IMG/VR virus record: IMGVR_UViG_3300028591_008384
Strand: one strand, 5' to 3'
DNA: 64,000 nucleotides
Source: a virus
Taxonomy: Duplodnaviria > Heunggongvirae > Uroviricota > Caudoviricetes
How positions within the stretch are numbered: the first letter of the stretch is position 1; each line of letters starts with the position of its first letter. Below, one piece after another: positions 1 to 64,000 of the stretch. The position numbers were made by a program, and so were the translations under genes. Under the pieces are notes generated by a model, which made no database searches, had not been told where the DNA came from, and worked only from the letters and a program-made list of their open reading frames with translations.

Positions 1-1107
1 ACATCCGGTTGGTCATTCTCCATGACACATTCACAGATGGCAGAATTGTTGACAAGATTACGCAGCATGCTGACATGCGGATGACCAGAAGGACGGAACT
101 TCACTAGGTATTTATTGCCGGCTTGCAGAATGTTATTCCACGAAAGAGACAACGTTCTAGCAACCGACATGGATTTATATCGTTCAATGACCTTGTCCAG
201 AAGCTGAGACTGGAGATTGCCGTCAGAGGTTGGCTGGATTGGATAAGCTGCCGGGTAAATCTTGCTTCCTACCAGTTCAGGATACGATAAGTACACGCCA
301 TCCTTACCGAACATCGGTGACATTGCCGGAGCTGCTGCATATAGTCTAATTCCACGAATGACCAGCCCATCGTTTATTACAGCGACCACGTCAGCCAGCC
401 TGCTCGGATCATCCTTCATGGAGCATGGCGCCACATCGACTTTTGTCACACGTAACTGGGCATTTTCCAAGTAGTTGATGTATGCGTAGGCCGCCTTTAA
501 TTCTAAACGGCATTTTTTAAGACAATCGTGGACATCCATGTTGTCTATGTCAAAATGTGCAGTAATCGCCGGGAGAATCTCGCCGTATTCCTTCCGGTCA
601 ATGCTCGTAGCAGTAGCGAGCTTTTCAAGCATTTCATCTGAATGCTTTATTTGTTCATAACGGGCCACAACAGCATTTGTCACTGCTATACGGATAAGTT
701 CATTCATACGCACGCCGACTGTGTTCGTCGGTTCGACAATACTGTATTTCCCAGTAGCGTCATTATACCTAAGGTCAATACCATTGAGACCGAATAACGA
801 AGTATCGTTAGTAACCTCAACATCGGCCCTAGCGACAAGATCCGGGTCGTTGGAGGCCTCGCATAAGTCAAGATGTAAAACCTTGACCTTAATCTTGTCA
901 AGTGCCTCCTGGTCACTCATGGTTGTCTTCAACTCAGCCTTTGCTTTCTCGCCTTCCAGCGACGTACTGGTCCAACCACCTTCGTCGTTCAGGTACATGA
1001 CATTGACACCGGTCATTGCATCGTTTGCCGTGCATGCTTCCAGGTCCTTGTCACCGATATATTCTTTTAACTCGGTGAGCTCGTCAATTATCTTACTAAG
1101 TTTCATA
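1..1107 (-). CDS. hypothetical protein, C-terminus beyond window edge (>=369 aa)
   Basis: Hand-translated open frame from ATG at 1105-1107 to position 1 with no stop (MKLSKIIDELTELKEY...); SD aaggagtaac precedes the ATG; absent from ORF track because it runs off the edge. Confidence 0.5.
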
Positions 1108-1157
1108 TAGTTACTCCTTTGGAATTTTCATCCATTTATAAAACTATTCCATTTTAA

Positions 1158-1355
1158 TCACCCACTCCTAGTTCTAGGTGTAGCCCGTTGCCTAATTTGC
1201 AACCGTTTTTCAAGGTTCCTAATGATATCGTCCTTACTGCTAATCGTGTTTTCCATACGAGACAACAAGGCATCAACATCACTAGCAATATACGCTCTCC
1301 GTTCCCTGCCATCTACCATAATCGGATATGCTTTCAAATCATACTTAACAGTCAT
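1158..1355 (-). CDS. hypothetical small protein
   Basis: ORF track 65 aa; SD aagggga upstream; ATG overlaps stop of upstream gene. Confidence 0.35.
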   Translation of the reverse strand: MTVKYDLKAYPIMVDGRERRAYIASDVDALLSRMENTISSKDDIIRNLEKRLQIRQRATPRTRSG

Positions 1356-1624
1356 TTATGCCGTTCCCCTTTATAAGCCATTCCATAACTTGTATGTTCG
1401 TCACCATACAAAAGTTCTTTCAATATGTCTGGTTTAACGGAAACTACATCAGTGATGGATTCAATCCCGTGCGCATCAATCATTCGTCTAGCCACATCCG
1501 AGTCGTGGATTATTTTTGCTTTCAAATCATTTAGATGATCCGAACACACTAAGTGCTCTATTCCACTATATGTAAACCCTCTAATGATTCGTACCGATTG
1601 AGAATCACAATAGCAACAATGCAT
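1352..1624 (-). CDS. hypothetical Cys-containing small protein
   Basis: ORF track 90 aa; SD aggagag before ATG; degenerate promoter-like box gctatattgtg upstream. Confidence 0.4.
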   Translation of the reverse strand: MHCCYCDSQSVRIIRGFTYSGIEHLVCSDHLNDLKAKIIHDSDVARRMIDAHGIESITDVVSVKPDILKELLYGDEHTSYGMAYKGERHK

Positions 1625-1673
1625 GACTACTCTCCTACATATATCTCTTTATCACAATATAGCTTATGACATC

Positions 1674-2288
1674 TCACAAATCAACCTTTTGTGTCATCCA
1701 CACTTTGGGGACAGAGCCTAACTTATTTATACACATTTCCATTGTATGAATTATTCCACAAGTTTCAACAACATCATTATCCTTAATTAGCCTTACTCGG
1801 TAACACCTTGAACTAGAGTCACGACCAATCCATATATCGTCTTTATCGGTAATAGTTACAAAATGATGGGCTCTTGACATTGTTGTTTCAGTGTCTTTTG
1901 CCAAATCACTACACCAGTAGCGTGCCCAGTCTTTAGATATAAATCCTGTATCAACTTGAATACCACTAATGGTATATGCCGAATGACCAAATTCATATCC
2001 GGCACCGGGAATAAACCCAAACTTTTTCTTAAAGGATTCGATCCCAGTGTACGAGAAATTCCAAATTTGTTCACACGGTTCATACTTGCACTTGCATAGT
2101 TCGATGGCTTTCATAAATTCTTCATGTGTTGGAATATGATAGCCCTTTACCTGGGACGCCACTCTCACTGCGGCCTCCCATTCATAATAATATATTCCGT
2201 CTATGACTTTAATGCCACCTAGACCGTCATCAATGGATAAATCTTTCTTTTTCCATTGTTGATAGCCAATTTTAATTGTTGAGAACAT
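1674..2288 (-). CDS. FISUMP-like domain protein (Fibrobacter succinogenes major paralogous domain)
   Basis: ORF track 1674..2321 trimmed to the internal Met with SD aaaggagat; motif GIYYYEWEAA resembles the FISUMP G-LY-W-AA signature. Confidence 0.4.
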   Translation of the reverse strand: MFSTIKIGYQQWKKKDLSIDDGLGGIKVIDGIYYYEWEAAVRVASQVKGYHIPTHEEFMKAIELCKCKYEPCEQIWNFSYTGIESFKKKFGFIPGAGYEFGHSAYTISGIQVDTGFISKDWARYWCSDLAKDTETTMSRAHHFVTITDKDDIWIGRDSSSRCYRVRLIKDNDVVETCGIIHTMEMCINKLGSVPKVWMTQKVDL

Positions 2289-2304
2289 AGCTATTCTATC
2301 TCCT

Positions 2305-2688
2305 TTATTCAACCGCCACATGGTCGAACTTCTGTAAACAAAGGTTTACATTCTCGCATACCCATTGACCCCGGCAATAACCTATGATAGTGACATCGTG
2401 CCTATATCCATCAGAATCATCCCACGCTTTTCCAGAAATAGGCTTACCATTCCAGTCTTCAAAGAATAGTTCTCCAGGCATCTTAACTGCCACTATATCA
2501 TACTTGTCGCCACGTTGAAATCTATGAATCAACTTCAGATTGTCATCATATTCTTCTTCATCTACAAATGAACCATCCCAGGTTTTACCAGGCTGTCTAA
2601 ATTTGGCACTTTTTCCTTTAACGGTATATACATTGCCACTATTGTCAATGAGCTGATATCCGTCTTTCCAGTAAGTTTTCTTATCCAT
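2305..2688 (-). CDS. hypothetical protein
   Basis: ORF track 127 aa; SD gaggataac. Confidence 0.45.
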   Translation of the reverse strand: MDKKTYWKDGYQLIDNSGNVYTVKGKSAKFRQPGKTWDGSFVDEEEYDDNLKLIHRFQRGDKYDIVAVKMPGELFFEDWNGKPISGKAWDDSDGYRHDVTIIGYCRGQWVCENVNLCLQKFDHVAVE

Positions 2689-2693
2689 TTTAG

Positions 2694-3341
2694 TTATCCT
2701 CGAGTAATGGGTTCAACGCCCGTCACATCCCGCCCATACATTTCTAAAGCGAGCCGTGCCGCCCAGTATGCGGTATGCCACTCCATACAGGTATTGCATG
2801 GCTTAGGGCCGCACTTTTCATGGGTATCGTTGCGGATACCATCACACTTGAAACACCTGCATCTTTCATTTGCCGCTTGTTGAGCATACTTGTCGCGTGT
2901 CTTTTCGTCGATCATCCCCACTGCCGGTTCTGATGGAATGTTGACGGCTTTCCAATACTTGATTGCAGCCCCGTTGCAGCAATGAAAATTTCCTACTGGG
3001 AGATCGTAGCAGAGAGCATCGCCTTCTTTGTTTTCAGTCCATGTGAGGGACTTGGCTGGGTGCATCTTGGCGACGATGACTGCAGGTCTGAGTTTTTCGG
3101 GGTCCATCCTGTCTTCTAGCAGGGCGAAGATTTCCTCGTTGAGTGGGATTTTCGTGTTGGATGCATCGTTCCAGTCGTTGAATTTCTTCATTGTGTTTAA
3201 TGCATCCTTGCCCCTTTCGGCAAGAACCGCAGCGACTTCGGACAGGAACTTGTCCATCTCTTCTTTCTCGTATCCGGCAACAAACCCATCACTGTTGTTG
3301 TGTCGGAATTGCAGTGCGGCAGGTTTCTTCAGTTCGCTCAT
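2694..3341 (-). CDS. hypothetical protein with C-terminal Cys-rich zinc-ribbon-like region
   Basis: ORF track 2694..3485 trimmed to Met49 (MSELKK), so it no longer overlaps the upstream gene; CRCFKCDG...CNTC cysteine cluster. Confidence 0.45.
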   Translation of the reverse strand: MSELKKPAALQFRHNNSDGFVAGYEKEEMDKFLSEVAAVLAERGKDALNTMKKFNDWNDASNTKIPLNEEIFALLEDRMDPEKLRPAVIVAKMHPAKSLTWTENKEGDALCYDLPVGNFHCCNGAAIKYWKAVNIPSEPAVGMIDEKTRDKYAQQAANERCRCFKCDGIRNDTHEKCGPKPCNTCMEWHTAYWAARLALEMYGRDVTGVEPITRG

Positions 3342-3979
3342 TGTCTTTTTCCTTTTATAGTTGCTACATTTATGTCCGGCCACGGAATCCACGCCAGCGC
3401 TTTCCACTGTTCCATGTCGAACTTGTAGCCGTGCACGTCGGTGAAGCCGGTTCCGTCGAAGTTTACTCTCAGTGGTGACGGGCATGCGTCAAATATAAAC
3501 ACGTAGTCACCGGGACTGGCCACCTTCTTCCATTCATCCAACCCAGGGAAAGCGTTCCATGTAGGACGGATGTTCAGCTTGATTTCGAGGGCAACCTTCT
3601 CGGCATAAAGTTCGTTCTCGCGTTCAAGTGCCGCATCCAGTTTCTTCTCCCAGATTTCTAACCGCTTTTCCGCAGATACCGTGTTCTCCTGGTCATATTT
3701 GTCCAGTTCGGACGCCATCGGGCCCCACGGATTGCTATCCTCGGTGTAACCTACGAGGATGCGGTCACGGTCGTCACCCGGGAATGTGATGAGGAACCCC
3801 TCGGTATCGCCGGACCGGTATTCCTCCAGCGAGAACGCGGTTATTCCGAGCCACGTATCCGTGACATCGATTGACTCGGCCCCGTCCCTTTCCACTACGG
3901 ACGACTCATAGCGGTCCTCGTAGCCTTCCTCGATAAGGAAGTCGAACGACTTCTTGATTTCTTCCATTGTACACGTCAT
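3338..3979 (-). CDS. hypothetical protein
   Basis: ORF track 3338..4015 trimmed to the Met immediately downstream of promoter box CAATGCTATATTTATTACT-ATG. Confidence 0.45.
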   Translation of the reverse strand: MTCTMEEIKKSFDFLIEEGYEDRYESSVVERDGAESIDVTDTWLGITAFSLEEYRSGDTEGFLITFPGDDRDRILVGYTEDSNPWGPMASELDKYDQENTVSAEKRLEIWEKKLDAALERENELYAEKVALEIKLNIRPTWNAFPGLDEWKKVASPGDYVFIFDACPSPLRVNFDGTGFTDVHGYKFDMEQWKALAWIPWPDINVATIKGKRQ

Positions 3980-3982
3980 AGT

Positions 3983-4017
3983 AATAAATATAGCATTGTT
4001 TCCTCCTGTTGGCAACC
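3983..4017 (-). promoter_or_regulatory. phage promoter motif (GGTTGCCAAC ... TGCTATATTT), leaderless start
   Basis: Reverse complement reads GGTTGCCAAC-N-CAATGCTATATTTATTACT then ATG; the -7 box fits the Bacteroidetes TAnnTTTG consensus. Confidence 0.5.
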
Positions 4018-4040
4018 GGGAACATTTTTGCTACATTTGT
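4008..4040 (+). promoter_or_regulatory. phage promoter motif for the plus-strand operon 4064-5816
   Basis: GTTGGCAACC-N7-TTTTTGCTACATTTG; SD aaggagt then ATG at 4064; divergent from the minus-strand promoter at 3983. Confidence 0.5.
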
Positions 4041-4063
4041 AACACCCAGTATAAGGAGTAACC

Positions 4064-4744
4064 ATGAGCAACATAGTAATACCCAAGGAACTGCCGGACT
4101 TAATCGACCGTTTCCACTTCCTGTGGAACAAGCTCCGGATCATCAAGAACCAGCGTATAGATTCGGACAGGCATGCCCTGCTTGAAAAGCTCAGGAACAT
4201 CAAGGCGCCAAGCGAGCTTGAAAAGCGCCTCATTGAGCAAATCGAGGGCGAGGAGAAGGCATGCCTGGATAACGGCGACAAACTCGAAAAGACATACCGG
4301 GAGGAAGAGGCCAGCCTCTATGAAAAGGTAAGGAAGGCATGCAAGGACATGCTCCTGGGTAAATACATCAAGCACATTACCGCATGGTACACCATATACA
4401 TGCGGGTGGACCAGGTGACAATGACCGGACGCACCGTGTCCATTTCCGGCAAAAGCATCAGCTTTTACAGGGAACACAACAATTTCCAATGGGCGTGCGT
4501 ACAGCATTATGACCTATTCGACATCAGCCAGGTCATATATGGGAATGCAACGCCTACACTGGAATCCCTGGAAACCGAACTGCAGCATTTTGAAATCATG
4601 AGCCGTGAAGAAGTAATCAACATTATGAAAGAGTACAAGGACAAGCTGGTAAAGGAATGCGACCACATCATCGACTATGCCGAGAAGATGGAAGACGACC
4701 CGATGCCGGAAGATGTACCGGTAGATACCAGCAAAATGGAGTAA
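4064..4744 (+). CDS. hypothetical protein
   Basis: ORF track 226 aa; SD taaggagt 8 nt upstream. Confidence 0.5.
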   Translation: MSNIVIPKELPDLIDRFHFLWNKLRIIKNQRIDSDRHALLEKLRNIKAPSELEKRLIEQIEGEEKACLDNGDKLEKTYREEEASLYEKVRKACKDMLLGKYIKHITAWYTIYMRVDQVTMTGRTVSISGKSISFYREHNNFQWACVQHYDLFDISQVIYGNATPTLESLETELQHFEIMSREEVINIMKEYKDKLVKECDHIIDYAEKMEDDPMPEDVPVDTSKME

Positions 4745-4755
4745 AGGAGAACACC

Positions 4756-5208
4756 ATGGGCAAGAGCAAGTATTGGAACTGGTATGGAAACGACCCGATG
4801 CCTGAGGTGGCAGAACGGTACTACGACCTTCTCGAAGAGGTGAACAACTCGTTTCCCGACGAGATGTGGGATGCCGACAAGGTACCGGGCGTGGAATCCG
4901 GACGGTACGAGGGATACGTGTCCGTCTACCATATATGCCATGACGGCCCGGAAGACATCCACCTCGACATTGACAAGGACGATAATGGCAAGTGCACCGT
5001 AGCACTATGCTCGTTGCGAGACAACGGCGCCAAGAATTTCTGGGACTTCCCGAAACGGGTGTTCATGAAGTACAGAGTGCCATACAAGGTGCTAATGGAT
5101 CGTGACTTCGCCTTCAACATCCTCGTACTCTTCGCCGGATCGAAGAAGGGATATCGCAAGGAGATGGCGAAATTCATCACCAAGTACGGCGGTAAACCGA
5201 CTAAATAG
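4756..5208 (+). CDS. hypothetical protein
   Basis: ORF track 4657..5208 trimmed to Met34 (MGKSKYW) with SD aaaggaga; it begins after the stop of the upstream gene. Confidence 0.45.
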   Translation: MGKSKYWNWYGNDPMPEVAERYYDLLEEVNNSFPDEMWDADKVPGVESGRYEGYVSVYHICHDGPEDIHLDIDKDDNGKCTVALCSLRDNGAKNFWDFPKRVFMKYRVPYKVLMDRDFAFNILVLFAGSKKGYRKEMAKFITKYGGKPTK

Positions 5209-5217
5209 GAGATTGTC

Positions 5218-5562
5218 ATGACCAATATCCCCCTTATTGTCCATCTAGGTGACGGGTGTGTCATCGTGGGAACCCTCGTATCGTTCCAGCAGAACCTTCC
5301 CGTGCCTACCTTCTTCGACAGCGCCATCCACCAGTTACCCGAGGCATCATGCAGTATTGGCGTGCTGACCGATACCATGGGGACCCTCGACTTCAACGCC
5401 AGACACATAGTCAAGATAGGGACCGACAAGGACCACATGGTCAATATCAAGGCGGCAATGGATGTCGTACTGTACCTTACATCACTGCTGAACCTGGATC
5501 GCAAGGTCGAAAGTTCCGTTGAACAACTCTTACAGCAAATCTGCCAGGATGCCTCCGCATGA
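5218..5562 (+). CDS. hypothetical protein
   Basis: ORF track 114 aa; SD aggag. Confidence 0.4.
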   Translation: MTNIPLIVHLGDGCVIVGTLVSFQQNLPVPTFFDSAIHQLPEASCSIGVLTDTMGTLDFNARHIVKIGTDKDHMVNIKAAMDVVLYLTSLLNLDRKVESSVEQLLQQICQDASA

Positions 5563-5816
5563 CCGGTCTTGATGATTTCGAGCGTCTCTATGACGAACTT
5601 TTAGGACACCGCGAGGAGCCGCCCCAGTCGAACGAGTACAACCCGGACGACCCGCTTGGGCTAAGCTCCGGCAGGGTGACGTGCACTATGGCGACACTGA
5701 TTGACCCCTGGGAGGAAGCAATATCCGAGGCATTCGTCCAGGACGGAAATGGCAACTGGATAATGGACGAGGAAACCCGGAATAGAAGGGACATGCTCAT
5801 CAGGCAGTGGCTTTGA
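5559..5816 (+). CDS. hypothetical protein
   Basis: ORF track 85 aa; ATGA start/stop overlap with the upstream gene. Confidence 0.4.
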   Translation: MTGLDDFERLYDELLGHREEPPQSNEYNPDDPLGLSSGRVTCTMATLIDPWEEAISEAFVQDGNGNWIMDEETRNRRDMLIRQWL

Positions 5817-5855
5817 GCCAGGCATCCACCGGGCCAAGTGTTTGCTTCCATTCCA

Positions 5856-6569
5856 TCATTTCCGTTTCCCGCTATGTGTACGACGCCATTCGTTGGATTC
5901 GTGCGCAAAGTTCCTTACAATGATTGCGAAGTTTTGCTTGTTGTAGTAGAACTGCCACCGTCCCCAGAGGCCAATCCAGTCGAACACGGTGACGAAAAAG
6001 ATTAGCCACACGTGTTCCTTGAAAAAGTCACCCACCGCCAAGGCGGACAAGGCACCGATTACGGCGCCGACGTTACTCATCAGCCGCTCGGCGTTGGAAT
6101 GGTTCTGGTAGTCTATCTGGTTCTTGTACAGGCTTTGCTCGAAAACATCCCCTATGCTCGGTATTATCATTTCCGTTATGAACCGCACTATCCTCAGTAG
6201 CAGGTCATGGACGAAGAATAGCCGGCATACGCCTTCCCAGTCCACGGTAGGGTCATATTTTCCTATCATGTAAGCCAGGAAAAATGACAGTTCCACCACG
6301 GTAAAGAACAGCGTTTCCGAAATATCTATTGCCTTGAAATGGCAGAATACCCAGCGTTTCTTGTTGACGTCGCTGGCTATGTAGGCGCTTACCAGGCCGA
6401 TAAGGCAGCTGACTATGAGCTGGATAGAGTACACTCGGCTACCTAGCCCTATGTCCAGCATAAGGAATGTCGGCATTAGCATGCCGTATATCACGCAGTT
6501 GAGCATCAGCGTGAACAAATATACCGTTTGCTGCCTGCTCATGAAAAGCGCATGTATCCTATCGAACAT
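5856..6569 (-). CDS. integral membrane protein (multiple predicted TM helices)
   Basis: ORF track 237 aa; long hydrophobic stretches throughout; convergent with the plus-strand operon. Confidence 0.45.
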   Translation of the reverse strand: MFDRIHALFMSRQQTVYLFTLMLNCVIYGMLMPTFLMLDIGLGSRVYSIQLIVSCLIGLVSAYIASDVNKKRWVFCHFKAIDISETLFFTVVELSFFLAYMIGKYDPTVDWEGVCRLFFVHDLLLRIVRFITEMIIPSIGDVFEQSLYKNQIDYQNHSNAERLMSNVGAVIGALSALAVGDFFKEHVWLIFFVTVFDWIGLWGRWQFYYNKQNFAIIVRNFAHESNEWRRTHSGKRK

Positions 6570-6592
6570 AGGCTTGCTACGGTTAGATATTG

Positions 6593-6748
6593 TTAATTTC
6601 CTCTATTTTCGCCACGTGATGTACAGGTTTCCGGATGATAAATCAGGCGGCCGTCTGCGGTCATTTCAAAGGCGGGGTTCTCCCTGCAGATGGCCTTATA
6701 TATGCCACATGGCTCGCGGTAAGTGACTTTATTGTTGATATGTTTCAT
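6593..6748 (-). CDS. hypothetical small protein
   Basis: ORF track 6593..6784 trimmed to the Met directly after promoter box TTTGCTATATTTTCTGC-ATG (MKHINNKV). Confidence 0.3.
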   Translation of the reverse strand: MKHINNKVTYREPCGIYKAICRENPAFEMTADGRLIYHPETCTSRGENRGN

Positions 6749-6790
6749 GCAGAAAATATAGCAAATTGGGGCTACCGGTGGCAACCGTCA
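6749..6790 (-). promoter_or_regulatory. phage promoter motif
   Basis: Reverse complement GGTTGCCACCGGTAGCCCCAATTTGCTATATTTT immediately 5' of the ATG. Confidence 0.5.
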
Positions 6791-6983
6791 GTCCGCAGCC
6801 GCCTATTCGGCTTCCTTGAGGCTAGACTTGGATCATTTGGCCCTACGGACATGTTCGCGGCTAGGGGATTTGCTCATAGGTACTACTTGTCATATCTTCT
6901 CGGGGTGACGGATTATTGCCCGGATTACTAATGCTATAAACTATTAAAACAATCCCTATGAATAATAGGGCTTGCCACATGAG

Positions 6984-7142
6984 CTACTTAAATTTTGGTT
7001 TCTTAAGTTGCCCATTTTTGTCCAATACGGTACCCGGCTTCGACCGAGTTGTACCTTGAACAAGAGTGCCATCCTTCCTGACATAGGGTTTTTGTTTCAC
7101 TGGCCCTATTCCAGAAAGGATTGCTGAGGACTTTATCGCCAT
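6984..7142 (-). CDS. hypothetical small basic (Lys-rich C-terminus) protein
   Basis: ORF track 6984..7199 trimmed to Met20 with SD aaggagt at 6 nt spacing; variant promoter GGTTGCCAAATACG...TTGCTATGTTTG upstream at about 7200-7240. Confidence 0.3.
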   Translation of the reverse strand: MAIKSSAILSGIGPVKQKPYVRKDGTLVQGTTRSKPGTVLDKNGQLKKPKFK

Positions 7143-7437
7143 TAGCATACTCCTTGTTACATCGCGACGGAATTGTCTTGAATGCAACAAACATAGCAAT
7201 ACGATAACGTATTTGGCAACCTAATTCGAATACGTTATTTGTTGGGATGTCTTCCATGACTGGAAATATGACAAATGATGGTACCGGTGGCGGTCGAACG
7301 GGTCGTATGCGCTTGCATAAATGCGTTGACAGTTATATGCGGGGCGCTAATGATACCGTACGGGCTGCTGAGTTGACCGGTGGAATATAGTTTATGTCCT
7401 AGAAATGATATAAACTGTATCCGAAAAGGAGCGTTTC

Positions 7438-8181
7438 ATGTCTAATGATTACATAATTATTTCTATGACCAGTTATCCAGCAAGAATAGCTGATGTCGGT
7501 CTAGTGTGGTATTCGATTTTACAACAAATCAAACCTGAATATAATGTGCACTGTGTTCTGGTTTTATCGGAAGAAGAATTCCCTCATAAGGAAAATGACC
7601 TGCCGTCCGATCTTCGTACAATCATAGCCAGCGGTAAAGTAGAATTACTTTGGACACCACGTAACACACGCTCGCACAAGAAACTAATGCCAACGCTTGA
7701 CAAGTATCCCGATAATCCGATCCTAATTATCGATGATGACCAGCTTAGACCGAATGGATGGTTAAAACAGTTTGTTGATGATCATGCATTGTGGCCGCAT
7801 GATGTACTTGCGGGCAGAATTAAACAACGCGAAATAAATGGAAAATTTGTATGGAAAGATATTACTGAAGCTGAACGCGGACAGCTTATTCCTTATGGAC
7901 GTTCACAAAACGGTCGTGGAGGTACGTTGTATCCCCCTCATCTATTTACCGATCCGGAATTTTTTGATGAAAAGCTGTATATGAAGTATAGCCCAACATC
8001 GGATGAATCATGGCAATACTATTGGATGCGAAAGCATAAAATTTGGCCACGAGCAACCCGCGCATATATTGATGATGTAGACTATGTCATTCAAGCTGCC
8101 CAAAATGAGCTTGCACTGTGGTCAGTAAATCGCGGTAAATATGATGGAATTTTGTCAACCCTAATAAAAACATTTGGATAG
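7438..8181 (+). CDS. putative glycosyltransferase (DxD motif IIDDD); paralog of 9481..10173
   Basis: ORF track 247 aa; SD aaaggag; shares blocks with 9481..10173 (SxTSYP.R, LxLAEEEFP.KE.xLP.DL, E[IL]LW, N.RS.KK, P[IL][IL]S[IA]DDD); the glycosyltransferase call rests on recall of the DxD motif only. Confidence 0.35.
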   Translation: MSNDYIIISMTSYPARIADVGLVWYSILQQIKPEYNVHCVLVLSEEEFPHKENDLPSDLRTIIASGKVELLWTPRNTRSHKKLMPTLDKYPDNPILIIDDDQLRPNGWLKQFVDDHALWPHDVLAGRIKQREINGKFVWKDITEAERGQLIPYGRSQNGRGGTLYPPHLFTDPEFFDEKLYMKYSPTSDESWQYYWMRKHKIWPRATRAYIDDVDYVIQAAQNELALWSVNRGKYDGILSTLIKTFG

Positions 8182-8818
8182 CATGCCCGATTTACACGAC
8201 ATTACTCTACTCACCGCAACGTTTAACCGACATGATTTTACGGTGTCGATGCTTCAATCATTCTATTCCATATTCAAGACTATACCATACACCATAATTC
8301 TTGATAACTCAACTGAAATACCATTTCCGGATACTCCCAATAAATACATTACCGTGGTTGATAACACAAATTTCAAACATACACCAAATTATCATCAACC
8401 ATCAAAAAATCATTGTGCATCTTTAGATTGGATTCTCCGCACCGGAATTAAAACCAAGTTCTGTTTACTTTGTGATAACGACATATTATTTAAGCCCAGT
8501 GCTCTAAATCTCTTAAATGATTTTCATAATTTCAATGCGGTTGGCGAAATTGGGTATGACCGTGTGCCACCCGCTAGATTATATCCATATTTTTGTATTT
8601 TAGACATCGATTTTATATTAACAAATGGCATACACTATTTTGATGAATCCAGATGTATGATAAATAATGCCACTATGGATACCGGGTGTTCTTTTTATCA
8701 GGACATGAAAACTCACAACGCTAATATCAAGAAAATACGTCTGTCTGATTATGTCATACACCTTAAAGGTGGCACCTTACGTGGCAAACCACTCGAAGAA
8801 CTTATAAATAGGCAATAG
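8174..8818 (+). CDS. glycosyltransferase family 2-like (GT-A fold)
   Basis: ORF track 214 aa; N-terminal LLTATFNR...IILDNST and a CDNDI DxD-like motif, typical of GT2. Confidence 0.5.
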   Translation: MDSMPDLHDITLLTATFNRHDFTVSMLQSFYSIFKTIPYTIILDNSTEIPFPDTPNKYITVVDNTNFKHTPNYHQPSKNHCASLDWILRTGIKTKFCLLCDNDILFKPSALNLLNDFHNFNAVGEIGYDRVPPARLYPYFCILDIDFILTNGIHYFDESRCMINNATMDTGCSFYQDMKTHNANIKKIRLSDYVIHLKGGTLRGKPLEELINRQ

Positions 8819-8822
8819 ATAA

Positions 8823-9476
8823 TTATTGGGCGGATAAAGTAATATCAGGCTTTATGTAATCGTTTTTATCTAAGCCGCAAAAAGCAGCAATTTCATCACC
8901 GTATTTTAATATCATTGGTTCCGGCATCATCTTATTGGCATCATATATATAAAGACAATTTTCATTAGTCTTAATCGATGCTAAATTGGTTGAATGTGTT
9001 ATAATAATGCGTTTGTATGAGGTCTCCAGTTGCATTATTTCAGGTAGTACATTGCCATTTTTTTCATTAGCATAGTCTTCTTCATGTATTATGAATATGG
9101 GTGCTTCAACATTTCCATCATTAAACATCCTAGATACTCGTTCTTTATACTTGTTTAATAGATATTTATGAATATCGCGATAGAAAATACTTGCGCCCTT
9201 TGCATAAGGTGTGGAATGCTTATCTGACCAAAAATAATGCACGTAATGTATATCGGCAATTTTATTAAGCTGTAAAGTAAGGGTAAATTCTCTTGTCGGA
9301 TTGGGCACTATTTTAATATCACCCCAATCAATTTTAGCCCACATAGATATCAAATTCAGTATTGAATTGTAAGGCACAACTGACCAAATAAATGGACTAT
9401 AAAATGCTGTGTTTAGATAATTATGATAAAAATTACCCGCACAACAATTTGAACCAACTACAACCGGATATTTCAT
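8823..9476 (-). CDS. DUF1919-like protein (family found in exopolysaccharide/capsule loci)
   Basis: ORF track 217 aa; the N-terminus VVVGSNCCAGNFYHNY resembles the DUF1919 signature IISNNCWGGxxY; SD ggagataat. Confidence 0.45.
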   Translation of the reverse strand: MKYPVVVGSNCCAGNFYHNYLNTAFYSPFIWSVVPYNSILNLISMWAKIDWGDIKIVPNPTREFTLTLQLNKIADIHYVHYFWSDKHSTPYAKGASIFYRDIHKYLLNKYKERVSRMFNDGNVEAPIFIIHEEDYANEKNGNVLPEIMQLETSYKRIIITHSTNLASIKTNENCLYIYDANKMMPEPMILKYGDEIAAFCGLDKNDYIKPDITLSAQ

Positions 9477-9480
9477 CTAA

Positions 9481-10173
9481 TTATCTCCGTAAAATTTCCA
9501 TTAAGTTACGAATCGCTGCATGGCATTTAACTTTTCTAGTTCTACTTAATGCATCATTCGTATCATGAAAAATATATGGCACTGACTTTGCAATATCTAT
9601 AATTGGTATATGATTATACCATGCAATCAAGCCATATAACACATCATCATGATTGATGCTTATTACTTTGGGATTCATGAGTAATTCAAGACATTTTATA
9701 CCAAAAACCCCAGGAGGATAAATAGTAGCCGGTCCATGTTGAAACGGTATACCATAATGGTGGGCAACATTGTAAGAGGATATAGCTTTGCGATGCATAC
9801 GCCAAGCATTATACAATGTATCAGCATAATTATAAGTATATATGCAATCATCATCGGCACTTATAATTGGTACTTTATTATATCGTGTCATCGCATAGCA
9901 GATTTTTTTCAAACTCCGTATATTCTTCTTCACCCACAGAATTTCGAACATCCCGGCCCGGTTCATGAGCACCAGGTCCCTCGGGAGCTCCTGTTCCTTC
10001 CTGGGAAACTCCTCCTCGGCCAATGTGAGAACAATGTGGTAATCGGGACCGCAGGTCTCAAACAGGTTATAGATGGTGAGACCCACAGTATTGATTCGCT
10101 TCTTCCAGCTCGTAAGGGCAATAACAGCTTTCTTCCCCGCCGGAAGTGTCCCTTGTTCAATGTGTTCAATCAT
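9481..10173 (-). CDS. putative glycosyltransferase (DxD motif SADDD); paralog of 7438..8181
   Basis: ORF track 230 aa; SD aaggagag; conserved blocks shared with 7438..8181. Confidence 0.35.
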   Translation of the reverse strand: MIEHIEQGTLPAGKKAVIALTSWKKRINTVGLTIYNLFETCGPDYHIVLTLAEEEFPRKEQELPRDLVLMNRAGMFEILWVKKNIRSLKKICYAMTRYNKVPIISADDDCIYTYNYADTLYNAWRMHRKAISSYNVAHHYGIPFQHGPATIYPPGVFGIKCLELLMNPKVISINHDDVLYGLIAWYNHIPIIDIAKSVPYIFHDTNDALSRTRKVKCHAAIRNLMEILRR

Positions 10174-10181
10174 AACTCTCC

Positions 10182-11930
10182 TTATTTACCCACCGGTTCC
10201 TCCGGAGGTACGAACTTTGTATCCACACCGATTTCCCGGTAGTCGCTGCCCATGCGGTCGTTGACGTCATACATCTCCACCGGCGTCCTTGCCAGTTTGC
10301 TCACCGATACATAGAAGCATATCGTGCGCCTGTTGTACGTGGTATACGAACCGGCCTTCTCGGCCTCCGACACCGTGTAGGCCTCGGCTGTACCCGATGG
10401 CATCCCCTGGGAAGCCCACGAGCGGTTCCTGGACGGCGTGTACGTCGACCAGTCCACCACTATGCCAAGCTGCCTGAGTTTCGTGTCCACCTTCGCCTGG
10501 GCTCCGGTAGTAGGACAGAAACTGGCAGGTATCTCGGGGGAACCTGGAAAAGCGACGCTTTCCTGGAGGTTGTTGTGACTGGGGGAAACTAAATCCTCTT
10601 CCCCGCCGGGACACGGGATATCCACGGTAATCGCATCCTGGTCACCCCTAAACTTGATGGTCGCCGATGTTATGAACGCTCCCCCATCTTCTGACGTTGC
10701 AAGCCATTTGTTGAAATCCTCCGCATCCTCTATAAACCGTCCAATGACATCCTCCCGGGTAGCCGAGTCTTTCTGCCGGGTCGCCCACAGGCTGTCCAGC
10801 TTGATGTCCATGTCCATGCGGGGGTCGGCAGCGTGGTATACGTGGATCCACTCGACACCATCCCAGGCCGAACCGGTCATCGTGTCTCCCATATCAGCCT
10901 CGCACAGTGCGGAGAAGCCCTCCTGGAGTGGACGGATTGCATCCGTACAGCCAAATTCGGCGCATACCGACTCGATGAACGCTTTGTACTGCGTCTCCAT
11001 CGATTCCATACGAGCCACACCCTCAGTTTGCGCCGGCACCGACGTTGCCAGCTTTTCGTCAAGCGACTTGAAGGTCGTATTCACCTCTTCCACGTCTTCC
11101 GGCGTCATGTATTCGGCGAACATCTTGTCATACTGCTTGGTGCCGACCTCAATGTATTCCTTAATCAAGGACTCATACTCATCCGACGGTATAGTGTTCA
11201 CTACCACCTCGGGTTCCCCGAACTTCGGCTTGATGCGCCTAATCATCTGGTGAATTTTGCCGATGGTCTTGTTCATCTTGCTGCGGGACATAACCAGGTC
11301 CTTCATGGTTTCATACGGGACATCCAGGTAGTTGCCCTCTGCCGCGTCGAACAGTCTCGCTATCGACTTGTCAATCTTGTTTCGCTTGGATATAAATTCG
11401 AAGTATTTGCTATGCAGTTTCTCCATAGTTGGCACATCAACCTGAATATCCTGCAACATTTCCAGGTCCGCGCGGTATTCGTCATCAGTCTTGCCTTCCA
11501 TGATGTAGGAGATCGGCATAACTTCATCCAGCATTTGCTTAATGTCGGAGGTAAGACGTTCACGGTAGGTAGTCAAAATCTGGGGTTGGAGAAACTTTGT
11601 CGGCGGGTATTGGGTATCGGTGGTGATAATCTTGGCAACTCCGACATCGCCCAGGGAAGGACTGTATGCGTATGCTACATACCGCACACGGCCATCGGCC
11701 TTCATCTCATAACCGGGAACGGCAATCTTGGAAGACTGGGGGTTCTTGAGGACCGATTTCACGATGTCATTGGCAATGTTATGGTCGTTACGGAACTTGA
11801 ACCCCTCGCGTCCATGGTAGCGGGACTTGTACTGCAACGCATGGTCAGTTAGGTTGCGTAGGGACAACCCCTCATACACAATCTTGGTGACCATCTTGAC
11901 GTATTTCTTGTTGAGCGGTTCAATCATCCG
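10182..11930 (-). CDS. large hypothetical protein (about 582 aa)
   Basis: ORF track 10182..12011; start tentatively moved to Met28 so it does not overlap the small ORF 11969..12112; no recognised motifs. Confidence 0.45.
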   Translation of the reverse strand, partial: RMIEPLNKKYVKMVTKIVYEGLSLRNLTDHALQYKSRYHGREGFKFRNDHNIANDIVKSVLKNPQSSKIAVPGYEMKADGRVRYVAYAYSPSLGDVGVAKIITTDTQYPPTKFLQPQILTTYRERLTSDIKQMLDEVMPISYIMEGKTDDEYRADLEMLQDIQVDVPTMEKLHSKYFEFISKRNKIDKSIARLFDAAEGNYLDVPYETMKDLVMSRSKMNKTIGKIHQMIRRIKPKFGEPEVVVNTIPSDEYESLIKEYIEVGTKQYDKMFAEYMTPEDVEEVNTTFKSLDEKLATSVPAQTEGVARMESMETQYKAFIESVCAEFGCTDAIRPLQEGFSALCEADMGDTMTGSAWDGVEWIHVYHAADPRMDMDIKLDSLWATRQKDSATREDVIGRFIEDAEDFNKWLATSEDGGAFITSATIKFRGDQDAITVDIPCPGGEEDLVSPSHNNLQESVAFPGSPEIPASFCPTTGAQAKVDTKLRQLGIVVDWSTYTPSRNRSWASQGMPSGTAEAYTVSEAEKAGSYTTYNRRTICFYVSVSKLARTPVEMYDVNDRMGSDYREIGVDTKFVPPEEPVGK

Positions 11931-11968
11931 GGGACTCTTGTCGTTTTCCGGCAGTTTATAGCTTTTCG

Positions 11969-12112
11969 CTACCTGCCGGGACGAGGGAATATGTGCCCGA
12001 TGTAGGGGCACAGGATCACGGTGTCCTTGGGGACACTGGTCTTGATGATTTCAAGGGCCTTCCTGATGTCCCCGTTGGCGCCGGGGACCGGCCTGATGTC
12101 TATTGCCGGCAT
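11969..12112 (-). CDS. hypothetical small protein (48 aa), uncertain
   Basis: Internal Met of ORF 11969..12163 preceded by SD aaggaag; overlaps neighbouring frames. Confidence 0.2.
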   Translation of the reverse strand: MPAIDIRPVPGANGDIRKALEIIKTSVPKDTVILCPYIGHIFPRPGR

Positions 12113-12345
12113 TTCTTCTTCCTTTGGCGCCTCTGCGCCCTGTTGCCATGTCCGCCCCTCCATGCCTCGATCATGCGCCGGCGGGCCTCCGACAGAGTGA
12201 TTTTGTCCTGATGCGCCAGGAGGAAGGTGAGTCCGACGGGGATATAGGAGCCGTCCGGATAGGTAAGTGGCACGTCGTCATCGAACAGAGGGGGCATCTT
12301 GTTAAGATTTACAGTCATCGTTGCTCTCCCAAACATCGCCGACAA
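12100..12345 (-). CDS. hypothetical small protein with basic C-terminal tail
   Basis: ORF track 81 aa; ends in RRQRKKKCRQ. Confidence 0.3.
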   Translation of the reverse strand: MSAMFGRATMTVNLNKMPPLFDDDVPLTYPDGSYIPVGLTFLLAHQDKITLSEARRRMIEAWRGGHGNRAQRRQRKKKCRQ

Positions 12346-12718
12346 TGTGGCCGATGATATCCTCTTCTTTGCCGCAGTTGAGGATAATCATCCTGTCCGT
12401 ACCACATGGCCTGAGAATGGCATACATTTCATGCCCATTGCCGCCAGCGAATATATCCGTCGTCACGCGGGCCCCAGTCGGTTCCATCGTGTACTCGCCC
12501 AGTGTATCCTTTACCGGAATGAGGAACGTAGTGGGCAATGTTGACAGCATTGCAACAAGGTCCGGGGACATGATAATCCACGCGGCTCCGTTACTGACTG
12601 CCTCTTTGAGAATGAATTCATGCAGTTCCTTTATCTTGTCCTGCAGGAAACGGTGACATTTCTTCTGCCAGGGCCATTGCCTTTTGAGCTTGAACTTCTT
12701 TACCTTTGTTACTTGCAT
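12302..12718 (-). CDS. hypothetical protein
   Basis: ORF track 138 aa. Confidence 0.4.
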   Translation of the reverse strand: MQVTKVKKFKLKRQWPWQKKCHRFLQDKIKELHEFILKEAVSNGAAWIIMSPDLVAMLSTLPTTFLIPVKDTLGEYTMEPTGARVTTDIFAGGNGHEMYAILRPCGTDRMIILNCGKEEDIIGHIVGDVWESNDDCKS

Positions 12719-12861
12719 ATTACCTCTCCAAGATATTCTTCCCTGTACCGCTTCTCGTCAGCCACCGAAAGTTTCAGCCGTTCATACTCCGGAATGGAAA
12801 TAATATGGATTGGCTCCTTCCGTTTCTGCTCGGCGAGTATCCTATTCCACTTCTTCGTCAT
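12709..12861 (-). CDS. hypothetical small protein (about 50 aa), hand-called
   Basis: ATG at 12859-12861; its TAA overlaps the ATG of the downstream gene (ATGcaagTAA); below ORF-track size cutoff. Confidence 0.2.
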   Translation of the reverse strand: MTKKWNRILAEQKRKEPIHIISIPEYERLKLSVADEKRYREEYLGEVICK

Positions 12862-13132
12862 GCTTCGTCTCCGATGTTATCTTAATGTTGAGATACACCT
12901 TCGGCGGAGGTACCATGCGTACATGCAAGTCCACATGGCATAACCCAGGCCTGCGCTCCAGGCCGGTTACCTCCACTATCGCATCGTCGCATTCCGGGTG
13001 CGCGAGCAGCGCAATCTTCCTGGCCATACGCTTGCATTCCTCAACGGCCTGGTTTACCGCCTCCTCGGGAACCATTTCAAGCCGTGTCGCATTGGGGTCA
13101 AACAGGACATTCATGGGGCTGTTGTCACTCAT
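12842..13132 (-). CDS. hypothetical protein
   Basis: ORF track 96 aa. Confidence 0.4.
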   Translation of the reverse strand: MSDNSPMNVLFDPNATRLEMVPEEAVNQAVEECKRMARKIALLAHPECDDAIVEVTGLERRPGLCHVDLHVRMVPPPKVYLNIKITSETKHDEEVE

Positions 13133-13788
13133 CCGTGCCTCCGTTGCGCCCTGTTGCGTATGTCGGTGACCGGCTTGTCATAGAGGTACCTGAGGGAATA
13201 GTAGATGTTCTCGTAGTTGGTCATCGGTCGAACCTTCGCGAAGCCATCCGGGGTCAGGTTTTCCAGTTCCCATGCCTTGTCGGCAAGTTCGTGGGCAATC
13301 TTCCTCTCGGCTTCCCACTTGGGCTCCATATCGTCGCCATCGAACATGCAGTAGTGGTACATGTCGGCCAGGGTAGGCTCGCCGAGCAGGGGAGGGAACA
13401 TGCGCTTGGACAGCGGGAGGTCGCTCTCGGTCATGCCCTTGGCAACAAGTTCGGCCTTCCATTCCTTGTATTCCTTGCTGGCCTTCTGCTTCGCTTCCCA
13501 ACGCTCCTTGACTCGCGCTTTCAGCTTCTCCGCATATTTCGCGGAATCACAGATGTTTTTCAGCTTCCAGTCGCTCACTTCCTTGGCAACATAGTAGACC
13601 GGTTCCGGATCCTTCTCGTGCGCATCGAGCCATTCCACCTCGGCATCGTAGTCGTACTTGGCGCGGAAGTGGCCAAGGAAGAACCGGAAACCGTTTGGGT
13701 ACCTCTTGTAGAGGGCATAGCAAATCTTGCCGGGCCACAGGACGTTATCATCGAACTTTTCAACAATTATATTGCTCATTTCCACCAC
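13129..13788 (-). CDS. hypothetical protein
   Basis: ORF track 219 aa. Confidence 0.45.
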   Translation of the reverse strand: MVEMSNIIVEKFDDNVLWPGKICYALYKRYPNGFRFFLGHFRAKYDYDAEVEWLDAHEKDPEPVYYVAKEVSDWKLKNICDSAKYAEKLKARVKERWEAKQKASKEYKEWKAELVAKGMTESDLPLSKRMFPPLLGEPTLADMYHYCMFDGDDMEPKWEAERKIAHELADKAWELENLTPDGFAKVRPMTNYENIYYSLRYLYDKPVTDIRNRAQRRHG

Positions 13789-14295
13789 CTATATATTCGC
13801 GATGTATTGAATGAGGTCATACTTCATGGTTGTCAGCAGCATATTGAGCACATCGTCCTTGTAGAATCTGCCAAACGGGTCCGTGGACATATCCTCGCTC
13901 GTATGAAAATACGATTCCATCTTTTCCGGGATTATCTTCTGGACAATGTCTTTCAACTTCCCTGCACGTTCTTGCTTTGACTCAGTATGCTTCGAAATCG
14001 CATCGCTTACGTTCATCAGTTCGCATATCAGCATATTCTGCTTGTCGTTCAGGTTCGTTTCGAGCGATGTAGCACCCAGCAAGGTTTCCTGCAGAGTACC
14101 CGGCCCATTCGTGCTGCACACCGCTTCCAGTGTTTCAAGGCTAATCTGGAACGGAATTCCGTCCCTAGAATAGCATACAGTGTATGACATGTCGTTGTTA
14201 TTGAGCTTAATAGACAACTCTCCGCCTATCTCATCAACAGCCGACTTGAGTTCTGCAAGGAACTTGCTTTCGTTGAATTCTGTCTCCTGTGTCAT
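13789..14295 (-). CDS. hypothetical protein
   Basis: ORF track 168 aa. Confidence 0.45.
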   Translation of the reverse strand: MTQETEFNESKFLAELKSAVDEIGGELSIKLNNNDMSYTVCYSRDGIPFQISLETLEAVCSTNGPGTLQETLLGATSLETNLNDKQNMLICELMNVSDAISKHTESKQERAGKLKDIVQKIIPEKMESYFHTSEDMSTDPFGRFYKDDVLNMLLTTMKYDLIQYIANI

Positions 14296-14576
14296 CCTTC
14301 GAATCCTGTCTCGTTAATTTGGATAATGGTATCTATCTGCCCAATGAACATCCTGTCTGCATCTGTGAAATTCCACCAGCCGCGACCGGTCATGGATTTC
14401 CTGTTCGCGGTCATCTTGGCCTTTGCGGCCCCGAGAGTGGCAAAGTGGGTAGCCTGGTCGATATCGGTTTCCCATCGGCCACCGCCCTTGCCTCCCCAGT
14501 AATGTATTTCCTGGTTGTTGCGGTCAGGACTGGGAACCCAGCAGAGTACCCATGTTTTTAGTGGCGCTTCAATCAT
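14292..14576 (-). CDS. hypothetical protein
   Basis: ORF track 94 aa; ATGA overlap with neighbour. Confidence 0.4.
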   Translation of the reverse strand: MIEAPLKTWVLCWVPSPDRNNQEIHYWGGKGGGRWETDIDQATHFATLGAAKAKMTANRKSMTGRGWWNFTDADRMFIGQIDTIIQINETGFEG

Positions 14577-14830
14577 TTACTCCTCCATACGACGGTGACC
14601 GATTTCGGTACCGAACAGGCTTCCCATCTGTTCGCCAAAAGCCGAATGGCCTCATCCATTGTCTCGAACGATTCGGGTGTCCAACTCTCGTAATACGTTG
14701 TCCATACATAGTGCCACCACATGAACCACACCTGTGGGTAAAAGATGCCGTTTTCCCGCTTGATGACCCGCTTGGGCAGTTTCCTCATTAGCCACTTCCA
14801 CATATTTACCTCTGCAATACGCCAGTACAA
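14573..14830 (-). CDS. hypothetical Trp-rich protein
   Basis: ORF track 85 aa. Confidence 0.35.
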   Translation of the reverse strand: MYWRIAEVNMWKWLMRKLPKRVIKRENGIFYPQVWFMWWHYVWTTYYESWTPESFETMDEAIRLLANRWEACSVPKSVTVVWRSK

Positions 14831-14966
14831 TCACATGGCCCGATTTCATCCCATTCAACTCGCCGTTTACCATGGCGCTTCACTATCCTGGCCTTGCACT
14901 TGACCGTATAGCAATGAGAATACCCGAATTCCGGGTGATCTTCGCTCCTGTACTCAATCCTGTACA
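14816..14966 (-). CDS. hypothetical small Cys-containing protein (about 50 aa), hand-called
   Basis: Its ATG overlaps the stop of the upstream gene (tctgATGtacaggaTTGA); C..C...C.C pattern. Confidence 0.2.
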
Positions 14967-15637
14967 TCAGAACTCCTCACTACCCATTGTTTGACATAGT
15001 GCTCGTAGGCCGCATCCAGGTTGAATATGAGCATCGCGTCCAGCGGGGGGATTGGAACCTCGTAGAACTCGCCTGTCTTGGCGTCATAGCCCGATACCTT
15101 GATGCCGTTCACACCTAAACCCTGGAAGATCTTCGGAATGCCATCAGTGACATAGTATTCCAGGATTTTCATCAGGGGAGTAACACTAAGCCAGGTCCCG
15201 TCGAAGTAGGACAGCTTCCGGTAGTTCTGCAATACGGCGAGACGGATAAGTTCGGCTGGAGTTATCTTGCCATCACGCCTTCCCGATATGGTCGCAAATG
15301 GAACATCTTGAAGGGTGAGGCCGAAGGACACGGTATAGTATGACGGTGTATGGACCTTCCGGACAATGCGGTCGGCAAAGTCGTCATCAAGGTGCGGGGG
15401 AGCAAATTGCTCGATGCCGGCCTTCCTCATGAGGGCGACATGCGACACCCAGATGGTTTCCAGGTCGAATTCCTTGGTCCGGTCGCCGTTGCACACAACC
15501 AGGACAGGATTCCCGAACTGATTCTGCTTCACTTTCCTGACTTCCCCGTTGAATACGAAGAACTCGTTGTTGAAGTGGTGGCTGATGGAGACCATGTCAC
15601 CTACGCCGATTTTTGGCAGTCCTTCTTTGGTATCCAT
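14954..15637 (-). CDS. hypothetical protein
   Basis: ORF track 14954..15742 trimmed to Met36 (MDTKEG), which follows the upstream gene stop. Confidence 0.45.
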   Translation of the reverse strand: MDTKEGLPKIGVGDMVSISHHFNNEFFVFNGEVRKVKQNQFGNPVLVVCNGDRTKEFDLETIWVSHVALMRKAGIEQFAPPHLDDDFADRIVRKVHTPSYYTVSFGLTLQDVPFATISGRRDGKITPAELIRLAVLQNYRKLSYFDGTWLSVTPLMKILEYYVTDGIPKIFQGLGVNGIKVSGYDAKTGEFYEVPIPPLDAMLIFNLDAAYEHYVKQWVVRSSDVQD

Positions 15638-15638
15638 C

Positions 15639-15959
15639 TTAAAATCCTGTGGTTGCGGTGACCGGCGGTCGCCTGATGTACACGATTTCCTGTAGCTCGA
15701 TGAGTACATGCTGTGGCTTGTCGGACTGGTTGACGATGACAATGTTTTGTTTCATTTCGTTTACAGTATATTCCTGCTCGCCGAAACGGAGCTCGTAGTC
15801 CAGTGAACCCTCGCCTTTCTCGATATCCCAGTCAGAGGCCCATAGAATCCGGGTGTCGCCCTTCGCACGGACATTGGCAAATACGTCAGTTCCGTTGCAC
15901 CAGCTGTTCCTGATTATCTTGGCGGTGTTAGGCTGCACATCAAACGAAAATCGTGCCAT
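15639..15959 (-). CDS. hypothetical protein
   Basis: ORF track 106 aa. Confidence 0.4.
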   Translation of the reverse strand: MARFSFDVQPNTAKIIRNSWCNGTDVFANVRAKGDTRILWASDWDIEKGEGSLDYELRFGEQEYTVNEMKQNIVIVNQSDKPQHVLIELQEIVYIRRPPVTATTGF

Positions 15960-15962
15960 CGC

Positions 15963-16331
15963 TTACCTGTTGTAAAGACTATTGATGTCCACCGGCGCGT
16001 AGTCGATGATAATCTTGTTGCCCCGGAACACGGCATTGACCAGGAAGTAGGTCTTGGTCTCCCTGGGCTTCTCCTTCATGGCCGCACTCATGACCTCGTT
16101 GCGGAACTTTTCGTACAAAATGCTGGAAGTTCCCGAAAGGAGGGAAGGCTCACCGTTTTCCAGCCTATACAAGGTGCTTATGAACCTGGTCGCAACGATG
16201 AAGGAGTTGTTGTTCAGGCACACCACTTCCGTATAGGGGTTATAGTGCTTGTAATCCTGGTATGTCAGGAACGCCGGCACCCCCACGATCAGGATGGCTA
16301 TTACGATTAAAACGATTGCTTCTACTGTCAT
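15963..16331 (-). CDS. hypothetical membrane-anchored protein (N-terminal TM helix)
   Basis: ORF track 122 aa; hydrophobic N-terminus IVLIVIAILIVGVPAFL; SD aggaga. Confidence 0.4.
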   Translation of the reverse strand: MTVEAIVLIVIAILIVGVPAFLTYQDYKHYNPYTEVVCLNNNSFIVATRFISTLYRLENGEPSLLSGTSSILYEKFRNEVMSAAMKEKPRETKTYFLVNAVFRGNKIIIDYAPVDINSLYNR

Positions 16332-16351
16332 AACATCGTCTCCTATGCACT

Positions 16352-16400
16352 AAAACTAGCCTTTTGTTGCCATCTTGTCAATACTTTGCTACATTTTGAG
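16352..16400 (+). promoter_or_regulatory. phage promoter motif for the plus-strand operon 16402-19475
   Basis: GTTGCCA-N14-TTTGCTACATTTTGAGC immediately followed by ATG (leaderless). Confidence 0.5.
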
Positions 16401-16401
16401 C

Positions 16402-16713
16402 ATGCGAATTATCGAACCACCATTGGCGAGCATCTGCCAGGACATGATTGACTGTATCGGCAACAAGGATGCCGAACCGGAAATCGTTACATTCTTCTAC
16501 CGGATGCAGCAGCTGTACTTGAAGGGATGGCGCGAATGCGGTTTCTGCAAGGGAACCGGGAGAGTTACGACCGTCTATCCCAACAAGTGGGGCGCCACGG
16601 AAACCGTCGAACACTCATGCCTTACATGCAATGGTATTGGTTTCTACGACTTCAACGCGATGGTCAGGGAAGCCGAAGAACGCCGGAAGAAACGAATGGA
16701 AGAGGGGGAATAG
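16402..16713 (+). CDS. DnaJ-type zinc-finger (CxxCxGxG repeats) small protein
   Basis: ORF track 16375..16713 trimmed to the Met directly after the promoter box; contains CGFCKGTGR and CLTCNGIGF. Confidence 0.4.
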   Translation: MRIIEPPLASICQDMIDCIGNKDAEPEIVTFFYRMQQLYLKGWRECGFCKGTGRVTTVYPNKWGATETVEHSCLTCNGIGFYDFNAMVREAEERRKKRMEEGE

Positions 16714-16962
16714 ATGGAAAGAAGCGAAACCAAGTTCATCATCGTGAACTACAGGCGCGACCAGGCGGTGCAGAACTGGTCATTCGCCGACAAGAAACAC
16801 ATCATCTACTGCAACAGCGCCGAATGGGCGATGAAGTTCGCCGACAAGGCGGGCGCCAAGCGCACCCTGGACTACCTGAGGAAGAACTTCCCCGGCCAGG
16901 ACCTCAGCATCGTGGAAGCAACATTCTACACAGACGTTACGTTCAAGGAGGTCAAATGCTAA
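16714..16962 (+). CDS. hypothetical protein
   Basis: ORF track 82 aa; SD gaagaggggg. Confidence 0.4.
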   Translation: MERSETKFIIVNYRRDQAVQNWSFADKKHIIYCNSAEWAMKFADKAGAKRTLDYLRKNFPGQDLSIVEATFYTDVTFKEVKC

Positions 16963-17366
16963 CATTCTTCGCATTTATAGGAATCATCGGTGGTGCCATC
17001 GCACTCATCTTTGGCATCATGCTTCTCGTCGAGTTCCTCTATGACAGTTTCATCAACTCGCGCCGTCACCGTATCAAGGTAATCGCCACATATCGCCGCG
17101 ACTACCCCAAGATGCACCTGTACAGCGTGGATCCTACCGATGGCATGTTCGGTCCCCCGTTCCTGCATTCCGACCCGGATAAGGGGTACAAGTTCCGCGC
17201 ATACAACAGCTACCATGCTGCTGAACGGTACTTCAAGAGCTACCGCCGGCGCAACAAGGAAATATCCAACCACGAGGACAGCGCCAATCACAAGTGCAAA
17301 CCCATGTGGGCACACCTGCGCGTGAAGGACATGACAACCGGTTTCACCTATTACCTCGGAAGATAA
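16956..17366 (+). CDS. hypothetical membrane protein (N-terminal TM helix)
   Basis: Internal Met144 of ORF 16527..17366 with SD ggaggtc; the upstream part of that ORF is an alternate frame of the two preceding genes. Confidence 0.4.
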   Translation: MLTFFAFIGIIGGAIALIFGIMLLVEFLYDSFINSRRHRIKVIATYRRDYPKMHLYSVDPTDGMFGPPFLHSDPDKGYKFRAYNSYHAAERYFKSYRRRNKEISNHEDSANHKCKPMWAHLRVKDMTTGFTYYLGR

Positions 17367-17367
17367 C

Positions 17368-17940
17368 ATGAACCTTGAAAAACTCTCAAAGGAAATCTCC
17401 TACGCGCTGCGCCATGCACCGTGGGAATACGAACTGGAACTGGACGAGGAAGGCTTCGTGCCCATCGAACAGCTCCTCCATGCCCTCAATGAAGGGGGCA
17501 ACTACGTGGACGACCGTCCGGTCACCAAGGAAGACCTGGAAGAAATCATCCGCACTTCCGACAAGAAGCGCCATGAAATCGTAGGGGACCGCATCCGCGC
17601 CCTCTATGGCCACAGCGTCCCCCAGGCCATCAAGAAGGAAATTGGTACCCCTCCGGACATCCTGTACCACGGCACCAACGAGTTCTGCTTTGGGGCAATC
17701 GAAAAGGACGGCCTCCTGCCCATGGCCCGCCAGTATGTCCACATGTCCACCGATACCCAGATGGCGGAAACGGTGGCCAAGAGGCGCAAGGGGCGAGTGC
17801 TCATCCTAAAGATTGATGCCAAGCAGGCAATGGCCGACGGTATCGAGTTCTTCGTGGGCAACGACAGTGTGTGGCTGGCAAAGCACATCCCACCCCAGTA
17901 CATTTCGGTCATCATGACGGAGGGGAAGGGCGACTTATGA
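17368..17940 (+). CDS. kptA: RNA 2'-phosphotransferase Tpt1/KptA family
   Basis: ORF track 190 aa; N-terminal LSKEISYALRHAPWEYELELDEEGFVPI and the HGT motif (YHGTNEF) match my recollection of the Tpt1 family signature. Confidence 0.65.
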   Translation: MNLEKLSKEISYALRHAPWEYELELDEEGFVPIEQLLHALNEGGNYVDDRPVTKEDLEEIIRTSDKKRHEIVGDRIRALYGHSVPQAIKKEIGTPPDILYHGTNEFCFGAIEKDGLLPMARQYVHMSTDTQMAETVAKRRKGRVLILKIDAKQAMADGIEFFVGNDSVWLAKHIPPQYISVIMTEGKGDL

Positions 17941-18158
17941 TAATCACGTTCAAGAAGAACATCGGAACTGCCGCCTATGACAGCGATGCCATCGTTAAAA
18001 TGGAATTTAGTCCAAACTGTGGCCTGGAAATCACCTATGCCGCATCCGGCAAAGGGAACGCCACGCCTGTCATCCAGACCGACCGTCATTACATAACCGA
18101 ACCGGAATACGAACAGGTTCTCGAACAATGGAAGAAATCGAAGGAGACCTCCAAATGA
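17937..18158 (+). CDS. hypothetical protein
   Basis: Internal Met of ORF 17871..18158 overlapping the upstream stop (ATGA). Confidence 0.3.
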   Translation: MIITFKKNIGTAAYDSDAIVKMEFSPNCGLEITYAASGKGNATPVIQTDRHYITEPEYEQVLEQWKKSKETSK

Positions 18159-18658
18159 TGAAGAAGGTACTTGACACGGTGGAAGACTTGGTCATGTTCA
18201 AGGCGAAGCCCACCCCGGAACAGCAGGTCAAGGAACTCGACGAGCAGATCGAGGACCTGAAAAAGAAGCGCCAGCTCGTCCTTGACGGGGTGGACAAGAA
18301 GTACGTGAACAAGATGCTATCCCGCATAATGGGCCAGTGGGTCATCGTGGGCGGGTGGAGCGATGACGACGAGCATCCGTTCCACGGGCAGCATTACACC
18401 ATCTACAAGGTCGTGAAGGCCCTGCAGTGGGAAGGCGGGAACAGCTTCCGCATCATCGCGAAGCACATGATGTACCTGTCCGCCGAAGGATACCTGAACG
18501 GTGGCATCTACGAGGTGGATGTCAACCGCCGTGTCAAGGACATCGGGAACCTTGCCGTCATTTCCGCGGAAAAGGTCGCAAGCATCATCAGGAATGCCCG
18601 CAAGGCCGTGAACAAGCACCTTGACAAGGCATTGAAGGAAGCACAGGGGGATATCTAG
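18155..18658 (+). CDS. hypothetical protein
   Basis: ORF track 18128..18658 trimmed to MMKKVLD, which overlaps the upstream stop. Confidence 0.4.
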   Translation: MMKKVLDTVEDLVMFKAKPTPEQQVKELDEQIEDLKKKRQLVLDGVDKKYVNKMLSRIMGQWVIVGGWSDDDEHPFHGQHYTIYKVVKALQWEGGNSFRIIAKHMMYLSAEGYLNGGIYEVDVNRRVKDIGNLAVISAEKVASIIRNARKAVNKHLDKALKEAQGDI

Positions 18659-18659
18659 C

Positions 18660-19067
18660 ATGCAGCCGTATAAGGAATACATCAAGAATGTCAACCGGGG
18701 AGTAATAGAAATCACCAGTGCCGAGCGCATCCAGGAATGGATCGACGAGAGGATGAAGGACAATGATTATGGCAAGGTCCTCTTCTCCGTACTGGTCCTC
18801 GACCCGGCATACGAGAACCAGGTGGTAGAGCTCATCAAGCGCAACTATCCGAAGTACACCCGTTGCGACACCAAGCTCGGATGCTGGTGTCTCAATGACG
18901 ACTGGTACGAGTTCTACGCAGACGCCATCACCGAATACTGCGGTGTCTACCCAATCAAGTGGAACATCGCCGACGTGGTGTTCCTCGAAGAACTGTACCT
19001 CAGGCGCAAGATATACATCGATGCCGCCTGGGTGACCAAGGACGGCCATCTCCGTCCAATCCACTAA
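18660..19067 (+). CDS. hypothetical protein
   Basis: ORF track 135 aa. Confidence 0.4.
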   Translation: MQPYKEYIKNVNRGVIEITSAERIQEWIDERMKDNDYGKVLFSVLVLDPAYENQVVELIKRNYPKYTRCDTKLGCWCLNDDWYEFYADAITEYCGVYPIKWNIADVVFLEELYLRRKIYIDAAWVTKDGHLRPIH

Positions 19068-19076
19068 GGAGCAACC

Positions 19077-19475
19077 ATGAGCAAGATTACAACAGAACAG
19101 ATTACCGCTGCCGCAAAGGCGGCATGCAACAGCTTCCCGTTCTTCAAGCACGGGTTCTCCGCAACACCCCCGCACGACATCACCGAGGACCTAGACGCGG
19201 CCATCAAGGTCAACGAACTGCTTCCGGACATATTCGACAATGTTTCCTGCGATACCGCCAACAATATCGTAGGAACCTTCAAGTTACAAGGCATTTTCAA
19301 GAATAGCAAGGGGAACAATATCCCGGTGCAAGTGCATGTTGACCGTTATGATGTCTCATTCAGCGCATGGCCCAGTAACATGATAGAAATGATGCAGGCC
19401 TACCTGAACAAGGAGCCACGTTCCCCGGTAGTACCGGTCGCGACCTATGCCGATGTCGTCCAGCGAGACGGTTAA
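19077..19475 (+). CDS. hypothetical protein
   Basis: ORF track 132 aa; SD aaggagc. Confidence 0.4.
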   Translation: MSKITTEQITAAAKAACNSFPFFKHGFSATPPHDITEDLDAAIKVNELLPDIFDNVSCDTANNIVGTFKLQGIFKNSKGNNIPVQVHVDRYDVSFSAWPSNMIEMMQAYLNKEPRSPVVPVATYADVVQRDG

Positions 19476-19487
19476 CCTACTATCCGG

Positions 19488-19520
19488 CAAAAAACAAGGG
19501 CTCCGAAAGGAGCCCTTTTC
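19488..19520. terminator. bidirectional intrinsic terminator between convergent operons
   Basis: Hairpin GGGCTCC-gaaa-GGAGCCC flanked by an A-run 5' and a T-run 3', so it reads as a hairpin plus U-tract on both strands. Confidence 0.6.
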
Positions 19521-19524
19521 CGTA

Positions 19525-19941
19525 CTACCCGATGGCTAGGATGCGCCAGTTAATCTTGGAGTTTTCCAGGAGGTATATGTATCCGCGCCATCCTATCCGC
19601 TGCACAATCTCGTCCCGGTTCCAGCACCGGATCCACGCGAGGTTGCCTTCCTTGTCCTGGGTCACCAGGACCACCCGGACCTTGTTGTCGAAGTCGCATG
19701 ACGGGTTGGTGTCGGTGAACAGCAGGGTGAACAGGTGTCGCCCGGGTACCCCCGCGCGAAGCCTGTATCCGGGCATGTAAACCACGTTTACGCATGACCC
19801 CGGAAATGTAAACGGAAGTTTACTCAGGATAACATGCGGACCGGGTACATATTCGACCAGGTTGTCCTTTTCCACGCGGACGGTGATACCCTTGTATGGA
19901 TTCACCGGGAACCCAAGCAGTCGCTTTACTTTTTCGAACAT
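19525..19941 (-). CDS. hypothetical protein
   Basis: ORF track 138 aa. Confidence 0.4.
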   Translation of the reverse strand: MFEKVKRLLGFPVNPYKGITVRVEKDNLVEYVPGPHVILSKLPFTFPGSCVNVVYMPGYRLRAGVPGRHLFTLLFTDTNPSCDFDNKVRVVLVTQDKEGNLAWIRCWNRDEIVQRIGWRGYIYLLENSKINWRILAIG

Positions 19942-20309
19942 CCCGGATTCCCCGTGTTATCGCTGTCTAGCCGGATAACCTCGTCACCGTCAGTGATGTT
20001 CAGCTTGCCACCCAGTGCGGTAGTCCCGTCCCATTGCGCAACGCCACCCAGGGGTCCCTGGACCGACTGGCACCCGTAAGCAGTTACCGTGGGGAACGGG
20101 AACGGACTCTGCGGATTGACATAGGGCTTCAACGGGTCGCTGGGTTGCACCGGCTGGTTCGGCTGCACGGGAATCCTCTTCAGGAGTTCCTTCCATGTGT
20201 CCGGGTAGGGCACCTTATCGTCCTCGGGGTCAATAAGGCCCTTCTCGACCATCTGTTTCAGCTCCTCGACCGTCAGTTCGAGGTCAAATCCATTCCATTT
20301 CAGCTTCAT
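19926..20309 (-). CDS. hypothetical protein with Pro-rich linker
   Basis: ORF track 127 aa; SD aggagg. Confidence 0.4.
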   Translation of the reverse strand: MKLKWNGFDLELTVEELKQMVEKGLIDPEDDKVPYPDTWKELLKRIPVQPNQPVQPSDPLKPYVNPQSPFPFPTVTAYGCQSVQGPLGGVAQWDGTTALGGKLNITDGDEVIRLDSDNTGNPGCSKK

Positions 20310-20336
20310 AATCGCCTCCTACAGGAAACTATTCCA

Positions 20337-21092
20337 TTAGGTGTAAGTCCCGTAAAGTTTCTGGACTTCCTCGTTCTCAAAAATGCATGTACCGATATAG
20401 TCGGTGATGTAGTCATAACCCTTGATGATGTTCTCGCGGTCGGTTTTCAGCTTTTCCAGTACAGCATCACGCTTGCCGCGCAGATACTCGGCGCATTTCG
20501 CCTTGGAATCTTCACTCGACAGGTTGCTGATGAGGTGATAGATGCGATTGTGCCGGTCGAACTCGACCAGGTTATTGTTGATGTCCTTGACGAGATCGCC
20601 CGAATTGGACATTTCGAAATCGCCATAAATGATGCTCGGGAGGACTTTTGCCGTCATGCCATCCTTTCCCATCATCACGACAGCATCGAGCTTGATCAAA
20701 TCCAGGTAATACAGGTCCGAAAAGGACAGGTCGATTATCTTTCCATCCTTGTTCACCAGGTCCTTAACGTCGAACCGCGTGCGGTATGTCATGGACATTC
20801 CGTACATAATGATGGGATGGGCATTCTTAATCGGCTTATCATCGAACGCGACCTCTGTACCGGGTTCGATGAACACCCACTTGCCAATGAACGAATCCGC
20901 GATTTCTTGCAGCCGGTCGCGGAACGGTTGGCACTGCTTGGCCAGCCTGATTGAGACGCTTTCATCGCTAATCTTGTGCTGGATTTTATCGTGCTTTTCA
21001 CGGGCCTGTTCATACAGGTCCTTGCGGTCGGATTCCTTCTTGCCCAGGAATTCCAGGTACAATTTTTCGTCAGGTGGATTGATTCTGTTCAT
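20337..21092 (-). CDS. hypothetical protein
   Basis: ORF track 20337..21128 trimmed to Met13, which overlaps the upstream stop region. Confidence 0.4.
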   Translation of the reverse strand: MNRINPPDEKLYLEFLGKKESDRKDLYEQAREKHDKIQHKISDESVSIRLAKQCQPFRDRLQEIADSFIGKWVFIEPGTEVAFDDKPIKNAHPIIMYGMSMTYRTRFDVKDLVNKDGKIIDLSFSDLYYLDLIKLDAVVMMGKDGMTAKVLPSIIYGDFEMSNSGDLVKDINNNLVEFDRHNRIYHLISNLSSEDSKAKCAEYLRGKRDAVLEKLKTDRENIIKGYDYITDYIGTCIFENEEVQKLYGTYT

Positions 21093-21745
21093 TTGATACC
21101 TAGCAAATCGTAAACTTTCTTTACACACTCGATGTTATTGTTCATCAGGCGATTATCTACACGCTCGATGTACTGGTCGCGATTTTCCTTCAACATGTCC
21201 CTGAAGTCGCATACGTTCATCTTGCGCCATCTCATCTCATCGCCGGTCTGGCTTACCAACTCGTTGATGAAATTCTCGAAATTGCACACGTCGCCAGCAT
21301 CGAAAGAGGCGGACACGAATACATCCGGTACAATATCGAAGTTGGGCGCAAAGCGGAACATCATGATATGCACCTTGTCACACTTGAACCACTGTTCCGG
21401 CGTGAGGACGGTTGTACCGTGACAGTCAATCACGTCATACCGCTCGCCATCCGGCGTACCGGCCTTTATCCCGGTAACCCTGAACACGGTCGGGTTATTC
21501 CCAAGGCCGCTCTCGGTTGCGCACCACCTTCCAAACAGTTCCTTGCCGGCCTTCTTGGTGACAGCGACAACACGGCTGTAATCACCGTATTCCCGTTGGC
21601 AACGCCAGTATTTCTGTTCCTCTAAATAGGATTCGTGCTCATCGGTTTCGAGCTTCTTCTCGTAGTCAATCAGATCCTGCGGATCCATCTTGACGAACTT
21701 GTTGAACAGCTCTGCCTTATGCTTGATTTCATCATCAATGCTCAT
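21089..21745 (-). CDS. hypothetical protein
   Basis: ORF track 218 aa. Confidence 0.4.
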   Translation of the reverse strand: MSIDDEIKHKAELFNKFVKMDPQDLIDYEKKLETDEHESYLEEQKYWRCQREYGDYSRVVAVTKKAGKELFGRWCATESGLGNNPTVFRVTGIKAGTPDGERYDVIDCHGTTVLTPEQWFKCDKVHIMMFRFAPNFDIVPDVFVSASFDAGDVCNFENFINELVSQTGDEMRWRKMNVCDFRDMLKENRDQYIERVDNRLMNNNIECVKKVYDLLGIK

Positions 21746-22481
21746 AGTTCTGGCTTCGTCCTTTGAATGTAAGTTCCTTCCATCTAGTTGTCAGCAGGTC
21801 GGGATAGCACTTTTCCATGCCTTCGTACATCCCTATGCTGAAAGCGTCGTTCATCTCAACCAGGGCAGTATCCCCGCTATCGAGAACACCGACATCCAGG
21901 CAGTATGCCCATGGCGCCATGGTGAACTTGTCCACCATTTCTTCCACCTCCGCCTTGTCCACGGCGATGCTCTTGTCGCCATCGTACCAGAAGTATCCCT
22001 GGATTTTGCCATGGATTACAGGGACACGGTATTCCGATACCCACTGTACAGGCTCGGAACAGTACAGTTCCAGGCTCCCACCGATATGGCTGAGTGGCGC
22101 GAGATCGTCGCGGGTGCTCACCACGCGACCAGTAAACCGTTTCAACTTGTTCGCAGGCTTGATAAATACCGGGGCAATCTCGCCTTCCGTTTCGATTTGC
22201 TGCCGGATACGCTTCAAGCTGCTTTTCCATACGTTGCGGAGACGATACCATGCCAGTTCAAACGGATAGTCTATCGCCTCATACTCCACGCCGAGCTGTT
22301 TCAGGGCAGGGAGTGTGACCTGCAGACTGCCGGCAACAAAATCACCTGGCTGCAATTTGATGCGCCGTTGCAGAATTTCCTTCGCGTGGAAGGGGACATA
22401 GTTACCCTCGCCGAAATCCTCGGCCAGGCAAGCCTCCTCCGGGGCGAATGTCGAGTTGTCTTTCAGTTGCAAGTAGTTCAT
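21735..22481 (-). CDS. ATP-grasp fold enzyme (putative)
   Basis: ORF track 248 aa; FIKPANKLKRFTG (ATP-binding Lys region) and C-terminal LVEMNDAFS (E-x-N metal-binding motif) are typical of ATP-grasp enzymes. Confidence 0.45.
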   Translation of the reverse strand: MNYLQLKDNSTFAPEEACLAEDFGEGNYVPFHAKEILQRRIKLQPGDFVAGSLQVTLPALKQLGVEYEAIDYPFELAWYRLRNVWKSSLKRIRQQIETEGEIAPVFIKPANKLKRFTGRVVSTRDDLAPLSHIGGSLELYCSEPVQWVSEYRVPVIHGKIQGYFWYDGDKSIAVDKAEVEEMVDKFTMAPWAYCLDVGVLDSGDTALVEMNDAFSIGMYEGMEKCYPDLLTTRWKELTFKGRSQNYEH

Positions 22482-22705
22482 TCAGCTTCCTGTTCATTTG
22501 ATATTGAAGGCCACCCGTCCTGGACCTTCTCGTAACCTTCTTTCAGCGCCGGCTGGTTGGCTTCCAGCTTTTCCAGTATTTGCCGGTTAATCTTGCCGAA
22601 CACGTCCGGCTTTATCTTCTTTTTATGGAAGCTGAATATGTCACGCAGTTCATTCCATTCGGACGGAGTGAACGTGATGGTGACATCCTGGAAATCGTAC
22701 GGCAT
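22478..22705 (-). CDS. hypothetical protein
   Basis: ORF track 22478..22879 trimmed to Met59, downstream of the neighbouring gene stop. Confidence 0.3.
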   Translation of the reverse strand: MPYDFQDVTITFTPSEWNELRDIFSFHKKKIKPDVFGKINRQILEKLEANQPALKEGYEKVQDGWPSISNEQEAE

Positions 22706-22740
22706 CGCGATGCGCTCGGTGCCCTTCTTGTCACGAATAA

Positions 22741-22989
22741 TCACATGGCCCCCTTGACGACCAGGACGATGAGAAGCAGAATCAGGATGGCCGCAAATGT
22801 CAGGTAGACATTGCGGACATATTTCTTGTACTTCACACTGTCTTCCTCGGCCCTGCGGCGTTCCTCGGCAGTGATGCACCCGCGCACATACTCCGGATGC
22901 TTGATTGCGTCCTCCGGCGGGATGTAATAAGGTGTCTCGATTTGCCAGTAGTTGCCGTCCTTGTCGTAGTATTCTCGTCCGATGGTCAT
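22741..22989 (-). CDS. hypothetical tail-anchored membrane protein (C-terminal TM)
   Basis: ORF track 22741..23034 trimmed to the Met after promoter box TTTGCTATATTTGG; C-terminus AAILILLLIVLVV is hydrophobic. Confidence 0.35.
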   Translation of the reverse strand: MTIGREYYDKDGNYWQIETPYYIPPEDAIKHPEYVRGCITAEERRRAEEDSVKYKKYVRNVYLTFAAILILLLIVLVVKGAM

Positions 22990-22992
22990 ATT

Positions 22993-23046
22993 TTCCTCAA
23001 ATAGTGTATTCCAAATATAGCAAATACCAGTCACTTTTGCTACATT
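22993..23046. promoter_or_regulatory. divergent promoter pair (both orientations of the TTTGCTAyATTTG box)
   Basis: ccaaatatagcaaa (minus orientation) and ttttgctacatttc (plus orientation) lie 10 nt apart between divergent genes. Confidence 0.5.
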
Positions 23047-23068
23047 TCATTGAAAAGGATTATTAAAT

Positions 23069-23572
23069 ATGGAAGAAGTCATTCAAGTTTCAGCAGTTCC
23101 GGTCAACGGCATCTGGTGCGCATTCAAGTTGGCCCCCATGTCCCCGTTCTTTCCCATGTTCAACATCTCGGAGGCGAGGCACGGGCAGAACCCGGTGACC
23201 ATCCTGTCCACCGAGAAGGGGAAATTCGGCAAGAAAGGCACGATTTCCCGGAGAATTGACCCGAACAAACTGGAATCTTCCGGCTTAATCGAGGTCGAAA
23301 TTCCATATACCTACCGCATAAAGCTCAAACTCGCAGACGATACTGTCGAGACGGTCTATACCAATGACGACGAGGCCGGCTACCTGCTCAGGCTCATGTC
23401 CTCCGTCGAGAATATCGAAAAATTCCACTCGATGGCCATGAAGGGACAGTGGGACAAGGCCCTCGAAGAACTCATGATTGACGACAAGGTGGATAAATCC
23501 TATATATCTACAGCAGACAAGGCCAGCCTCGATCAGCTGGCCAAGTCGGTAGGCATCACGCTCGGTCCCTAG
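23069..23572 (+). CDS. hypothetical protein
   Basis: ORF track 167 aa. Confidence 0.4.
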   Translation: MEEVIQVSAVPVNGIWCAFKLAPMSPFFPMFNISEARHGQNPVTILSTEKGKFGKKGTISRRIDPNKLESSGLIEVEIPYTYRIKLKLADDTVETVYTNDDEAGYLLRLMSSVENIEKFHSMAMKGQWDKALEELMIDDKVDKSYISTADKASLDQLAKSVGITLGP

Positions 23573-23925
23573 TCCACCATGATGTACTTGTTCTCGCGCA
23601 ACTCCTTCTCAATCATGGCGTCGCGCTCAAAGAGTCTCTTGCGGCATTCTTCCAGATTCTCGATGAGTTCGCGGGCGGCATCCTCGGACACCAGGTACAC
23701 CGTGTCGAATTCGTTCGGCTTGTAGTTCTCCGGGATATACACCTTGCCATTCGTTTCCTTGAAGTCGGAACAGTGCATGATACCGAATACGACCTTATCC
23801 CAATACTTGAAGATCTTGAACGCGGAACGCCTCGTTTCGACATAATAGACCCACTGGTCAGTAACATAGTTCCATTTCTTGCCGATGCGCCACTTGCGGC
23901 GGGTATATTCACGCTTCTTTGCCAT
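23569..23925 (-). CDS. hypothetical protein
   Basis: ORF track 118 aa; SD aaaggataat. Confidence 0.4.
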   Translation of the reverse strand: MAKKREYTRRKWRIGKKWNYVTDQWVYYVETRRSAFKIFKYWDKVVFGIMHCSDFKETNGKVYIPENYKPNEFDTVYLVSEDAARELIENLEECRKRLFERDAMIEKELRENKYIMVD

Positions 23926-23927
23926 AA

Positions 23928-24104
23928 TTATCCTTTTCGGTTAAGTGCATTGCCCCATGGTTTCTTCGGTTCAGCATGTTCAGGAGGCGGTTCATTCTTG
24001 GCACATTCTTCACAGAGTGTCTTGCTCTGCCCCAATAGGCCACCCGCCTGTACTATAAAGCGGCCTACCAGGGGCTTACCACAGCGCCCACATGTCCCTT
24101 TCAT
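23928..24104 (-). CDS. hypothetical small zinc-ribbon protein (about 58 aa), hand-called
   Basis: Translation MKGTCGRCGKPL...CEECAKNEPP; its ATG overlaps the upstream stop (ATGA). Confidence 0.25.
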   Translation of the reverse strand: MKGTCGRCGKPLVGRFIVQAGGLLGQSKTLCEECAKNEPPPEHAEPKKPWGNALNRKG

Positions 24105-24712
24105 AGGAACCCCAGCATGGTCATCACGGTTTCCTTGAAGGTGCCGGACTTGTCCACCATGGCGAATTCCGGTTCCAGATCCTCCCAGGTGACAAAGTGC
24201 AACGGGGCGAACGCGATGTCGTAATGTTCACCATTCTTTTCAATAAAGCGCTTTTCAATAAGGCGCATCGGGCTTGGAACCGCCTTGATGATGGCTTCGT
24301 ATGTATCGAAATCCCTCTCGATTTCCTTGTGGAAGGTATCGAAGGCCTTACCGTGGAAATGTGCGACCGCGTTCCCCGCATTGTCAAACGACACCTTGTC
24401 GAATACAGCGAACAGGGAGTCGTTGATGCGCACGATTCGTCCCTTGAAGAACTCGGTAAGAAGTTCACCGAGTTCCTTCTTCACCGCAGGCTCGCTAGTT
24501 TCGAGGGCATCCTCTTCTTCTTGGTACCGGCGTACACGGGATAGCATGCAGTCCCTCCATAAATCCATAGCAGCCGAATAATCGACCGCCTGTGCATTTA
24601 CAAGGTGCTGCATGGCCGTTGCCCACAGGTTCTTCGCCTTACGCACAACGAGCTTCCTGGCAAGAATGTCAGCAAGCTCGCGAATTCTTTCTGAATATAC
24701 AATCTTTTCCAT
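24101..24712 (-). CDS. hypothetical protein
   Basis: ORF track 24101..24769 trimmed to the Met 4 nt after promoter box AAATGCTACATTTGTGGC-ATG. Confidence 0.4.
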   Translation of the reverse strand: MEKIVYSERIRELADILARKLVVRKAKNLWATAMQHLVNAQAVDYSAAMDLWRDCMLSRVRRYQEEEDALETSEPAVKKELGELLTEFFKGRIVRINDSLFAVFDKVSFDNAGNAVAHFHGKAFDTFHKEIERDFDTYEAIIKAVPSPMRLIEKRFIEKNGEHYDIAFAPLHFVTWEDLEPEFAMVDKSGTFKETVMTMLGFL

Positions 24713-24757
24713 GCCACAAATGTAGCATTTGGGGAACCGGGTGTCAACCGGTGACCT
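24713..24757 (-). promoter_or_regulatory. phage promoter motif
   Basis: Reverse complement GGTTCCCCAAATGCTACATTTGTGGC then ATG. Confidence 0.45.
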
Positions 24758-25034
24758 CAATGAAACCAAGGTGTCCCGGATTTCGACGCCAACCGCACCT
24801 TTCGTTTCCGGACTTTATCTCCCCGGCATAGATTGTCCACTTCTGGTCCCGCTTGCCCGAATAGCACACCAGGAGTTCAAAGTATTTCTTCCCGATATTC
24901 ACATCGAGAATTTCGATCTTGGTACACCCGCGGTTCGTGGATGTAAGTTTCCCGTACCTGGTATGGAAGAGGCCGTTGGCATCCTCGTCCGTATATACGG
25001 CATTCGCGTAGTAATATCCTATCCGTGTCTTCAT
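24744..25034 (-). CDS. hypothetical protein
   Basis: ORF track 96 aa. Confidence 0.35.
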   Translation of the reverse strand: MKTRIGYYYANAVYTDEDANGLFHTRYGKLTSTNRGCTKIEILDVNIGKKYFELLVCYSGKRDQKWTIYAGEIKSGNERCGWRRNPGHLGFIEVTG

Positions 25035-25363
25035 TAGTCCACCTCGATGTATTTGGTCTTGAATTTCTTTCCCTTCTTACGGGCTTCCTTTTCGGCTTCA
25101 TCGTGCTCGGCAAGAATCCGCCAGTATTCGCGGTAATACTCAATCATCCGTTTCGCGCCTTCAACCGTCTTGAAACCAACCCGATTATCCACACACTCCC
25201 ATACCAGCTCGAATTCACCAGTCATATTATGCCGCTTCTCGATGTATTCGCAGTATTCCTGGTAAGTGAAGCTGCTATAAAAGAACCACCCCTTCTGCTG
25301 CGGGATGTACAGCGTCTTGTTGTACTTCGGGCTGAAAATTTCCTTAATTCTCCAATTGCTCAT
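25034..25363 (-). CDS. hypothetical protein
   Basis: ORF track 109 aa. Confidence 0.35.
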   Translation of the reverse strand: MSNWRIKEIFSPKYNKTLYIPQQKGWFFYSSFTYQEYCEYIEKRHNMTGEFELVWECVDNRVGFKTVEGAKRMIEYYREYWRILAEHDEAEKEARKKGKKFKTKYIEVD

Positions 25364-25659
25364 CAGTTTACCACCTGTCCATTGGGTTCATCTTCGTACA
25401 CATAATCCTCGGAGTTCAGGATCCACACCTTATAAATCCAGTCCTTCAACTGGTCCAGGTCCATCGTGACCCCACTCTGCACCGCGCCGTTGTACGCCAG
25501 GATGACGCTGTACCTAGGGCAGTCGTCCACCGGCGGGAAAATGGCGCACAGGTCCTGGTTGTACTGCATCTGCAGCACCTTCATGTCGCCGGTTTCCTTC
25601 TCATCATAGGGCAAACCTATCGAATCCAGGTATTCCTTGACTTCCTTACACTCTAGCAT
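25363..25659 (-). CDS. hypothetical protein
   Basis: ORF track 98 aa. Confidence 0.35.
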   Translation of the reverse strand: MLECKEVKEYLDSIGLPYDEKETGDMKVLQMQYNQDLCAIFPPVDDCPRYSVILAYNGAVQSGVTMDLDQLKDWIYKVWILNSEDYVYEDEPNGQVVN

Positions 25660-25660
25660 G

Positions 25661-25828
25661 TTAAATATCCTTTACGTTTACAAGTTCCATCTTGAATTCA
25701 AGTGGCTTAAAGTCCTGTGGATGGTCCTGGAACGACAACCAGTTGAGCAACTGGGCCAAGTGGACCATTGACTTCCCCACTTGCCTCGACGAGCGTTCGA
25801 GCATCTTCCCGTAATCATTGTAATTCAT
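25661..25828 (-). CDS. hypothetical small protein (about 55 aa), hand-called
   Basis: ATG at 25826-25828; its stop abuts the start of the downstream gene. Confidence 0.2.
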   Translation of the reverse strand: MNYNDYGKMLERSSRQVGKSMVHLAQLLNWLSFQDHPQDFKPLEFKMELVNVKDI

Positions 25829-25844
25829 GCAAACCTCAGCTTAT

Positions 25845-26135
25845 TCACGTATTCTTGGAACATAGACTAACTACGCTTAGAACGAATTCGGCGACCTTCT
25901 GCAAGTCCATCGTCTTGGCGACAGTACACCCCTCGCCTTCGCTTGAATTCTGAATCCACACATCATACCGGGGGTCAATGTCCGTCTCTACAATGATTGA
26001 GACATCGTCGTTGACCTGCAGATAAAACCGGTTGGTCCCAACATTTACATGTCCACCATTACTGTCGATAACTTCCCTAACGGAGGTCGCTTCCATGATG
26101 GCTTTGGCCAACTCGCTAATTCTGGTATCTTCCAT
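25845..26135 (-). CDS. hypothetical protein
   Basis: ORF track 96 aa. Confidence 0.35.
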   Translation of the reverse strand: MEDTRISELAKAIMEATSVREVIDSNGGHVNVGTNRFYLQVNDDVSIIVETDIDPRYDVWIQNSSEGEGCTVAKTMDLQKVAEFVLSVVSLCSKNT

Positions 26136-26137
26136 GC

Positions 26138-26608
26138 CTAATCCTTATACAACTGGTACTTCCTGCTCAACGTGTGGCTCACATCGTCCGGGAGGGGCTT
26201 GAACCAGATGCCCACGCGGCACCGGCCCACACCATTCTCGTCGGTAAATTCCGGTGTCAAGTCGGTCTTGCAAACATCGTCAATGAAACCGTAGTCGGTC
26301 CCTTCAACCAGCCCAAGACCATTGGCCACTTCCACCACCTTCATGAGGTGGTTCAGGTTCTTCGCCTCGCAGATGGTCTTGGTGAAGATATCGTTGATAT
26401 ACCCGTCCCAGATTTCCTTCGGTATTTCCACGGATACCTTCTTGGCCGGTATCGAATTATCGGCATTAGGTGTATCAATCTCGTTATCCCGGACCTCTCC
26501 GTTAGTGAGCAGGTTCATCCAATAGCATTCGGCACAGTGACCGACCATGGCCGCGAGTTTGCCTGGGTGAAGGTGCAAGTCCTTCCTGATGATAAAAAGT
26601 CGTCTCAT
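26138..26608 (-). CDS. peptidyl-tRNA hydrolase, PTH2 (archaeal/eukaryotic-type) family, putative
   Basis: ORF track 26138..26686 trimmed to Met27; MRRLFIIRKDLHLHPGKLAAMVGHCAE parallels the PTH2 core ([25 protein letters not shown]); C-terminus ends in LY as in PTH2. Confidence 0.55.
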   Translation of the reverse strand: MRRLFIIRKDLHLHPGKLAAMVGHCAECYWMNLLTNGEVRDNEIDTPNADNSIPAKKVSVEIPKEIWDGYINDIFTKTICEAKNLNHLMKVVEVANGLGLVEGTDYGFIDDVCKTDLTPEFTDENGVGRCRVGIWFKPLPDDVSHTLSRKYQLYKD

Positions 26609-26901
26609 AATGCAGTTCCCTTGTCCAGTTTCTCCATCTGCGCCTTCAACCAGTCCACTTCGGCAACCGAGGCGCCAGGAGGGCACAGGTTGTCGATGAC
26701 GGCAGCCATGTCAGCCCAGGTACGGTTAGGTTCCAGGTACGGTTTCGGATATCCGGTAATCGTGTCTACCCGCAGAAGTTCTTCCAGCCGTTCCTTGACA
26801 ACATCGTCGAGATTGGAATCCCAGATGATTTTCAGGGCCTCCTCGGCATGCTCGTAGTAGTCATCCCAGTTGATGGGACAGATGGACATCTCCCCTACCA
26901 T
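26605..26901 (-). CDS. hypothetical protein
   Basis: ORF track 98 aa. Confidence 0.35.
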   Translation of the reverse strand: MVGEMSICPINWDDYYEHAEEALKIIWDSNLDDVVKERLEELLRVDTITGYPKPYLEPNRTWADMAAVIDNLCPPGASVAEVDWLKAQMEKLDKGTAL

Positions 26902-27473
26902 ATAAAACCAATCTTGTTAAAGAAGTTTGTCCGTACCTTGTTGGTCGTCAGGTCGAGCTGGTTTTCGGTGAGAATCCGGTCAACGTGGGTAATGCGGAGA
27001 TCATTCCCTGCCTTCGTATAGAGGGACAGTTGCTTCTTGCCACTAGGGACATCGTGCCTGTCGCGTTCGACCACCCGGAGCATCTTGCCCTTTACCGAGA
27101 CGAACCCGTTGCCGATGCCGGTGACCTTCTCCACCTTGGTAATGGTGAAATTTTCCTTGATTATCGGACCTTCACCAATCATCATGGACTCGCGGTCATA
27201 TTCCAGGACCCACTTGTCACGGTAGAAGTCATCGAGCTCCTTGATGCGGGCAGCCTCGTCGTCCCTCGACACGGAACGATAGTGCTCCTCGGCTTCGCGC
27301 AGTGCCTCGCGGGCACGGTCGAGGGCCTTGCGGGCCTCCACCTTCTCAGGGTTCACCTTGGCGAGACGGTTCGACTTAACGGGAACCACCTCCCCATTGG
27401 GGGAGGTGATGGTAAAGGTGTCCTTGCTGAACAGTTCGTTCAACGGACCGAGCTTGCTCATCTTCATGTTCAT
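26895..27473 (-). CDS. hypothetical protein
   Basis: ORF track 26895..27536 trimmed to Met22, after the upstream gene stop. Confidence 0.4.
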   Translation of the reverse strand: MNMKMSKLGPLNELFSKDTFTITSPNGEVVPVKSNRLAKVNPEKVEARKALDRAREALREAEEHYRSVSRDDEAARIKELDDFYRDKWVLEYDRESMMIGEGPIIKENFTITKVEKVTGIGNGFVSVKGKMLRVVERDRHDVPSGKKQLSLYTKAGNDLRITHVDRILTENQLDLTTNKVRTNFFNKIGFIW

Positions 27474-27477
27474 GGTG

Positions 27478-28851
27478 CTAGTCCAGTGCGTCAGGGTTTT
27501 CGGGGATGGGTTCGTACTTGAAGGCCTCGATTGCACGCTCGATAACCTTCGGGTCAGGGCAGTTGACCTTGCCCGGAGAGTCGGAGAGCTTCACCGCGTA
27601 CTTGCCGTTGGACATGATGAGCTTCATAATCATGCGGAGAGCATCGCGCTTCTTGTCGCCCTTGAAACGTACCAGCTTGCAGGCGAGGAAACCGCCAATA
27701 CCGAAGGCAACATTGATGTCCTTATGGAACTCGGTGGCAATCGCGATGGAGTGGTCAACATCGAGGCTGTCGGACCAGCATCCGCACTTCGTATTGGACG
27801 GGATGTTGTTCTTGCGGTAATGGTCGATGAGCATGTGGCCCCACACGAACGGATCGCCGGAGTCGTGGCGGCATCCGTCATAGAGCTTGGCCAGGTAGCG
27901 GTCAAAGTCGCGGAGGAACGCCTTGAAGCCGAAGTTGTCGGACAACGCGATACCGAGGTTGCCGCGGAACTCGTCGGCCCAGTCGTTGAGGACAGCGGCC
28001 TGGGACAGGTGCAGCGGGATGCTGTCGATGCCCTGGTAGAGGGCGTAGAGTTCATGGGCGAACGTACCGATTGCCTTGCAGCCGCACTTGATGGCCAGGT
28101 ACACGTTGGAGGTACCCACGAAGGCCGGGCAGCAGTCAATCATGTACTTCACCATGTACTCGTTCCAGTCATCGTCGATGGAACGGCGGACGCCGAAATC
28201 GGAAATCGTGAACTTGATACCACTGCGGAGGGCAGCATTCCACTTGGCGACCGCTTCGCGCAGGGCCGTCTTGGACGCATCCCAGTCGATATCGAGGTCG
28301 TCAAAGTAAAGGTTCTGGATGATTTTCAGCACATAGATTTCAAACCAGGTCGCCTGGATTGCCGGGATGCACCCGCCATCTGCGGTACCCGCCCAGATAT
28401 GGAGACCACCGTTGTACTTCGAGTCTTTGGCCACATGGATGTATTCGCGCTTCAGGCGGAAATCGGCCAGCATCTCGATGAAGTCATCGGAGAGCCACGG
28501 CATGACCCTGCGGATGCCTTCCAGTTCCCATTCGGTAAAGCGGAGGGTGCAGAGGTGGTCGAGTTCGCGGTTGATTTCGTCAAAATACGGGGTGAGGTCA
28601 ACACCGGTGGAACGGAGCTTGAATTCCCAGTAGGAGCGCTCGTTACGGCGCTTGTGGAACACAAGCTGGGCCATACCGAATTTATACGTGTCCGTCTTGG
28701 TCAGGTAGTCCACGCACCACTTGTTTGGGTTCTTGCGGCGATACTGTTTCGCTGCAGCAGGAGTGACGAGCTTCGCGCTCGGTTTACGACGACCCTTGCG
28801 GTTAGGCATTGCAAGGGAGAGTTTCTTCTTTTCGGTTACTTTCTGTGCCAT
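27478..28851 (-). CDS. nadV: nicotinamide/nicotinate phosphoribosyltransferase (NadV/NAMPT-like)
   Basis: ORF track 27478..28920 trimmed to Met24 with SD agaggt; RHDSGDPFVWG matches the R-DSGD signature of the NAPRTase/NAMPT family; about 457 aa, typical size. Confidence 0.6.
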   Translation of the reverse strand: MAQKVTEKKKLSLAMPNRKGRRKPSAKLVTPAAAKQYRRKNPNKWCVDYLTKTDTYKFGMAQLVFHKRRNERSYWEFKLRSTGVDLTPYFDEINRELDHLCTLRFTEWELEGIRRVMPWLSDDFIEMLADFRLKREYIHVAKDSKYNGGLHIWAGTADGGCIPAIQATWFEIYVLKIIQNLYFDDLDIDWDASKTALREAVAKWNAALRSGIKFTISDFGVRRSIDDDWNEYMVKYMIDCCPAFVGTSNVYLAIKCGCKAIGTFAHELYALYQGIDSIPLHLSQAAVLNDWADEFRGNLGIALSDNFGFKAFLRDFDRYLAKLYDGCRHDSGDPFVWGHMLIDHYRKNNIPSNTKCGCWSDSLDVDHSIAIATEFHKDINVAFGIGGFLACKLVRFKGDKKRDALRMIMKLIMSNGKYAVKLSDSPGKVNCPDPKVIERAIEAFKYEPIPENPDALD

Positions 28852-28864
28852 TTTTGTACCTCTG

Positions 28865-29026
28865 TTATGCAATTTCAATTTCCACGACGTCGAGGTCGTT
28901 GACGAACACGCCAAGGACATCGCCCTCGTTGCCGCCCTGGTCCGTTGTCTTTACCGAACTGTCACCATGACCGTTGGCAATCAGCTTTCCGAGCGCTTCA
29001 TACAAATCTTTCGCTGTATATCCCAT
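28865..29026 (-). CDS. hypothetical small protein (about 53 aa), hand-called
   Basis: ATG 29024-29026 with SD ggag; ends just upstream of the nadV start. Confidence 0.2.
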   Translation of the reverse strand: MGYTAKDLYEALGKLIANGHGDSSVKTTDQGGNEGDVLGVFVNDLDVVEIEIA

Positions 29027-29028
29027 AT

Positions 29029-29475
29029 TCAACTCCAGTCACCAACCAGGTAGTCGTATCCCAACCCCCAGTTGATCTTGTTCAATTCCTTATAATCCGT
29101 GTTTCCCCTTTCATCATGCCTGAACTCGGGAATATGCCGTCGCAGGTGCGTCTCATTGTCCCATTCGTCCTTGGGTATCTCGGGGAGACGGCGTTTCAGG
29201 CCGGAATACTTGTGTTCCGGTGACAGCTTCCCGCGTTCGGTCACGATGGACAGCATTTCTTCCTTGGAAACCTTGTTCCCGTATTCATCCACGATGACAA
29301 AGGGACGGCAGGACCAGAGGACCTTCCAGTCTTCCAGGTTCTCCGCGATACCGGGGACCATATGGAGCGAGAATGACCATCCATAACTGGACTTCCCGAT
29401 ATGGAGGCCAAGGTCGGAACGGTCAAACCGGTTATCCTTATAGTTCTTCTTCCTGAGATAGTAGTTGGTTCCCAT
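29029..29475 (-). CDS. hypothetical protein
   Basis: ORF track 148 aa. Confidence 0.4.
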   Translation of the reverse strand: MGTNYYLRKKNYKDNRFDRSDLGLHIGKSSYGWSFSLHMVPGIAENLEDWKVLWSCRPFVIVDEYGNKVSKEEMLSIVTERGKLSPEHKYSGLKRRLPEIPKDEWDNETHLRRHIPEFRHDERGNTDYKELNKINWGLGYDYLVGDWS

Positions 29476-29477
29476 GA

Positions 29478-30095
29478 TTATGCCTTCAATAAGCCAAAGA
29501 AAGTCTTCATTTCCTTCTTGGCATCGTTGACGAACACCGCCTGGTACACTTCGTAGCCCTCGCGACGGTTGATTGCATCACATATCCACTCCCACCTAAC
29601 CTTTACCAGCAGTTCGATTGGATGGCCGTACACCATGAACGGGGTGCGCAGGATGAAGAACGGGTCAAGTTCATGGGTTGCATCCTGGAGGTCACAAATC
29701 CTATTGAACTTCTCGCCGCGTTCCACATGGTACATCTTGTGCCAGTATCCCTTATTGTCCTTCTCGCCGATACCGGACAGGAGGCTCCTGGTAGATTCGC
29801 TCCACGCATACAGGTTCTGTGCGAGCTTCATAATCCTGCGCCACCTCATCTTTTTCTTCAAGTCATGCTTGTAGGTGAGTTTCGCCAGCTTAAGTTCGCG
29901 CTTGACAATATCCAGGCATCGGTCGCTTTTAATCACCTTCAATCCGTCCCTGAGGGCATGGATTTCGGAAACTGACTGGTTCTGCCACTCGGCAATGCGG
30001 CGAAGTTCTTCCCTCGCTCGTTTACTGGCATAATAATAGCCTTCCTTGGAGACATATTTCAAAGCCTTTTCGATTTCGTTAATGCTCGGTTCCAT
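29478..30095 (-). CDS. hypothetical protein
   Basis: ORF track 29478..30179 trimmed to Met29, which overlaps the upstream gene stop. Confidence 0.4.
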   Translation of the reverse strand: MEPSINEIEKALKYVSKEGYYYASKRAREELRRIAEWQNQSVSEIHALRDGLKVIKSDRCLDIVKRELKLAKLTYKHDLKKKMRWRRIMKLAQNLYAWSESTRSLLSGIGEKDNKGYWHKMYHVERGEKFNRICDLQDATHELDPFFILRTPFMVYGHPIELLVKVRWEWICDAINRREGYEVYQAVFVNDAKKEMKTFFGLLKA

Positions 30096-30906
30096 TCCGT
30101 ACCCCCTCATCATATAACGAGTAAAAGTTGGTTCGCACCGCGCCAATCTGGATGGCGCCTTCAAGACGCCATGAATCAACGCCGATTAGCTTGCTAAGTT
30201 GCGCCCGGTATTCATCAGTCAGGAAATCATCGAACATGTTGGTCGGAGGCGTGCTCATGACCATCTTCTTCATGCACATGCCGACAAAGCACTGCGCAGC
30301 CATCATCAGGTCGCAATCGCCCGGTCGGAGAAGCTGCTGGGTGATAATCTCCACAATCTGGTGGGAAACGGCAGCATGGCTTTCCCTCGATATGATTTCA
30401 TGAACATGACGGTTGAGAACATCTTCCATCAGTTCAAGACGGCCATGGCAAATTTCTTGGATGAGTGTCTTCTGCAAGTCTTCAGTATGCTTCTCGGTCC
30501 AACACTTATTCAGGTCAGGTAACCCGCTGTCATAGGTCAGAATCCCGCCACACTTCTCATACACGACATGAAGTATATTGCCATTATCCTGGTTGAACGG
30601 GGTAAGAATTTCATTGACGAAACGTTCCAGGTTCTCGTTGTATTCACGGGGGGTGAATTGCGAAATTGCCAGAGGAACCACGTTGCACACATCGTAATGG
30701 CCGGTTTCCAGGTCAACCTTCATGTCAACTTCAAACCCGTCACCTCTACCCTGGTTCCAGCGGAAACGCAGATACTTGATGTCCTGAAATTCATCGGCGA
30801 GTACGGTCCACGGGTCCTTACTGAGCTTGATTGCCCAGTTGTAGAACTCCGTTTCCTGCCCATCGAAAGCAGTACATTTCACATCATCGAATTCGCAGTC
30901 GGCCAT
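30079..30906 (-). CDS. hypothetical protein
   Basis: ORF track 30079..30978 trimmed to Met25 (MADCEFDD), which overlaps the upstream stop (ATGA). Confidence 0.4.
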   Translation of the reverse strand: MADCEFDDVKCTAFDGQETEFYNWAIKLSKDPWTVLADEFQDIKYLRFRWNQGRGDGFEVDMKVDLETGHYDVCNVVPLAISQFTPREYNENLERFVNEILTPFNQDNGNILHVVYEKCGGILTYDSGLPDLNKCWTEKHTEDLQKTLIQEICHGRLELMEDVLNRHVHEIISRESHAAVSHQIVEIITQQLLRPGDCDLMMAAQCFVGMCMKKMVMSTPPTNMFDDFLTDEYRAQLSKLIGVDSWRLEGAIQIGAVRTNFYSLYDEGVRNGTEH

Positions 30907-30907
30907 A

Positions 30908-31168
30908 TTAGTCCTTCGTATCTTCGAGAAGCTGCGGGAGGTCTTCCTGCATCTTCTTTGTAAGTTTCTGGTAAGCACGGGTCATCGAGTCCTCGGAGAA
31001 GCCGCGCCAGGATGTGCGGGCGGGGTATGCACGGTCGGTGCCTTCATCGTCGCACTCAATCACGATGCACCACCCGAAGATGTGTAGGAAGGTGTTGATA
31101 AAAAGAAGAAGTCCTGTGCTCTGGAACTCCTTCCAAGTGGTCTCTTTCGGCGTAGTGTACAGTGCCAT
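30908..31168 (-). CDS. hypothetical membrane protein
   Basis: ORF track 86 aa; hydrophobic core LLLFINTFLHIFGWCIVI. Confidence 0.35.
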   Translation of the reverse strand: MALYTTPKETTWKEFQSTGLLLFINTFLHIFGWCIVIECDDEGTDRAYPARTSWRGFSEDSMTRAYQKLTKKMQEDLPQLLEDTKD

Positions 31169-31185
31169 GTTGTCATCCTTTGCTA

Positions 31186-31259
31186 AGCGGGAGACGAGAT
31201 TCGAACTCGCGACCTAGGCAATGGGAATGCCTCGCTCTACCACCTGAGCTACTCCCGCA
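31186..31259 (-). tRNA. tRNA-Gly(CCC)
   Basis: Hand-folded cloverleaf: acceptor GCGGGAG/CTCCCGC, D-arm GCTCAGGTGGTAGAGC, anticodon stem AGGCA/TGCCT with loop TTCCCAT, T-arm GGTCGCGAGTTCGAATCTCG; no encoded CCA. Confidence 0.6.
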
Positions 31260-31504
31260 TGGTGGGCCTCCGCGGTAAATCACGCCACGGTTAACGGGTG
31301 GTCCAACCGTTCCGCCTGTCACTCCGGTGGAAGAGCTCCTATTTTTCCTTACGGGGCCGAATTTCCGGAAGGGGAAAGGAGTTCCCTGTCCCATGAGTGC
31401 TGCATGGGCACAGCACCATTTAACCGATGGTTCGGGACCGCTCATCGAGAACCCGGCCATGAACCCAGGTTCCACTCCACTGATTCTTGTGGCAGAACGG
31501 ACGA

Positions 31505-31545
31505 CTGCTGTTGTCCCGAATATAGCAAATTCTCAGCTACATCGG
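31505..31545 (-). promoter_or_regulatory. phage promoter motif about 250 nt upstream of tRNA-Gly(CCC)
   Basis: Reverse complement TTTGCTATATTCGGGAC. Confidence 0.4.
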
Positions 31546-31564
31546 AAGACTTTTCAGAATTTTT

Positions 31565-32371
31565 TCATTTCATGTCCACGATGGGCATGACCTTGTCGTT
31601 AGCGACGACATTCGGGAGCTTGCCATCCCAAGTTTCAATCCACTGCAAGGTGATATATTCCTTACTGTTCTGCTGCTTCAATGCCTTGAGCTTCACGGCA
31701 ATGGCGACGGAGTCAGCCTTGGCTGCAATGACCTTTGCGGTAGAATCTGCGCGGGCGGCAATCTTCTTCTGTTCATTTTCATATTCAACCTTTTTGAGGA
31801 TATTCTTTTCCTTCAAGGCATTCTGTTCAGCAACCTGCTTGTCTTCGATTGCACGGGAGAATGCATCACCGAACTTGAATTCATAGATTGTAAAACCGTC
31901 AATGATTATATGGGACTGGGCAGAATCCAACTTGCCACGCAATGCCGTTTCCATACGGAGACGAACTTCTTCACGCTTCTGCAGCATTTCTTCCGGGATA
32001 TATTGAGGTGTCACACCGGTAATGGTTTCTCGCATCTTAGGCTGCAGCACGGTAACAACAACATCCTTTCCATACTGACCATACACCTCCGCAACTTTTG
32101 ACGGATCGATGTGATAGTTCACATTAACACCAACAGTAACATCCTGCATGTCCTTGGAACCTGCACTGATACGCATTGATTCAAGCTGTGTCTTGACCGG
32201 GATGCGGACCACCTTTTCGGTAATCACGTTATAAAATGTCAACCCCGGTTCAACGGTTTCGTTCACCTTACCGAAGTTGAGGATGACACCGCGTTCAGTC
32301 TGGTCGATTTCGGCACATCCCGTGAACGCGAAGACGAGGAGAAGTGCGAATGCTGTGATGAGTTTTTTCAT
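31565..32371 (-). CDS. SPFH/band-7 (prohibitin/HflC-like) domain lipoprotein
   Basis: ORF track 31565..32413 trimmed to Met15; signal peptide plus lipobox MKKLITAFALLLVFAFTGC; body with VGVNVNYHIDP and a coiled AEQNALKEKN segment typical of band-7 proteins. Confidence 0.5.
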   Translation of the reverse strand: MKKLITAFALLLVFAFTGCAEIDQTERGVILNFGKVNETVEPGLTFYNVITEKVVRIPVKTQLESMRISAGSKDMQDVTVGVNVNYHIDPSKVAEVYGQYGKDVVVTVLQPKMRETITGVTPQYIPEEMLQKREEVRLRMETALRGKLDSAQSHIIIDGFTIYEFKFGDAFSRAIEDKQVAEQNALKEKNILKKVEYENEQKKIAARADSTAKVIAAKADSVAIAVKLKALKQQNSKEYITLQWIETWDGKLPNVVANDKVMPIVDMK

Positions 32372-32397
32372 TGTGTTTTTGCCCTTTTGTTTTTGAT

Positions 32398-32434
32398 AAT
32401 CCAAATGTAGCATCTTTGCTACAAAATGGCAACC
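32398..32434 (-). promoter_or_regulatory. phage promoter motif
   Basis: Reverse complement GGTTGCCATTTTGTAGCAAAGATGCTACATTTGG. Confidence 0.45.
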
Positions 32435-32842
32435 TTAGTCACGGATGCACTTCTTCAAGTGATCGATGTAGTCCCGGTGCTCGTCGGAAAGTTCACACAG
32501 GTCCATATAGGACTGCTTTACTTTCAGCTTGCCGACAAACATGGTGTACAAGTTGTAAGCGAACAGGAAACGGCTCTTCTGGTTGGTACCTACCCCGTTT
32601 TCACGGAGGACACCCTTGCGGTCCTTCTTCTCGGCATCCTTCATAATCCATTTCAGTTCCCTGGCGAGCTTCTTCTTGTTGCTCGCCATAATGTAGCGTA
32701 CAGCCATTTCATACTGGCCGCTGCAAATCAGCTTGCTGAAATCGCCGGTAATCTTGCGATCCGGGGTACGGGTGGCCAGGAGTTCGAGCACTACGCCCAA
32801 CCCGAAAAGTACGATTGCGATAATGGTAATGTATTCGTTCAT
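32435..32842 (-). CDS. hypothetical membrane protein (N-terminal TM)
   Basis: ORF track 135 aa; N-terminus ITIIAIVLFGLGVVLELLA. Confidence 0.4.
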   Translation of the reverse strand: MNEYITIIAIVLFGLGVVLELLATRTPDRKITGDFSKLICSGQYEMAVRYIMASNKKKLARELKWIMKDAEKKDRKGVLRENGVGTNQKSRFLFAYNLYTMFVGKLKVKQSYMDLCELSDEHRDYIDHLKKCIRD

Positions 32843-32852
32843 GGTTTTCTCC

Positions 32853-33215
32853 TTAATGGTGACTCACGTCACCGGACATTGTACTGATATTCCCGGACAC
32901 GGAACCCTTCACGTCCACGTCCCCGGACATTGTTGTGATGTTGCTGGCATTCCCACCGACGCTGATGTCGCCACTCGATGTAGTCAAGTTCCCGGAACTG
33001 CCGGTGACCTTGATGGAACCGGAACTGGTACTGGCGGACCCGACCGTTCCCTCGATGGAAATGTTGATGACCTTATCCTTGATGACCAGTTCGTTGTCAC
33101 CGATGATAATCTTGTCACCGTCAATCGTGATGCTTGAACCAGGAGGGGCCTTTATTGTCCTGCCGTTTACCTGGATGTTGCTCCCGTTTACATTGCTGCA
33201 GACTATTGTTGCCAT
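32853..33215 (-). CDS. beta-helix repeat protein (DUF2807/GIN adhesin-head-like repeats)
   Basis: ORF track 120 aa; tandem approximately 11-residue repeats SSG(D/N)I(S/T)V...GN(A/I)S; SD aaaggaatag. Confidence 0.35.
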   Translation of the reverse strand: MATIVCSNVNGSNIQVNGRTIKAPPGSSITIDGDKIIIGDNELVIKDKVINISIEGTVGSASTSSGSIKVTGSSGNLTTSSGDISVGGNASNITTMSGDVDVKGSVSGNISTMSGDVSHH

Positions 33216-33217
33216 GT

Positions 33218-33610
33218 CTATTCCTTTGTCGGCGTTCCAGCCGGCATGTGTACGATAGGTTCTTCAAAAGCGGCGATTACCACCTTGTCGAGCAGTGCGG
33301 CGAATGGAATTCCGGCCCACCTGGTGTGGTTGCGTGGGTCATTGTGAGGCTCAACTCCACCGAAGACCATGGTAGTCAAAAGTTCAATGTGCCAAATCCG
33401 CTCATTCGGCCACCTGATGTTATGTTCAACAGTAATGAGGATAGGGTCATTCAGTGAATTCTTGTCCTTCGGGTAGACCTTGATCTGGGAGGGGCAGTAG
33501 GAAACTTCCACCCCGTATTTCTCGTTGCCGAGGTCGATTGCCTGTTGGATTTCATCCGAGGTGAACTTGTCCTGCACGAAATCCTTGGAAAATCCCATCA
33601 CACTGTTCAT
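33218..33610 (-). CDS. hypothetical protein
   Basis: ORF track 130 aa. Confidence 0.4.
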   Translation of the reverse strand: MNSVMGFSKDFVQDKFTSDEIQQAIDLGNEKYGVEVSYCPSQIKVYPKDKNSLNDPILITVEHNIRWPNERIWHIELLTTMVFGGVEPHNDPRNHTRWAGIPFAALLDKVVIAAFEEPIVHMPAGTPTKE

Positions 33611-34155
33611 TAGAGTTCCTCCGGGTGTTCAAAGGTGATGATTACTTCTTTGTGTTCGTGGTAATCGCAAATGTGGCGTGTTTCGTGCCAGCGCGGGTTC
33701 GTATCGTCGATGAGTATGAACTCGGAACAATTACTCTCTTCCGCCAAGTCCCTGACCTGCTGCACGAAGCACATCTGCTTGTCCAAGCCGTAGCGCTTCA
33801 TGGAACCTGGAATATGCAGGTCCTCGATTTCCATTTCGTCAGTGGTATTGACCCACTTGTGCTTGTAGGCGCACTCAATCGAGTCGTCCTTCGTCCATAC
33901 GCGGCCCCTGTACTGGGGAGGAATTTCAAGACTGTCGAAAATCCACTTGACAATGTAGTCGCGCACTTCTTCCTTGGTGCGCCATCCCCAGGTGAACAGG
34001 CTGACCTTTACATCCTCGTTATTGCCATGCGTGGTCACCAGGTCAACAATCTGCTGCACGTAGGACATAATGCGTCCGGACTGTTCGTTCAGCCACCTGC
34101 AGTTACCCAGGTCGTCGATTACCGTATTCTCGATGTCGATGAAGATTTCTGTCAT
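33610..34155 (-). CDS. hypothetical protein (weak HAD-like N-terminal IFIDIENTV motif)
   Basis: ORF track 181 aa; starts directly after the promoter box; FIDIENT is only DxExT, not the canonical DxDxT, so the HAD assignment is tentative. Confidence 0.35.
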   Translation of the reverse strand: MTEIFIDIENTVIDDLGNCRWLNEQSGRIMSYVQQIVDLVTTHGNNEDVKVSLFTWGWRTKEEVRDYIVKWIFDSLEIPPQYRGRVWTKDDSIECAYKHKWVNTTDEMEIEDLHIPGSMKRYGLDKQMCFVQQVRDLAEESNCSEFILIDDTNPRWHETRHICDYHEHKEVIITFEHPEEL

Positions 34156-34192
34156 GCTCCAAATATAGCAAATGCCGGCAGGACCGGCAACT
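34156..34192 (-). promoter_or_regulatory. phage promoter motif
   Basis: Reverse complement GAGTTGCCGGTCCTGCCGGCATTTGCTATATTTGGAGC-ATG. Confidence 0.5.
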
Positions 34193-34203
34193 CTTATAAC
34201 TTC

Positions 34204-34437
34204 CTACATGTGAGGTACATTATTGTCGTGTTTAAGCCGTGCAATGTATTCGTTGAGACCTTTGATTTCTTCGGACATCTTGGCAAACAGCGCGTCCACA
34301 TCGGCCTTGAAGTAGAACTCCGCTTCAAGGATGATGTCAGTGTCATCGCCGCCCTTCGAGAACGTAATGGAACTCGGTTCAGGCTCATACCTGGCCCGGA
34401 TGCCTTTCAGTTCTGGACCCTTTACGGATTGACACAT
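34204..34437 (-). CDS. hypothetical protein
   Basis: ORF track 77 aa. Confidence 0.3.
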   Translation of the reverse strand: MCQSVKGPELKGIRARYEPEPSSITFSKGGDDTDIILEAEFYFKADVDALFAKMSEEIKGLNEYIARLKHDNNVPHM

Positions 34438-34733
34438 AGTTCAGTCTTCCACCTATCAATGTACTTATTCATCTGTTCCGTCATCGGGATTGGATGCAGG
34501 ATGTCATCCCCGTACCATCTTCCCAGCACTCGGGCCTGTAGGCACAGGGCAATACCACGTTCCCATTCCTCCTCGGTAACATTCCACCCCTCGGGTGGCT
34601 TGTTCGGGAGCCAGAATATGGGCTCGGGGATGGAATTGTCATCCAGGTTCCTCGCCAGTCGATAGCTTCTCAGCTTTCCGCGCACACTGACTATCAAGTG
34701 TGGAAGCGGAATATCAGGAAATTTCTTGTGCAT
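34422..34733 (-). CDS. hypothetical protein
   Basis: ORF track 103 aa. Confidence 0.35.
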   Translation of the reverse strand: MHKKFPDIPLPHLIVSVRGKLRSYRLARNLDDNSIPEPIFWLPNKPPEGWNVTEEEWERGIALCLQARVLGRWYGDDILHPIPMTEQMNKYIDRWKTELCVNP

Positions 34734-34734
34734 A

Positions 34735-35823
34735 CTATCTCCCGATTGCCTTCACGTAATCTTCGAGGATTTGGTTGTGGTGGAATGCCAGACGTGTCCT
34801 ACGGGCCACGCTCAACGGGAACCACGCAGCTTCCGCGGCATCATCGTCCCCCTTGACCGACCCGAACGTACCACGAGCATACACACCCACGTCATACGCC
34901 CAGTGGCCAGGCACGCTCTCACGCGGATCTTCCGGGATGTACACCTTCAACTGGTGGACCTGATTGGGGTAGAGGACAAGGCCAGTTTCCTCATTGAGTT
35001 CTCGGCAACTGCAATTCTCGATAGGTTCATGGGGATTGGTAAATCCACCTGGGAGACACCAATACCCGGCAAAGGGCCAACGCTTGCGGCGCACCAGGAG
35101 CACCTGGTCCTCGCGACCGATGGTCGGCTCACCGATGCCATTGATGACCACGGAGGTCACGGTGACAGAAGGCTTCGGGTAGTCACCTGGCTTGTAATTG
35201 GCAAGTTCCTGGTGTTCAGCGGTCCAATGGGTTACCGGATTGTCCTGATGGTACAGGCCATGCTGGAAGATGTACCCGAGAACTTGCGGAGAAACAGCCG
35301 TGCCCTCGTACATGGGGTTCATGAACATGTCACTGCGGACAGCGGTGGACGACACGTCTGGCACATTCACGAAGATTGGCTTGATGTCGCCACGTTCACC
35401 GAGTTCCGTATGGAAGTTGAAGTTGCGGCCACGATTGAACACGCGGATGCTGTACTTGCCGATGAGCTTCTCAGAATCCTTCCACTTGCCGGCAAGCAGA
35501 GCTTCAAGCTCGTCCATGCCGATAATGAGGTCAATGTCTGGGTCCTTCTTCTCGGACCCGGTGACATAGGTCCCATAGACCGCTTCAAGGGTATCGAACG
35601 TGCGGGACGACTGCTTGTAGATCTTGAGTTTCGGAAAACGGATATTTAGCATGGCATATCGGTCCTGGAACGAGGCATTGTACCGCTTCTCGTCATTCTC
35701 GGTCAGATAGACATGTACTTCCGGGTAGTTTTCCAGGAGATACTCGATGATGGCCTCGTGGGCCACGGTAAGCGGGTCAAATGCACCGCCATAGACTGCA
35801 ATTCTCTTTTCCATATTTACCAT
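34735..35823 (-). CDS. natV: bifunctional NMN adenylyltransferase / Nudix hydrolase (NatV-like)
   Basis: ORF track 362 aa; N-terminal IAVYGGAFDPLTVAHEAII (class-I nucleotidyltransferase HxGH-type motif); C-terminal Nudix box GYWCLPGGFTNPHEPIENCSCRELNEETGL. Confidence 0.65.
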   Translation of the reverse strand: MVNMEKRIAVYGGAFDPLTVAHEAIIEYLLENYPEVHVYLTENDEKRYNASFQDRYAMLNIRFPKLKIYKQSSRTFDTLEAVYGTYVTGSEKKDPDIDLIIGMDELEALLAGKWKDSEKLIGKYSIRVFNRGRNFNFHTELGERGDIKPIFVNVPDVSSTAVRSDMFMNPMYEGTAVSPQVLGYIFQHGLYHQDNPVTHWTAEHQELANYKPGDYPKPSVTVTSVVINGIGEPTIGREDQVLLVRRKRWPFAGYWCLPGGFTNPHEPIENCSCRELNEETGLVLYPNQVHQLKVYIPEDPRESVPGHWAYDVGVYARGTFGSVKGDDDAAEAAWFPLSVARRTRLAFHHNQILEDYVKAIGR

Positions 35824-36098
35824 TCCTTAATTCCAAATGGGAGGCAATCGTCGAACCCGACATAGAATTTGCCCTTGCACCCCTGGGCCATGGCCTTCTC
35901 CATGAACCTGGTCGCTTGCAGTTCCGTATGGAACATGACATCGCGCCAGCTCTCGGAATACAGCTCCACGGAACCCATGGCCGTATCGGCTACCATCAGC
36001 TGGTAGCGGCCCCAACGGAGGAAACCGCGCTTCCACTGCGGAACCCACCACCCGTCAATCTTCTTGATACGGTGAGTCTTGTCGAAATAAACGGTCAT
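35817..36098 (-). CDS. hypothetical protein
   Basis: ORF track 93 aa. Confidence 0.35.
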   Translation of the reverse strand: MTVYFDKTHRIKKIDGWWVPQWKRGFLRWGRYQLMVADTAMGSVELYSESWRDVMFHTELQATRFMEKAMAQGCKGKFYVGFDDCLPFGIKEW

Positions 36099-36352
36099 TT
36101 CTTCTTTGCCTTCTTTTCAGCCTGGTTCACGATAATGGGAAGTCTGCCCCACATCGCGGTAAACGGATCCGGCTTCGGTGTCGGTCGTTTGAACTCGATA
36201 CCCTCCATGATGGGAGTGACATCGCAACTACGTTCACCGAGCCACTTCTTGCCCAGTTTTTCCAGGTTCGTATCCTTTTCGATACGATACCCGGCCACCA
36301 TGTTCCCATTGGTCCACATGGATATGTAGTAGTAAATCTTATGCGGTTTCAT
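36095..36352 (-). CDS. hypothetical protein
   Basis: ORF track 85 aa. Confidence 0.35.
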   Translation of the reverse strand: MKPHKIYYYISMWTNGNMVAGYRIEKDTNLEKLGKKWLGERSCDVTPIMEGIEFKRPTPKPDPFTAMWGRLPIIVNQAEKKAKKK

Positions 36353-37160
36353 TGCCAGTGTCCTTCTTTAAGTCCTCGATCCACTGGTCGCACTTTTCGC
36401 GCCAATCAGCAATCGTCCCCCTGAATGCCTTGTCACCAAGTACGCCGTTGATAATGTGCTGACGGTCAGTGATGTTCCCGTTGACCTGCAGTTTCAGACC
36501 GAACTCCACTGCCGCACGGGTGAAATTCAGCGGGACATCCGCCTCGTAGAAGTCATTCTCGTTGGCAATGGGCGCCGGGGCGCACTGGCCAACCCATCGC
36601 GACACCTTGGGCGAAAGCAGCACTTCCTTCGTGAAGTCATGCACAGGCTTGCCATCCTCGCCGATGGTTGCCTTGCAGTCGGCATCGGCCAATGTATGGA
36701 GCCTCGGGAACCACTGGTGGGTCACAATCTGCATGATGTGGAACCTGGACTTCATCTGGCCGAGGACCAGTGCGTTCATGTGGTTCTCGATTACCCAGTG
36801 AAGCGGGACGATATTGGGGATGACACCACCAACCTCGTTGCGGATCCATTCATTGAGTACATCCAGGCTGTAAAGTTCATGACCGGCCATATTCTTGCCC
36901 TCGTTCTTGTCGAGCGCACGCTTCTTGCCGGCATCGTGGAACAGCGCAATCATCACGTCCACCCAGTCATGTCCTTGCCGGAGATTATTGATTACAAGGG
37001 CCGTATGGTCCCAAACGTCACCCTCGCAGTGTACCTTCGGATGGGCGACACCCATCATTTCCTTTTCGATGAACGGGAAGAAATCCCGGTTTTCGAGGAT
37101 TGCCGAAACCGGGTCTTCCGAGTTGAAAATGTCTATTGCCTTGTTGATTTTAGGATTCAT
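36339..37160 (-). CDS. HD-domain phosphohydrolase (resembles the HD 2',3'-cyclic phosphodiesterase/phosphatase domain of multifunctional CCA enzymes)
   Basis: ORF track 36339..37406 trimmed to Met83, 0 nt after promoter box TTTTGCTACATTTTGGGT-ATG; H...HD signature DVWDHTALV ... ALFHDAGK. Confidence 0.5.
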   Translation of the reverse strand: MNPKINKAIDIFNSEDPVSAILENRDFFPFIEKEMMGVAHPKVHCEGDVWDHTALVINNLRQGHDWVDVMIALFHDAGKKRALDKNEGKNMAGHELYSLDVLNEWIRNEVGGVIPNIVPLHWVIENHMNALVLGQMKSRFHIMQIVTHQWFPRLHTLADADCKATIGEDGKPVHDFTKEVLLSPKVSRWVGQCAPAPIANENDFYEADVPLNFTRAAVEFGLKLQVNGNITDRQHIINGVLGDKAFRGTIADWREKCDQWIEDLKKDTGNETA

Positions 37161-37197
37161 ACCCAAAATGTAGCAAAATGGACAGAAGGTGGCAACT
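37161..37197 (-). promoter_or_regulatory. phage promoter motif
   Basis: Reverse complement GTTGCCACCTTCTGTCCATTTTGCTACATTTTGGGT-ATG. Confidence 0.5.
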
Positions 37198-39760
37198 AGC
37201 CTCGCACCGGGAACAAGACGAAGCGCATGTCTTCCACGGTCAGGTGTGTCGAGTGGTCCATTGCGAGATACCGGTTCGCACCGCATGGACAGTTGAACGG
37301 AGCCGAACGCAATACACGCTTCTTCCGCATGTGCACGCCTTCCGGGTCCACATCGTCGGGAACCAGTGCAGTAGCAAATATGCCGTCCTTCGGCTCGGTC
37401 GTCCACTCGTCCGTATTTTCAAGACGTTTCTCCGGTTCGGTAGCATGTTCATAGAACATCGGGAAATACTCCCGTCCCCCGTCATTATTGATTAACGAAA
37501 TGTAGTCGCTATACCCGGCCTCGTGCATTTCGTTCAACAATGGATTGCGCAGCACGATGCGCGGGTACCTGTTACGGTCCGACATCACCATCGGGAGTTC
37601 CCCGGCTCCACCCACCCGTTTCTTCTTCGCATTCGGATCGGGCTTGGGTTTTGCGGAATCACTGTCGCCAAGTCCATCCAGTTCCAAGTCAATGAAGAAG
37701 TGCTCAGCATACGTGCTAGGAATTTTATATTCCGGCTTGTTGGCGGCATCAAGCCCGCCGATTATGCGGTACATGTCATTCAGGGTGGGAGTGCGCCATC
37801 CGGGTGGAAGCGCCTCTGCCACGTCCTTGCTGCCATACACCATGAGCGCACCATTGTCATAAGTCGCATTGTTCCCAGGGAGAGCCGCATTCATCTTCTC
37901 AATAGTATCTGGAGTCACCTCTCGGTCGGACTTGACCAAGTACACGGACCGGGAAATGCCCCTGACACTCCCATGTGCACGAACAGCACGATGAAAAGCC
38001 TTCATAATCCTGTTTGTAATCGGGTCATCGTCGTAGTCACGCGGGCACATCTTCCATTCAGTAAATTCCTTGCTCAGTGTCATGTCCTCAATCAAGTCAT
38101 CGCACAGGTCGAAATCTGTACCCATGTGGCAGTTCTCGATGAGGTCAATCATGTAGTCCACATGCTCCCATTTCGGCACTTCCCTTCCAGGGTACATTCC
38201 TTGGTAGACATCGGTAAGCAAGGAAGCTACACCGTCATCGGTTTTCGGCATGTGCGCATGCGGTAGACCGTCGGGATCGTACTCATACGGATTTGTTATG
38301 AGTGTGTGTAACTTATCAAACGGTATGAACCATTGTTTTTGATCAGTAAGGAACATCGCATAGTAGGAAATCCCAACATCAAATGTACGATATTCGTCGC
38401 CAATTCGGCCAAGAACTTGAAATGGCTTTGTAAAAATGAATTCTATATCATTTACGTGAAACGGGGTACGTTCAATTTTGAAAATATCGAGGTTTTTGAT
38501 GAAATCTACCCCGGAAACACGACACATTGCCTCAAAAGGGACCTCGCATCGTTGGAAAATGCCAGTTTCCGATAGAGTGAACATGTAAAAGTTACGTCCA
38601 GTCGGCAATGCTCCACTGTTATCGACCCATTCACCATCCATGACACCACGGTAAACGGGGGAATTGGGGACATATCTGACCGGATCGAGCATGCACTCGA
38701 TACCCCCAATCTTGCGGGTACGGTAATGCTTGCCGTCCCTGGGGTCCACATACTCCTTAATTTCCCCCATGCCGGCCTTCGTACCCTTCTCCAAATAGCT
38801 ACCGAATACCTTGCGCATCTTGACAATCGGCTTGTTCAGTTCGGTAATGCGCTTCCTTTCCGCCTTGAGTACGGCCCGCTCGTCAGCGGCACTGTAAGGG
38901 GGGCACACCTCGAAGAACGGTCCCCCCAGTAGTTCGGAAAGTTCCATTTCGTCATACTTGTTATCACCCTTGCGATGGTCGATACCGTCATGGGCATGGT
39001 TCCAGCGGTTGTTCACATGCACCAGGCGCCCACCCGGACCTATGTCAATCCCGAGCATGGATTCACCATACATTTCGTCATCCACGGTCATCGTCTCGAA
39101 ACCGGGCAATACGGCAAGGTATAGCCTAATCATGTTTGTGAGGCCACTGGCGCCACCGGTGAACCGGGACGTGTCCACATGGCGATAATGATCGAAGGTA
39201 CTCTGCGACCCAAGATGACACCACGCATACGGCTTGGTGTAATCGTAATACTGGTTGGCCGTTTCAAAGCAGTCCAGTTCGATAACCCGGTACTTGCGTT
39301 CGCCGTACTTGCGGCGTTTCAGCTTGCGCTTCAGTGACGACCAGTCCTTGGTGACCGTAGAACCGTACATCGCGAACAGGTCCTGGAAGGACATCGGCTC
39401 CCCGCCAATGGGGGCAAGGTGCCTAGTGTATTCAGTGGAGTGCGCGATTGAAATGATGCGGAGGATGTCATGCAGGTTGCCAATCTCGGTAAGCTGCTCA
39501 TCGCCGGTACCTAGTTCCAGGGTGCCGAATGCAATCCTGGCTGCACCCGGAGCGAAACGGATCTTGCACTGGCCGTCCTTGAAGAAATGGGCACGAAGGT
39601 CCATGTAGGCCGCACGGGTCCAGGAGGAAATTCCCTTGTTCTGGGCAATTTCCTCATAGATGGTCTGCAGCCGCCCCCTGTTGGGGAGGGCCATAAGGAC
39701 CTTCTTGGTGTAGCGGTAGGCATCGCCTTCTGAGCCATTTGCAGTTTCGTTCGGTAGCAT
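37196..39760 (-). CDS. large hypothetical protein (about 855 aa)
   Basis: ORF track 37196..39886 trimmed to Met43 with SD acagaggaacg; no motif I can place; C-terminal NCPCGANRY cysteine pair. Confidence 0.5.
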   Translation of the reverse strand: MLPNETANGSEGDAYRYTKKVLMALPNRGRLQTIYEEIAQNKGISSWTRAAYMDLRAHFFKDGQCKIRFAPGAARIAFGTLELGTGDEQLTEIGNLHDILRIISIAHSTEYTRHLAPIGGEPMSFQDLFAMYGSTVTKDWSSLKRKLKRRKYGERKYRVIELDCFETANQYYDYTKPYAWCHLGSQSTFDHYRHVDTSRFTGGASGLTNMIRLYLAVLPGFETMTVDDEMYGESMLGIDIGPGGRLVHVNNRWNHAHDGIDHRKGDNKYDEMELSELLGGPFFEVCPPYSAADERAVLKAERKRITELNKPIVKMRKVFGSYLEKGTKAGMGEIKEYVDPRDGKHYRTRKIGGIECMLDPVRYVPNSPVYRGVMDGEWVDNSGALPTGRNFYMFTLSETGIFQRCEVPFEAMCRVSGVDFIKNLDIFKIERTPFHVNDIEFIFTKPFQVLGRIGDEYRTFDVGISYYAMFLTDQKQWFIPFDKLHTLITNPYEYDPDGLPHAHMPKTDDGVASLLTDVYQGMYPGREVPKWEHVDYMIDLIENCHMGTDFDLCDDLIEDMTLSKEFTEWKMCPRDYDDDPITNRIMKAFHRAVRAHGSVRGISRSVYLVKSDREVTPDTIEKMNAALPGNNATYDNGALMVYGSKDVAEALPPGWRTPTLNDMYRIIGGLDAANKPEYKIPSTYAEHFFIDLELDGLGDSDSAKPKPDPNAKKKRVGGAGELPMVMSDRNRYPRIVLRNPLLNEMHEAGYSDYISLINNDGGREYFPMFYEHATEPEKRLENTDEWTTEPKDGIFATALVPDDVDPEGVHMRKKRVLRSAPFNCPCGANRYLAMDHSTHLTVEDMRFVLFPVRG

Positions 39761-39939
39761 CGTTCCTCTGTAAAAAACACGAAACTGCGGCCTTACAGGG
39801 GCGTCCCCCTGCTCGACCGCAGCCTCCGAGGACCCTTCAAGAACACGCGCCAGCCGCTGACCACCTTGCGGCGAGGGCCGACACACGTCCCATCCAAATC
39901 CTCTTCGTTCAGGCCGGCCAGCCGCGCAAGGGGCCGTCC

Positions 39940-39975
39940 AGCCTTCTTCTCAAAATGTAGCATTTGCCACGCCAA
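39940..39975 (-). promoter_or_regulatory. phage promoter motif about 180 nt upstream of the 855-aa gene
   Basis: Reverse complement GTTGCCACTTGGCGTGGCAAATGCTACATTTTGAG, followed by a GC-rich leader. Confidence 0.4.
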
Positions 39976-39983
39976 GTGGCAAC

Positions 39984-40394
39984 TTACTTCTTTTCCTTCG
40001 GCTTCTCGATTTCGTCGGCAGCACCCTTCAAGATGATGGAAAGGCTGTGGACAATTTCCTGGGTGTCCTTGCCGGCCTGTTGCAGGTTGGCACTATCGGC
40101 CAGCTTGGTCACGATGTCGGCACCGTACATCGCATACATTTCCGTCTTGGGAGGAATTGCGACCGCGACGAGGGACAGCAAGAAGAATGCCGGGACCCAG
40201 TACCTGACGCGCAGGAACTTGGTGAACGGCTCGATATCCTCGACCCTCTCGCCGGAAGTCTTTGCAGCCCGCACCACCATGAACATGATGAATGCGACAA
40301 GGGAACCGATTGCCGCGAAGAAGGCAAGCAGCTTGGCAACATCGTCCACGCCGTCAAGGAACGATGCGATGTAAATGAATGTGGAAAGTTTCAT
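39984..40394 (-). CDS. hypothetical membrane protein (2 TM)
   Basis: ORF track 136 aa; two hydrophobic helices. Confidence 0.4.
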   Translation of the reverse strand: MKLSTFIYIASFLDGVDDVAKLLAFFAAIGSLVAFIMFMVVRAAKTSGERVEDIEPFTKFLRVRYWVPAFFLLSLVAVAIPPKTEMYAMYGADIVTKLADSANLQQAGKDTQEIVHSLSIILKGAADEIEKPKEKK

Positions 40395-40690
40395 TCTTGT
40401 TCTTCCTTTTTGAATTTCTTTTCAAACTTTTCAGAATGGCACACCATGGTCTTCCAGTGCCTGGACAGGATTGCATACCTCGCCTCTTTCAGCAGCATCG
40501 CCATCTTGTACCTCCGTTCCATCGGGACGGTACCCAGGTCAAGGTCATCCCGGAGAGCGTTGGTCTCGTATGCGAAAAAGCCGTTGAGGAACCTGTACGA
40601 ATCCCTGACCAGCTTGAAATGCACCACCCTGTCGTCCAGGACCCTGCAAAACTCCCTCAGGAGGATGCGCCTGTGACGATAGAGATACAT
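40391..40690 (-). CDS. hypothetical protein
   Basis: ORF track 99 aa. Confidence 0.35.
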   Translation of the reverse strand: MYLYRHRRILLREFCRVLDDRVVHFKLVRDSYRFLNGFFAYETNALRDDLDLGTVPMERRYKMAMLLKEARYAILSRHWKTMVCHSEKFEKKFKKEEQE

Positions 40691-40694
40691 GGGC

Positions 40695-41402
40695 CTACTT
40701 CGACCCCGTGGAGCCGAAGCCGCCTCTGGACGGATCGGTCATCTTGCCTTCGACAAAATGGATACGCGGCTGGCGTTCCACGATGCGGAACTGGCAAATC
40801 TTGTCGTCCTTGTTGATGACGGTATCGCGCATGGCGATGACGGACATCCTCCACCAGTCTTCCGGGCCGGAATAGGAGTTGTCGATGATGCCGACATGGT
40901 TTGCCTGGATGATACCCCACTTCTTGAAGGTGGAGGAACGCGGCACGAGATGAGCTTCGTAGCCTTCCGGGAGCTTCATGGCCACGCCGAGGTGGATGAG
41001 CTTGTGTTCACCCTGCTTCAACTCGACCGTTTCTGCAGCATACATGTCGATCCAGTCACCCTTCTTTTCAATGGAAAGGCGCTTCACGCTGTCATTGAGG
41101 TACTGGACGGTGATGACCTTGCCATCACGGGGGCCAAGCATGTCAATGAGGTACTTTTCCACTTCGGAAATCATATCTTCATTGGCAATCTTGAAGAGAC
41201 CGGCAGTCTTGATGGTCGTACCGGGGAGGAAACGGACCATCGGAAGCTTGGTACCGGTTGCCGGTTCGGTGTTCAGTTCGGTATATCCGACCTTTTCGTC
41301 ACCCATCATGAGGTTGCATGTCATGGTCTGGGGGTTGTAGATGCGGAATATGCCGTATTTTTCAAGTACAGCATCGAGTTTTGTCCAAGTTGTATCTTGC
41401 AT
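40695..41402 (-). CDS. dut: dUTP diphosphatase (trimeric dUTPase family) with N-terminal extension
   Basis: ORF track 40695..41588 trimmed to Met63 with SD aaggaaaag; dUTPase motif III GIIDNSYSG and motif V RGGFGSTG. Confidence 0.55.
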   Translation of the reverse strand: MQDTTWTKLDAVLEKYGIFRIYNPQTMTCNLMMGDEKVGYTELNTEPATGTKLPMVRFLPGTTIKTAGLFKIANEDMISEVEKYLIDMLGPRDGKVITVQYLNDSVKRLSIEKKGDWIDMYAAETVELKQGEHKLIHLGVAMKLPEGYEAHLVPRSSTFKKWGIIQANHVGIIDNSYSGPEDWWRMSVIAMRDTVINKDDKICQFRIVERQPRIHFVEGKMTDPSRGGFGSTGSK

Positions 41403-41419
41403 TTTACTTTTCCTTTTAT

Positions 41420-42766
41420 TTAGAAATTCTCCCACTCCATCGGCAGCAACTTCTCGGCAAGTTCCACGGAGAACTTGTCGATTTCTTCCGGCGTATATGC
41501 CTTTTCCTTCAATCCGGATTCGGCAAACGCCTTGTTCACTTCCTTTCCAAGTTCGCCGATGTAGTCGATGATGTCCTCGAAAGTCCAATCGCCGTTCTTG
41601 ATGGCCAGGAGGAAGTCACGGTCATTACTGTACGGATGCTTGTTGTAGTCCATGCAGACCTTGTTGCAGAGGTCCCTGTCCGCACGGTAGACCGGGACGG
41701 TATGCTCGGTGGCGATACCGTAGGCGGTAAGGAGCAGACGGACACAGTGCATGATGTTCTTCGCATCGTAGCCCTGGCCATGCTTCAAGGTGGTGTTGTA
41801 GCGTTCCTCGTTACGGGCCTTGACCCAGTCCCAATACTCGTGCCACTTCTTGCACTTACGCGCAAAGTCGTTGCGGTTCACGAAGATATGGGCAACGGGG
41901 CTCAAACCCTTCGGAATGGAGTTGAGCTGGATATCATCGCTGCGCTCGATGTCACGGACGACACCATAGCCCCAACGCCACTTGTGCTCGGGAAGCTGGC
42001 GGACACCCTTGAATACCTTGGAGAGGCATTTCCAGACGAATTCGCGGATACTGATGGACAGCGGCTTCTTCTGGAAATACATGGCGTAAATACAGTCGCC
42101 ATGGTCGATACGGGCGATGGAGAACCAACGCTGCACTTCTTCCGGCTTGCCGCGATAGTTGGCCTTGACCCATTCCATGAGTGGAGTGGCGAGGTTGCCA
42201 TCGAGCACGTAGATGAAATCGACAAAGCGCGGCCTGTCTTTCGGCTGCGGGTCGAACACCTTCTTGTTCAGGCCCTTGGCGCGGTCAACCTGGCCACGGG
42301 CATACTCGCAGAACGACTTGTCACAGCGCATGGTGAGGAAGTCAAATCTCTTGCGGAGGATTTCCAGGATGGACTGGCCGATAAACACGCAGTGCCTCGG
42401 CGCATAGAGCATTTCGAGAGCCTGTGGATTTGCAGAGTTCAATTCGGTAAGGAACTTCGTGATGTCCCAGTAGACCTCGTTGTTCTTCTTGTCGGCAATC
42501 TGGCTAGGCGCATCGTGCTTGACGCGCTCGCTCCATTTCAGGATATACACGCCGTGGATGTCCACGTCGGATGTCTCGGTCGCGAGACCGAACGACTGCG
42601 AACCCGCGGCAACCTTGATAAGGAGGATACCCTTTTCATGGACCCTCTTCTCGGTCTCGGACATGGCGCCATTGGTCACCTGTTCTTCCCAGTAGCGTTC
42701 GAGTTCCTTGGAGAATGGCGGGAGTTCGGGTATGCTGTTCTTGAAAATTTCGCTATTATCGTTCAT
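41420..42766 (-). CDS. Pol-beta superfamily nucleotidyltransferase (RNA-repair-associated type, putative)
   Basis: ORF track 41420..42772 (TTG) moved to the in-frame ATG; GS-x10-DVD motif (AAGSQSFGLATETSDVDIHGVY); leaderless after the promoter box. Confidence 0.5.
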   Translation of the reverse strand: MNDNSEIFKNSIPELPPFSKELERYWEEQVTNGAMSETEKRVHEKGILLIKVAAGSQSFGLATETSDVDIHGVYILKWSERVKHDAPSQIADKKNNEVYWDITKFLTELNSANPQALEMLYAPRHCVFIGQSILEILRKRFDFLTMRCDKSFCEYARGQVDRAKGLNKKVFDPQPKDRPRFVDFIYVLDGNLATPLMEWVKANYRGKPEEVQRWFSIARIDHGDCIYAMYFQKKPLSISIREFVWKCLSKVFKGVRQLPEHKWRWGYGVVRDIERSDDIQLNSIPKGLSPVAHIFVNRNDFARKCKKWHEYWDWVKARNEERYNTTLKHGQGYDAKNIMHCVRLLLTAYGIATEHTVPVYRADRDLCNKVCMDYNKHPYSNDRDFLLAIKNGDWTFEDIIDYIGELGKEVNKAFAESGLKEKAYTPEEIDKFSVELAEKLLPMEWENF

Positions 42767-42800
42767 GTTCAAAATATAGCAAAATTATTCCCGATTGGCA
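42767..42800 (-). promoter_or_regulatory. phage promoter motif
   Basis: Reverse complement TTTTGCTATATTTTGAAC-ATG. Confidence 0.45.
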
Positions 42801-42819
42801 GCCGTATTCGCTCATTTGC

Positions 42820-43098
42820 TTAATCCTGCACATCATATGATGTGTGAATGTTGATTTCCTTTACAGAGCATGCCGCGATGGTATCATTCATAACGATTTC
42901 GGAACCCCATCTGAGGCTACCGCGATCAACATTTTTTGCATTGGTTATAGCTTGCTCCGCCAGTTCACGGGTAGTGAACTGGACGGCCATCAACGGTTCA
43001 TCCGTGAGATATTCGTTAATCGATGCACAGCAGCCTGTATAATACCGCCCACTCTCGTGCTTTAGAACGTAGCCCTTCACGTCCTTTGTAATTTTCAT
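42820..43098 (-). CDS. hypothetical protein
   Basis: ORF track 42820..43176 trimmed to Met27, after the upstream gene stop. Confidence 0.3.
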   Translation of the reverse strand: MKITKDVKGYVLKHESGRYYTGCCASINEYLTDEPLMAVQFTTRELAEQAITNAKNVDRGSLRWGSEIVMNDTIAACSVKEINIHTSYDVQD

Positions 43099-43355
43099 TT
43101 CAGTTTTCCTCCATATAACTTGATTTTCAGCGGGATATCCCGCTTGCCGATAGCGATCCGCCTCACGGCTTCCCAATCCGTCACGGACATCTTCTCAAAG
43201 AGCCCCAGACGCCCGGTCCGTATGTAATTGCGGAACGCATTGAAACTGTTGCACATGAGGTTCACCACATACGGCTTGTTGTCGCCGAAGAACTTGTGCA
43301 TGGTTCCTTCCGGAATGACGATGCGCCACTTGTTGTCCTGGATCCATTCAATCAT
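43095..43355 (-). CDS. hypothetical protein
   Basis: ORF track 43095..43433 trimmed to Met27. Confidence 0.3.
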   Translation of the reverse strand: MIEWIQDNKWRIVIPEGTMHKFFGDNKPYVVNLMCNSFNAFRNYIRTGRLGLFEKMSVTDWEAVRRIAIGKRDIPLKIKLYGGKLK

Positions 43356-43882
43356 ACGACAACCCTCCCGGATGCCACGGCATCCCTGATTTTCTCGATG
43401 AGTTCGACTTCCATTAGTCCACTCAGCGTGCACACCGTGCTCGGCTTGTGCGTCATCTTTTCCTTGAATAGTTCCCGAGCATCAAATGCGAGGCGCCCAA
43501 GGGAGTCCTTGAACTGGTCACGCTGGAAATGTTCGCGGAATTCCTTCGGGAACGTCAGTTCCAGCTTGAATTCCCGTTCATTGTATTCCAGGGCTTTCAG
43601 TTTCTCAACCGCATCACCAAAGGACACTTCCTCGTCGTCATACTTGAACTTGTCGGCATAGACTTCCAAGGTGTGATGAGCATCTTCCCACTGGACGGAA
43701 CCGTCCGGACAGGGGAAAATTTCCATTTCGAGGGGAACGAACGGCTGAATGAGACGTGCCTTGGATATAACCTCGGCACTTACAGCCTCATTGGGCCGCC
43801 CATCCGAATAGGTGGCATACCATCCTGGCTGTGAACAGTCCTTCTCGATGCCTTCGAGCGTATTTCCATGGCAATCAATCAT
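43352..43882 (-). CDS. hypothetical protein
   Basis: ORF track 43352..44035 trimmed to Met52 (MIDCHG), which overlaps the upstream stop. Confidence 0.35.
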   Translation of the reverse strand: MIDCHGNTLEGIEKDCSQPGWYATYSDGRPNEAVSAEVISKARLIQPFVPLEMEIFPCPDGSVQWEDAHHTLEVYADKFKYDDEEVSFGDAVEKLKALEYNEREFKLELTFPKEFREHFQRDQFKDSLGRLAFDARELFKEKMTHKPSTVCTLSGLMEVELIEKIRDAVASGRVVV

Positions 43883-44766
43883 CCGAATACCTCCTTGAAT
43901 GCCTCGTAGTTTTCGGTATCCGCACCGCGACAGTAGACGGCGAACTCGATTGCCTTGAAACGCTTGCGGAATTCCGGCACGACTTCCTTGTAGGCCGATG
44001 CGACCACCTTCGGATCGTTGCGGAATGCCCCGCATCCGAATGCGCCGAGGATTACCACATCCACGAACTCATGTGCGGCTGCACTCAAGATCTGACGGGC
44101 ACGGGAGACATGGAGGGCCTTCAATTCCTCGGGAGAGATATCCGGTGCCAGTTCACGTTCCTGGTTGTACTTGGAAATGTTCTTCTCGCGCAGGTTGGGT
44201 GCCGCGCAGGTGATTACGTCGATAAACACCGGTTCCGGGAGCCAGTCGTAGTCATCATTACGGAGAATTGCAACATTCGGCGTATAGATGATGTCGTCGT
44301 TATGCAACGGGCCCACATTCTTGCGATGCGGGTCATAGAAACGGAGTTCGGCTTCCTTGGTCGTGAGGCACGGGTAGAGCGTTGTGCAGCGGCAGATGCA
44401 TTCTTCCTGTGCGGACGAACCGGTCACGACACCGCCACCCGGACGGGTAGCGCTCGCGAAATTGAGGACGGCCACCTTGCCACAGGGATTGGCCTTCTTC
44501 CACCTCAGCGCACTGTCGATCGAACGGTCACGGGAAACCGTGACGGGACAATCGTCATCGTAAATAGGCGCGATGGACTTGATGTCCACCGGTTTCAGGT
44601 GGAACAACTGGTTCGAAATGGACTCGTTGATGACCTTCCCGAGGGAGGCATCGTCCTTGATCTTGGCCATCGTGTTCTCGAAGATGCCGATATTGTAGCT
44701 TCTGATGTCGTTATGCATTCCTTGCTCCGCGGTTAATTTCCTTGATTTCATTGTTCTTTTCGGCAA
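43879..44766 (-). CDS. bacterial-type poly(ADP-ribose) glycohydrolase / macrodomain (DUF2263-like)
   Basis: ORF track 295 aa; PARG signature GGG-x7-QEE present as RPGGGVVTGSSAQEE within VLNFASATRPGGG...QEECICRCTTLYPCL. Confidence 0.55.
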   Translation of the reverse strand: MPKRTMKSRKLTAEQGMHNDIRSYNIGIFENTMAKIKDDASLGKVINESISNQLFHLKPVDIKSIAPIYDDDCPVTVSRDRSIDSALRWKKANPCGKVAVLNFASATRPGGGVVTGSSAQEECICRCTTLYPCLTTKEAELRFYDPHRKNVGPLHNDDIIYTPNVAILRNDDYDWLPEPVFIDVITCAAPNLREKNISKYNQERELAPDISPEELKALHVSRARQILSAAAHEFVDVVILGAFGCGAFRNDPKVVASAYKEVVPEFRKRFKAIEFAVYCRGADTENYEAFKEVFG

Positions 44767-45115
44767 CCAGGTTGTTCACCTTCGTAAAGAAGGATTCCGT
44801 TTCCAGTTCAACCATGCGATGCTGCTGTTCGCACATCATCACGAATTCTCGGGACAATGTCTTGCACGGAATGAAGGAAAATGTCCTGGCGATTACCGGG
44901 TTACGATACCAGGTATCAACGAAATTCAACTGAATCTGCGCATTGAGGCACTTGAATGAGCCGTTGGCGCATTCACTAATCCAGAATTCCAGGCACACGC
45001 CTTCCTTTCCCTTAGTAAACCGCGTACGGTCACGGTCTGTCCCGAACCCGCGTGATTCCAGCCATTTCCCGAATTCCTGAATTTCTGACCATTTAGGCTT
45101 TGCCATGATTACCAC
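44711..45115 (-). CDS. hypothetical protein
   Basis: ORF track 134 aa. Confidence 0.35.
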   Translation of the reverse strand: MVIMAKPKWSEIQEFGKWLESRGFGTDRDRTRFTKGKEGVCLEFWISECANGSFKCLNAQIQLNFVDTWYRNPVIARTFSFIPCKTLSREFVMMCEQQHRMVELETESFFTKVNNLVAEKNNEIKEINRGARNA

Positions 45116-46344
45116 ATCCTGTTCATTGAATTGTCCAAGTCATCCTTGATGCGCTTGCAGTCGGCGAGGATGACTTCCCGCAGACGCTTGCCAAATTCAG
45201 GCCCTTCCTGAATACCTTCGGCAGCAACCTGCTTTCCGTATTCGGGTTCGCCCTTTCTACACCTAGCAATCAGTTCGCATATTGTCACCGCGCCCTCGCC
45301 CAGGGCAGTGCCATACGGGTTCAGTTCACGGTACAGGTTGGCGATGATCCTGAATTCCGGGGAAGCGGCCAGCTCGACAGAATAGAGCAGCTTCTCATCG
45401 GCAAGGCCGAACTTGCCGGACATGATGCCGATAAGGCCATCCCTGATGCGTTCGGCCATACGGATTTCCTTGCGGGTACAGCGGAGCCATTCCATTGTCT
45501 TCTTCGGCAGCATGCAGATGAATACGGACATGATTGTGTCTGCATCCACGTTGCCGCGCACCAAGGTTTCCACCAGCATGCGCTGACGGTCGAAGCAGAA
45601 GCCGGCATCCTGGAAAATCGATCCGATACCGTAATCGGACAAGTAACCAATCATGTTCACAAATGGCATAACTCCGTACTCGGCGCACTTGTGGAGCTCG
45701 TCATGGATACGTTCCATGGCAACGTTCTTTACATGGTGGAGACGGCTACGCATCGCCAGCTTGGTAAGATCGTCAATCACGAAACCGAAACGGGCAGCAA
45801 ATCGCATTCCGCGGATGATACGGAGGGAATCCTCGGTCATGCGGTCATACGGGTTGCCCACTGCACGAAGACGGCGGAACACCAGGTCATCGATGCCACC
45901 GAAGTAGTCTATGACATTGAGGTCCTTGTCCAGACCCATCGCGTTGATCGTGAAGTCACGACGGGCGCAGTCCTCCTTGAAGGACTTGGTGAAATTCACG
46001 GAATCCGGGTGACGACCGTCGGAGTAGTTGCCATCGACACGGAACTGAGTCACCTCGAACACCAGGCCCTCGTAATGGACCAGGATGGTGCCATGAGCCT
46101 CCCCGTTATTGGAATCGCAGCGGAAGGCAAGTTTCAGGTCCTCGATGGGCATATTGGTCGCGATGTCCACGTCATGGACGGGGACTTCGGCATCGGTGCC
46201 CGGAACCATGCCCAACTGGCGAATAACGAGGTCACGCACCGCACCGCCGGCAATGTATGCCTCGTGCTTGCGCTTGTGGATTTCGGCAAGAAGGCCAAGG
46301 CCCTTCCTGACGGTCTCCGAAATGTACTTCTCTTCAATCTTCAT
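45109..46344 (-). CDS. cca: tRNA nucleotidyltransferase (CCA-adding enzyme, class II polyA-polymerase head-domain type)
   Basis: ORF track 45109..46383 trimmed to the Met (MKIEEKY) 5 nt after the promoter box; motifs AYIAGGAVRDLV ... DVDIAT, RRDFTINAM, EDSLRIIRGMRFAARFGF. Confidence 0.75.
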   Translation of the reverse strand: MKIEEKYISETVRKGLGLLAEIHKRKHEAYIAGGAVRDLVIRQLGMVPGTDAEVPVHDVDIATNMPIEDLKLAFRCDSNNGEAHGTILVHYEGLVFEVTQFRVDGNYSDGRHPDSVNFTKSFKEDCARRDFTINAMGLDKDLNVIDYFGGIDDLVFRRLRAVGNPYDRMTEDSLRIIRGMRFAARFGFVIDDLTKLAMRSRLHHVKNVAMERIHDELHKCAEYGVMPFVNMIGYLSDYGIGSIFQDAGFCFDRQRMLVETLVRGNVDADTIMSVFICMLPKKTMEWLRCTRKEIRMAERIRDGLIGIMSGKFGLADEKLLYSVELAASPEFRIIANLYRELNPYGTALGEGAVTICELIARCRKGEPEYGKQVAAEGIQEGPEFGKRLREVILADCKRIKDDLDNSMNRMW

Positions 46345-46382
46345 GTCCCAAATGTAGCAAAAAGGTTGCCTTGCGGCAACCA
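46345..46382 (-). promoter_or_regulatory. fused intrinsic terminator and phage promoter
   Basis: Reverse complement GGTTGCC-gcaa-GGCAACC hairpin, then TTTTT, then GCTACATTTGGGAC-ATG; this terminates the upstream gene and provides the -33/-7 elements for cca. Confidence 0.5.
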
Positions 46383-46383
46383 T

Positions 46384-47025
46384 CTACTCTTTGGGGGGTT
46401 CGTAACTGTCGTACACCTTGACTTTCACCGTATCCAGCATTTTCTGTGCCTTATGGATAGCATAATGCCTGAATTTCTCGGCATCCGCTTCCTTCATGAA
46501 TATCTTCCCACCAACAAGGCAATGAGAATCCATCATTTTGAGGATAACTGCGTACGCTTCCTTGGGGTCTTTGGAAGGAACGGCCAATGGAGGATCTATT
46601 TTTGCCGGGTGCGGAGGCAGTGGCATCCACCATTCGATGGAATGGCCCTCGTCACCAGTCTGTACATCCAGGCAACGGTCGCTATGCGTGACGATATTGT
46701 TCACATCGGCATGATATTCTCCCCAGTCCAGCATTCCATCTTCCCAAATGAGGAGGACATACCCATCCTTCTCGGTCGGTTCACGCTCTTCCATCGAAAT
46801 CCACATGGAACCGGTGGCGCTTTCACGCTGAAACGCGGCCAGCATCTTCCGTAAAACCGCATTTTCCTCTTCCAGGCGGGCAAAATCGCTAATTGCGGTA
46901 TCGGCGAGCCGTTTCAGGTGTTCAAGTTCGCCCTTATGGACCTCCACCTTGATGTTCTGGGGGAGTTCCATACCGGGCATTATCGGGTAATGTGGTTCCA
47001 ATTCGTTATTGTTCATTCTGTTCAT
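46384..47025 (-). CDS. hypothetical protein
   Basis: ORF track 46384..47058 trimmed to Met12. Confidence 0.35.
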
Positions 47026-47404
47026 TCCTAAAATTTGCGGATTGTGCCCATGCTGCACTCATTAGGGCATCCTGTGCATCGGGGGCATTCTTGTCAACAC
47101 CATAGAACCTACAAAGGCAAGTATACAGATCTTCGTCGCGTTCTACTGTCTCCACGGGTTCGCCACCATATTCCTCGACTTCCTCGAAGCGGTACTTCTG
47201 TTTCACATCCGGGTACTTCTCGTGGTCGACTTCCGAAAGGAACATATCGAGAGGACGGACACAGAGAGACTTGTCGCCATACAGGTGTCGATAGACAACC
47301 ATCGGCTCCTTGGTTTCGGAATGCTTCGCGATGCCCTCGACGATGTAATACTTTCCCTTGAAATGACGGTAGATACCGTGGACGGTCACTTCCCTACTTG
47401 ACAT
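47006..47404 (-). CDS. DUF1653-like protein
   Basis: ORF track 47006..47458 trimmed to Met19; [35 protein letters not shown] resembles the DUF1653 core. Confidence 0.45.
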
Positions 47405-47708
47405 GCTTCTTCTCCGGGAAACGGTGGTCTTCTGGATAGAGGAACGCCTTATCGACATGCTCCCGCCGTTCCTCCATGTGCGCGATAAGTTCCTTCAAGT
47501 ATATGCGGTTGGCCGAATCCTCGGTCCACAGGTCCATCTCGAAATCGCGCTCGGTCTTGGTGGCAGCCTCGGACTTCCACTTCTCAATCAGTTCCTTCGG
47601 GATGGACGCGGCCATCTCGATACACCCTTTCAGGTACCAGGCGTATTCCCGGTCCGTGAGTTCACCGGCGCCATGCCGGCAGCAGGGACAGTTGCAAAAT
47701 TCTCTCAT
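47394..47708 (-). CDS. hypothetical Cys-rich protein
   Basis: ORF track 47394..47741 trimmed to Met12; N-terminus [13 protein letters not shown]. Confidence 0.35.
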
Positions 47709-47866
47709 ATTTCTACCATGCGGACAACATGCATAGGGCAACTACCGCGCAAATTACGAGGCACACGAATGCCAGCACGCGATCGAGGTCCATTTACTTG
47801 TCCTTCCTTTTACGGCCATTCGTCCAATCAATGCAAATTATTGCATCCAGGATACCGCCGATTATA

Positions 47867-48454
47867 TCAAGAATCACTTCCAGCATCGGCATTCGCCTCA
47901 TCGGGAATATCTCGGTCCATCTCGGCTTCCAGATACTTTTGGAACTTCTCATTGGCGCTGTCCATCTGGTCCGGGAAATCCTCGGTCGCCGTATTCATCA
48001 GGATGTTGAACACCTGGTCGTCCATGTGGAATTCCGGCCTGTCCTTGTTGTACATCAGGCTATTGAAGATGTTACCGTCGGCATGACGCTTCACAGCCGC
48101 TGTCCAGTCAATCCACATTTCAAGCAACTGGTACAGGTTCATGCCGGAAATGCCCTGCGCACCGAAATGTTCCGGGTGATGGTCATTGTTGGCATAGTGA
48201 TGGTCAAGGCCGGGCTTGATCCTGGCCTTGGCATCGTCATAGGACTTCTCACCGAAAGTGCTGCTCTGCAACTGCGGGGTACCCTTGTCGAAATACTTGT
48301 GCTCCGGATCTTCCAGCTTGGAAGCATCATGGTGGGTAAGGCGTTCAAGGAACTTGTCACAGAACTTCTTACCGTTCTCGTTCACGAGGTCAATATGCTT
48401 CTGGGTTTCCGGACGGGAATCTCCCTCATATTCCGGCTTATCGTATCTAGGCAT
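47867..48454 (-). CDS. hypothetical protein (His-rich DHHYANNDHHPEHF motif)
   Basis: ORF track 195 aa. Confidence 0.4.
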   Translation of the reverse strand: MPRYDKPEYEGDSRPETQKHIDLVNENGKKFCDKFLERLTHHDASKLEDPEHKYFDKGTPQLQSSTFGEKSYDDAKARIKPGLDHHYANNDHHPEHFGAQGISGMNLYQLLEMWIDWTAAVKRHADGNIFNSLMYNKDRPEFHMDDQVFNILMNTATEDFPDQMDSANEKFQKYLEAEMDRDIPDEANADAGSDS

Positions 48455-49202
48455 TGAAGAAAGCCTCCATCATTTCGTCGTTTATGTCCTTCCTGAGAGC
48501 ATCCCAACGGTCGGCATCTACCTTGAACCCGTAAAGGATGGCGGGCTTGTCACCCGTGATACCTTCATCGAGGTATTTCTTGGCGAGTTTCTTGCCAAAC
48601 TTGGCATCGACACCCATTTCGGCCATCACGGCCTTGACAAACAGGCCGAACTCGTACACGGCCACGGGACAGTCAGTGTTCCCTTCAATCGTCCCCACGA
48701 ACGCATCGTCCCAACGCTTGTCCAGTTTGCCGACGATCGGCATATCCCACCGGGTGGAGTCACCGCGTTCCTCGATATCATGCAGCACTTCAAAAATTAT
48801 CGGGGCATGCTCATGCTCATACGGGAGCGAACGGACCGTATTGAAGTTAAAATCATCGTTAGCCAAGGTGTAAAGTTCGCTTTCCATGAAATCGGCATCG
48901 GCAAGCTGTTCCTCGGTGTAGTCGCCCATTTCTTCCGCCCAGTTGGGGCCATAGCTTTCCATTTTAGAACGGACGGAAAGCTCGTATTCATATACGGGAA
49001 CCTCGATGCCGTGCTCGTTCACGATTGTCCCAATCATGCCCTTTTCGCAGCCGTCCGGGAACATCATGTACTCGTTCTGCTTGTTGGTACGGCGGGTGGC
49101 TTCCTTGAACCTTGCCTTGACCGCCTTGGAGAAACCTTTGAGGTCCAGTGGATGTGGTCCGAACAGTTCCTCAATCTTCTGCTTTTCTTCTTCCTTATCC
49201 AT
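48447..49202 (-). CDS. hypothetical protein
   Basis: ORF track 48447..49256 trimmed to Met19. Confidence 0.4.
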   Translation of the reverse strand: MDKEEEKQKIEELFGPHPLDLKGFSKAVKARFKEATRRTNKQNEYMMFPDGCEKGMIGTIVNEHGIEVPVYEYELSVRSKMESYGPNWAEEMGDYTEEQLADADFMESELYTLANDDFNFNTVRSLPYEHEHAPIIFEVLHDIEERGDSTRWDMPIVGKLDKRWDDAFVGTIEGNTDCPVAVYEFGLFVKAVMAEMGVDAKFGKKLAKKYLDEGITGDKPAILYGFKVDADRWDALRKDINDEMMEAFFNA

Positions 49203-49926
49203 TACGTCCTTCCTTTGTGTACGCATTCCAGTCTGGCTGATTACTGGCATAAGCATGGAAACACTGTCCAGGCATCAGCCCGAGATTATATGCGACCGAA
49301 TCCGGCACAGCCACGCTGGAATAGCCGGGGTCCGGCACTTCCATATACTGGCGAGTAGGGGCCTCTGGCTTATCATCGCCATACTTGCGGACACGGTAAT
49401 AGGTCTCGCCCGTACAGGCCGTCCTTTCCCACGGTACAGTTTCGTTATCAAGACCAACCGCGTATGCGATGGTGTTGGAGTAAATCGGTGGCACAATCGC
49501 ATCGTTCATGCGTCCAATCAGCACCTGGCCCTTTCCCCTGGAAAGCCATTCGGATAGTTCCCGGTAGGTGACGATAGGACCCTCATGGCGCATACGGTCG
49601 GTATCATCGGCTTTATCATTTGCCCCACTGAAATAGTCATAGACTGCCTTGGCACCCATGCCGGTAGTCTCGGCGCAATGGTCCCATGTGGCACCCATGT
49701 TCCGTGCGGCCATGCCGTCACCGTGGGCAAATACGCGCTTTGCGCCGAGCCCTGGGTTCACATAGAACACTTCCGCCAGGTATGGGGCCCCGCTTTCCGG
49801 GTCGTTGGCATCCTCGTCATCCCATACAAACATCATCTTCGGAGGATCGAAGGTCACCGGCTTATCGGGCAAAAATTCCTTTACGTCCGGCAAGCTAATC
49901 TTGAATAACTTTTTTGTTTCAGCCAT
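49195..49926 (-). CDS. hypothetical protein
   Basis: ORF track 49195..49974 trimmed to the Met (MAETKK) directly after promoter box TTTTTTGCTATATTTTTGTC-ATG. Confidence 0.4.
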   Translation of the reverse strand: MAETKKLFKISLPDVKEFLPDKPVTFDPPKMMFVWDDEDANDPESGAPYLAEVFYVNPGLGAKRVFAHGDGMAARNMGATWDHCAETTGMGAKAVYDYFSGANDKADDTDRMRHEGPIVTYRELSEWLSRGKGQVLIGRMNDAIVPPIYSNTIAYAVGLDNETVPWERTACTGETYYRVRKYGDDKPEAPTRQYMEVPDPGYSSVAVPDSVAYNLGLMPGQCFHAYASNQPDWNAYTKEGRNG

Positions 49927-49927
49927 G

Positions 49928-49972
49928 ACAAAAATATAGCAAAAAAGACACGGCTTTGAAGAAAGCCGTGCC
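49928..49972 (-). promoter_or_regulatory. intrinsic terminator (hairpin CACGGCTTT-cttcaa-AAGCCGTG plus T-run) immediately followed by the phage promoter box
   Basis: Reverse complement cacggctttcttcaaagccgtgtcttttttgctatatttttgtcATG; the terminator of the kinase gene and the promoter of the next gene share the T-tract. Confidence 0.5.
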
Positions 49973-49992
49973 ATTGAATTGTTAAAAAATGT

Positions 49993-50712
49993 TTACTTGG
50001 AGACGATTTCCACGATGCGCTCGGCGATCCGCTTCACGTCTTCGCGTACCTCATTCGCAAATACGACGGGTTCCGGGAAATGCGGGTCGTTGGAAGCACA
50101 CCACTTGTTGTACAGGTTATTCTGCATGTCGTCCGTAAGGGCGACCATCTTCCTGAAATTGGCCAGCAGCAGCTTGTTCTTGTCGTATTCCTCCTGGGGC
50201 AACACAAGGAACCCACGGCATTCGGTCTGGATATTGTTACGGATTGCATAACGGGAAACAACTCGGTCGATGCGCTCGTCGGTATTCGGCACGGTGATGC
50301 GGAATACATGGTCGATGGTACGCGCCGGGTTGACCCATTCGTACATCCACTTGCACATGACGGCGCTCTCGATGAAGATCGTCTTGTCGTTATACTGCCG
50401 GTCAAAGGTGAAATCGCAGAATATCTGCCCAAGCGCCAAACGCAGCGGGTACTGGACAAGGTTCATGAGGAAGTCATAGACCGTCCCGTCCTTCAATGCG
50501 AGGTCACGCACTTCCTGTGACAGGGAACCGAATGCATCGATTGCATCCGGGCCCCAGATGGATGTGACAGTACCGTACACGCTAGGGTTGCTCCTGTAGA
50601 TAACCTTCATCAGGTTGTCCGTGTTGATGACCGGGTAGCCCATCTTCCTGAGTTCCTCGGCCACACTGCTCTTCCCAGAGCCGATATTTCCACAAATGAT
50701 ACCGATTTTCAT
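49993..50712 (-). CDS. P-loop kinase, dephospho-CoA-kinase-like fold (possible nucleotide/polynucleotide kinase)
   Basis: ORF track 49993..50862 trimmed to Met51; Walker A IGIICGNIGSGKSSVAEELRKMGYPVINTDNL parallels the CoaE N-terminus. Confidence 0.45.
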   Translation of the reverse strand: MKIGIICGNIGSGKSSVAEELRKMGYPVINTDNLMKVIYRSNPSVYGTVTSIWGPDAIDAFGSLSQEVRDLALKDGTVYDFLMNLVQYPLRLALGQIFCDFTFDRQYNDKTIFIESAVMCKWMYEWVNPARTIDHVFRITVPNTDERIDRVVSRYAIRNNIQTECRGFLVLPQEEYDKNKLLLANFRKMVALTDDMQNNLYNKWCASNDPHFPEPVVFANEVREDVKRIAERIVEIVSK

Positions 50713-50713
50713 G

Positions 50714-51829
50714 CTATTTCTCCACTTTGAGAATGTAATCAGGTTCCATATCAGCATTGGCACCGCCGCTGATGGTGTCGCGATACGGGTCAAGGATGCG
50801 TTCCTTGTCGATCCAGGACGCGCAGAGGTTTCCGTTCGGGTGGAACACGGCCTCGTAGACACGGTTCGGGTGCTTCTTTACCTCGATGCCCTGCTGCACC
50901 ATGTTCGCACCCTCGGAGGCGACCGTCGCGCCACGGTACTTGTAGATTTCCACATAGTAATAGTAGCCGAGGATGTTCAGGTACTTCTCGAATTCCGGGT
51001 AATTATCAATCTTGGCCCAGATATCGTTCAGCCTGACCTTGTTGTCCACGCAATACTGGGTCTTTTCCAGGTTGATTGCGGTCGTGTCGTAGTCCATGAG
51101 TTCGCGGAAGATGAAGTTGTTGGCGCCCATGTCGATATAGGTGTCCAGGTACTCCTTCATCTTCTCCACGGAGTTCACTTCCTCCTTCAAGAGGAGGCAG
51201 GAGATGCGGTGCTTCATGTCGGAATGGTTCGTGATGTCGATGATGTCGCGCATCATTTCATTGGAACAGAACCCTTCCTCGTTGTTGAAGCGCATGAGAC
51301 GCTTCGCGGCCTCGTCGGAAATGGCCGGGCGGGAGATGTTCAGGTGGTTCCAGCCGTTGTCCATCAGGTGGTCGATGACCATCTTGTTCCCGACCTTGTC
51401 GAACAGGTGGGAACCGTTGGTCGTGATTGTGCGCTTGCGGAAGCCGAGCTCGTTCACCATTTCGAGAACCGGGATGAGCTTCTTGGACATGGTCGGTTCA
51501 CCGCCCGTGATGGAAATGCTCGGGTTGAGGGGACGGATCATTTCAAGGATTTCACGGCAACGGGGAAGCCACTGGTCATCCGGCAGCTTCTCCTTCTGGT
51601 ACATCAGGCCCTTGTTGGCGTAGCGGAGCTGCGCGACACAGAACTTGCAGTCCGCGTTGCAGTAGTCGCTGATGAAGATACTGAAGTTGAAGTTCTTGTA
51701 GACATCGTACTCGCCGGTCCAGAACCTGTGATGGATGCTCTCGTACTGGGTGATGTCGTAATTCTTCTGGCGTTCTTCCCTGAGTTCGGGCTGCCAGCGA
51801 ATTTCTCTTTCTGCACCTACTTTAATCAT
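50714..51829 (-). CDS. radical SAM enzyme (paralog of 51826..52788)
   Basis: ORF track 371 aa; CNADCKFC (CxxxCxxC) and ISITGGEPT SAM-binding motif; ATGA overlap with the upstream gene. Confidence 0.6.
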   Translation of the reverse strand: MIKVGAEREIRWQPELREERQKNYDITQYESIHHRFWTGEYDVYKNFNFSIFISDYCNADCKFCVAQLRYANKGLMYQKEKLPDDQWLPRCREILEMIRPLNPSISITGGEPTMSKKLIPVLEMVNELGFRKRTITTNGSHLFDKVGNKMVIDHLMDNGWNHLNISRPAISDEAAKRLMRFNNEEGFCSNEMMRDIIDITNHSDMKHRISCLLLKEEVNSVEKMKEYLDTYIDMGANNFIFRELMDYDTTAINLEKTQYCVDNKVRLNDIWAKIDNYPEFEKYLNILGYYYYVEIYKYRGATVASEGANMVQQGIEVKKHPNRVYEAVFHPNGNLCASWIDKERILDPYRDTISGGANADMEPDYILKVEK

Positions 51830-52788
51830 AGTGCCTCTCCGTGGAATCCTTTCCTGATGATGCCGTGGTTGAACGAAAGCGAACCAATAACGTCGGCATC
51901 GACCACATGGTTCGTGTAAACCTTGACAATGTACGTCATGCCGGTCTCATGCGAGGTATAGAGATACAGCTCGATGTCGTAGAACATGCCGTTCACTGTC
52001 CTGATGTATTCAAAGTCCCTGCTCATCCGCACCGCGTCGGCAATCCAGGCAATGGGTGCCCACATCCTCTGCATCTTCCCTTCGAGTTCGCGGAACAGGC
52101 AGCTTTCAATCCCGTTCTTGTACTGGAAATCGACAAAGTGGAGCATCTTCTGGTATGTATCGACGAAACCGGATAGGAAATTGGTACTGGTGCGCAACTG
52201 GACCCCGTTCGCCTTGGCGATGGTCGCGAGGCGCCTGAGGTCATCGTTTCCGATGTTGCGCTGCCTGGACGAATACTTCTCGCCCATCATGATGCGGTCG
52301 TTCTCCCATTCGTCCTCGGCCATGCGGCTGATCGAGATATTGTGGGTGTACCCGTTCTCGATGAGGTGCTGGAAGACGGTCTTCCCCTCGTACTTTTCAA
52401 GGAGGCCGATGCCGGTGGTAGACACGGTGCGCTCATGCACCCCGTGCTTGACCAGGATACGGACCGTCTCGACCAGGCGCCTCGGGAGAAGGGTGGGTTC
52501 CCCGCCCGTGATGGTCGCTTCCAGCTTCACGCCGGACAACTTTTCCAGGCCATTCTCCAGGTCCTCGTAATAGGTGGTGTCGCCCATGCGGAACTGGTCC
52601 GTCTGCCCCTTGTTGATGCAGAAGTCGCATGCGTTCTGGCACGTATTCGTGATGAACACGTTCAGGTTGCAGGGGTTGTAGAACCTGTACTCGGTTTCGC
52701 CCACCTTCACGGTGTCCACCGAGGCATGCTCGACATCGTGCTGCTCGGTCACGAAGTCGTCGTATGGAGCGAACTTGATGGTATTCAC
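51826..52788 (-). CDS. radical SAM enzyme (paralog of 50714..51829)
   Basis: ORF track 51826..52866; CQNACDFC and ATITGGEPT; proposed GTG start at 52786-52788 overlapping the TGA of the upstream rSAM gene (tcGTGAat) with SD gagagg. Confidence 0.55.
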   Translation of the reverse strand: MNTIKFAPYDDFVTEQHDVEHASVDTVKVGETEYRFYNPCNLNVFITNTCQNACDFCINKGQTDQFRMGDTTYYEDLENGLEKLSGVKLEATITGGEPTLLPRRLVETVRILVKHGVHERTVSTTGIGLLEKYEGKTVFQHLIENGYTHNISISRMAEDEWENDRIMMGEKYSSRQRNIGNDDLRRLATIAKANGVQLRTSTNFLSGFVDTYQKMLHFVDFQYKNGIESCLFRELEGKMQRMWAPIAWIADAVRMSRDFEYIRTVNGMFYDIELYLYTSHETGMTYIVKVYTNHVVDADVIGSLSFNHGIIRKGFHGEAL

Positions 52789-53456
52789 GACAGGTTCCTC
52801 TCGTGTTCGGAACGGGCAACCAGGTCCTGCTGGAAACAGAGACCATCGACCGAGTAAATCTTCCATTCCTCGATGTTCTGGACGATCTTCACGCCGTCAT
52901 AGTCGCTACCGGTCATCTTCCCGTAACTCTGGAGGAAGAACGAGTGGTTGATGGCCTCCATGCCGGCCTTCTTTATTTCCTCGTCAATCCATTCGTCGTT
53001 GTAGCGCTTGCGGGTGTTGAGGACGATGTTGAAGTTCGGCATGTATTCGGTGGCGAACACATAGTCGGCAATCAGCTTGATGTGGTCCTCGTGCTTCTTG
53101 ATGAGCCAGTAGTTCACCGACACCTTGATTTCGAACGGCACGTCATACCACTTGTACACGCTCACCAGGCGCGGCAGGTGCTTACCGAGCACGATGCCGT
53201 TCGTAAGGATGTTCACCTTCTTGCAACGGCCAGTCGCGATGGCGTATTCGAGGAATAGGTAGAAATTCCTGTGGATCAGGGGTTCACCGCCCTCGAACTG
53301 TATCTCGAATTCCCCGTAGCAGTCATCCACGATCCGGCGGAACACGTCGAACTTCATGTCGATTGTCTTGCCGGTCCCGGAATACATGCAGCAGAACGGA
53401 CAGTCCGTGTTGCAGCGGTTCGTGATGTTGATGTATAGTCTTGTTCCTTTTTCCAT
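52785..53456 (-). CDS. small radical SAM enzyme (223 aa)
   Basis: ORF track; CNTDCPFC and FEGGEPL; leaderless after the promoter box. Confidence 0.55.
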   Translation of the reverse strand: MEKGTRLYINITNRCNTDCPFCCMYSGTGKTIDMKFDVFRRIVDDCYGEFEIQFEGGEPLIHRNFYLFLEYAIATGRCKKVNILTNGIVLGKHLPRLVSVYKWYDVPFEIKVSVNYWLIKKHEDHIKLIADYVFATEYMPNFNIVLNTRKRYNDEWIDEEIKKAGMEAINHSFFLQSYGKMTGSDYDGVKIVQNIEEWKIYSVDGLCFQQDLVARSEHERNLS

Positions 53457-53523
53457 ACAGCAAATATAGCATTGGCAAATAAAAATGGCAACCAGTGTAC
53501 GGGGACACCGGTTGCCATCCAGA
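53457..53523 (-). promoter_or_regulatory. fused intrinsic terminator (TGGCAACC...GGTTGCCA hairpin plus T-run) and phage promoter
   Basis: Reverse complement tggcaaccggtgtccccgtacactGGTTGCCAtttttatttgccaaTGCTATATTTGctgtATG. Confidence 0.5.
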
Positions 53524-53539
53524 AGGAGAAAGGTTCTGA

Positions 53540-53785
53540 CTACTTCTTCTTGGCCTTGAGAGCAGCCACGGTAGCCTGCAACTTGGAAATCTTGTCCTGG
53601 GCCTTGGCGAGCTTGGCAGCGGAGGCGGCAGAAGCCTTGGCAGCCTTGGCGTTGGCGGAGGCGAGGGCCTTGGCGAGCTTGCTGTTATCAGCAGTGAGCT
53701 TCTTGATGGTGGCCTTGGATTCCTTGTCGGCAGTGCACTTTGCGGCGCAAGTCTTGGAGGCAGTAGCAACAGCGTTCTTTTTCAT
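53540..53785 (-). CDS. Ala/Lys-rich small basic protein (histone H1-like / low-complexity)
   Basis: ORF track 81 aa; the sequence is almost entirely A/K/S/T; promoter box GTTGCCAAC...TTGCTATATTC upstream at 53822-53860. Confidence 0.4.
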   Translation of the reverse strand: MKKNAVATASKTCAAKCTADKESKATIKKLTADNSKLAKALASANAKAAKASAASAAKLAKAQDKISKLQATVAALKAKKK

Positions 53786-53821
53786 TTTTTATCCTTTGGT
53801 TTAGGTTTTACTGTTTCAGTA

Positions 53822-53860
53822 ACGAGAATATAGCAATAAATTGACAAGTTGGCAACAGTT
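53822..53860 (-). promoter_or_regulatory. phage promoter motif
   Basis: Reverse complement TGTTGCCAACTTGTCAATTTATTGCTATATTCTCG. Confidence 0.45.
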
Positions 53861-53883
53861 ATCCACAAAATGCCAACAAAAAA

Positions 53884-53959
53884 TGCCGACGGCCAGGGTC
53901 GAACTGGCAACCTGTCGATTAGAAGTCGAGTGCTCTGAAGTCCATTGAGCTACGCCGGC
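53884..53959 (-). tRNA. tRNA-Arg(TCT)
   Basis: Hand-folded: acceptor GCCGGCG/CGTCGGC, T-arm GCCAGTTCGACCCTGGC, anticodon loop CTTCTAA; C27/C43 mismatch noted. Confidence 0.5.
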
Positions 53960-53966
53960 TGAAAGA

Positions 53967-54323
53967 CTACGCCTTGGCCGGTCTCAATACTAGCTGATGC
54001 CTGGAATCCGCCCAGACAGTGGAAGGGGACGTGCCGCTGTAACCGCGGATGTCCACCGTGGAATGCCCGTCGGAATAGGTGAATACATCGGTGGTGCCAT
54101 GCTGATTGACGGCGCCATCGGCGAAAAGGGTGAAACCGAACTCGGAAGGGCCACCGGCGACCTCGCCACCCTGGCCCCTGAGCCATTCCTTGGCGGCATC
54201 GAAATCGCCACCGGTCGCTTCCAGGGCCTGCTTGCAGAGAAGCATGCTCACCTGGGTCGCCTTGCGCAATTCGTTGATCTGTGCCACCGTAACCATAATG
54301 TATCCTTTGTTGAATAAAGCCAC
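53967..54323 (-). CDS. hypothetical protein with N-terminal EF-Ts N-terminal (UBA-like) type domain
   Basis: ORF track 118 aa; VTVAQINELRKATQVSMLLCKQALEATGGDFDAAKEWLR resembles the EF-Ts N-terminal helix bundle ([24 protein letters not shown]...); the remainder is unrelated to EF-Ts. Confidence 0.4.
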   Translation of the reverse strand: MALFNKGYIMVTVAQINELRKATQVSMLLCKQALEATGGDFDAAKEWLRGQGGEVAGGPSEFGFTLFADGAVNQHGTTDVFTYSDGHSTVDIRGYSGTSPSTVWADSRHQLVLRPAKA

Positions 54324-54342
54324 GACATTCCGGATGACTTAG

Positions 54343-54416
54343 GGTATCAGACAAGACTTGAACTTGCAACGGCTGGTTCCACAAACCAGGGCTCCACCGA
54401 TTGAGCTACTGACACC
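54343..54416 (-). tRNA. tRNA-His(GTG) with encoded G-1
   Basis: Acceptor G-1 plus GTGTCAG/CTGATAC, C73; anticodon stem CTGGT/ACCAG with loop TTGTGGA. Confidence 0.6.
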
Positions 54417-54422
54417 ATGTAG

Positions 54423-54511
54423 AAGAGAGGGCGGGGCTCGAACCCGCATGTGAGTTTTGGGGCCCACGACGATTTAGCAAACCGTTCGCTTACCTATTAG
54501 CGTACCTCTCC
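54423..54511 (-). tRNA. tRNA-Ser(GCT), class II
   Basis: Acceptor GGAGAGG/CCTCTCT; anticodon stem ACGGT/ATCGT with loop TTGCTAA; long variable arm; T-arm GCGGGTTCGAGCCCCGC. Confidence 0.55.
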
Positions 54512-54515
54512 ATAG

Positions 54516-54589
54516 CTCCGACAGCTCGACTCGAACGAGCAACCGGTTCATTACGAATGAACTGCTCTACCATTTGAGCTATGTCGGAA
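54516..54589 (-). tRNA. tRNA-Thr(CGT)
   Basis: Acceptor TCCGACA/TGTCGGA; anticodon stem GTTCA/TGAAC with loop TTCGTAA; T-arm GCTCGTTCGAGTCGAGC. Confidence 0.6.
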
Positions 54590-54592
54590 TAG

Positions 54593-54665
54593 TCAGCGTG
54601 AGTGGGTACGATCCACCGACCTCATGCTCCCGAAGCATGCGCTCTACCAGCTGAGCTACACACTG
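54593..54665 (-). tRNA. tRNA-Pro(CGG)
   Basis: Acceptor CAGTGTG/CACGCTG; anticodon stem CATGC/GCATG with loop TTCGGGA. Confidence 0.5.
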
Positions 54666-54671
54666 ATTTAG

Positions 54672-54755
54672 CGGAAGCGGAGGGATTCGAACCCCCAAGT
54701 CCTTGCGGAACCACGGATTTCAAGTCCGCTTGAGTCACCAATCTCATGCGCTTCC
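54672..54755 (-). tRNA. tRNA-Ser(TGA), class II
   Basis: Acceptor GGAAGCG/CGCTTCC; anticodon stem GCGGA/TCCGT with loop CTTGAAA; long variable arm. Confidence 0.55.
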
Positions 54756-54759
54756 ATAA

Positions 54760-54846
54760 CGGAAGCGGCAGGACTTGAACCTACATGAGGAACTTCCTCA
54801 CCGCCGGGTTCGAGCCGGGGGCCTTACCAATTAGGTCTACGCTTCC
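54760..54846 (-). tRNA. tRNA-Ser(CGA), class II
   Basis: Acceptor GGAAGCG/CGCTTCC; anticodon loop CTCGAAC on a 4-bp stem with a C/C mismatch; long variable arm. Confidence 0.45.
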
Positions 54847-54853
54847 AAATTCG

Positions 54854-54940
54854 CGGAAATGGGAGGACTCGAACCTCCATGCAGCTTTCGCCACCACGCT
54901 CCATTCCAAGGAGGGCCAATACCAATTATGGGACACTTCC
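54854..54940 (-). tRNA. tRNA-Ser(GGA), class II
   Basis: Acceptor GGAAGTG/CATTTCC; anticodon loop TTGGAAT on a stem CTCC/GGAG with a C/C at 27:43; long variable arm; T-arm GGAGGTTCGAGTCCTCC. Confidence 0.5.
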
Positions 54941-54946
54941 AAAGAG

Positions 54947-55019
54947 TGGGACCGGGAGGAGTCGAACCTACGACGCGAAGCTTTTCAGGCTTCCGCTCTA
55001 CCAACTGAGCTACAGCCCC
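54947..55019 (-). tRNA. tRNA-Phe(GAA)
   Basis: Acceptor GGGGCTG/CGGTCCC; anticodon stem GAAGC/GCTTC with loop CTGAAAA. Confidence 0.55.
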
Positions 55020-55028
55020 ATAAAATCG

Positions 55029-55112
55029 AGCACTTAGCAGGACTCGAACCTGCGAAGGGATTACCCAGCAGATTTGCAGTCTGCTTCCTTTGCCGCTCGG
55101 ATTCATAAGTGC
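55029..55112 (-). tRNA. atypical 84-nt tRNA with anticodon GCA (Cys-type anticodon; enlarged D region and about 14-nt variable arm)
   Basis: Acceptor GCACTTA/TAAGTGC; anticodon stem GCAGA/TCTGC with loop CTGCAAA; T-arm GCAGGTTCGAGTCCTGC; GGGTAATCCC mini-helix in the variable region. Confidence 0.4.
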
Positions 55113-55148
55113 ATTTTAATAATCCATTACAAAAGTTCAAAAACTATA

Positions 55149-55239
55149 TCCCGAAGACAGGCGTCGAACCTGCATGCTGCATGCGAATACAGCGCCGGAT
55201 CCTAAGTCCGGGGTGTCTACCAATTCCACCACCTCGGGG
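55149..55239 (-). tRNA. tRNA-Leu(TAG), class II
   Basis: Acceptor CCCGAGG/CTTCGGG, A73; anticodon stem CCGGA/TCCGG with loop CTTAGGA; long variable arm. Confidence 0.55.
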
Positions 55240-55246
55240 AAATTCG

Positions 55247-55317
55247 TTGGCCTGCCCGGTTTCGAACCAAGACCGCAGGCTTCAAGGGCCCCCGTGCTAC
55301 CGTTACACCACAAGCCA
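55247..55317 (-). tRNA. tRNA-Gln(TTG)
   Basis: U1-A72 acceptor TGGCTTG/CAGGCCA (Gln-like); anticodon TTG in loop CCTTGAA (position 33 is C); T-arm CTTGGTTCGAAACCGGG. Confidence 0.45.
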
Positions 55318-55321
55318 ATAG

Positions 55322-55393
55322 TAGCCCCTCCGAGGCTCGAACTCGGGTGCCGGGATTGAGAATCCCGTGACTTAACCGCTGGTCTAAAGGGCC
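55322..55393 (-). tRNA. tRNA-Glu(CTC)
   Basis: Acceptor GGCCCTT/AGGGGCT; anticodon stem CGGGA/TCCCG with loop TTCTCAA; T-arm CCGAGTTCGAGCCTCGG. Confidence 0.5.
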
Positions 55394-55402
55394 AAACATT
55401 CG

Positions 55403-55476
55403 TCCCCAGAGAAGGACTTGAACCTTCAAATTAGTGGTTTTGAATCACTCGCCTCTGCCAGTTCGGCTACCTGGGG
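55403..55476 (-). tRNA. class-I-length tRNA with Leu anticodon CAA (short variable arm)
   Basis: 74 nt; acceptor CCCCAGG/TCTGGGG, A73; D-region GCCGAACTGGCAGAGGC; anticodon loop TTCAAAA; 5-nt variable region; T-arm GAAGGTTCAAGTCCTTC. Confidence 0.45.
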
Positions 55477-55483
55477 AAATTCA

Positions 55484-55557
55484 TCTTCCGAGAAGGAGTC
55501 GAACCTTCAAAATCACGACCCTGAATCGTGCACCTATGCCAATTCGGTTACCGGAAG
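55484..55557 (-). tRNA. class-I-length tRNA with Leu anticodon CAG (short variable arm)
   Basis: 74 nt; acceptor CTTCCGG/TCGGAAG, A73; anticodon stem CACGA/TCGTG with loop TTCAGGG; T-arm GAAGGTTCGACTCCTTC. Confidence 0.5.
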
Positions 55558-55563
55558 AAGTAG

Positions 55564-55634
55564 AGCGCCTATCCGGTCACGATCCGGAACCAACTGCTTG
55601 GAGGGCAGTGATGCAGCCATTACACCATAGGCGC
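55564..55634 (-). tRNA. tRNA-Gly(TCC)
   Basis: Acceptor GCGCCTA/TAGGCGC; anticodon stem ACTGC/GCAGT with loop CCTCCAA; T-arm TCCGGATCGTGACCGGA. Confidence 0.5.
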
Positions 55635-55638
55635 ATAA

Positions 55639-55715
55639 TGCGGGCAGCGGGACTCGAACCCGCGACCCATAGATTAAAAGTCTATTGCTCTAAAAACCGA
55701 CTGAGCTATACCCGC
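55639..55715 (-). tRNA. tRNA-Lys(TTT)
   Basis: Acceptor GCGGGTA/TGCCCGC; anticodon stem ATAGA/TCTAT with loop CTTTTAA; T-arm GCGGGTTCGAGTCCCGC. Confidence 0.6.
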
Positions 55716-55800
55716 GAAGTGCAGTTGAAAGAGCAATGGCCAACTGCTACCATCATAATCGGGTGCGTTTCAAAATCTTTTTCATTGTTTTACTCCTTAG

Positions 55801-55873
55801 TCGCCAGAGTGGGACTCGAACCCACAGATGACCGGGTTTAAGCCAGTTGTCTCTGCCATTCGACTACCTGGCG
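55801..55873 (-). tRNA. class-I-length tRNA with Leu anticodon TAA (short variable arm)
   Basis: 73 nt; acceptor CGCCAGG/TCTGGCG, A73; anticodon stem ACTGG/CCGGT with loop CTTAAAC; T-arm GTGGGTTCGAGTCCCAC. Confidence 0.5.
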
Positions 55874-55886
55874 TTAGTTTGTTTAG

Positions 55887-55969
55887 TCTCGATGGCTGGA
55901 CTTGAACCATGCACTCTGTTACGAACCAGCCCCTCAAGCTGGCGGGTCTACCAATTCCCCCACATCGAG
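55887..55969 (-). tRNA. tRNA-Leu(GAG), class II
   Basis: Acceptor CTCGATG/CATCGAG, A73; anticodon stem CCAGC/GCTGG with loop TTGAGGG; 15-nt variable arm; weak T-stem. Confidence 0.45.
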
Positions 55970-55973
55970 ATAG

Positions 55974-56044
55974 AGCACCTATCCGGGTACGATCCGGAGC
56001 CTTAACCTTGGCAAGGTCACTTGCTACCACTACAACATAGGTGC
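55974..56044 (-). tRNA. tRNA-Gly(GCC)
   Basis: Acceptor GCACCTA/TAGGTGC; anticodon stem TGACC/GGTTA with loop TTGCCAA; T-arm TCCGGATCGTACCCGGA. Confidence 0.5.
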
Positions 56045-56054
56045 ATATAAATAG

Positions 56055-56130
56055 TTGCCCGTGATGGATTTTAACCACCGAATGGACGCTTCAGAGGCGT
56101 CTGCCTTAGAACGGACTTGGCGAACGGGCA
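56055..56130 (-). tRNA. tRNA-Gln(CTG)
   Basis: U1-A72 acceptor TGCCCGT/ACGGGCA; D-arm GCCAAGTCCGTTCTAAGGC (Gln-like); anticodon stem GACGC/GCGTC with loop CTCTGAA. Confidence 0.55.
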
Positions 56131-56138
56131 ATAAGTAG

Positions 56139-56224
56139 TGCCGGTTGATGGATTCGAACCACCGAGAGTTCGTTAGAACGGGAGATTTACAGGCTCCAGC
56201 CATTGGCCACTAGGCGAAACCGGC
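56139..56224 (-). tRNA. tRNA-Tyr(GTA), class II, copy 1
   Basis: Acceptor GCCGGTT/AACCGGC; anticodon loop CTGTAAA on stem GGAGC/TCTCC (31:39 mismatch); long variable arm; T-arm GGTGGTTCGAATCCATC. Confidence 0.5.
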
Positions 56225-56228
56225 ATAG

Positions 56229-56301
56229 CTCCACCTCCTGGACTCGAACCAGGGACCATGCGATTAACAGTCGCACGCTCTACCAACTGAGCTAAGGTGG
56301 A
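56229..56301 (-). tRNA. tRNA-Asn(GTT)
   Basis: Acceptor TCCACCT/AGGTGGA; anticodon stem TGCGA/TCGCA with loop CTGTTAA; T-arm CCTGGTTCGAGTCCAGG. Confidence 0.6.
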
Positions 56302-56311
56302 ATAAAAATAG

Positions 56312-56400
56312 TGGGTTGGGTAGGATTCGGACCTACAATGTTGACCCTAAGGGACCGGATTTACAGTCCGGCGCGACACCGCCATCGCCGCAGCCAACCC
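56312..56400 (-). tRNA. tRNA-Tyr(GTA), class II, copy 2
   Basis: Acceptor GGGTTGG/CCAACCC; anticodon stem CCGGA/TCCGG with loop CTGTAAA; long variable arm; unusually long 5-bp D-stem. Confidence 0.5.
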
Positions 56401-56413
56401 ATAGAATTTTTCG

Positions 56414-56486
56414 CAGGGACTGAGAGATTCGGACTCCCGACATGCAGTTTTGGAGACTGCCGTTCTTCCAGCTGAACTAAATCCCT
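56414..56486 (-). tRNA. tRNA-Trp(CCA)
   Basis: Acceptor AGGGATT/AGTCCCT; anticodon stem GCAGT/ACTGC with loop CTCCAAA; T-arm GGGAGTCCGAATCTCTC. Confidence 0.55.
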
Positions 56487-56493
56487 ATATTCG

Positions 56494-56569
56494 TACTCGA
56501 TCTTGGATTCGAACCAAGGTTGTTTCTGCTTGTAAGGCAGACGCCATCGACCAGCTAGGCGAATCGAGT
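56494..56569 (-). tRNA. tRNA-Val(TAC)
   Basis: Acceptor ACTCGAT/ATCGAGT; anticodon stem TCTGC/GCAGA with loop CTTACAA; T-arm CTTGGTTCGAATCCAAG. Confidence 0.55.
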
Positions 56570-56575
56570 ATATAA

Positions 56576-56649
56576 CGAGAGCGGCGGGGTTCGAACCCGC
56601 GAATGGCGGTTAGACAGACCGCTGTGTTGAGCCTCTTCACCACGCCCTC
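56576..56649 (-). tRNA. tRNA-Asp(GTC)
   Basis: Acceptor GAGGGCG/CGCTCTC; anticodon stem GCGGT/ACCGC with loop CTGTCTA; T-arm GCGGGTTCGAACCCCGC. Confidence 0.55.
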
Positions 56650-56654
56650 AAAAT

Positions 56655-56760
56655 GGTTAACGCAGCCCCCGGTGCTTTAGGTTCTTATGTTGTTTCGGCG
56701 CTTTGTACCGACCGACCTTAACTTTGTCGGAGCCGGCATTCTTTAACTGCCGGGCTGCAT
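56655..56760 (-). ncRNA. structured about 105-nt element embedded in the tRNA array (candidate ncRNA / tRNA-like; unassigned)
   Basis: Terminal helix GCAGCCCGG...CCGGGGGCTGC enclosing internal hairpins (CCGAC-aaagttaag-GTCGG and others); no canonical T-arm or anticodon stem-loop. Confidence 0.25.
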
Positions 56761-56762
56761 CG

Positions 56763-56837
56763 TTGCGGAAGAAGGATTTGAACCTTCGACCAACGGATTA
56801 TGATTCCGCTGCTCTGACCGGGCTGAGCTACACCGCA
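56763..56837 (-). tRNA. tRNA with anticodon CAT (elongator Met or Ile2/lysidine type; not initiator-like)
   Basis: Acceptor TGCGGTG/TTCCGCA (U1-A72, one T/T mismatch); anticodon stem GCGGA/TCCGT with loop ATCATAA; T-arm GAAGGTTCAAATCCTTC; lacks the three G-C pairs and the C1/A72 mismatch of bacterial initiators. Confidence 0.5.
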
Positions 56838-56849
56838 ATAATTTGTTAG

Positions 56850-56921
56850 TGCTCCTACCTGGGCTCGAACCAGGATCCACAGATTAAGAGTCTGCTCGTC
56901 TAGCCATTGACATATAGAAGC
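56850..56921 (-). tRNA. tRNA-Lys(CTT)
   Basis: Acceptor GCTTCTA/TAGGAGC; anticodon stem GCAGA/TCTGT with loop CTCTTAA; T-arm CCTGGTTCGAGCCCAGG. Confidence 0.55.
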
Positions 56922-56925
56922 ATAG

Positions 56926-56999
56926 TCCTCACCCCTGAACTCGAATCAGGAACCTCTACCTTATCAGAGTAGCTATCTAACCAATTGATATAGATGAGG
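56926..56999 (-). tRNA. tRNA-Ile(GAT)
   Basis: Acceptor CCTCATC/GGTGAGG; anticodon stem CTACT/GGTAG with loop CTGATAA; T-arm CCTGATTCGAGTTCAGG. Confidence 0.5.
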
Positions 57000-57071
57000 A
57001 TGGTGGAGCACGATGCAGCCTAGGCTGCTTCCCGGCAAAGCCGGATGGATACTGCCCCAAAATCCATTTAG

Positions 57072-57144
57072 TAGCGCTGCCGGGATTCGAACCCGAGTTC
57101 CATGGTTGAAAACCATGTGTCCTAGGCCTCTAGACGACGGCGCC
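57072..57144 (-). tRNA. tRNA-Glu(TTC)
   Basis: Acceptor GGCGCCG/CAGCGCT (one C/A mismatch); Glu-like D-arm GTCTAGAGGCCTAGGAC; anticodon stem CATGG/CCATG with loop TTTTCAA. Confidence 0.55.
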
Positions 57145-57155
57145 ATAAGTTGTAG

Positions 57156-57231
57156 TGATTCTGCCTGGGGTCGAACCAGGAATCTTCTCGTTCGTAGCGA
57201 GATGCCTTCAAATCCATTTGGCGACAGAACC
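57156..57231 (-). tRNA. tRNA-Arg(ACG)
   Basis: Acceptor GGTTCTG/CAGAATC; anticodon stem TCTCG/CGAGA with loop CTACGAA; T-arm CCTGGTTCGACCCCAGG. Confidence 0.55.
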
Positions 57232-57236
57232 ATAGT

Positions 57237-57309
57237 GGAACGTGACGGGATTCGAACCCGTGACCTCTTCGGTGCGAACGAAGCGCTCTTCCAACTGAGC
57301 TACACCCCC
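57237..57309 (-). tRNA. tRNA-Ala(CGC) with G3:U70
   Basis: Acceptor GGGGGTG/CACGTTC (G3:U70 wobble present, G4/G69 mismatch), C73; anticodon stem CTTCG/CGAAG with loop TTCGCAC; T-arm ACGGGTTCGAATCCCGT. Confidence 0.5.
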
Positions 57310-57319
57310 ATAGAGTAGT

Positions 57320-57394
57320 GGATACATATCGGGCTCGAACCGATGACCTCCTGAGTGCAAATCAGGCGCTCTACCAAAACTGAGCTAATGACCC
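57320..57394 (-). tRNA. tRNA-Ala(TGC)-like
   Basis: Anticodon arm CCTGA-TTTGCAC-TCAGG; the E. coli Ala(TGC) arm is CCTGC-TTTGCAC-GCAGG; T-arm ATCGGTTCGAGCCCGAT; acceptor GGGTCAT/ATGTATC has two mismatches, so the boundaries are uncertain. Confidence 0.4.
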
Positions 57395-57404
57395 ATAGTG
57401 TACT

Positions 57405-57479
57405 GGACCGATATCGGGCTCGAACCGATGACCTCCTGCATGCCATGCAGGCGCTCTACCAAAGCTGAGCTAATGGCCC
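57405..57479 (-). tRNA. tRNA-Ala(GGC)-like, copy 1
   Basis: Anticodon arm CCTGC-ATGGCAT-GCAGG; the E. coli Ala(GGC) arm is CTTGC-ATGGCAT-GCAAG; acceptor GGGCCAT/ATCGGTC has two mismatches. Confidence 0.4.
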
Positions 57480-57538
57480 ATAATAAAAGTCATCCGAAAT
57501 GTCAATCTGCTGCTAGGCTTCACGAGCCAAGCGTTAGT

Positions 57539-57611
57539 GGAACGTGACGGGATTCGAACCCGTGACCTCCTCGCTGCCAGCGAGGCGCTCTTCCAACTGA
57601 GCTACACCCCC
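57539..57611 (-). tRNA. tRNA-Ala(GGC) with G3:U70, copy 2
   Basis: Same backbone as Ala(CGC) (GGGGGTG...CACGTTC-C); anticodon stem CCTCG/CGAGG with loop CTGGCAG. Confidence 0.5.
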
Positions 57612-57660
57612 AAATCGTAGGTAATTAAAAAACCAGGTTGCTCTTTTGTTGCAACCTGGT
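57610..57660 (-). promoter_or_regulatory. intrinsic terminator (10-bp hairpin ACCAGGTTGC/GCAACCTGGT plus T6) fused to the presumed promoter of the tRNA array
   Basis: Reverse complement accaggttgcaacaaaagagcaacctggTTTTTTaattaCCTACGATTTGggggtgtagctc; the -7-like box TACGATTTG directly abuts the first tRNA (Ala-GGC). Confidence 0.5.
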
Positions 57661-57935
57661 TCCTTATCAACCCAACCTAAAAGGAATTTTTACCAGTGCA
57701 ACAGCCCCAATTTCTTGGCGCAACCGAGATTACGTTCTGCGGCGGCAAAACTAATCGTGCGATAATCCAAGTGTGACAGTTGCTGTTTCATAGTAAAATT
57801 TTCTCTTAAGCGTCATTGGATTACAATCGAATCCAAATCGGCTTTGTCATATTGTTTATATAAATGGTAGAAATAAAATGATGGATTTTCAAGGGTAAAA
57901 TGCAACTTTTTATGTAAAAAGAAGTTTACATTCAT

Positions 57936-58853
57936 TTACGTTTCGGTCAAGTGGGTCGAAAAGTCCGGGTGTGCGGACTTGTAGACCGGTTCCAGTTCAT
58001 CCAGTTTCCCGGTGAGCCACTTGATATTATCCCCATTGAACCACGTCTGGTGCTTGGTCACATCGTTGTCATCATGCACCTTCGTCCACGAGGTGCGCAC
58101 GATTACCTTCGGCGCACCCTCCGGCAACCCCAGGGGACCACTGACACTAATGAACAGATAATGTGAATCGTCGATATTGAAGTTGGCACGATACCTCTCG
58201 ATGGCATCCTTATCGTGGGAGATGAACGACTTGGTAGGATCCGCGTTCGCAATTACATTGAGTATCTTGTCCCTCATTTTCGAGGTGAACCTGTGGTACT
58301 TGCCGAACTCGTAGATGTGGTTCTTCTCCACATAGTCAGAATATAGCGCATCGAAGAACTCCTCGGCCCTGTCCTTCGACATCCTGCCGGCTGCCCTGCA
58401 CTGGCTGCGGAAATACTTCTTGAACCCCGCGGCATCCATGTTGCATGGCGGGCATGCGTCCACGACATGCCACCCGAAATCTTGAATTGGAACGAACCCG
58501 GCCATTTTGAGCATCACCGTAAGGTGAATGTACCGGTCATCCATCGGCTGCCCGGTGATGTCATAGAGTGGCATGTGGTTGCCAATCCAGTTCAGCAACT
58601 TGTTGAACGGGGTGCACAGGAGATGCCATGGCCTCCTGAACAGCGTGTAATACAGGCTCGGCTTGATGAGCAGGGTGTTGCGTGTATATGTGGTGTCGGC
58701 ATACTTGGCAAGTCGTTCCTTGGGCAGCCTGATGCAATCGTCCATCTCAGCCAGCGTCTTGACATATTCTTCCATGGTCATAAAAATAACCCCGGTTACT
58801 ATCCGGGGTAAAACTATCTTAAATCGGGATGCCGATAATCCGCTACGAAACAA
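57936..58853 (-). CDS. hypothetical protein
   Basis: ORF track 305 aa (true start possibly the internal MTMEEYV); followed by the terminator at 57631-57660. Confidence 0.4.
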   Translation of the reverse strand: MFRSGLSASRFKIVLPRIVTGVIFMTMEEYVKTLAEMDDCIRLPKERLAKYADTTYTRNTLLIKPSLYYTLFRRPWHLLCTPFNKLLNWIGNHMPLYDITGQPMDDRYIHLTVMLKMAGFVPIQDFGWHVVDACPPCNMDAAGFKKYFRSQCRAAGRMSKDRAEEFFDALYSDYVEKNHIYEFGKYHRFTSKMRDKILNVIANADPTKSFISHDKDAIERYRANFNIDDSHYLFISVSGPLGLPEGAPKVIVRTSWTKVHDDNDVTKHQTWFNGDNIKWLTGKLDELEPVYKSAHPDFSTHLTET

Positions 58854-58897
58854 GACAATTCAGTTTCGTAGCAAGCTATGCGCGATTCCCGAATAAA

Positions 58898-59347
58898 TCA
58901 GACATCGGGCAATTTATGTGCAGCCATAAATACATCGACCAGCAAAGAGGATGGATCGAGGTAGATCATTTTATCATAATCGTCTGACCAGCGTTTGACC
59001 CACTGTGGAGTTCCGTTTGTAAATTGACCCCAGGGTGTATAGTCATCGAATGTTCCATCGGGCCGCTGAACGGTAACTGTATCATTTTCTACAGTAGCTT
59101 TGATTCCGTGCTCGGACAACGCCTTGGCGAAGGATGCTGCATCCGTAATAGTAGCGCCTTCCTGTTTTAATGTATTGACAATACTATTGTAATTGTCGAT
59201 GTCCTCTGCCATAGATTCCATGCAAGCATTCGCACCCTCAAAACATGCTTTGTATCCTTCCTTGACGGCCTCCATCAAAGAGGTTTGGCCACTTGTTTTA
59301 CCGAGTTTGTTGAGGAATCCGATAAACATTTTCTGCTTGGCGTTCAT
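58898..59347 (-). CDS. hypothetical protein
   Basis: ORF track 149 aa. Confidence 0.4.
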   Translation of the reverse strand: MNAKQKMFIGFLNKLGKTSGQTSLMEAVKEGYKACFEGANACMESMAEDIDNYNSIVNTLKQEGATITDAASFAKALSEHGIKATVENDTVTVQRPDGTFDDYTPWGQFTNGTPQWVKRWSDDYDKMIYLDPSSLLVDVFMAAHKLPDV

Positions 59348-59488
59348 AACACGCTCTCCAGTTTGCTTTGTTAACTTTCCGTCGATAGTTTATAGATTTT
59401 GGCCCAAAATTTGCGTGTTTAGCCGATTTTACCCCCAGCAACACTTTGTGCGAACATGGCCACCAAGAAAAATCAATCTTGTAACGGA

Positions 59489-59878
59489 CTATGCGCGGCT
59501 TCCGAAGATAAGGCTGAACGAGTTCATGAAGTCCTCGGCGCTTTCCGCATAGGAATTCTCGGGAGTGTAGGTCTCGCCGGTGAGCTCGGCCTGCATCTTC
59601 TTGAACTCCCCATACGGATCACCGTTCACATCGTATCCGCGTTCGCCAAGCGGTTCCAGGAACAGAGTCTGCACGTAGGCATCCAGTTCGGCCTCGTCAT
59701 CATTGGTGAAACGGGCACTGTTATCAAACGAGTTCAGTCGTTCAAGGATAAGGTTATGGCCGTACATGGGATTGTCCATGGCCATACGGTTGAACCGGGT
59801 AACGGCATCCATTCCCGGTTCCTTCACGGCCTCGGCCCTTCCGCCGAAGACAATCATGTTCGGTGCATCAGCTGCCAT
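59489..59878 (-). CDS. hypothetical protein
   Basis: ORF track 129 aa. Confidence 0.35.
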   Translation of the reverse strand: MAADAPNMIVFGGRAEAVKEPGMDAVTRFNRMAMDNPMYGHNLILERLNSFDNSARFTNDDEAELDAYVQTLFLEPLGERGYDVNGDPYGEFKKMQAELTGETYTPENSYAESAEDFMNSFSLIFGSRA

Positions 59879-59880
59879 TA

Positions 59881-60846
59881 TTAGTTTCCTCTGCCGTAAT
59901 AGGCGTCATTGTCCCAGTCGTAGCAGTCCTGTTCGGGGAGAATGTAGTGTCCACCGACACCCACCGGGTCACCCAGGTCTTCGCGCTTGAAATCGGCATC
60001 AAAGAAATTCTTCGCCGGCTTGAAATACTTTCCGGTGACCGTGGAGAACACCTCGTGACCATCAGGGCTTACCCACCAACCGACTTGCAGCGGCTGGTTG
60101 TACAGCGGTTCCAGATAGACCGGATTGAGGGACTGTTCAATCTGGTCTAGCGGAATACCGTTCAGGTGCGGGCCATAGATGCCAGGCTTGTCCTTGTAGT
60201 CCACATACTTCCAACCCTTCATGTCCCCGATACGGGCACCGGTGAAGTTCCATGTGCCCACGCGGTACAGGGTGTTTGCACTGTTGCGGGATTCGTCCAC
60301 GTATTCATGCGCGGCATTCCTTACCTCGCCAGCAGCATCGATGGCCTTCGGGGCACCGGCGATCACACCGGCACCAAGCGCGGCACCGATCGCAAGAGCA
60401 AGAGCATGCTTCTTCACATAGTCAGAAATGGTGCCGGTTACACTTTCGGCAACCATCGGGAACTGGCGCTTCTCGATCGAACCGTCATCCGCGGCTCCCG
60501 TATAGTGTACCGGGGCCACATAGGAAGATTTCGGGGGAATAGCCATCGCATCACCATACAGCTTTGCGGCAACTGTCTTCGGGGAGACAGCAGTCTCGAA
60601 CGCCTTGAACACGTACTCGCTGTTCTTCTTGAACGCCTCGTTCACGGCATATTCGGTTATGTCCTTGCCCATGGAGATGACCATGTTGCGGAACTCGGTA
60701 CCGACCTTTATCATGTAGTCGTCAAGAGTAGCCTCCAGACCAACATCGGATGCCGCAACGGCATCGGCAACAGCCTCGCACAGGGTGCGCATGCCGGTCT
60801 CCCTGGCCAGCGTTTCAAGATAATCTAGGTACTTTGTAAACTGCAC
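59881..60846 (-). CDS. hypothetical protein
   Basis: ORF track 321 aa; Ala/Gly-rich central stretch LALAIGAALGAGVIAGAP. Confidence 0.4.
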   Translation of the reverse strand: MQFTKYLDYLETLARETGMRTLCEAVADAVAASDVGLEATLDDYMIKVGTEFRNMVISMGKDITEYAVNEAFKKNSEYVFKAFETAVSPKTVAAKLYGDAMAIPPKSSYVAPVHYTGAADDGSIEKRQFPMVAESVTGTISDYVKKHALALAIGAALGAGVIAGAPKAIDAAGEVRNAAHEYVDESRNSANTLYRVGTWNFTGARIGDMKGWKYVDYKDKPGIYGPHLNGIPLDQIEQSLNPVYLEPLYNQPLQVGWWVSPDGHEVFSTVTGKYFKPAKNFFDADFKREDLGDPVGVGGHYILPEQDCYDWDNDAYYGRGN

Positions 60847-60887
60847 GATAAACCGTCCCTTATTGTATCTGGGAACAGTTTATATGA

Positions 60888-61133
60888 TTACAGCTTGATT
60901 TCAATGCCGTATGCACCTATGGCCTGCATGCGCTGTTCGGGACAGTGGATATTTACCGTCTTGTCGCAGGAATAGCCGCAATGCGGGCACCGACACGTAT
61001 AGTTCACGTAATCAAACGCACCACGACCCTGACGGGTGACCTTGGCCTCTCCGAGGTCGGCATCGAAAATGCAGTCGCATTCCTCGCACACGAAACGGAT
61101 CTTCTTGGTAGTGCCTTCACGAACGATATCCAT
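60888..61133 (-). CDS. Cys-rich zinc-finger small protein
   Basis: ORF track 81 aa; CEECDC ... CRCPHCGYSCDKTVNIHC. Confidence 0.35.
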   Translation of the reverse strand: MDIVREGTTKKIRFVCEECDCIFDADLGEAKVTRQGRGAFDYVNYTCRCPHCGYSCDKTVNIHCPEQRMQAIGAYGIEIKL

Positions 61134-61348
61134 TAGTTGTACTCCTCTGCAAGATATACCCGCTGGTCAACAGGAATCCACTTTACGAAACCGGTTTCCA
61201 CCTTTTCAAGCCGGACGATAAGAATACCGCTCTTCTTGGATACTACCGGATTACCGGTCTTCTCGTAAGTCCACTTGGAACAAGGCGTAAGTTTGATGTA
61301 AGTGCCGATGCGGAGGTCACCTATGATTGCTGTCTTGTGCTCAGGCAT
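61133..61348 (-). CDS. hypothetical protein
   Basis: ORF track 61133..61360 (TTG) trimmed to the in-frame ATG with SD gaggaatagc. Confidence 0.35.
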   Translation of the reverse strand: MPEHKTAIIGDLRIGTYIKLTPCSKWTYEKTGNPVVSKKSGILIVRLEKVETGFVKWIPVDQRVYLAEEYN

Positions 61349-61356
61349 GCTATTCC

Positions 61357-61521
61357 TCAATAAAGCTGGAAGTTGGTGTCACCGCAGACCATGGTCGAAT
61401 CGGATGACTGGTAGCAGTCATTCGTAGGAGCAGAACCTGTATCAGTTGAACACCCGACCATGTAGAACATCGCGGCAATGATGCCCAGGGCGATCAGCCA
61501 CATCACGTATGCAAGTTTCAT
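61357..61521 (-). CDS. small lipoprotein (54 aa), hand-called
   Basis: Translation MKLAYVMWLIALGIIAAMFYMVGCSTD... (signal peptide plus lipobox MVGC); SD ggagga; its ATG overlaps the upstream stop (ATGA). Confidence 0.35.
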   Translation of the reverse strand: MKLAYVMWLIALGIIAAMFYMVGCSTDTGSAPTNDCYQSSDSTMVCGDTNFQLY

Positions 61522-61856
61522 ATTTCCTCCGGTGGTTCATACTCCACCTTGTGTAGTTCAACTTCCCCCACCTTGCGCATGTCCTCGATGTCGCTCAAAG
61601 TGACATCCACCTCCAACTGCTTGGTGGTATGCTGGTTCAGCTTGACGTACTTGATAGGAACCGCGGTGAATGTTATCACCGAGCCCGGTTCCAACTGTTC
61701 GCACCACGGGCCGACCCGTACCCAGACATGGTCACAAATCTGGATATGGCGCTCATCCATAATGGCATACAGCAGGGCAAATTTCCCATAGTAGTCCACC
61801 TTGATGAAGGTCGCCTGGTATCCATGGCGTTCCATTGTCTGTCCTAGGTTCCTCAT
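61518..61856 (-). CDS. hypothetical protein
   Basis: ORF track 112 aa. Confidence 0.35.
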   Translation of the reverse strand: MRNLGQTMERHGYQATFIKVDYYGKFALLYAIMDERHIQICDHVWVRVGPWCEQLEPGSVITFTAVPIKYVKLNQHTTKQLEVDVTLSDIEDMRKVGEVELHKVEYEPPEEI

Positions 61857-61860
61857 GCCA

Positions 61861-63999
<2,139 letters not shown>

Positions 64000-64000
64000 C

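Follow-up and report, generated by a model that had tools for sequence, protein, structure and literature searches.

A probable translation-support and counter-defence arsenal of loosely associated genes in an uncultivated jumbo phage

Introduction

Do the RNA- and tRNA-related enzymes dispersed around a large tRNA complement in a jumbo phage genome constitute one dedicated toolkit, or an association of a looser kind? The question is raised by a window of 64,000 nucleotides (the whole stretch of DNA analyzed here; IMG/VR record IMGVR_UViG_3300028591_008384) originating from an uncultivated jumbo phage. The contigs of its family are 200-400 kb long and come from rumen/bovine-gut and other metagenomes; T4-like structural genes are present in the more distant relatives. 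A first-pass annotation had assembled six genes, encoding Tpt1/KptA, a PTH2-type peptidyl-tRNA hydrolase, an HD phosphohydrolase, a Pol-beta nucleotidyltransferase, a CCA-adding enzyme and a CoaE-like kinase, into one RNA-end and tRNA toolkit. The general idea of tRNA maintenance and end repair stands; the grouping of six scattered genes, located on two strands, into one system does not. The window probably carries, instead, a loose translation-support and counter-defence arsenal made of four parts.

This arsenal is of a kind already known from giant phages, and not a novel system. Jumbo phages combining tRNAs with KptA, PTH2, HD-like phosphatases, RlaP, a CCA enzyme and NAPRTase/NMNAT-Nudix proteins have been described (Iyer et al. 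2021, PMC7824862, sections 3.4.8-3.4.9), and the same suite was reported again by Iyer et al. 2022 (PMC9503650). Such gene sets have been read in the literature as serving to maintain phage tRNAs and to repair RNA ends against attack by the host, and their interpretation as a counter-defence suite belongs to the jumbo-phage comparative genomics of 2016-2022 (PMC7824862, PMC9503650). The suggestion that the combination may be undescribed is therefore withdrawn, Tpt1 being moreover already annotated in many of 98 matching phage records.

Identity and conservation of the gene set

The six ORFs are confirmed at the positions and on the strands listed in Table 1. The ends given as 26608, 37160, 46344 and 50712 correspond to ATG starts inside longer ORFs, in agreement with the lengths of the homologues. 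All the domains attributed to the six genes are found, with a strength that varies by gene. What is established here comprises the identity of the domains, the conservation of the catalytic motifs, tRNA genes devoid of CCA, and a gene set that is syntenic and conserved in relatives. The order CCA-PARG-RlaP-dUTPase-HD-NMNAT is conserved across the jumbo-phage family, as is the segment from Tpt1 through PTH2. As the gene set recurs syntenically in related contigs, the motif readings are not due to chance. The PTH2, CCA, Tpt1 and CoaE proteins all score below the NCBIfam equivalog cut-offs, so that their exact activities may differ.

Table 1. Features of the window, with their positions and the evidence for their assignment
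Feature	Position	Strand	Evidence
Tpt1/KptA RNA 2'-phosphotransferase (NAD+-dependent ART fold), 190 aa	17368..17940	+	PF01885
PTH2-family peptidyl-tRNA hydrolase-like protein, 156 aa	26138..26608	-	PF01981
Nicotinate phosphoribosyltransferase (PncB type), NAD+ synthesis step one	27478..28851	-	PF04095, NAPRTase_N
Lone tRNA-Gly(CCC)	31186..31258	-	ARAGORN; Rfam tRNA 65.7 bits
NMN/NaMN adenylyltransferase-Nudix hydrolase fusion	34735..35814	-	PF01467 E 2e-7, PF00293 E 1.4e-14
Stand-alone HD-superfamily phosphohydrolase, 273 aa	36339..37160	-	Homologues, metal ligands, model
RlaP-family Pol-beta nucleotidyltransferase, 448 aa	41420..42766	-	PF10127 E 6.8e-16
Microbial-type PARG, macrodomain-fold ADP-ribose glycohydrolase	43879..44718	-	PF10021 E 7e-31
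Class II tRNA nucleotidyltransferase, 411 aa	45109..46344	-	PF01743 PolyA_pol head E 8.5e-29
CoaE-like P-loop kinase, final gene of radical-SAM operon	49993..50712	-	PF01121
Three consecutive radical-SAM genes (371, 320, 223 aa)	50714..53456	-	PF04055; CxxxCxxC each
Array of 36 tRNA genes	53884..57611	-	ARAGORN; Rfam
EF-Ts N-terminal domain (EF-Tu-binding, UBA-like) protein, 109 aa	53967..54296	-	PF25025, PDB EF-Ts
NAD+-dependent DNA ligase LigA	61861..63975	-	PF01653 E 2.2e-60; OB, HhH, BRCT domains

It is very unlikely that these six RNA-related domains lack any functional link and only reflect the accumulation of genes in a mosaic genome of 200-400 kb that contains hundreds of accessory genes. 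Their dispersal over 33 kb among many unrelated ORFs, with Tpt1 opposite to the others, and their varying contexts in distant relatives would fit such an origin, but the set is kept in synteny across relatives, the CCA-PARG-RlaP block is unusually conserved, and the PTH2 and EF-Ts_N genes repeatedly adjoin tRNAs. Furthermore, Tpt1, RlaP and the CCA enzyme are each rare, being found in just 0.2-0.3% of 50,697 phage records, mostly from different genera.

The tRNA genes and the proteins that accompany them

ARAGORN identifies 37 tRNA genes in the window, 31 of them confirmed at the Rfam gathering score; together, the array and the lone tRNA-Gly(CCC) cover all 20 amino acids. As had been noticed, none of the 37 encodes CCA: the 3' trailers are CTA (15 of 31) or CGA (5 of 31) in many cases, and never CCA. 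The array does need CCA addition: precursors without CCA that end in C-U/G-A trailers require, after 3' trimming, a CCA-adding enzyme for their completion. Relatives keep their tRNA array downstream of LigA, and in four of them tRNA-Gly(CCC) is also located just downstream of this gene. This near-complete, private tRNA set probably undergoes transcription as a tight array.

The enzyme required is likely encoded in the same window. The class II tRNA nucleotidyltransferase finds its best PDB matches among CCA-adding enzymes (6ibp, 6e-44; 1miv, 2e-37), as compared to 1e-17 for a poly(A) polymerase, it matches phrog_2244 ("tRNA nucleotidyltransferase", E 3e-46), and it exhibits the motifs GGAVRD, RRD, EDSLR and ERIHDE. 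These features strongly support the earlier assignment and make it, as judged from sequence, most likely a CCA-adding enzyme, which would finish the trimmed tRNA precursors.

Taken alone, the PTH2 sequence matches PF01981 weakly (25.3 bits for a cut-off of 23). Nearly all of its 1,577 homologues carry this domain, and a profile built from them matches solved structures of archaeal Pth2 (E 8.6e-6), from which the phage protein differs by an insertion; the assignment is thereby upheld at the level of the family. A homologue with 59% identity lies within the tRNA array of a relative, and a bovine-gut contig of 438 kb has its PTH2 gene flanked by tRNA clusters. Such a hydrolase could release tRNA from dropped-off or stalled peptidyl-tRNA. 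The EF-Ts-like gene is embedded within the tRNA array of the window and adjoins tRNAs in four relatives. Its product matches PF25025 under the cut-off (E 1.2e-5) and EF-Ts in the PDB (7vmx, E 1.3e-5); limited to the N-terminal domain, it probably contacts EF-Tu, as a helper of the tRNA cycle. PTH2 and the EF-Ts-like gene track tRNA arrays.

A simpler explanation would be that the tRNAs, the CCA enzyme, PTH2 and the EF-Ts-like protein merely boost or retune translation in a phage with a large genome and a codon use unlike that of its host, without any link to tRNA-cleaving defences, the other genes being unrelated accessories. This is possible, if somewhat unlikely. The need of a full 20-amino-acid tRNA set for CCA addition speaks for it, as do the CCA enzymes typical of many kinds of tRNA-rich phages (Wildcat, Caulobacter phages, Atu_ph07) and the IF3 also encoded in relatives. 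However, it leaves RlaP, HD, Tpt1 and PARG unexplained, and three tRNA-Leu genes of the window are devoid of the long variable arm present in tRNA-Leu of close relatives, a hint of selection on tRNA structure and not on supply only.

Enzymes of RNA ends

The predicted Pol-beta nucleotidyltransferase belongs specifically to the RlaP family (PF10127; phrog_388, E 2.4e-34), with GSQSFG (55-60, GS at 55-56) and DVD (67-69). The product exactly matches a database protein and is 94-96% identical in IMG/VR relatives. Homologues of 45-47% identity are located just after LigA in four more distant relatives, at ~12.6-13.2 kb in three of them and at 8.2 kb in the fourth, a shorter locus. The biochemistry of RlaP has been described (PMC12776372). 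Between RlaP and the CCA enzyme lies a PARG absent from the first-pass list, well above its family threshold (TIGR02452, 183 bits for a cut-off of 50) and with GGG (94-96) and QEE (104-106) intact. This block is the best conserved, with a DNA identity to relatives of 83-94% vs 64-78% for its flanks, and the position of PARG therein ties it physically to the RNA-end enzymes. RlaP would restore one nucleotide or two, while reconstruction of the acceptor end would fall to the CCA enzyme.

The HD protein yields no direct profile match, and its identity, as had been proposed, is supported by its homologues, its conserved metal ligands and a confident structural model. In this model, it is nearest to the helical, non-head portion of class II tRNA nucleotidyltransferases. 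Whereas it stands alone here, the same kind of domain is fused to the CCA enzyme in E. coli, where, according to the statement of PMC6961547 that cites Yakunin 2004, it removes 2',3'-cyclic phosphate. The phage HD phosphoesterase would open and remove 2',3'-cyclic or 2'-phosphates, as part of RNA 3'-end healing. Its homologues (44-49% identity) are found in unrelated contexts elsewhere, as are those of Tpt1, which partly counts against the toolkit as first proposed; PTH2 follows tRNA arrays.

Healing raises the question of sealing. In accordance with the first-pass annotation, which recognized no RNA ligase, Pfam and PHROGs searches of the 104 ORFs of the window, about two thirds of the genome lying outside it, detect no RNA ligase, polynucleotide kinase, 2H or cRec enzyme, nor do these turn up in the 10 kb past the right end in a relative. 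LigA is the sole ligase detected in the window. End-healing thus cannot be shown to reach sealing, and with the visible genes broken anticodon loops could not be resealed. A stronger version of the toolkit would make of the six genes a single pathway for healing and resealing tRNAs after cleavage by host anticodon nucleases, with the kinase as an RNA 5'-kinase and an unrecognized ligase encoded elsewhere in the genome or by one of the unassigned ORFs. RlaP, HD and Tpt1 all act on RNA ends, relatives encode further RNA-end enzymes such as Thg1, and the distribution of RlaP in jumbo phages mirrors that of RNA ligases (PMC7824862), so that a ligase may sit in the unseen ~140-340 kb. We nevertheless consider such a pathway improbable, given the 104 ORFs devoid of ligase and polynucleotide kinase, an unassigned 854-aa protein that displays no ligase features, genes that are scattered and not co-oriented, and a kinase that is CoaE-like, not polynucleotide kinase-like, and operonic with three radical-SAM genes.

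NAD+ and ADP-ribose metabolism

Tpt1 is identified over its full length (PF01885, E 6e-38; phrog_5470, E 1.4e-46), with R15-H16, RIRALYGHS (75-83), YHGT (100-103) and KRR (138-140) in place; its best NCBIfam score is 191 bits, for an equivalog cut-off of 231. This firmly established gene lies in a small plus-strand block, separate from the remaining toolkit genes, and near its homologues (53-67% identity) no tRNA was detected, with the exception of one at a single locus. To our knowledge, the physiological substrate is known for no bacterial or phage Tpt1. The enzyme would use NAD+, for 2'-phosphate removal or for ADP-ribosylation of 5'-phosphate ends.

Tpt1 is better read alongside the NAD+/ADP-ribose genes, a more coherent context that was left out of the first-pass list. 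Besides PARG, that list did not contain the PncB-type enzyme (PF04095, E 3.5e-51; NAPRTase_N, E 1.4e-20), whose best PDB matches are nicotinate phosphoribosyltransferases (E 2.7e-58). The NMNAT-Nudix fusion harbors the motif GAFDPLTVAH (10-19) and a Nudix box (256-276), and in the closest relative NadE is encoded ~8 kb beyond LigA, just outside the window. PncB and NMNAT-Nudix, with NadE, would rebuild NAD+, which also feeds LigA, while the PARG-type macrodomain would clear ADP-ribose products or conjugates. For all genes of the arsenal, we infer enzymatic activities, substrates and any cooperation from the features described above.

Could this be the main theme of the locus? Tpt1, PARG, Nudix, PncB, NMNAT, NadE and LigA would then counter a host that depletes NAD+ and ADP-ribosylates nucleic acids or proteins, with Tpt1 as an ADP-ribosyltransferase or cap-maker and not a tRNA repair enzyme, and with the tRNAs, the CCA enzyme and PTH2 as an independent translation module. 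NAD+ reconstitution by phage-encoded pathways is an established counter-defence; the intact PARG signature, the nicotinate-type phosphoribosyltransferase, the NMNAT-Nudix fusion, the NadE of a relative, the PnuC-like NMN transporter of a related huge phage and the solitary travel of Tpt1 homologues all agree with this proposal. It is nonetheless unlikely: PARG is embedded between the CCA enzyme and RlaP, Tpt1 and PARG are 26 kb apart, and any ADP-ribosylated target is putative.

The kinase and the radical-SAM operon

The kinase call holds at the domain level, with PF01121 covering only the N-terminal 70 residues (37 bits for a cut-off of 27) and best PDB matches that are all dephospho-CoA kinases (E 6.4e-8). 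Its membership of an RNA toolkit does not hold as well: the gene follows its upstream radical-SAM neighbor after a 1-bp gap, and the three radical-SAM genes are joined by 4-bp overlaps. The kinase is thus a translationally coupled member of a radical-SAM operon, and a doubtful part of any RNA toolkit. The NCBIfam matches of the radical-SAM proteins are weak, generic viperin/MoaA-like and far under the cut-offs. The unit is bounded by a promoter-like site (53491-53463) and a terminator-like hairpin (49972-49947), and it is kept in three relatives, down to 44% identity for the kinase.

Lineage and gene content

The window, with a G+C content of 51% over its 64 kb, comes from an uncultivated phage lineage; among 50,697 deposited phage genomes, a near-DNA search detected nothing beyond a tRNA-Phe match. 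Syntenic relatives in IMG/VR measure 203 and 224 kb, the ligase at the right end ties in a wider contig family of 172-355 kb, and the same gene order is found on a 400-kb NCBI contig. Phage-like contigs of 261-438 kb, including one recovered from a bovine gut metagenome, carry homologues of the PTH2 protein, and an exact copy of the RlaP protein is present on an ENA metagenome contig. In distant relatives, the HD homologues are placed among structural genes, adjoining T4-like gp13 and gp15. The large syntenic relatives, the LigA-linked contigs and the T4-like neighbours of the HD homologues indicate that the window belongs to the genome of an uncultivated jumbo phage. A Prevotella-like Bacteroidota host is weakly hinted at by the nearest relatives of two proteins: Prevotella CoaE (28-29% identity) among cellular relatives of the kinase, and uncultured huge phages and Prevotella Lak megaphages (~30%) among phage-collection matches of RlaP.

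Our gene calling yielded 104 ORFs, in agreement with the coordinates of the first-pass annotation. The six ORFs that it had named as RNA- or tRNA-end enzymes (Tpt1, PTH2, an HD phosphohydrolase, a Pol-beta nucleotidyltransferase, a CCA-adding enzyme and a P-loop kinase) are all present, and the internal ATG starts chosen for them are backed by the lengths of the homologues. Its list omits a nicotinate PRTase, an NMNAT-Nudix fusion, a PARG, the NAD+-dependent ligase and an EF-Ts_N protein.

Features of the window discussed in the text, with their coordinates and readings
Feature	Position	Strand	Reading
Low third-position G+C islands	1674-2688; 7438-10173		Probably recently acquired genes
Tpt1	17368-17940		Divergent Tpt1/KptA
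ATP-grasp protein	21735-22481	-	R2K clade (PF18299, E 4.8e-35)
PTH2	26138-26608		PTH2 domain protein
PncB	27478-28851	-	Nicotinate PRTase
tRNA-Gly(CCC)	31186-31258	-	tRNA outside the array
NMNAT-Nudix	34735-35814	-	Fusion protein
HD protein	36339-37160		HD fold (model)
854-aa protein	37196-39760	-	Possible thiol enzyme
CCA-PARG-RlaP block	41409-46667		CCA enzyme - 131 aa - PARG - 176 aa - 86 aa - 92 aa - RlaP
RlaP	41420-42766		PF10127 Pol-beta nucleotidyltransferase
PARG	43879-44718	-	Microbial-type PARG
CCA enzyme	45109-46344		Class II, predicted CCA-adding
Hairpin	49972-49947		Terminator-like
Kinase	49993-50712	-	CoaE-like P-loop kinase
Radical-SAM/kinase operon	49993-53456	-	Three radical-SAM genes and kinase
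Promoter-like site	53491-53463		Start of the operon
tRNA array	53884-57611	-	36 tRNA genes
EF-Ts_N protein	53967-54296	-	EF-Ts N-terminal domain only
Short tRNA-Leu (CAA, CAG, UAA)	55402-55476; 55483-55558; 55800-55873	-	No long variable arm
LigA	61861-63975	-	NAD+-dependent DNA ligase

tRNA genes and their helpers

ARAGORN identifies 37 tRNA genes, all on the minus strand; Rfam, applied at gathering score, confirms 31 of them and detects no further RNA family over the window, whether tmRNA, intron or riboswitch. All 20 amino acids are represented in the set of 37 and, as had been noticed at first pass, genomic CCA is absent after every tRNA. The bases following the discriminator are CTA in 15 and CGA in five of the 31 Rfam-confirmed tRNAs, that is, C74-N75-A76 in which N is never C. 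Such near-CCA trailers are far above chance and may act as a signal for processing or provide a 3' end that is already partly built.

Three tRNA-Leu of 74-76 nt are devoid of the long variable arm. The corresponding tRNAs of the close relatives L004 and L031 keep this arm, opposite an 11-nt gap in the tRNA-Leu of the window, and the three short molecules still score 48-55 bits as tRNAs. Class I-shaped tRNA-Leu are unusual in bacteria and phages.

Inside the array lies the gene of a 109-aa protein reduced to the N-terminal, EF-Tu-binding domain of EF-Ts, which could be an EF-Tu modulator. This gene always adjoins tRNAs, an arrangement conserved in four related contigs. Related huge-phage contigs encode Thg1 (a 3'-5' tRNA-end polymerase), IF3 and a PnuC-like NMN transporter (L032:4132-4959, L012:3967-4686 and L033:15842-16393), so that the translation and NAD+ repertoire of the lineage is wider than the window shows.

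Enzymes of tRNA and RNA ends

The Tpt1/KptA assignment is unambiguous, as PF01885 is matched over its full length (E 6e-38, 131 bits against a cut-off of 26, profile positions 4-176 of 177). Tpt1 from yeast and Clostridium possess an Arg-His-Arg-Arg catalytic tetrad; its residues, mapped by motif, are present as R15-H16, R75/R77 in RIRALYGHS and R139/R140, and the YHGT and KRR motifs are found as well. With a best NCBIfam equivalog score of 191 bits against a cut-off of 231, the protein reads as a divergent member of the family. Its homologues at 53-67% identity sit, by eye, beside a TnpB-like ORF in another jumbo contig and beside lysis and tail genes in low-GC contigs of 40-52 kb, while in Erwinia jumbo phages Tpt1 is surrounded by hypothetical genes. 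No tRNA was found near the Tpt1 homologues except for one in L025, a homologue-bearing locus.

The PTH2 domain proposed at first pass also stands. The PF01981 score of the 182-aa ORF (25.3 bits against a cut-off of 23) is marginal by itself; the family comprises 1,577 metagenomic homologues, nearly all matching PF01981, and Profile A2, built from these PTH2-family homologues, matches the solved archaeal Pth2 structures 1rlk (8.6e-6), 1xty (1e-5), 1rzw, 1wn2 and 2zv3 and human Bit1 (1q7s). The protein is 156 aa long with an internal insertion, whereas compact Pth2 proteins count ~115 aa, and it scores 27 bits against an NCBIfam equivalog cut-off of 126. The catalytic residues plausibly map to K17, D110/D111 and T115, which are invariant. 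A homologue at 59% identity lies inside the tRNA array of L011, a related locus, and another between two tRNA clusters; tblastn of the PTH2-like protein against isolate phages gave no match.

The class II CCA enzyme is borne out by its PolyA_pol head and RNA-binding neck and by the GGxVRD, DxD, RRD and EDxxR motifs. Its closest PDB matches are the Planococcus and Geobacillus CCA-adding enzymes (6e-44 and 2e-37), as compared to 1e-17 for PAP and 2e-12 for an A-adding enzyme, and its best NCBIfam model is the CCA model NF009814 (215.7 bits against a cut-off of 290). Complete CCA addition is its predicted activity. CCA enzymes are also present in well-known tRNA-rich phages.

The Pol-beta nucleotidyltransferase can be specified as RlaP: PF10127 is matched with an E-value of 7e-16 (59 bits against a cut-off of 23) over the N-terminal 140 of 249 profile positions, with the GS (GS55-56) and DVD (D67/D69) motifs. 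The RlaP family owes its name to a gene neighbourhood with RNA ligase, and no such neighbour is found in the window. A scan of genome contigs with RlaP retrieved no relative. In four more distant relatives (L012-L015), RlaP lies directly downstream of the NAD+-dependent LigA (~12.1-14.4 kb; L014 from 8.2 kb); in these loci its neighbour is a DNA ligase rather than an RNA ligase.

Seven genes form a block that extends from the CCA enzyme to RlaP and includes a PARG of the microbial type (TIGR02452, 183 bits against a cut-off of 50), whose GGG 94-96 and QEE 104-106 form the GGG-X6-8-QEE signature. The DNA of this block is 83-94% identical to that of two relatives and its flanks just 64-78%, which suggests a module under strong conservation or one that was exchanged recently.

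The HD protein escaped direct searches: Pfam (to E 0.5), PHROGs, NCBIfam and PDB sequences all gave no match, and its assignment required an alignment of homologues together with a structure model. It has 13 detectable homologues only. In an alignment of 11 sequences, PF01966 is matched by three (best E 3.2e-6), and the invariant residues H44, H75-D76, H94, H127 and D161 include the H...HD...D metal ligands. The AlphaFold model (pLDDT 89.8) adopts an HD fold, and Foldseek ranks CCA-type enzymes first. The likeness to the HD domain that multifunctional CCA enzymes carry, put forward at first pass, is thus a reasonable though tentative reading as regards fold, metal ligands and Foldseek rank.

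Tpt1, PTH2, the CCA enzyme and the kinase fall below the NCBIfam equivalog cut-offs, and neither RlaP nor the HD protein has an NCBIfam match; the exact activities of all six are hence predictions.

NAD+ and ADP-ribose genes

All significant PDB matches of the PRTase are nicotinate PRTases and its NAPRTase_N domain is present; by this PDB and Pfam homology it is not a nicotinamide-specific PRTase of the NARP2 type. In L004, the closest relative, NadE is encoded ~8 kb beyond the ligase (L004:941-1687), just outside the counterpart of the window. Phage NAD+ reconstitution by NARP1-3 is experimentally established (bioRxiv 10.1101/2024.02.11.579819; PMC13464706). The phage studied here shares with NARP2-type phages a phage-encoded NAD+ synthesis with NMNAT-Nudix. 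It appears to depart from NARP1, 2 and 3 by a PRTase that is nicotinate-specific by homology and by the NAD synthase of the relative, and PRTase, NMNAT-Nudix and NadE together suggest a phage-encoded NAD+ route of the Preiss-Handler kind. This NAD+/ADP-ribose set is natural company for an NAD+-consuming Tpt1.

Organisation of the genes and a proposed pathway

The first-pass annotation had gathered the six genes into one toolkit. Their dispersal over 33 kb amid unrelated ORFs, with Tpt1 on the opposite strand, argues against a single system. The first-pass annotation would have been refuted by homologues occurring apart from tRNAs and in unrelated contexts, and the homologues of Tpt1 and the HD protein partly bear this out; PTH2, the EF-Ts_N gene and the CCA enzymes do track tRNAs.

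No RNA ligase (Rnl/RtcB) had been recognised at first pass, in agreement with Pfam searches of all 104 ORFs, in which RNA ligase, polynucleotide kinase (PNK), 2H, cRec and RtcA are absent. RNA ligase, PNK and 2H are likewise absent from PHROGs matches of the ORFs between ~4 and 62 kb; Pfam detects none of the three in the 22-kb locus L012 or in the 10 kb that follow LigA in L004. Since RNA ligase and PNK went undetected in the ORFs searched, a heal-and-seal pathway cannot be demonstrated.

The genes of the window fit a loosely organised arsenal, whose activities and cooperation are deduced from the sequence. Transcription of the tRNA array is probable and would be followed by cutting into CCA-less precursors (with C-U-A or C-G-A trailers in 20 of 31), the 3' ends of which the phage CCA enzyme would complete after trimming; PTH2 and the EF-Ts-like protein would support the tRNA cycle. 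The HD protein would remove 2',3'-cyclic or 2'-phosphates, as the HD domain of the E. coli CCA enzyme does according to PMC6961547 (citing Yakunin 2004). RlaP would add one or two nucleotides at damaged 3' ends, the activity described for it (PMC12776372). Tpt1 would remove 2'-phosphates with NAD+, PARG would dispose of the ADP-ribose products, and PncB, NMNAT and NadE would keep NAD+ available.

An alternative, which we consider very improbable, is that RNA-end repair in this lineage is centred on NAD+ and needs neither Pnkp nor an ATP-dependent RNA ligase. An HD protein derived from CCA-type enzymes, Tpt1 and PARG would then clear 2',3'-cyclic and 2'-phosphate ends and the ADP-ribose by-products, and the missing 3' nucleotides would be restored by RlaP and the CCA enzyme. 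If sealing takes place, it would fall to the NAD+-dependent ligase, encoded directly upstream of RlaP in the four relatives, and the phage-encoded Preiss-Handler pathway (PncB, NMNAT, NadE) would provide the fuel. The ligase search covered the 64-kb window and parts of relatives, for a genome of ~200-400 kb. If true, this scenario would represent an undescribed variant of phage RNA repair.

The 854-aa protein was considered as a hidden ligase and rejected for lack of evidence, as it has no PDB sequence match and no ligase features. Its N-terminal domain of ~300-370 aa, without family match, is shared by 310 representative proteins, among them WG-repeat, ANTAR and polyvalent (ART-PolyVal) proteins. 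C181 is invariant and H255 and D266 nearly so, which suggests, by eye, a thiol enzyme; the single-sequence AF2 model reaches a pLDDT of 33. The gene is missing from the relative L002 and adjoins LigA in the loci L007, L009 and L011.

Comparison with known systems

Burroughs and Aravind are said to have described, in 2016, a jumbo-phage suite for RNA repair and tRNA provisioning with NAD+ counter-systems. Sections 3.4.8-3.4.9 of Iyer et al. 2021 (PMC7824862) credit jumbo phages with tRNAs, RNA ligases, PNK and HAD, HD or calcineurin phosphatases, with KptA accompanied by 2H and macro domains, with RlaP, a CCA-adding enzyme, Thg1, IF3 and PTH2, the last explicitly noted as being of the archaeo-eukaryotic type, and with NAPRTase and NMNAT-Nudix. 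Iyer et al. 2022 (PMC9503650) connect KptA of these phages with RNA repair that depends on NAD+. The window has in common with this suite the tRNA arrays, KptA, PTH2, an HD-like phosphatase, RlaP, the CCA enzyme, a macro-fold enzyme, NAPRTase with NMNAT-Nudix and the NAD+-dependent ligase, all with the same proposed roles. It differs by the lack of a visible RNA ligase, PNK or 2H, by a PRTase of the nicotinate type with NadE nearby in a relative, by an HD family without direct profile match and by its uncultivated lineage.

Because of these suites and of the deposited phage records matched by Tpt1 (98, many already labelled RNA 2'-phosphotransferase), RlaP (154) and the CCA enzymes (at least 122), the combination is not undescribed, contrary to what had been surmised. 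The domain calls of the first-pass annotation hold, and its single system and its undescribed combination do not. The individual families and their joint counter-defence reading are already in the literature and no new category is opened; the presence of all these families in one lineage is uncommon among isolates.

In T4, Pnkp and Rnl1 repair the tRNA-Lys cleaved by PrrC. A phage undoing host tRNA damage is the concept shared with the window; the 5'-kinase/3'-phosphatase and the ATP-dependent RNA ligase were sought in the window and not found. T4 also carries an RlaP homologue, NrdC.11 (PMC12776372). Like the E. coli CCA enzyme, the window associates a class II nucleotidyltransferase with an HD phosphoesterase, and the HD fold appears nearest to the helical part of class II tRNA nucleotidyltransferases. 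However, HD is fused to the nucleotidyltransferase in E. coli, whereas here the two genes are 8 kb apart, the 411-aa nucleotidyltransferase is of the Bacillus type and already full-length, and distant relatives have their HD homologues away from the CCA gene.

In the yeast Tpt1-Cpd1-Poa1 pathway, the 2'-phosphate left by tRNA splicing is removed and Appr>p is then disposed of. The window resembles it by a Tpt1 with catalytic residues and a macro-fold enzyme possibly acting on ADP-ribose phosphate products; it has neither a 2'-phosphate-leaving ligase nor a 2H cyclic phosphodiesterase, and its macro enzyme is of the PARG and not the Poa1 type. As in the bacterial RtcB-RlaP-RtcA operons (PMC12776372), RlaP keeps intact Pol-beta motifs, but RtcB and RtcA are absent from the window and RlaP follows an NAD+-dependent DNA ligase in the four relatives.

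With the window, a jumbo-phage lineage of the rumen or gut, still uncultivated, joins the phages known to unite a near-complete tRNA set with genes for tRNA ends, RNA repair and NAD+, which fits the view that large phages are partly independent of host translation and NAD+ supply. The near-CCA (CUA or CGA) trailers of its tRNA genes, a divergent PTH2 family tracking tRNA arrays and a stand-alone HD protein without profile match and, on its model, structurally like part of CCA enzymes are material for biochemistry. Features of modest further interest are the HD family, the trailers, the three short-arm tRNA-Leu, the RlaP-LigA adjacency and the radical-SAM/kinase operon.

The radical-SAM/kinase operon and other observations

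The P-loop kinase is CoaE-like, as first proposed, and nothing ties it to RNA. PF01121 is matched with 37 bits against a cut-off of 27 over profile positions 5-72 of 180, GNIGSGKS is found at residues 8-15, and the best PDB matches are all dephospho-CoA kinases; TIGR00152 gives 30.8 bits, below the equivalog cut-off of 65.55. A tblastn search with the kinase against isolate phages found no match.

The kinase gene closes an operon in which three radical-SAM genes overlap by 4 bp and the kinase follows after a gap of 1 bp. The operon is delimited by a promoter-like site and a terminator-like hairpin. This unit is kept together down to 44% kinase identity. Viperin, MoaA and QueE were considered as identities of the radical-SAM trio, for which all NCBIfam scores are far under the cut-offs. 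The 73-kb Dulem virus 40 carries a related radical-SAM pair with an acetyltransferase, and Erwinia jumbo phages have a distant radical-SAM homologue ~1 kb from Tpt1.

Two islands have a third-position G+C of 0.27-0.40, compared with ~0.65 elsewhere, and contain six ORFs, none with a Pfam match. The window also encodes an ATP-grasp protein of the R2K clade, whose members are predicted to attach tags of peptides or amino acids.

Follow-up and report, generated by a model that had tools for sequence, protein, structure and literature searches.

A phage radical-SAM and kinase cassette whose relatives recur among NAD salvage genes

Four translationally coupled minus-strand genes in the 64,000-nucleotide stretch of giant-phage DNA analysed here (the window) form one unit, which encodes three radical-SAM (rSAM) proteins, designated S, M and L, and a CoaE-family P-loop kinase (Table 1). 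The conserved core of this cassette is the S-L pair, and the gene context of its relatives points to an undescribed NAD-related pathway instead of tRNA or peptide modification. Our preferred reading, which we hold tentatively, is that the cassette is linked to the metabolism of pyridine nucleotides and serves the phage as a radical-SAM system for sustaining NAD. No description of the S-L cassette was found in the literature, in keeping with an earlier sequence-only reading that had suggested an undescribed phage pathway; the system is, however, not specific to phages, as cellular organisms make up the majority of the cassette-carrying lineages.

Table 1. Coordinates of the cassette, its flanking signals and the distal NAD genes in the window.
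Feature	Coordinates	Strand	Description
NAPRTase-family gene (PncB-like)	27478..28920	-	Pfam NAPRTase E = 9.5e-52 + NAPRTase_N; about 22 kb from cassette
NMN/NaMN adenylyltransferase-Nudix fusion	34735..35823	-	Pfam CTP_transf_like + NUDIX; about 15 kb from cassette
Terminator-like hairpin	49947..49972	-	11-bp stem then TTTTTT; 20 nt past kinase stop codon
CoaE-family P-loop kinase	49993..50712	-	239 aa (MKIGIICGNIGSGKSS...); last gene of unit
rSAM-L	50714..51829	-	371 aa; CNADCKFC + TGGEP; MoaA/viperin-like fold; invariant non-cluster C211
rSAM-M	51826..52788	-	320 aa; CQNACDFC + TGGEP; GTG start overlaps S stop; L paralog
rSAM-S	52785..53456	-	223 aa; CNTDCPFC + EGGEP; universal partner; gene immediately precedes L, or M in lineages that have it
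Terminator-like hairpin + promoter-like site	53463..53520	-	hairpin 16 bp, 53520-53483; promoter-like 53491-53463; just upstream of S
A/K-rich ORF	53540..53785	-	81 aa; own promoter-like site + terminator-like hairpin

Organization of the S-M-L-kinase unit

The three minus-strand open reading frames in which the sequence-only reading had recognized CxxxCxxC and GGEP motifs were all recovered, and S, M and L score 43.9, 35.1 and 41.4 bits, respectively, against Pfam Radical_SAM, passing its gathering score of 29.5 bits. The doubt raised at that stage, that the motifs might not be conserved in homologs, is not borne out. CX3CX2C is retained in 136 of 138 homologs of S, 34 of 36 of M and 140 of 144 of L, showing that the cluster motifs are not chance occurrences. 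The suggested inspection of the C-terminal halves revealed no auxiliary-cluster, SPASM or twitch cysteines conserved among the S, M and L homologs. M and L are the clear paralogs they were taken to be (29% identity across 210 aa, E = 4e-25), with a threonine in M at the position of C211 in L, while similarity between S and L is confined to the cluster/SAM core (E = 9e-5).

The overlaps are as previously described, GTGA joining the S stop to the M start and ATGA the M stop to the L start, and the kinase begins with an ATG at 50712, one base past the L stop codon. The open reading frame of M spans 51826-52866; as its homologs are uniformly 320 aa, the GTG at 52788 is taken as the true start. A 289-aa kinase frame opening with GTG was rejected in favour of the 239-aa gene at 49993-50712. 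Because a hairpin and a promoter-like site intervene between S and the A/K-rich gene, and a second hairpin follows the kinase, the transcription unit looks like S-M-L-kinase without the A/K-rich gene. Judged by its position, the region upstream of S is the probable start of this unit, and the hairpin past the kinase its probable end, although these promoter and terminator calls are consensus matches only, those upstream of S with counts no higher than in shuffled controls. The A/K-rich frame, also noted earlier, has homologs only in the phage lineage of the window (L087, with equivalent small frames in L143 and L145), returned no significant match in a family search and is probably outside the module.

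The kinase and its counterparts

The view that the operon-like unit ends in a CoaE-like kinase is upheld by the couplings and by a Pfam CoaE match (36.5 bits, cut-off 27) to the N-terminal ∼65 residues only. The phage protein shares with CoaE this match, the P-loop and matches to CoaE structures in the PDB (dephospho-CoA kinase 2if2, E = 6e-8), but reaches just 30.3 bits against the CoaE equivalog, under the cut-off of 65.55, and good alignment is limited to the first ∼65-80 residues. Its nearest cellular homologs are Prevotella CoaE proteins (∼28% identity). Close homologs are found in this phage lineage only, always behind S-M-L, and the S-M-L-kinase order is retained in relatives at just 44% kinase identity. 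No further CoA-pathway genes were found in the annotated part of the window.

Elsewhere, L is often followed by a small P-loop kinase, the family of which varies. It belongs to AAA_28 (Pfam E = 2.4e-29), which we take to include the ribosylnicotinamide-kinase domain of NadR, in Myxococcota and in one cyanobacterium, one nanoarchaeon and one gammaproteobacterium; in Bacilli and CPR it is a 188-aa P-loop protein, and in L004 an aldolase_II-AAA_33 fusion occupies the kinase position. CoaE-family kinases accompany the cassette in two unrelated phage lineages, and phage L131 carries a full-length CoaE just upstream of L.

Distribution and conserved core

S and L are translationally coupled, S sits directly beside L (or M-L) in 137 of 141 fetched loci, and M is present in a subset of lineages only, so that the triple rSAM cluster first described reduces to an S+L pair as the conserved unit. 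M is free-standing or forms the C-terminal half of ∼650-aa fusions (L001, L005), and natural S-L fusions also occur (P0307, 617 aa; P0334). The carriers span bacteria (Firmicutes, CPR, Myxococcota, Planctomycetota and cyanobacteria), DPANN archaea, phages with sizes from 73 to about 440 kb and one plasmid-like contig.

Association with NAD and ADP-ribose genes

The cassette is located within or next to NAD salvage or ADP-ribose genes (counted as PncA, PncB, NadD, NadE, NadK, PncC, NrtR, NADAR and Macro) in 15 of 63 non-redundant lineages, against a rough expectation of ∼5% for an NAD gene in a random 20-kb window. This figure comprises 14 of the 63 non-redundant L clusters, including L028, where a Macro domain follows L, together with L014, which has NADAR. 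The sequence-only reading did not pick up this recurrent embedding. The clustered neighbours are NadD (13 loci), an NrtR-like Nudix regulator (12 loci; for NrtR see Rodionov et al. 2008, PMC2330246), PncB (10), NadE and NadK (8 each), and PncA and PncC (7 each). In many independent lineages the cassette is embedded in NAD salvage operons of the NrtR type, with nicotinamidase (PncA) and nicotinate phosphoribosyltransferase (PncB) the most frequent immediate NAD neighbours. Gene order varies among lineages: L020 reads PncA-PncB-Nudix-NadE-NadD-S-M-L-Ploop-ARH-PncC-(178 aa)-NadK-NrtR, L010 reads S-M-L-PncA-PncB-Nudix-NadE-NadD-NadK-NrtR, L029 (CPR) reads S-M-L-Ploop-PncB-PncA-NadE-NadD-NrtR, L012 reads NADAR-NrtR-S-M-L, and phage L135 reads PncB-S-L-rSAM-NadE-PncA-NadD-Nudix. 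PncB and PncA lie no more than 3 kb upstream of S-L in L060 (Pirellulaceae); in L017 (Johnsonella) the genes upstream of S-L include NrtR and PncA, at distances of up to about 2 kb. Phages with a NAPRT/NAMPT-family gene within 10 kb are L004, L028, L093, the L095 group and L135.

About three quarters of the non-redundant contexts have no NAD gene within 10 kb, and the cassette is often solitary, whether carried by phages, by bacterial chromosomes or by a Rep3 plasmid-like contig. The Sorangium copy has Uma2 and Cas3-like genes nearby (the latter judged from sequence only), giving a defence-island flavour. In a third context, which has no NAD genes, the partners of S-L are a PaaK-like adenylating enzyme, a MoxR-like ATPase and a VWA/metallopeptidase-like protein, the MoxR-like and VWA-like identities being judged from sequence motifs only. 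No NAD or other riboswitch was found upstream of the cassette, and a search for NrtR operators yielded no definable operator.

The NAD genes of the window itself are not adjacent to the cassette. Its NAPRTase matches an HMM of the cassette-neighbour PncB proteins (E = 6e-62), and the NMNAT-Nudix fusion matches the NadD and NrtR/Nudix HMMs; both are candidate distal functional partners. A PARG gene lies about 5-6 kb from the cassette.

Proposed function and alternatives

In the preferred reading, S-M-L-kinase would be the phage copy of a widespread, unnamed cassette acting on a small molecule related to NAD or ADP-ribose. The S-L enzyme would generate 5'-deoxyadenosyl radicals from SAM and with them form or transform a pyridine compound (base, nucleoside or nucleotide), M may be an accessory or second-step subunit, and the kinase would phosphorylate either the substrate or the product at the nucleoside level. 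What is formed could then enter NAD synthesis through the NAPRTase and NMN/NaMN adenylyltransferase, both phage-encoded. Such a pathway might maintain the NAD supply of the infected cell in the face of host immunity that depletes NAD, and might also supply NAD-consuming enzymes of the phage, such as Tpt1/KptA. We know of no step in NAD metabolism that requires radical chemistry, which counts against this proposal.

The nearest characterized folds to L are MoaA and viperin, enzymes of a type that take hydrogen from nucleotide riboses. It is possible, if unlikely, that the cassette performs a comparable nucleotide modification, in which the kinase would bring a nucleoside or NMP to the level of the substrate, L (and M) would abstract a ribose hydrogen and S would complete the reaction. 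The modified nucleotide would be an antimetabolite or chain terminator, with a role in bacterial defence or, in phages, in host shut-off or inter-phage competition, or else a nucleic-acid modification precursor. The pairing of rSAM and kinase resembles the PADLOC model 'Viperins associated with kinases', and vertebrates pair the CMPK2 and viperin genes. The mobility of the solitary cassettes, the defence-type genes in Sorangium and an HD phosphohydrolase or PNK3P-type phosphatase close by in some loci are also consistent with such a role. Viperin models give the best sub-threshold family matches, but at 51.5 bits (viperin_w_prok) against a cut-off of 180, and all NCBIfam matches to S, M and L are far under cut-off. 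As in the motif-based sequence-only reading, the three proteins can be placed in none of QueE, NrdG/PflA-activase, MoaA, viperin, MiaB or HxsB/C. Prokaryotic viperins are single rSAM proteins, in contrast to the two or three genes here, where S is obligatory and sometimes fused, and the cassette kinases are of CoaE, AAA_28 and AAA_33 types, not nucleoside-monophosphate kinases. PADLOC placed S and L in no defence family, a weak pVip match aside. Viperin-like chemistry also leaves unexplained the insertion of the cassette among the housekeeping genes nadD, nadE, nadK, pncA and pncB in small-genome Bacilli and CPR, a context unlike that of viperins.

Somewhat less probable still is that the cassette consumes or remodels NAD-derived molecules instead of supplying NAD, for example through ADP-ribose recycling or detoxification, pyridine-nucleotide repair, formation of an NAD-derived cofactor or, in phages, destruction of NAD-derived immune signals. 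ADP-ribose-processing neighbours argue for this view: NADAR (L012, L014), Macro (L028), Nudix proteins, an ADP-ribosylglycohydrolase (by Pfam; 281 aa, encoded behind the P-loop gene of L020) and PARG in the window. ADP-ribose is the effector of NrtR regulators, and a CoaE-type kinase, as established for dephospho-CoA kinase, phosphorylates an ADP moiety at its 3'-OH. The invariant cysteine of L would suit a hydrogen-atom donor, a role typical of epimerases (for example YydG) and repair enzymes (for example spore photoproduct lyase) of the radical-SAM type. PncA and PncB, however, with which biosynthesis begins, are the closest neighbours and the commonest, and supply therefore fits better than consumption. 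To our knowledge radical-SAM chemistry on ADP-ribose is without precedent, which also counts against this alternative. It should be noted that gene neighbourhood alone does not distinguish the making, consuming or repairing of a metabolite, and so cannot separate consumption from the preferred NAD-supply reading.

A RiPP-like peptide or protein maturase in the style of HxsB/HxsC, a resemblance noted earlier, is very improbable, whether its substrate were the A/K-rich protein or another peptide: the peptide epimerase EpeE/YydG is the best structural match of S, with SkfB and SuiB also high, HxsC matches are weak (31.5 bits, cut-off 267.9) and MoxR- and VWA-like neighbours might suggest protein maturation in one context type, but across 63 non-redundant loci no conserved small frame was found next to the cassette (those that looked conserved were all alternative frames within S and L), the A/K-rich frame is lineage-restricted and looks separately transcribed, and SPASM, twitch, RRE-type region and auxiliary-cluster cysteines are all absent. 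Equally hard to credit is tRNA or RNA modification serving the 37 tRNAs of the phage, in which the kinase would phosphorylate RNA at the 5'-OH. Only 340 bp separate the unit from an array of 36 tRNAs (starting at 53884), the window encodes the RNA-repair proteins RlaP, CCA-adding enzyme, Tpt1/KptA and PTH2, and a PNK3P-type phosphatase follows L in ∼150-kb gut phages. The tRNA-rich surroundings, previously read as a functional hint, are nevertheless lineage-specific: the array is adjacent only in the closest relative (L087), the 10 kb around the cassette are free of tRNAs in the relatives L088/L089 (80% identical) and in nearly all other loci, the cassette is found in cellular genomes where its context involves neither tRNA nor RNA modification, and similarity to MiaB, TYW1, RlmN/Cfr and QueE is below threshold.

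Comparison with known systems

L differs from MoaA, the GTP 3',8-cyclase, in its score (46 bits, cut-off 284), in lacking the C-terminal three-cysteine auxiliary cluster (L has just one further conserved cysteine), and in always being partnered by a second rSAM protein, S. The recurring neighbours included neither MoaC nor any other molybdopterin gene. CofG/CofH, HxsB/HxsC and AhbC/AhbD resemble the cassette in that a paralogous rSAM pair (M and L) is joined by another rSAM in one operon, and CofG/CofH and FbiC are split and fused variants comparable to the fusions seen here. In contrast to these systems, the cassette has no SPASM domain or precursor peptide, its obligate pair, S+L, are not close paralogs, and CofH models score only 17.7 and 12.2 bits (cut-offs 426 and 374).

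NAD gene sets are known from jumbo phages, and the NAPRTase and NMNAT-Nudix fusion of the window resemble them (PMC7824862, PMC11662467). Among the NAD reconstitution systems of phages, NARP1 comprises Adps and Namat, NARP2 Nampt and Nmnat, and NARP3 PnuC and a NadR-like enzyme. Nothing was found in the literature searched that ties radical SAM to these NAD operons or to NARP1-3; 'radical' is absent from the jumbo-phage comparative paper and 'radical SAM' from the NAD-jumbo-phage paper. Unlike the cassette, NARP1-3 and the jumbo-phage sets are without any radical-SAM enzyme; the likeness lies in other phages that interleave the cassette with PncB, PncA, NadD and NadE.

Organization of the radical-SAM unit

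The radical-SAM genes S, M and L and the CoaE-like P-loop kinase gene after them are tightly packed on the minus strand, the four together spanning 49993-53456. S and M overlap by GTGA and M and L by ATGA, and the kinase starts one base past the L stop codon. The start of M was placed at a GTG codon because the M homologues are all 320 aa long. Consensus matches identified a 16-bp hairpin and a promoter-like site directly upstream of S, and an 11-bp hairpin with a T-run 3' of the kinase; as these elements border the genes, the unit looks like S-M-L-kinase. The neighbouring Ala/Lys-rich ORF has a promoter-like site to itself and appears to be transcribed separately. One promoter-like element (TTGCCA, 17-nt spacer, TG-TATATT) recurs before this ORF and before S, and may represent a phage middle or late promoter motif; a weaker site (TTCAAA, 16-nt spacer, TATATT) lies past the kinase. 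The DUF1653 and DUF5662 genes, directly downstream of the unit, keep their synteny with it in two relatives, L143 and L145.

Coordinates of features in the window and in related loci
Feature	Sequence	Position	Strand	Remarks
S	window	52785-53456	-	223 aa; motifs CNTDCPFC and EGGEP
M	window	51826-52866 (ORF)	-	start placed at GTG 52788
L	window	50714-51829	-	371 aa
Kinase	window	start at ATG 50712	-	P-loop protein, 239 aa, MKIGIICGNIGSGKSS
Ala/Lys-rich ORF	window	53540-53785	-	81 aa
Promoter-like element	window	53827-53855	-	before Ala/Lys-rich ORF
Promoter-like element	window	53463-53491	-	before S
Weaker promoter-like site	window	49933-49960		past kinase
DUF1653 gene	window	47006-47458	-	
DUF5662 gene	window	47867-48454	-	
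tRNA array	window	53884-57611	-	36 tRNA genes
EF-Ts_N-like ORF	window	53967-54323	-	109-118 aa
tRNA-Gly	window	31186-31258		extra, outside array
NAPRTase	window	27478-28920	-	
NMNAT-Nudix fusion	window	34735-35823	-	
PARG	window	43879-44766	-	microbial type
Tpt1/KptA	window	17368-17940	+	NAD-consuming RNA 2'-phosphotransferase
PTH2-like	window	26138-26608	-	peptidyl-tRNA hydrolase
RlaP	window	41420-42772	-	nucleotidyltransferase
CCA-adding enzyme	window	45109-46383	-	CCA-adding/poly(A) polymerase family
Low-G+C stretch	window	8001-10000		G+C 0.35
ORFs of low-G+C stretch	window	7438-10173		several, ~210-250 aa
N-terminal domain of M-type fusion	L001	9049-10068		~340 aa
HemN-like radical-SAM-Nudix fusion	L005	10927-12837		636 aa
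Protein with unknown N-terminal domain	L035	3719-4714		between L and AAA_28
Same protein	L038	1889-2665		between L and AAA_28
Same protein	L131	3284-3688		between L and S

The dense tRNA array covers all 20 amino acids and is almost identical in the closest relative of the window, L087, where it comprises 33 tRNAs. Between tRNA-Arg and tRNA-His within the array lies an ORF that matches the UBA-like domain at the N terminus of elongation factor Ts (TIGR00116, E = 9e-10; Pfam EF-Ts_N), and is kept at the equivalent place in L143 and L145. The window also encodes an RNA-repair and ADP-ribose toolkit (Tpt1/KptA, PTH2-like, RlaP, PARG and the CCA-adding enzyme), and the synteny PolyA_pol-PARG-RlaP-dUTPase is preserved in L145. 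One stretch differs from the rest of the window in G+C (about 0.52 elsewhere). One of its ORFs (MSNDYIIISMTSYPARI...) is similar to an ORF close to the cassette in L088, an 80%-identical relative. The stretch may have arrived by horizontal transfer as an island, possibly one of the glycosyltransferase type.

A probable new family of radical-SAM enzymes

Membership of the Radical SAM family (PF04055) was defined by the CX3CX2C cluster motif, the GGE SAM-binding motif and a Pfam score of at least 29.5 bits; S, M and L carry both motifs and score 43.9, 35.1 and 41.4 bits, respectively. M and L are paralogues (29% identity, E = 4e-25), and the similarity of S to either is confined to the core. Searches of Pfam, NCBIfam, PHROGs and PADLOC with the cassette, that is the S-L core pair with or without M and the kinase, returned superfamily-level or sub-threshold matches only. 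Viperin_w_prok (NF038283), with a cut-off of 180 bits, scored 51.5 for L, 29.6 for M and 28.4 for S, and MoaA (TIGR02666; cut-off 284 bits) scored 46.0 for L, 38.2 for S and 24.0 for M. The PADLOC pVip profile matches L at E = 2e-16, which we read as a distant-homology signal only. Scores for SPASM/twitch maturases (HxsC, 31.5 against 267.9 bits; HxsB, 18.4 against 370) and glycyl-radical activases (NrdG2, 32.4 against 131 bits; PFLA, 22 against 232) likewise place the proteins outside these families, and no glycyl-radical-enzyme-like partner occurs among the conserved neighbours of the cassette. QueE, judged on its family score (23 against 260 bits) together with QueC/QueD/FolE partners, does not describe them either. 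The sequence-only reading had found no known family that fits these proteins, and the curated models bear this out; the cluster motif on which it relied is sound, the radical-SAM motifs being kept in 94-99% of homologues.

The conserved cysteines of L are C57, C61, C64 and C211 only (53 non-redundant sequences), the last of which is invariant within an RxSCLL motif and missing from M. The three conserved cysteines of the MoaA-type C-terminal auxiliary [4Fe-4S] cluster are absent from these 53 sequences. When 67 non-redundant S sequences are included, no auxiliary cluster of the SPASM, twitch or MoaA type is found in the set, and neither S nor L has extra conserved cysteine columns beyond one each. 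PDB sequence searches matched only the cluster-binding core. Confident AlphaFold models (pLDDT 88.6 for L and 96.8 for S) place both proteins in the MoaA/viperin/SPASM-type branch of the superfamily. At the DNA level the 4-kb cassette region has no similarity to deposited phages; Dulem virus 40 was the sole tblastn match, and the only plasmid match was a Hymenobacter protein with 22% identity. We rate the cassette as a new functional family and architecture within the radical-SAM enzymes.

The S-L pair is shared by cells and phages

More than 487 L homologues are present in a large protein collection, and the S family comprises 112 representative clusters at E <= 1e-10. Among 141 loci fetched from genomes, IMG/VR and metagenomes, S directly adjoins L (or M-L) in 137. 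The carriers include Firmicutes-type bacteria (Lachnospiraceae, Ruminococcus, Erysipelotrichaceae and other Bacilli MAGs), the CPR lineage Dojkabacteria, the archaeal Woesearchaeota and Nanoarchaeota, Myxococcota (every Sorangium genome sampled, and Enhygromyxa), Planctomycetota, Obscuribacterales and cyanobacteria, together with a Rep3 plasmid-like contig and phages ranging from 73 kb (Dulem virus 40, whose L is annotated as a 'molybdenum cofactor biosynthesis enzyme') to about 440 kb. The genes had first been described as a triple that may form a phage pathway; with S-L as the recurrent pair and many carriers cellular, the cassette is not confined to phages and its core is not triple. S and L are fused into one polypeptide in the homologous proteins P0307 and P0334, and the two very probably act together as a single enzyme system.

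M is a duplicate of L that occurs chiefly in Firmicutes-type cassettes and the phage cassettes related to them, either as a free protein (~305-325 aa) or as the C-terminal half of ~650-aa proteins, whose ~340-aa N-terminal domain has no match in Pfam, NCBIfam or the PDB. Such a fusion occurs in L001, with equivalents in L005, L007 and L013 (Lachnospiraceae and Ruminococcus loci). The phage lineage of the window is common in assemblies, as contigs of 398-465 kb, and retains the S-M-L-kinase order even at 44% kinase identity. Its identity with the 'Jug' gut megaphages was rejected because their G+C content is 27-30%, against about 52% in the window.

The cassette is interleaved with NAD genes in some lineages

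Clustering covered every ORF up to 7 kb from the cassette, after which lineage-specific phage genes were removed. The recurrent neighbours were NadD (13 loci), an NrtR-type Nudix regulator (12), NAPRTase/PncB (10), NadE and NadK (8 each), and nicotinamidase PncA and PncC (7 each), together with NADAR and Macro domains, PRPP synthetase, ADP-ribosylglycohydrolase and a Nudix hydrolase. Where these NAD genes are present, the cassette is interleaved with them co-directionally, in an order that varies by lineage.

Gene content of representative loci that join the cassette to NAD genes
Locus	Source	Genes
L020		PncA-PncB-Nudix-NadE-NadD-S-M-L-Ploop-ARH-PncC-(178 aa)-NadK-NrtR
L010		S-M-L-PncA-PncB-Nudix-NadE-NadD-NadK-NrtR
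L029	Dojkabacteria	S-M-L-Ploop-PncB-PncA-NadE-NadD-NrtR
L060	Pirellulaceae	PncB and PncA <= 3 kb upstream of S-L
L017	Johnsonella	NrtR and PncA <= about 2 kb upstream of S-L
L012	Lachnospiraceae	NADAR-NrtR-S-M-L
L135	phage	PncB-S-L-radical SAM-NadE-PncA-NadD-Nudix
L004	phage-like 425-kb contig	NAPRTase upstream; S-M-L, aldolase_II-AAA_33 kinase fusion, deoxyribosyltransferase-like protein, PncA; further downstream, cytidylyltransferase-like (NadD-type) protein and NAD synthase

In a non-redundant set of 63 clusters (85% L identity), 14 have one or more NAD genes at the locus, and the NADAR gene of L014 brings the total to 15, against a rough estimate of about 5% for a random 20-kb window. Judged by co-directional clustering in independent lineages, linkage to NAD salvage is thus seen in 15 of 63 lineages, from at least four phyla plus phages and in varied gene orders. 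A gene of the NAPRT/NAMPT family lies within 10 kb of the cassette in five phage lineages. The window encodes a NAPRTase, an NMNAT-Nudix fusion, PARG and Tpt1/KptA, which makes its phage a typical 'NAD-jumbo phage' as PMC11662467 and PMC7824862 use the term, with the radical-SAM cassette in addition. Naive ORF calling masks the NAPRTase ORF with a longer ORF on the opposite strand. In the Ruminococcus locus L005 a second, unrelated radical-SAM gene, the HemN-like Nudix fusion, neighbours NrtR, PncA and NAPRTase and lies on the other strand relative to the cassette.

Most contexts lack a NAD gene: in many large phages, the plasmid-like contig and some bacteria, S-M-L or S-L stands alone, and in Sorangium the S-L pair and AAA_28 lie near Cas3-like and Uma2 genes. 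A third context, in Obscuribacterales, Terriglobia and Planctomycetota, joins S-L to a PaaK-like adenylating enzyme (fused to S in the homologous protein P0271), a HExxH/VWA-like protein and a MoxR-like ATPase, the last two being putative identities from motifs. In these loci (L047, L052, L055, L064, L070, L074, L080 and L086) the set consists of the ~600-aa HExxH/VWA-like protein, a ~190-aa protein and a 460-aa PaaK/DVU_1553-like enzyme, S-fused in some genomes; the MoxR-like ATPase lies near the cassette in L047 and L070. A search of the upstream regions of 15 bacterial cassettes found no relevant Rfam riboswitch, the only riboswitch match being a THF riboswitch about 10 kb off in L018, and the intergenic DNA is too AT-rich for a palindrome scan to define a shared NrtR operator. 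Gene neighbourhood alone does not separate synthesis from consumption or repair.

Kinases and phosphatases are recruited repeatedly

The kinase of the window scored 36.5 bits against PF01121 (cut-off 27 bits), with partial coverage (5-70 of 180), and 30.3 bits against the equivalog TIGR00152 (cut-off 65.55 bits). As only the former threshold was reached, it is assigned at the level of the CoaE superfamily. Its family is limited to its own phage lineage; the next relatives, Prevotella dephospho-CoA kinases with about 28% identity, hint at a Prevotella-like host. A small P-loop protein lies directly 3' of L in 16 of the 63 clusters. Kinases of AAA_28 (Pfam E = 2.4e-29), the NadR ribosylnicotinamide-kinase family, hold this place in Myxococcota and in one cyanobacterium, one nanoarchaeon and one gammaproteobacterium; they have no PDB match by sequence. 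In Bacilli and CPR the protein is a 188-aa AAA_18-like one. The AAA_33 fusion directly follows L in L004, L131 (an unrelated phage) encodes a full-length CoaE just upstream of L, and a PNK3P-type HAD phosphatase occupies the kinase position in abundant ~150-kb gut phages. This repeated, non-orthologous recruitment suggests that phosphorylation at the nucleoside or nucleotide level is part of the pathway. A protein with an unknown N-terminal domain lies between L and AAA_28 in cyanobacterial and nanoarchaeal loci (L035 and L038), and between L and S in L131; the L035 copy is fused to a Methyltransf_24 methyltransferase.

Alternative explanations

Viperin is a single radical-SAM enzyme that converts CTP, UTP or GTP to ddh-nucleotides, and a viperin-like nucleotide modification remains a serious rival because the cassette shares its fold, is paired with kinases and is mobile. 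Such a reading leaves the housekeeping NAD-operon context unexplained, and also the obligate second radical-SAM protein, which argues against a simple single-enzyme viperin mechanism. Peptide maturation, with a small peptide as substrate, fares less well. The 63 non-redundant loci contain no conserved 18-85-aa ORF outside the S and L coding frames, the small-ORF search giving alternative-frame artefacts only; SPASM or RRE-like features are absent, and the Ala/Lys-rich ORF is lineage-restricted. With neither a conserved precursor ORF nor SPASM/twitch cysteines, the HxsB/HxsC-like maturase that the sequence-only reading had entertained finds no footing. A role in tRNA modification, which that reading had offered as one guess in view of the tRNA-rich context, is improbable. 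Linkage to the tRNAs is rejected: only the window and L087, its 95% relative, have the array next to the cassette, and the 80% relatives (L088 and L089) and nearly all other loci lack it within 10 kb.

Proposed role in NAD metabolism

We tentatively tie the mechanism of S-M-L-kinase as a whole to pyridine-nucleotide/NAD metabolism, a proposal that we place slightly on the doubtful side of even. S and L would be the two components of a radical-SAM enzyme whose substrate is a small pyridine-nucleotide-related metabolite, probably phosphorylated or carboxylated, with M as an accessory or second-step paralogue and the kinase acting on a nucleoside-level substrate or product. The product would join NAD synthesis at the level of PncA, PncB or NMNAT. 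In the phage, the cassette would supplement the NAPRTase and NMNAT-Nudix fusion, and NAD might thereby be sustained during infection. Gene arrangement, conservation, the pairing and fusion of S and L, their fold class, the absence of auxiliary clusters and the recurrent NAD/ADP-ribose context are observed; the class of substrate, the reaction direction, the part played by the kinase and the advantage for the phage are inferred.

NAD biosynthesis is seen as a closed chapter, consisting of the de novo routes from aspartate or tryptophan and salvage. That S-L (with or without M) and the kinase constitute a genuinely new route into NAD is a bolder proposal, and we consider it unlikely. Such a route would be oxygen-independent, making or converting a pyridine compound (base, nucleoside or nucleotide) whose entry point is PncB or NMNAT; it would be a housekeeping function in small-genome anaerobes (Bacilli, CPR and DPANN), mobile on plasmids and taken up by large phages, for which it would be a fourth type of counter-defence that restores NAD. 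In a literature search of incomplete coverage, no paper was found that ties a radical-SAM enzyme to these NAD operons or to phage NAD restoration, and the word 'radical' is absent from the main jumbo-phage comparative paper.

A conserved cassette of two to three radical-SAM enzymes, wired into NrtR-type NAD operons from CPR to Planctomycetota and carried by phages of 73 to about 440 kb, would represent a new way into the NAD pool or else a new chemistry derived from NAD or ADP-ribose. In both cases metabolic reconstructions of anaerobes from gut and rumen would change, as would the vitamin B3 auxotrophies predicted from them, and a new functional family would be defined in the MoaA/viperin branch of radical-SAM enzymes. 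NAD depletion and restoration are a central theme of phage-bacterium conflict, and phage counter-defence would also gain a new class. Among the systems already known, NARP3 consists of PnuC and a NadR-like enzyme, and the NAPRTase and NMNAT-Nudix fusion of the window are the classic jumbo-phage NAD salvage pair.
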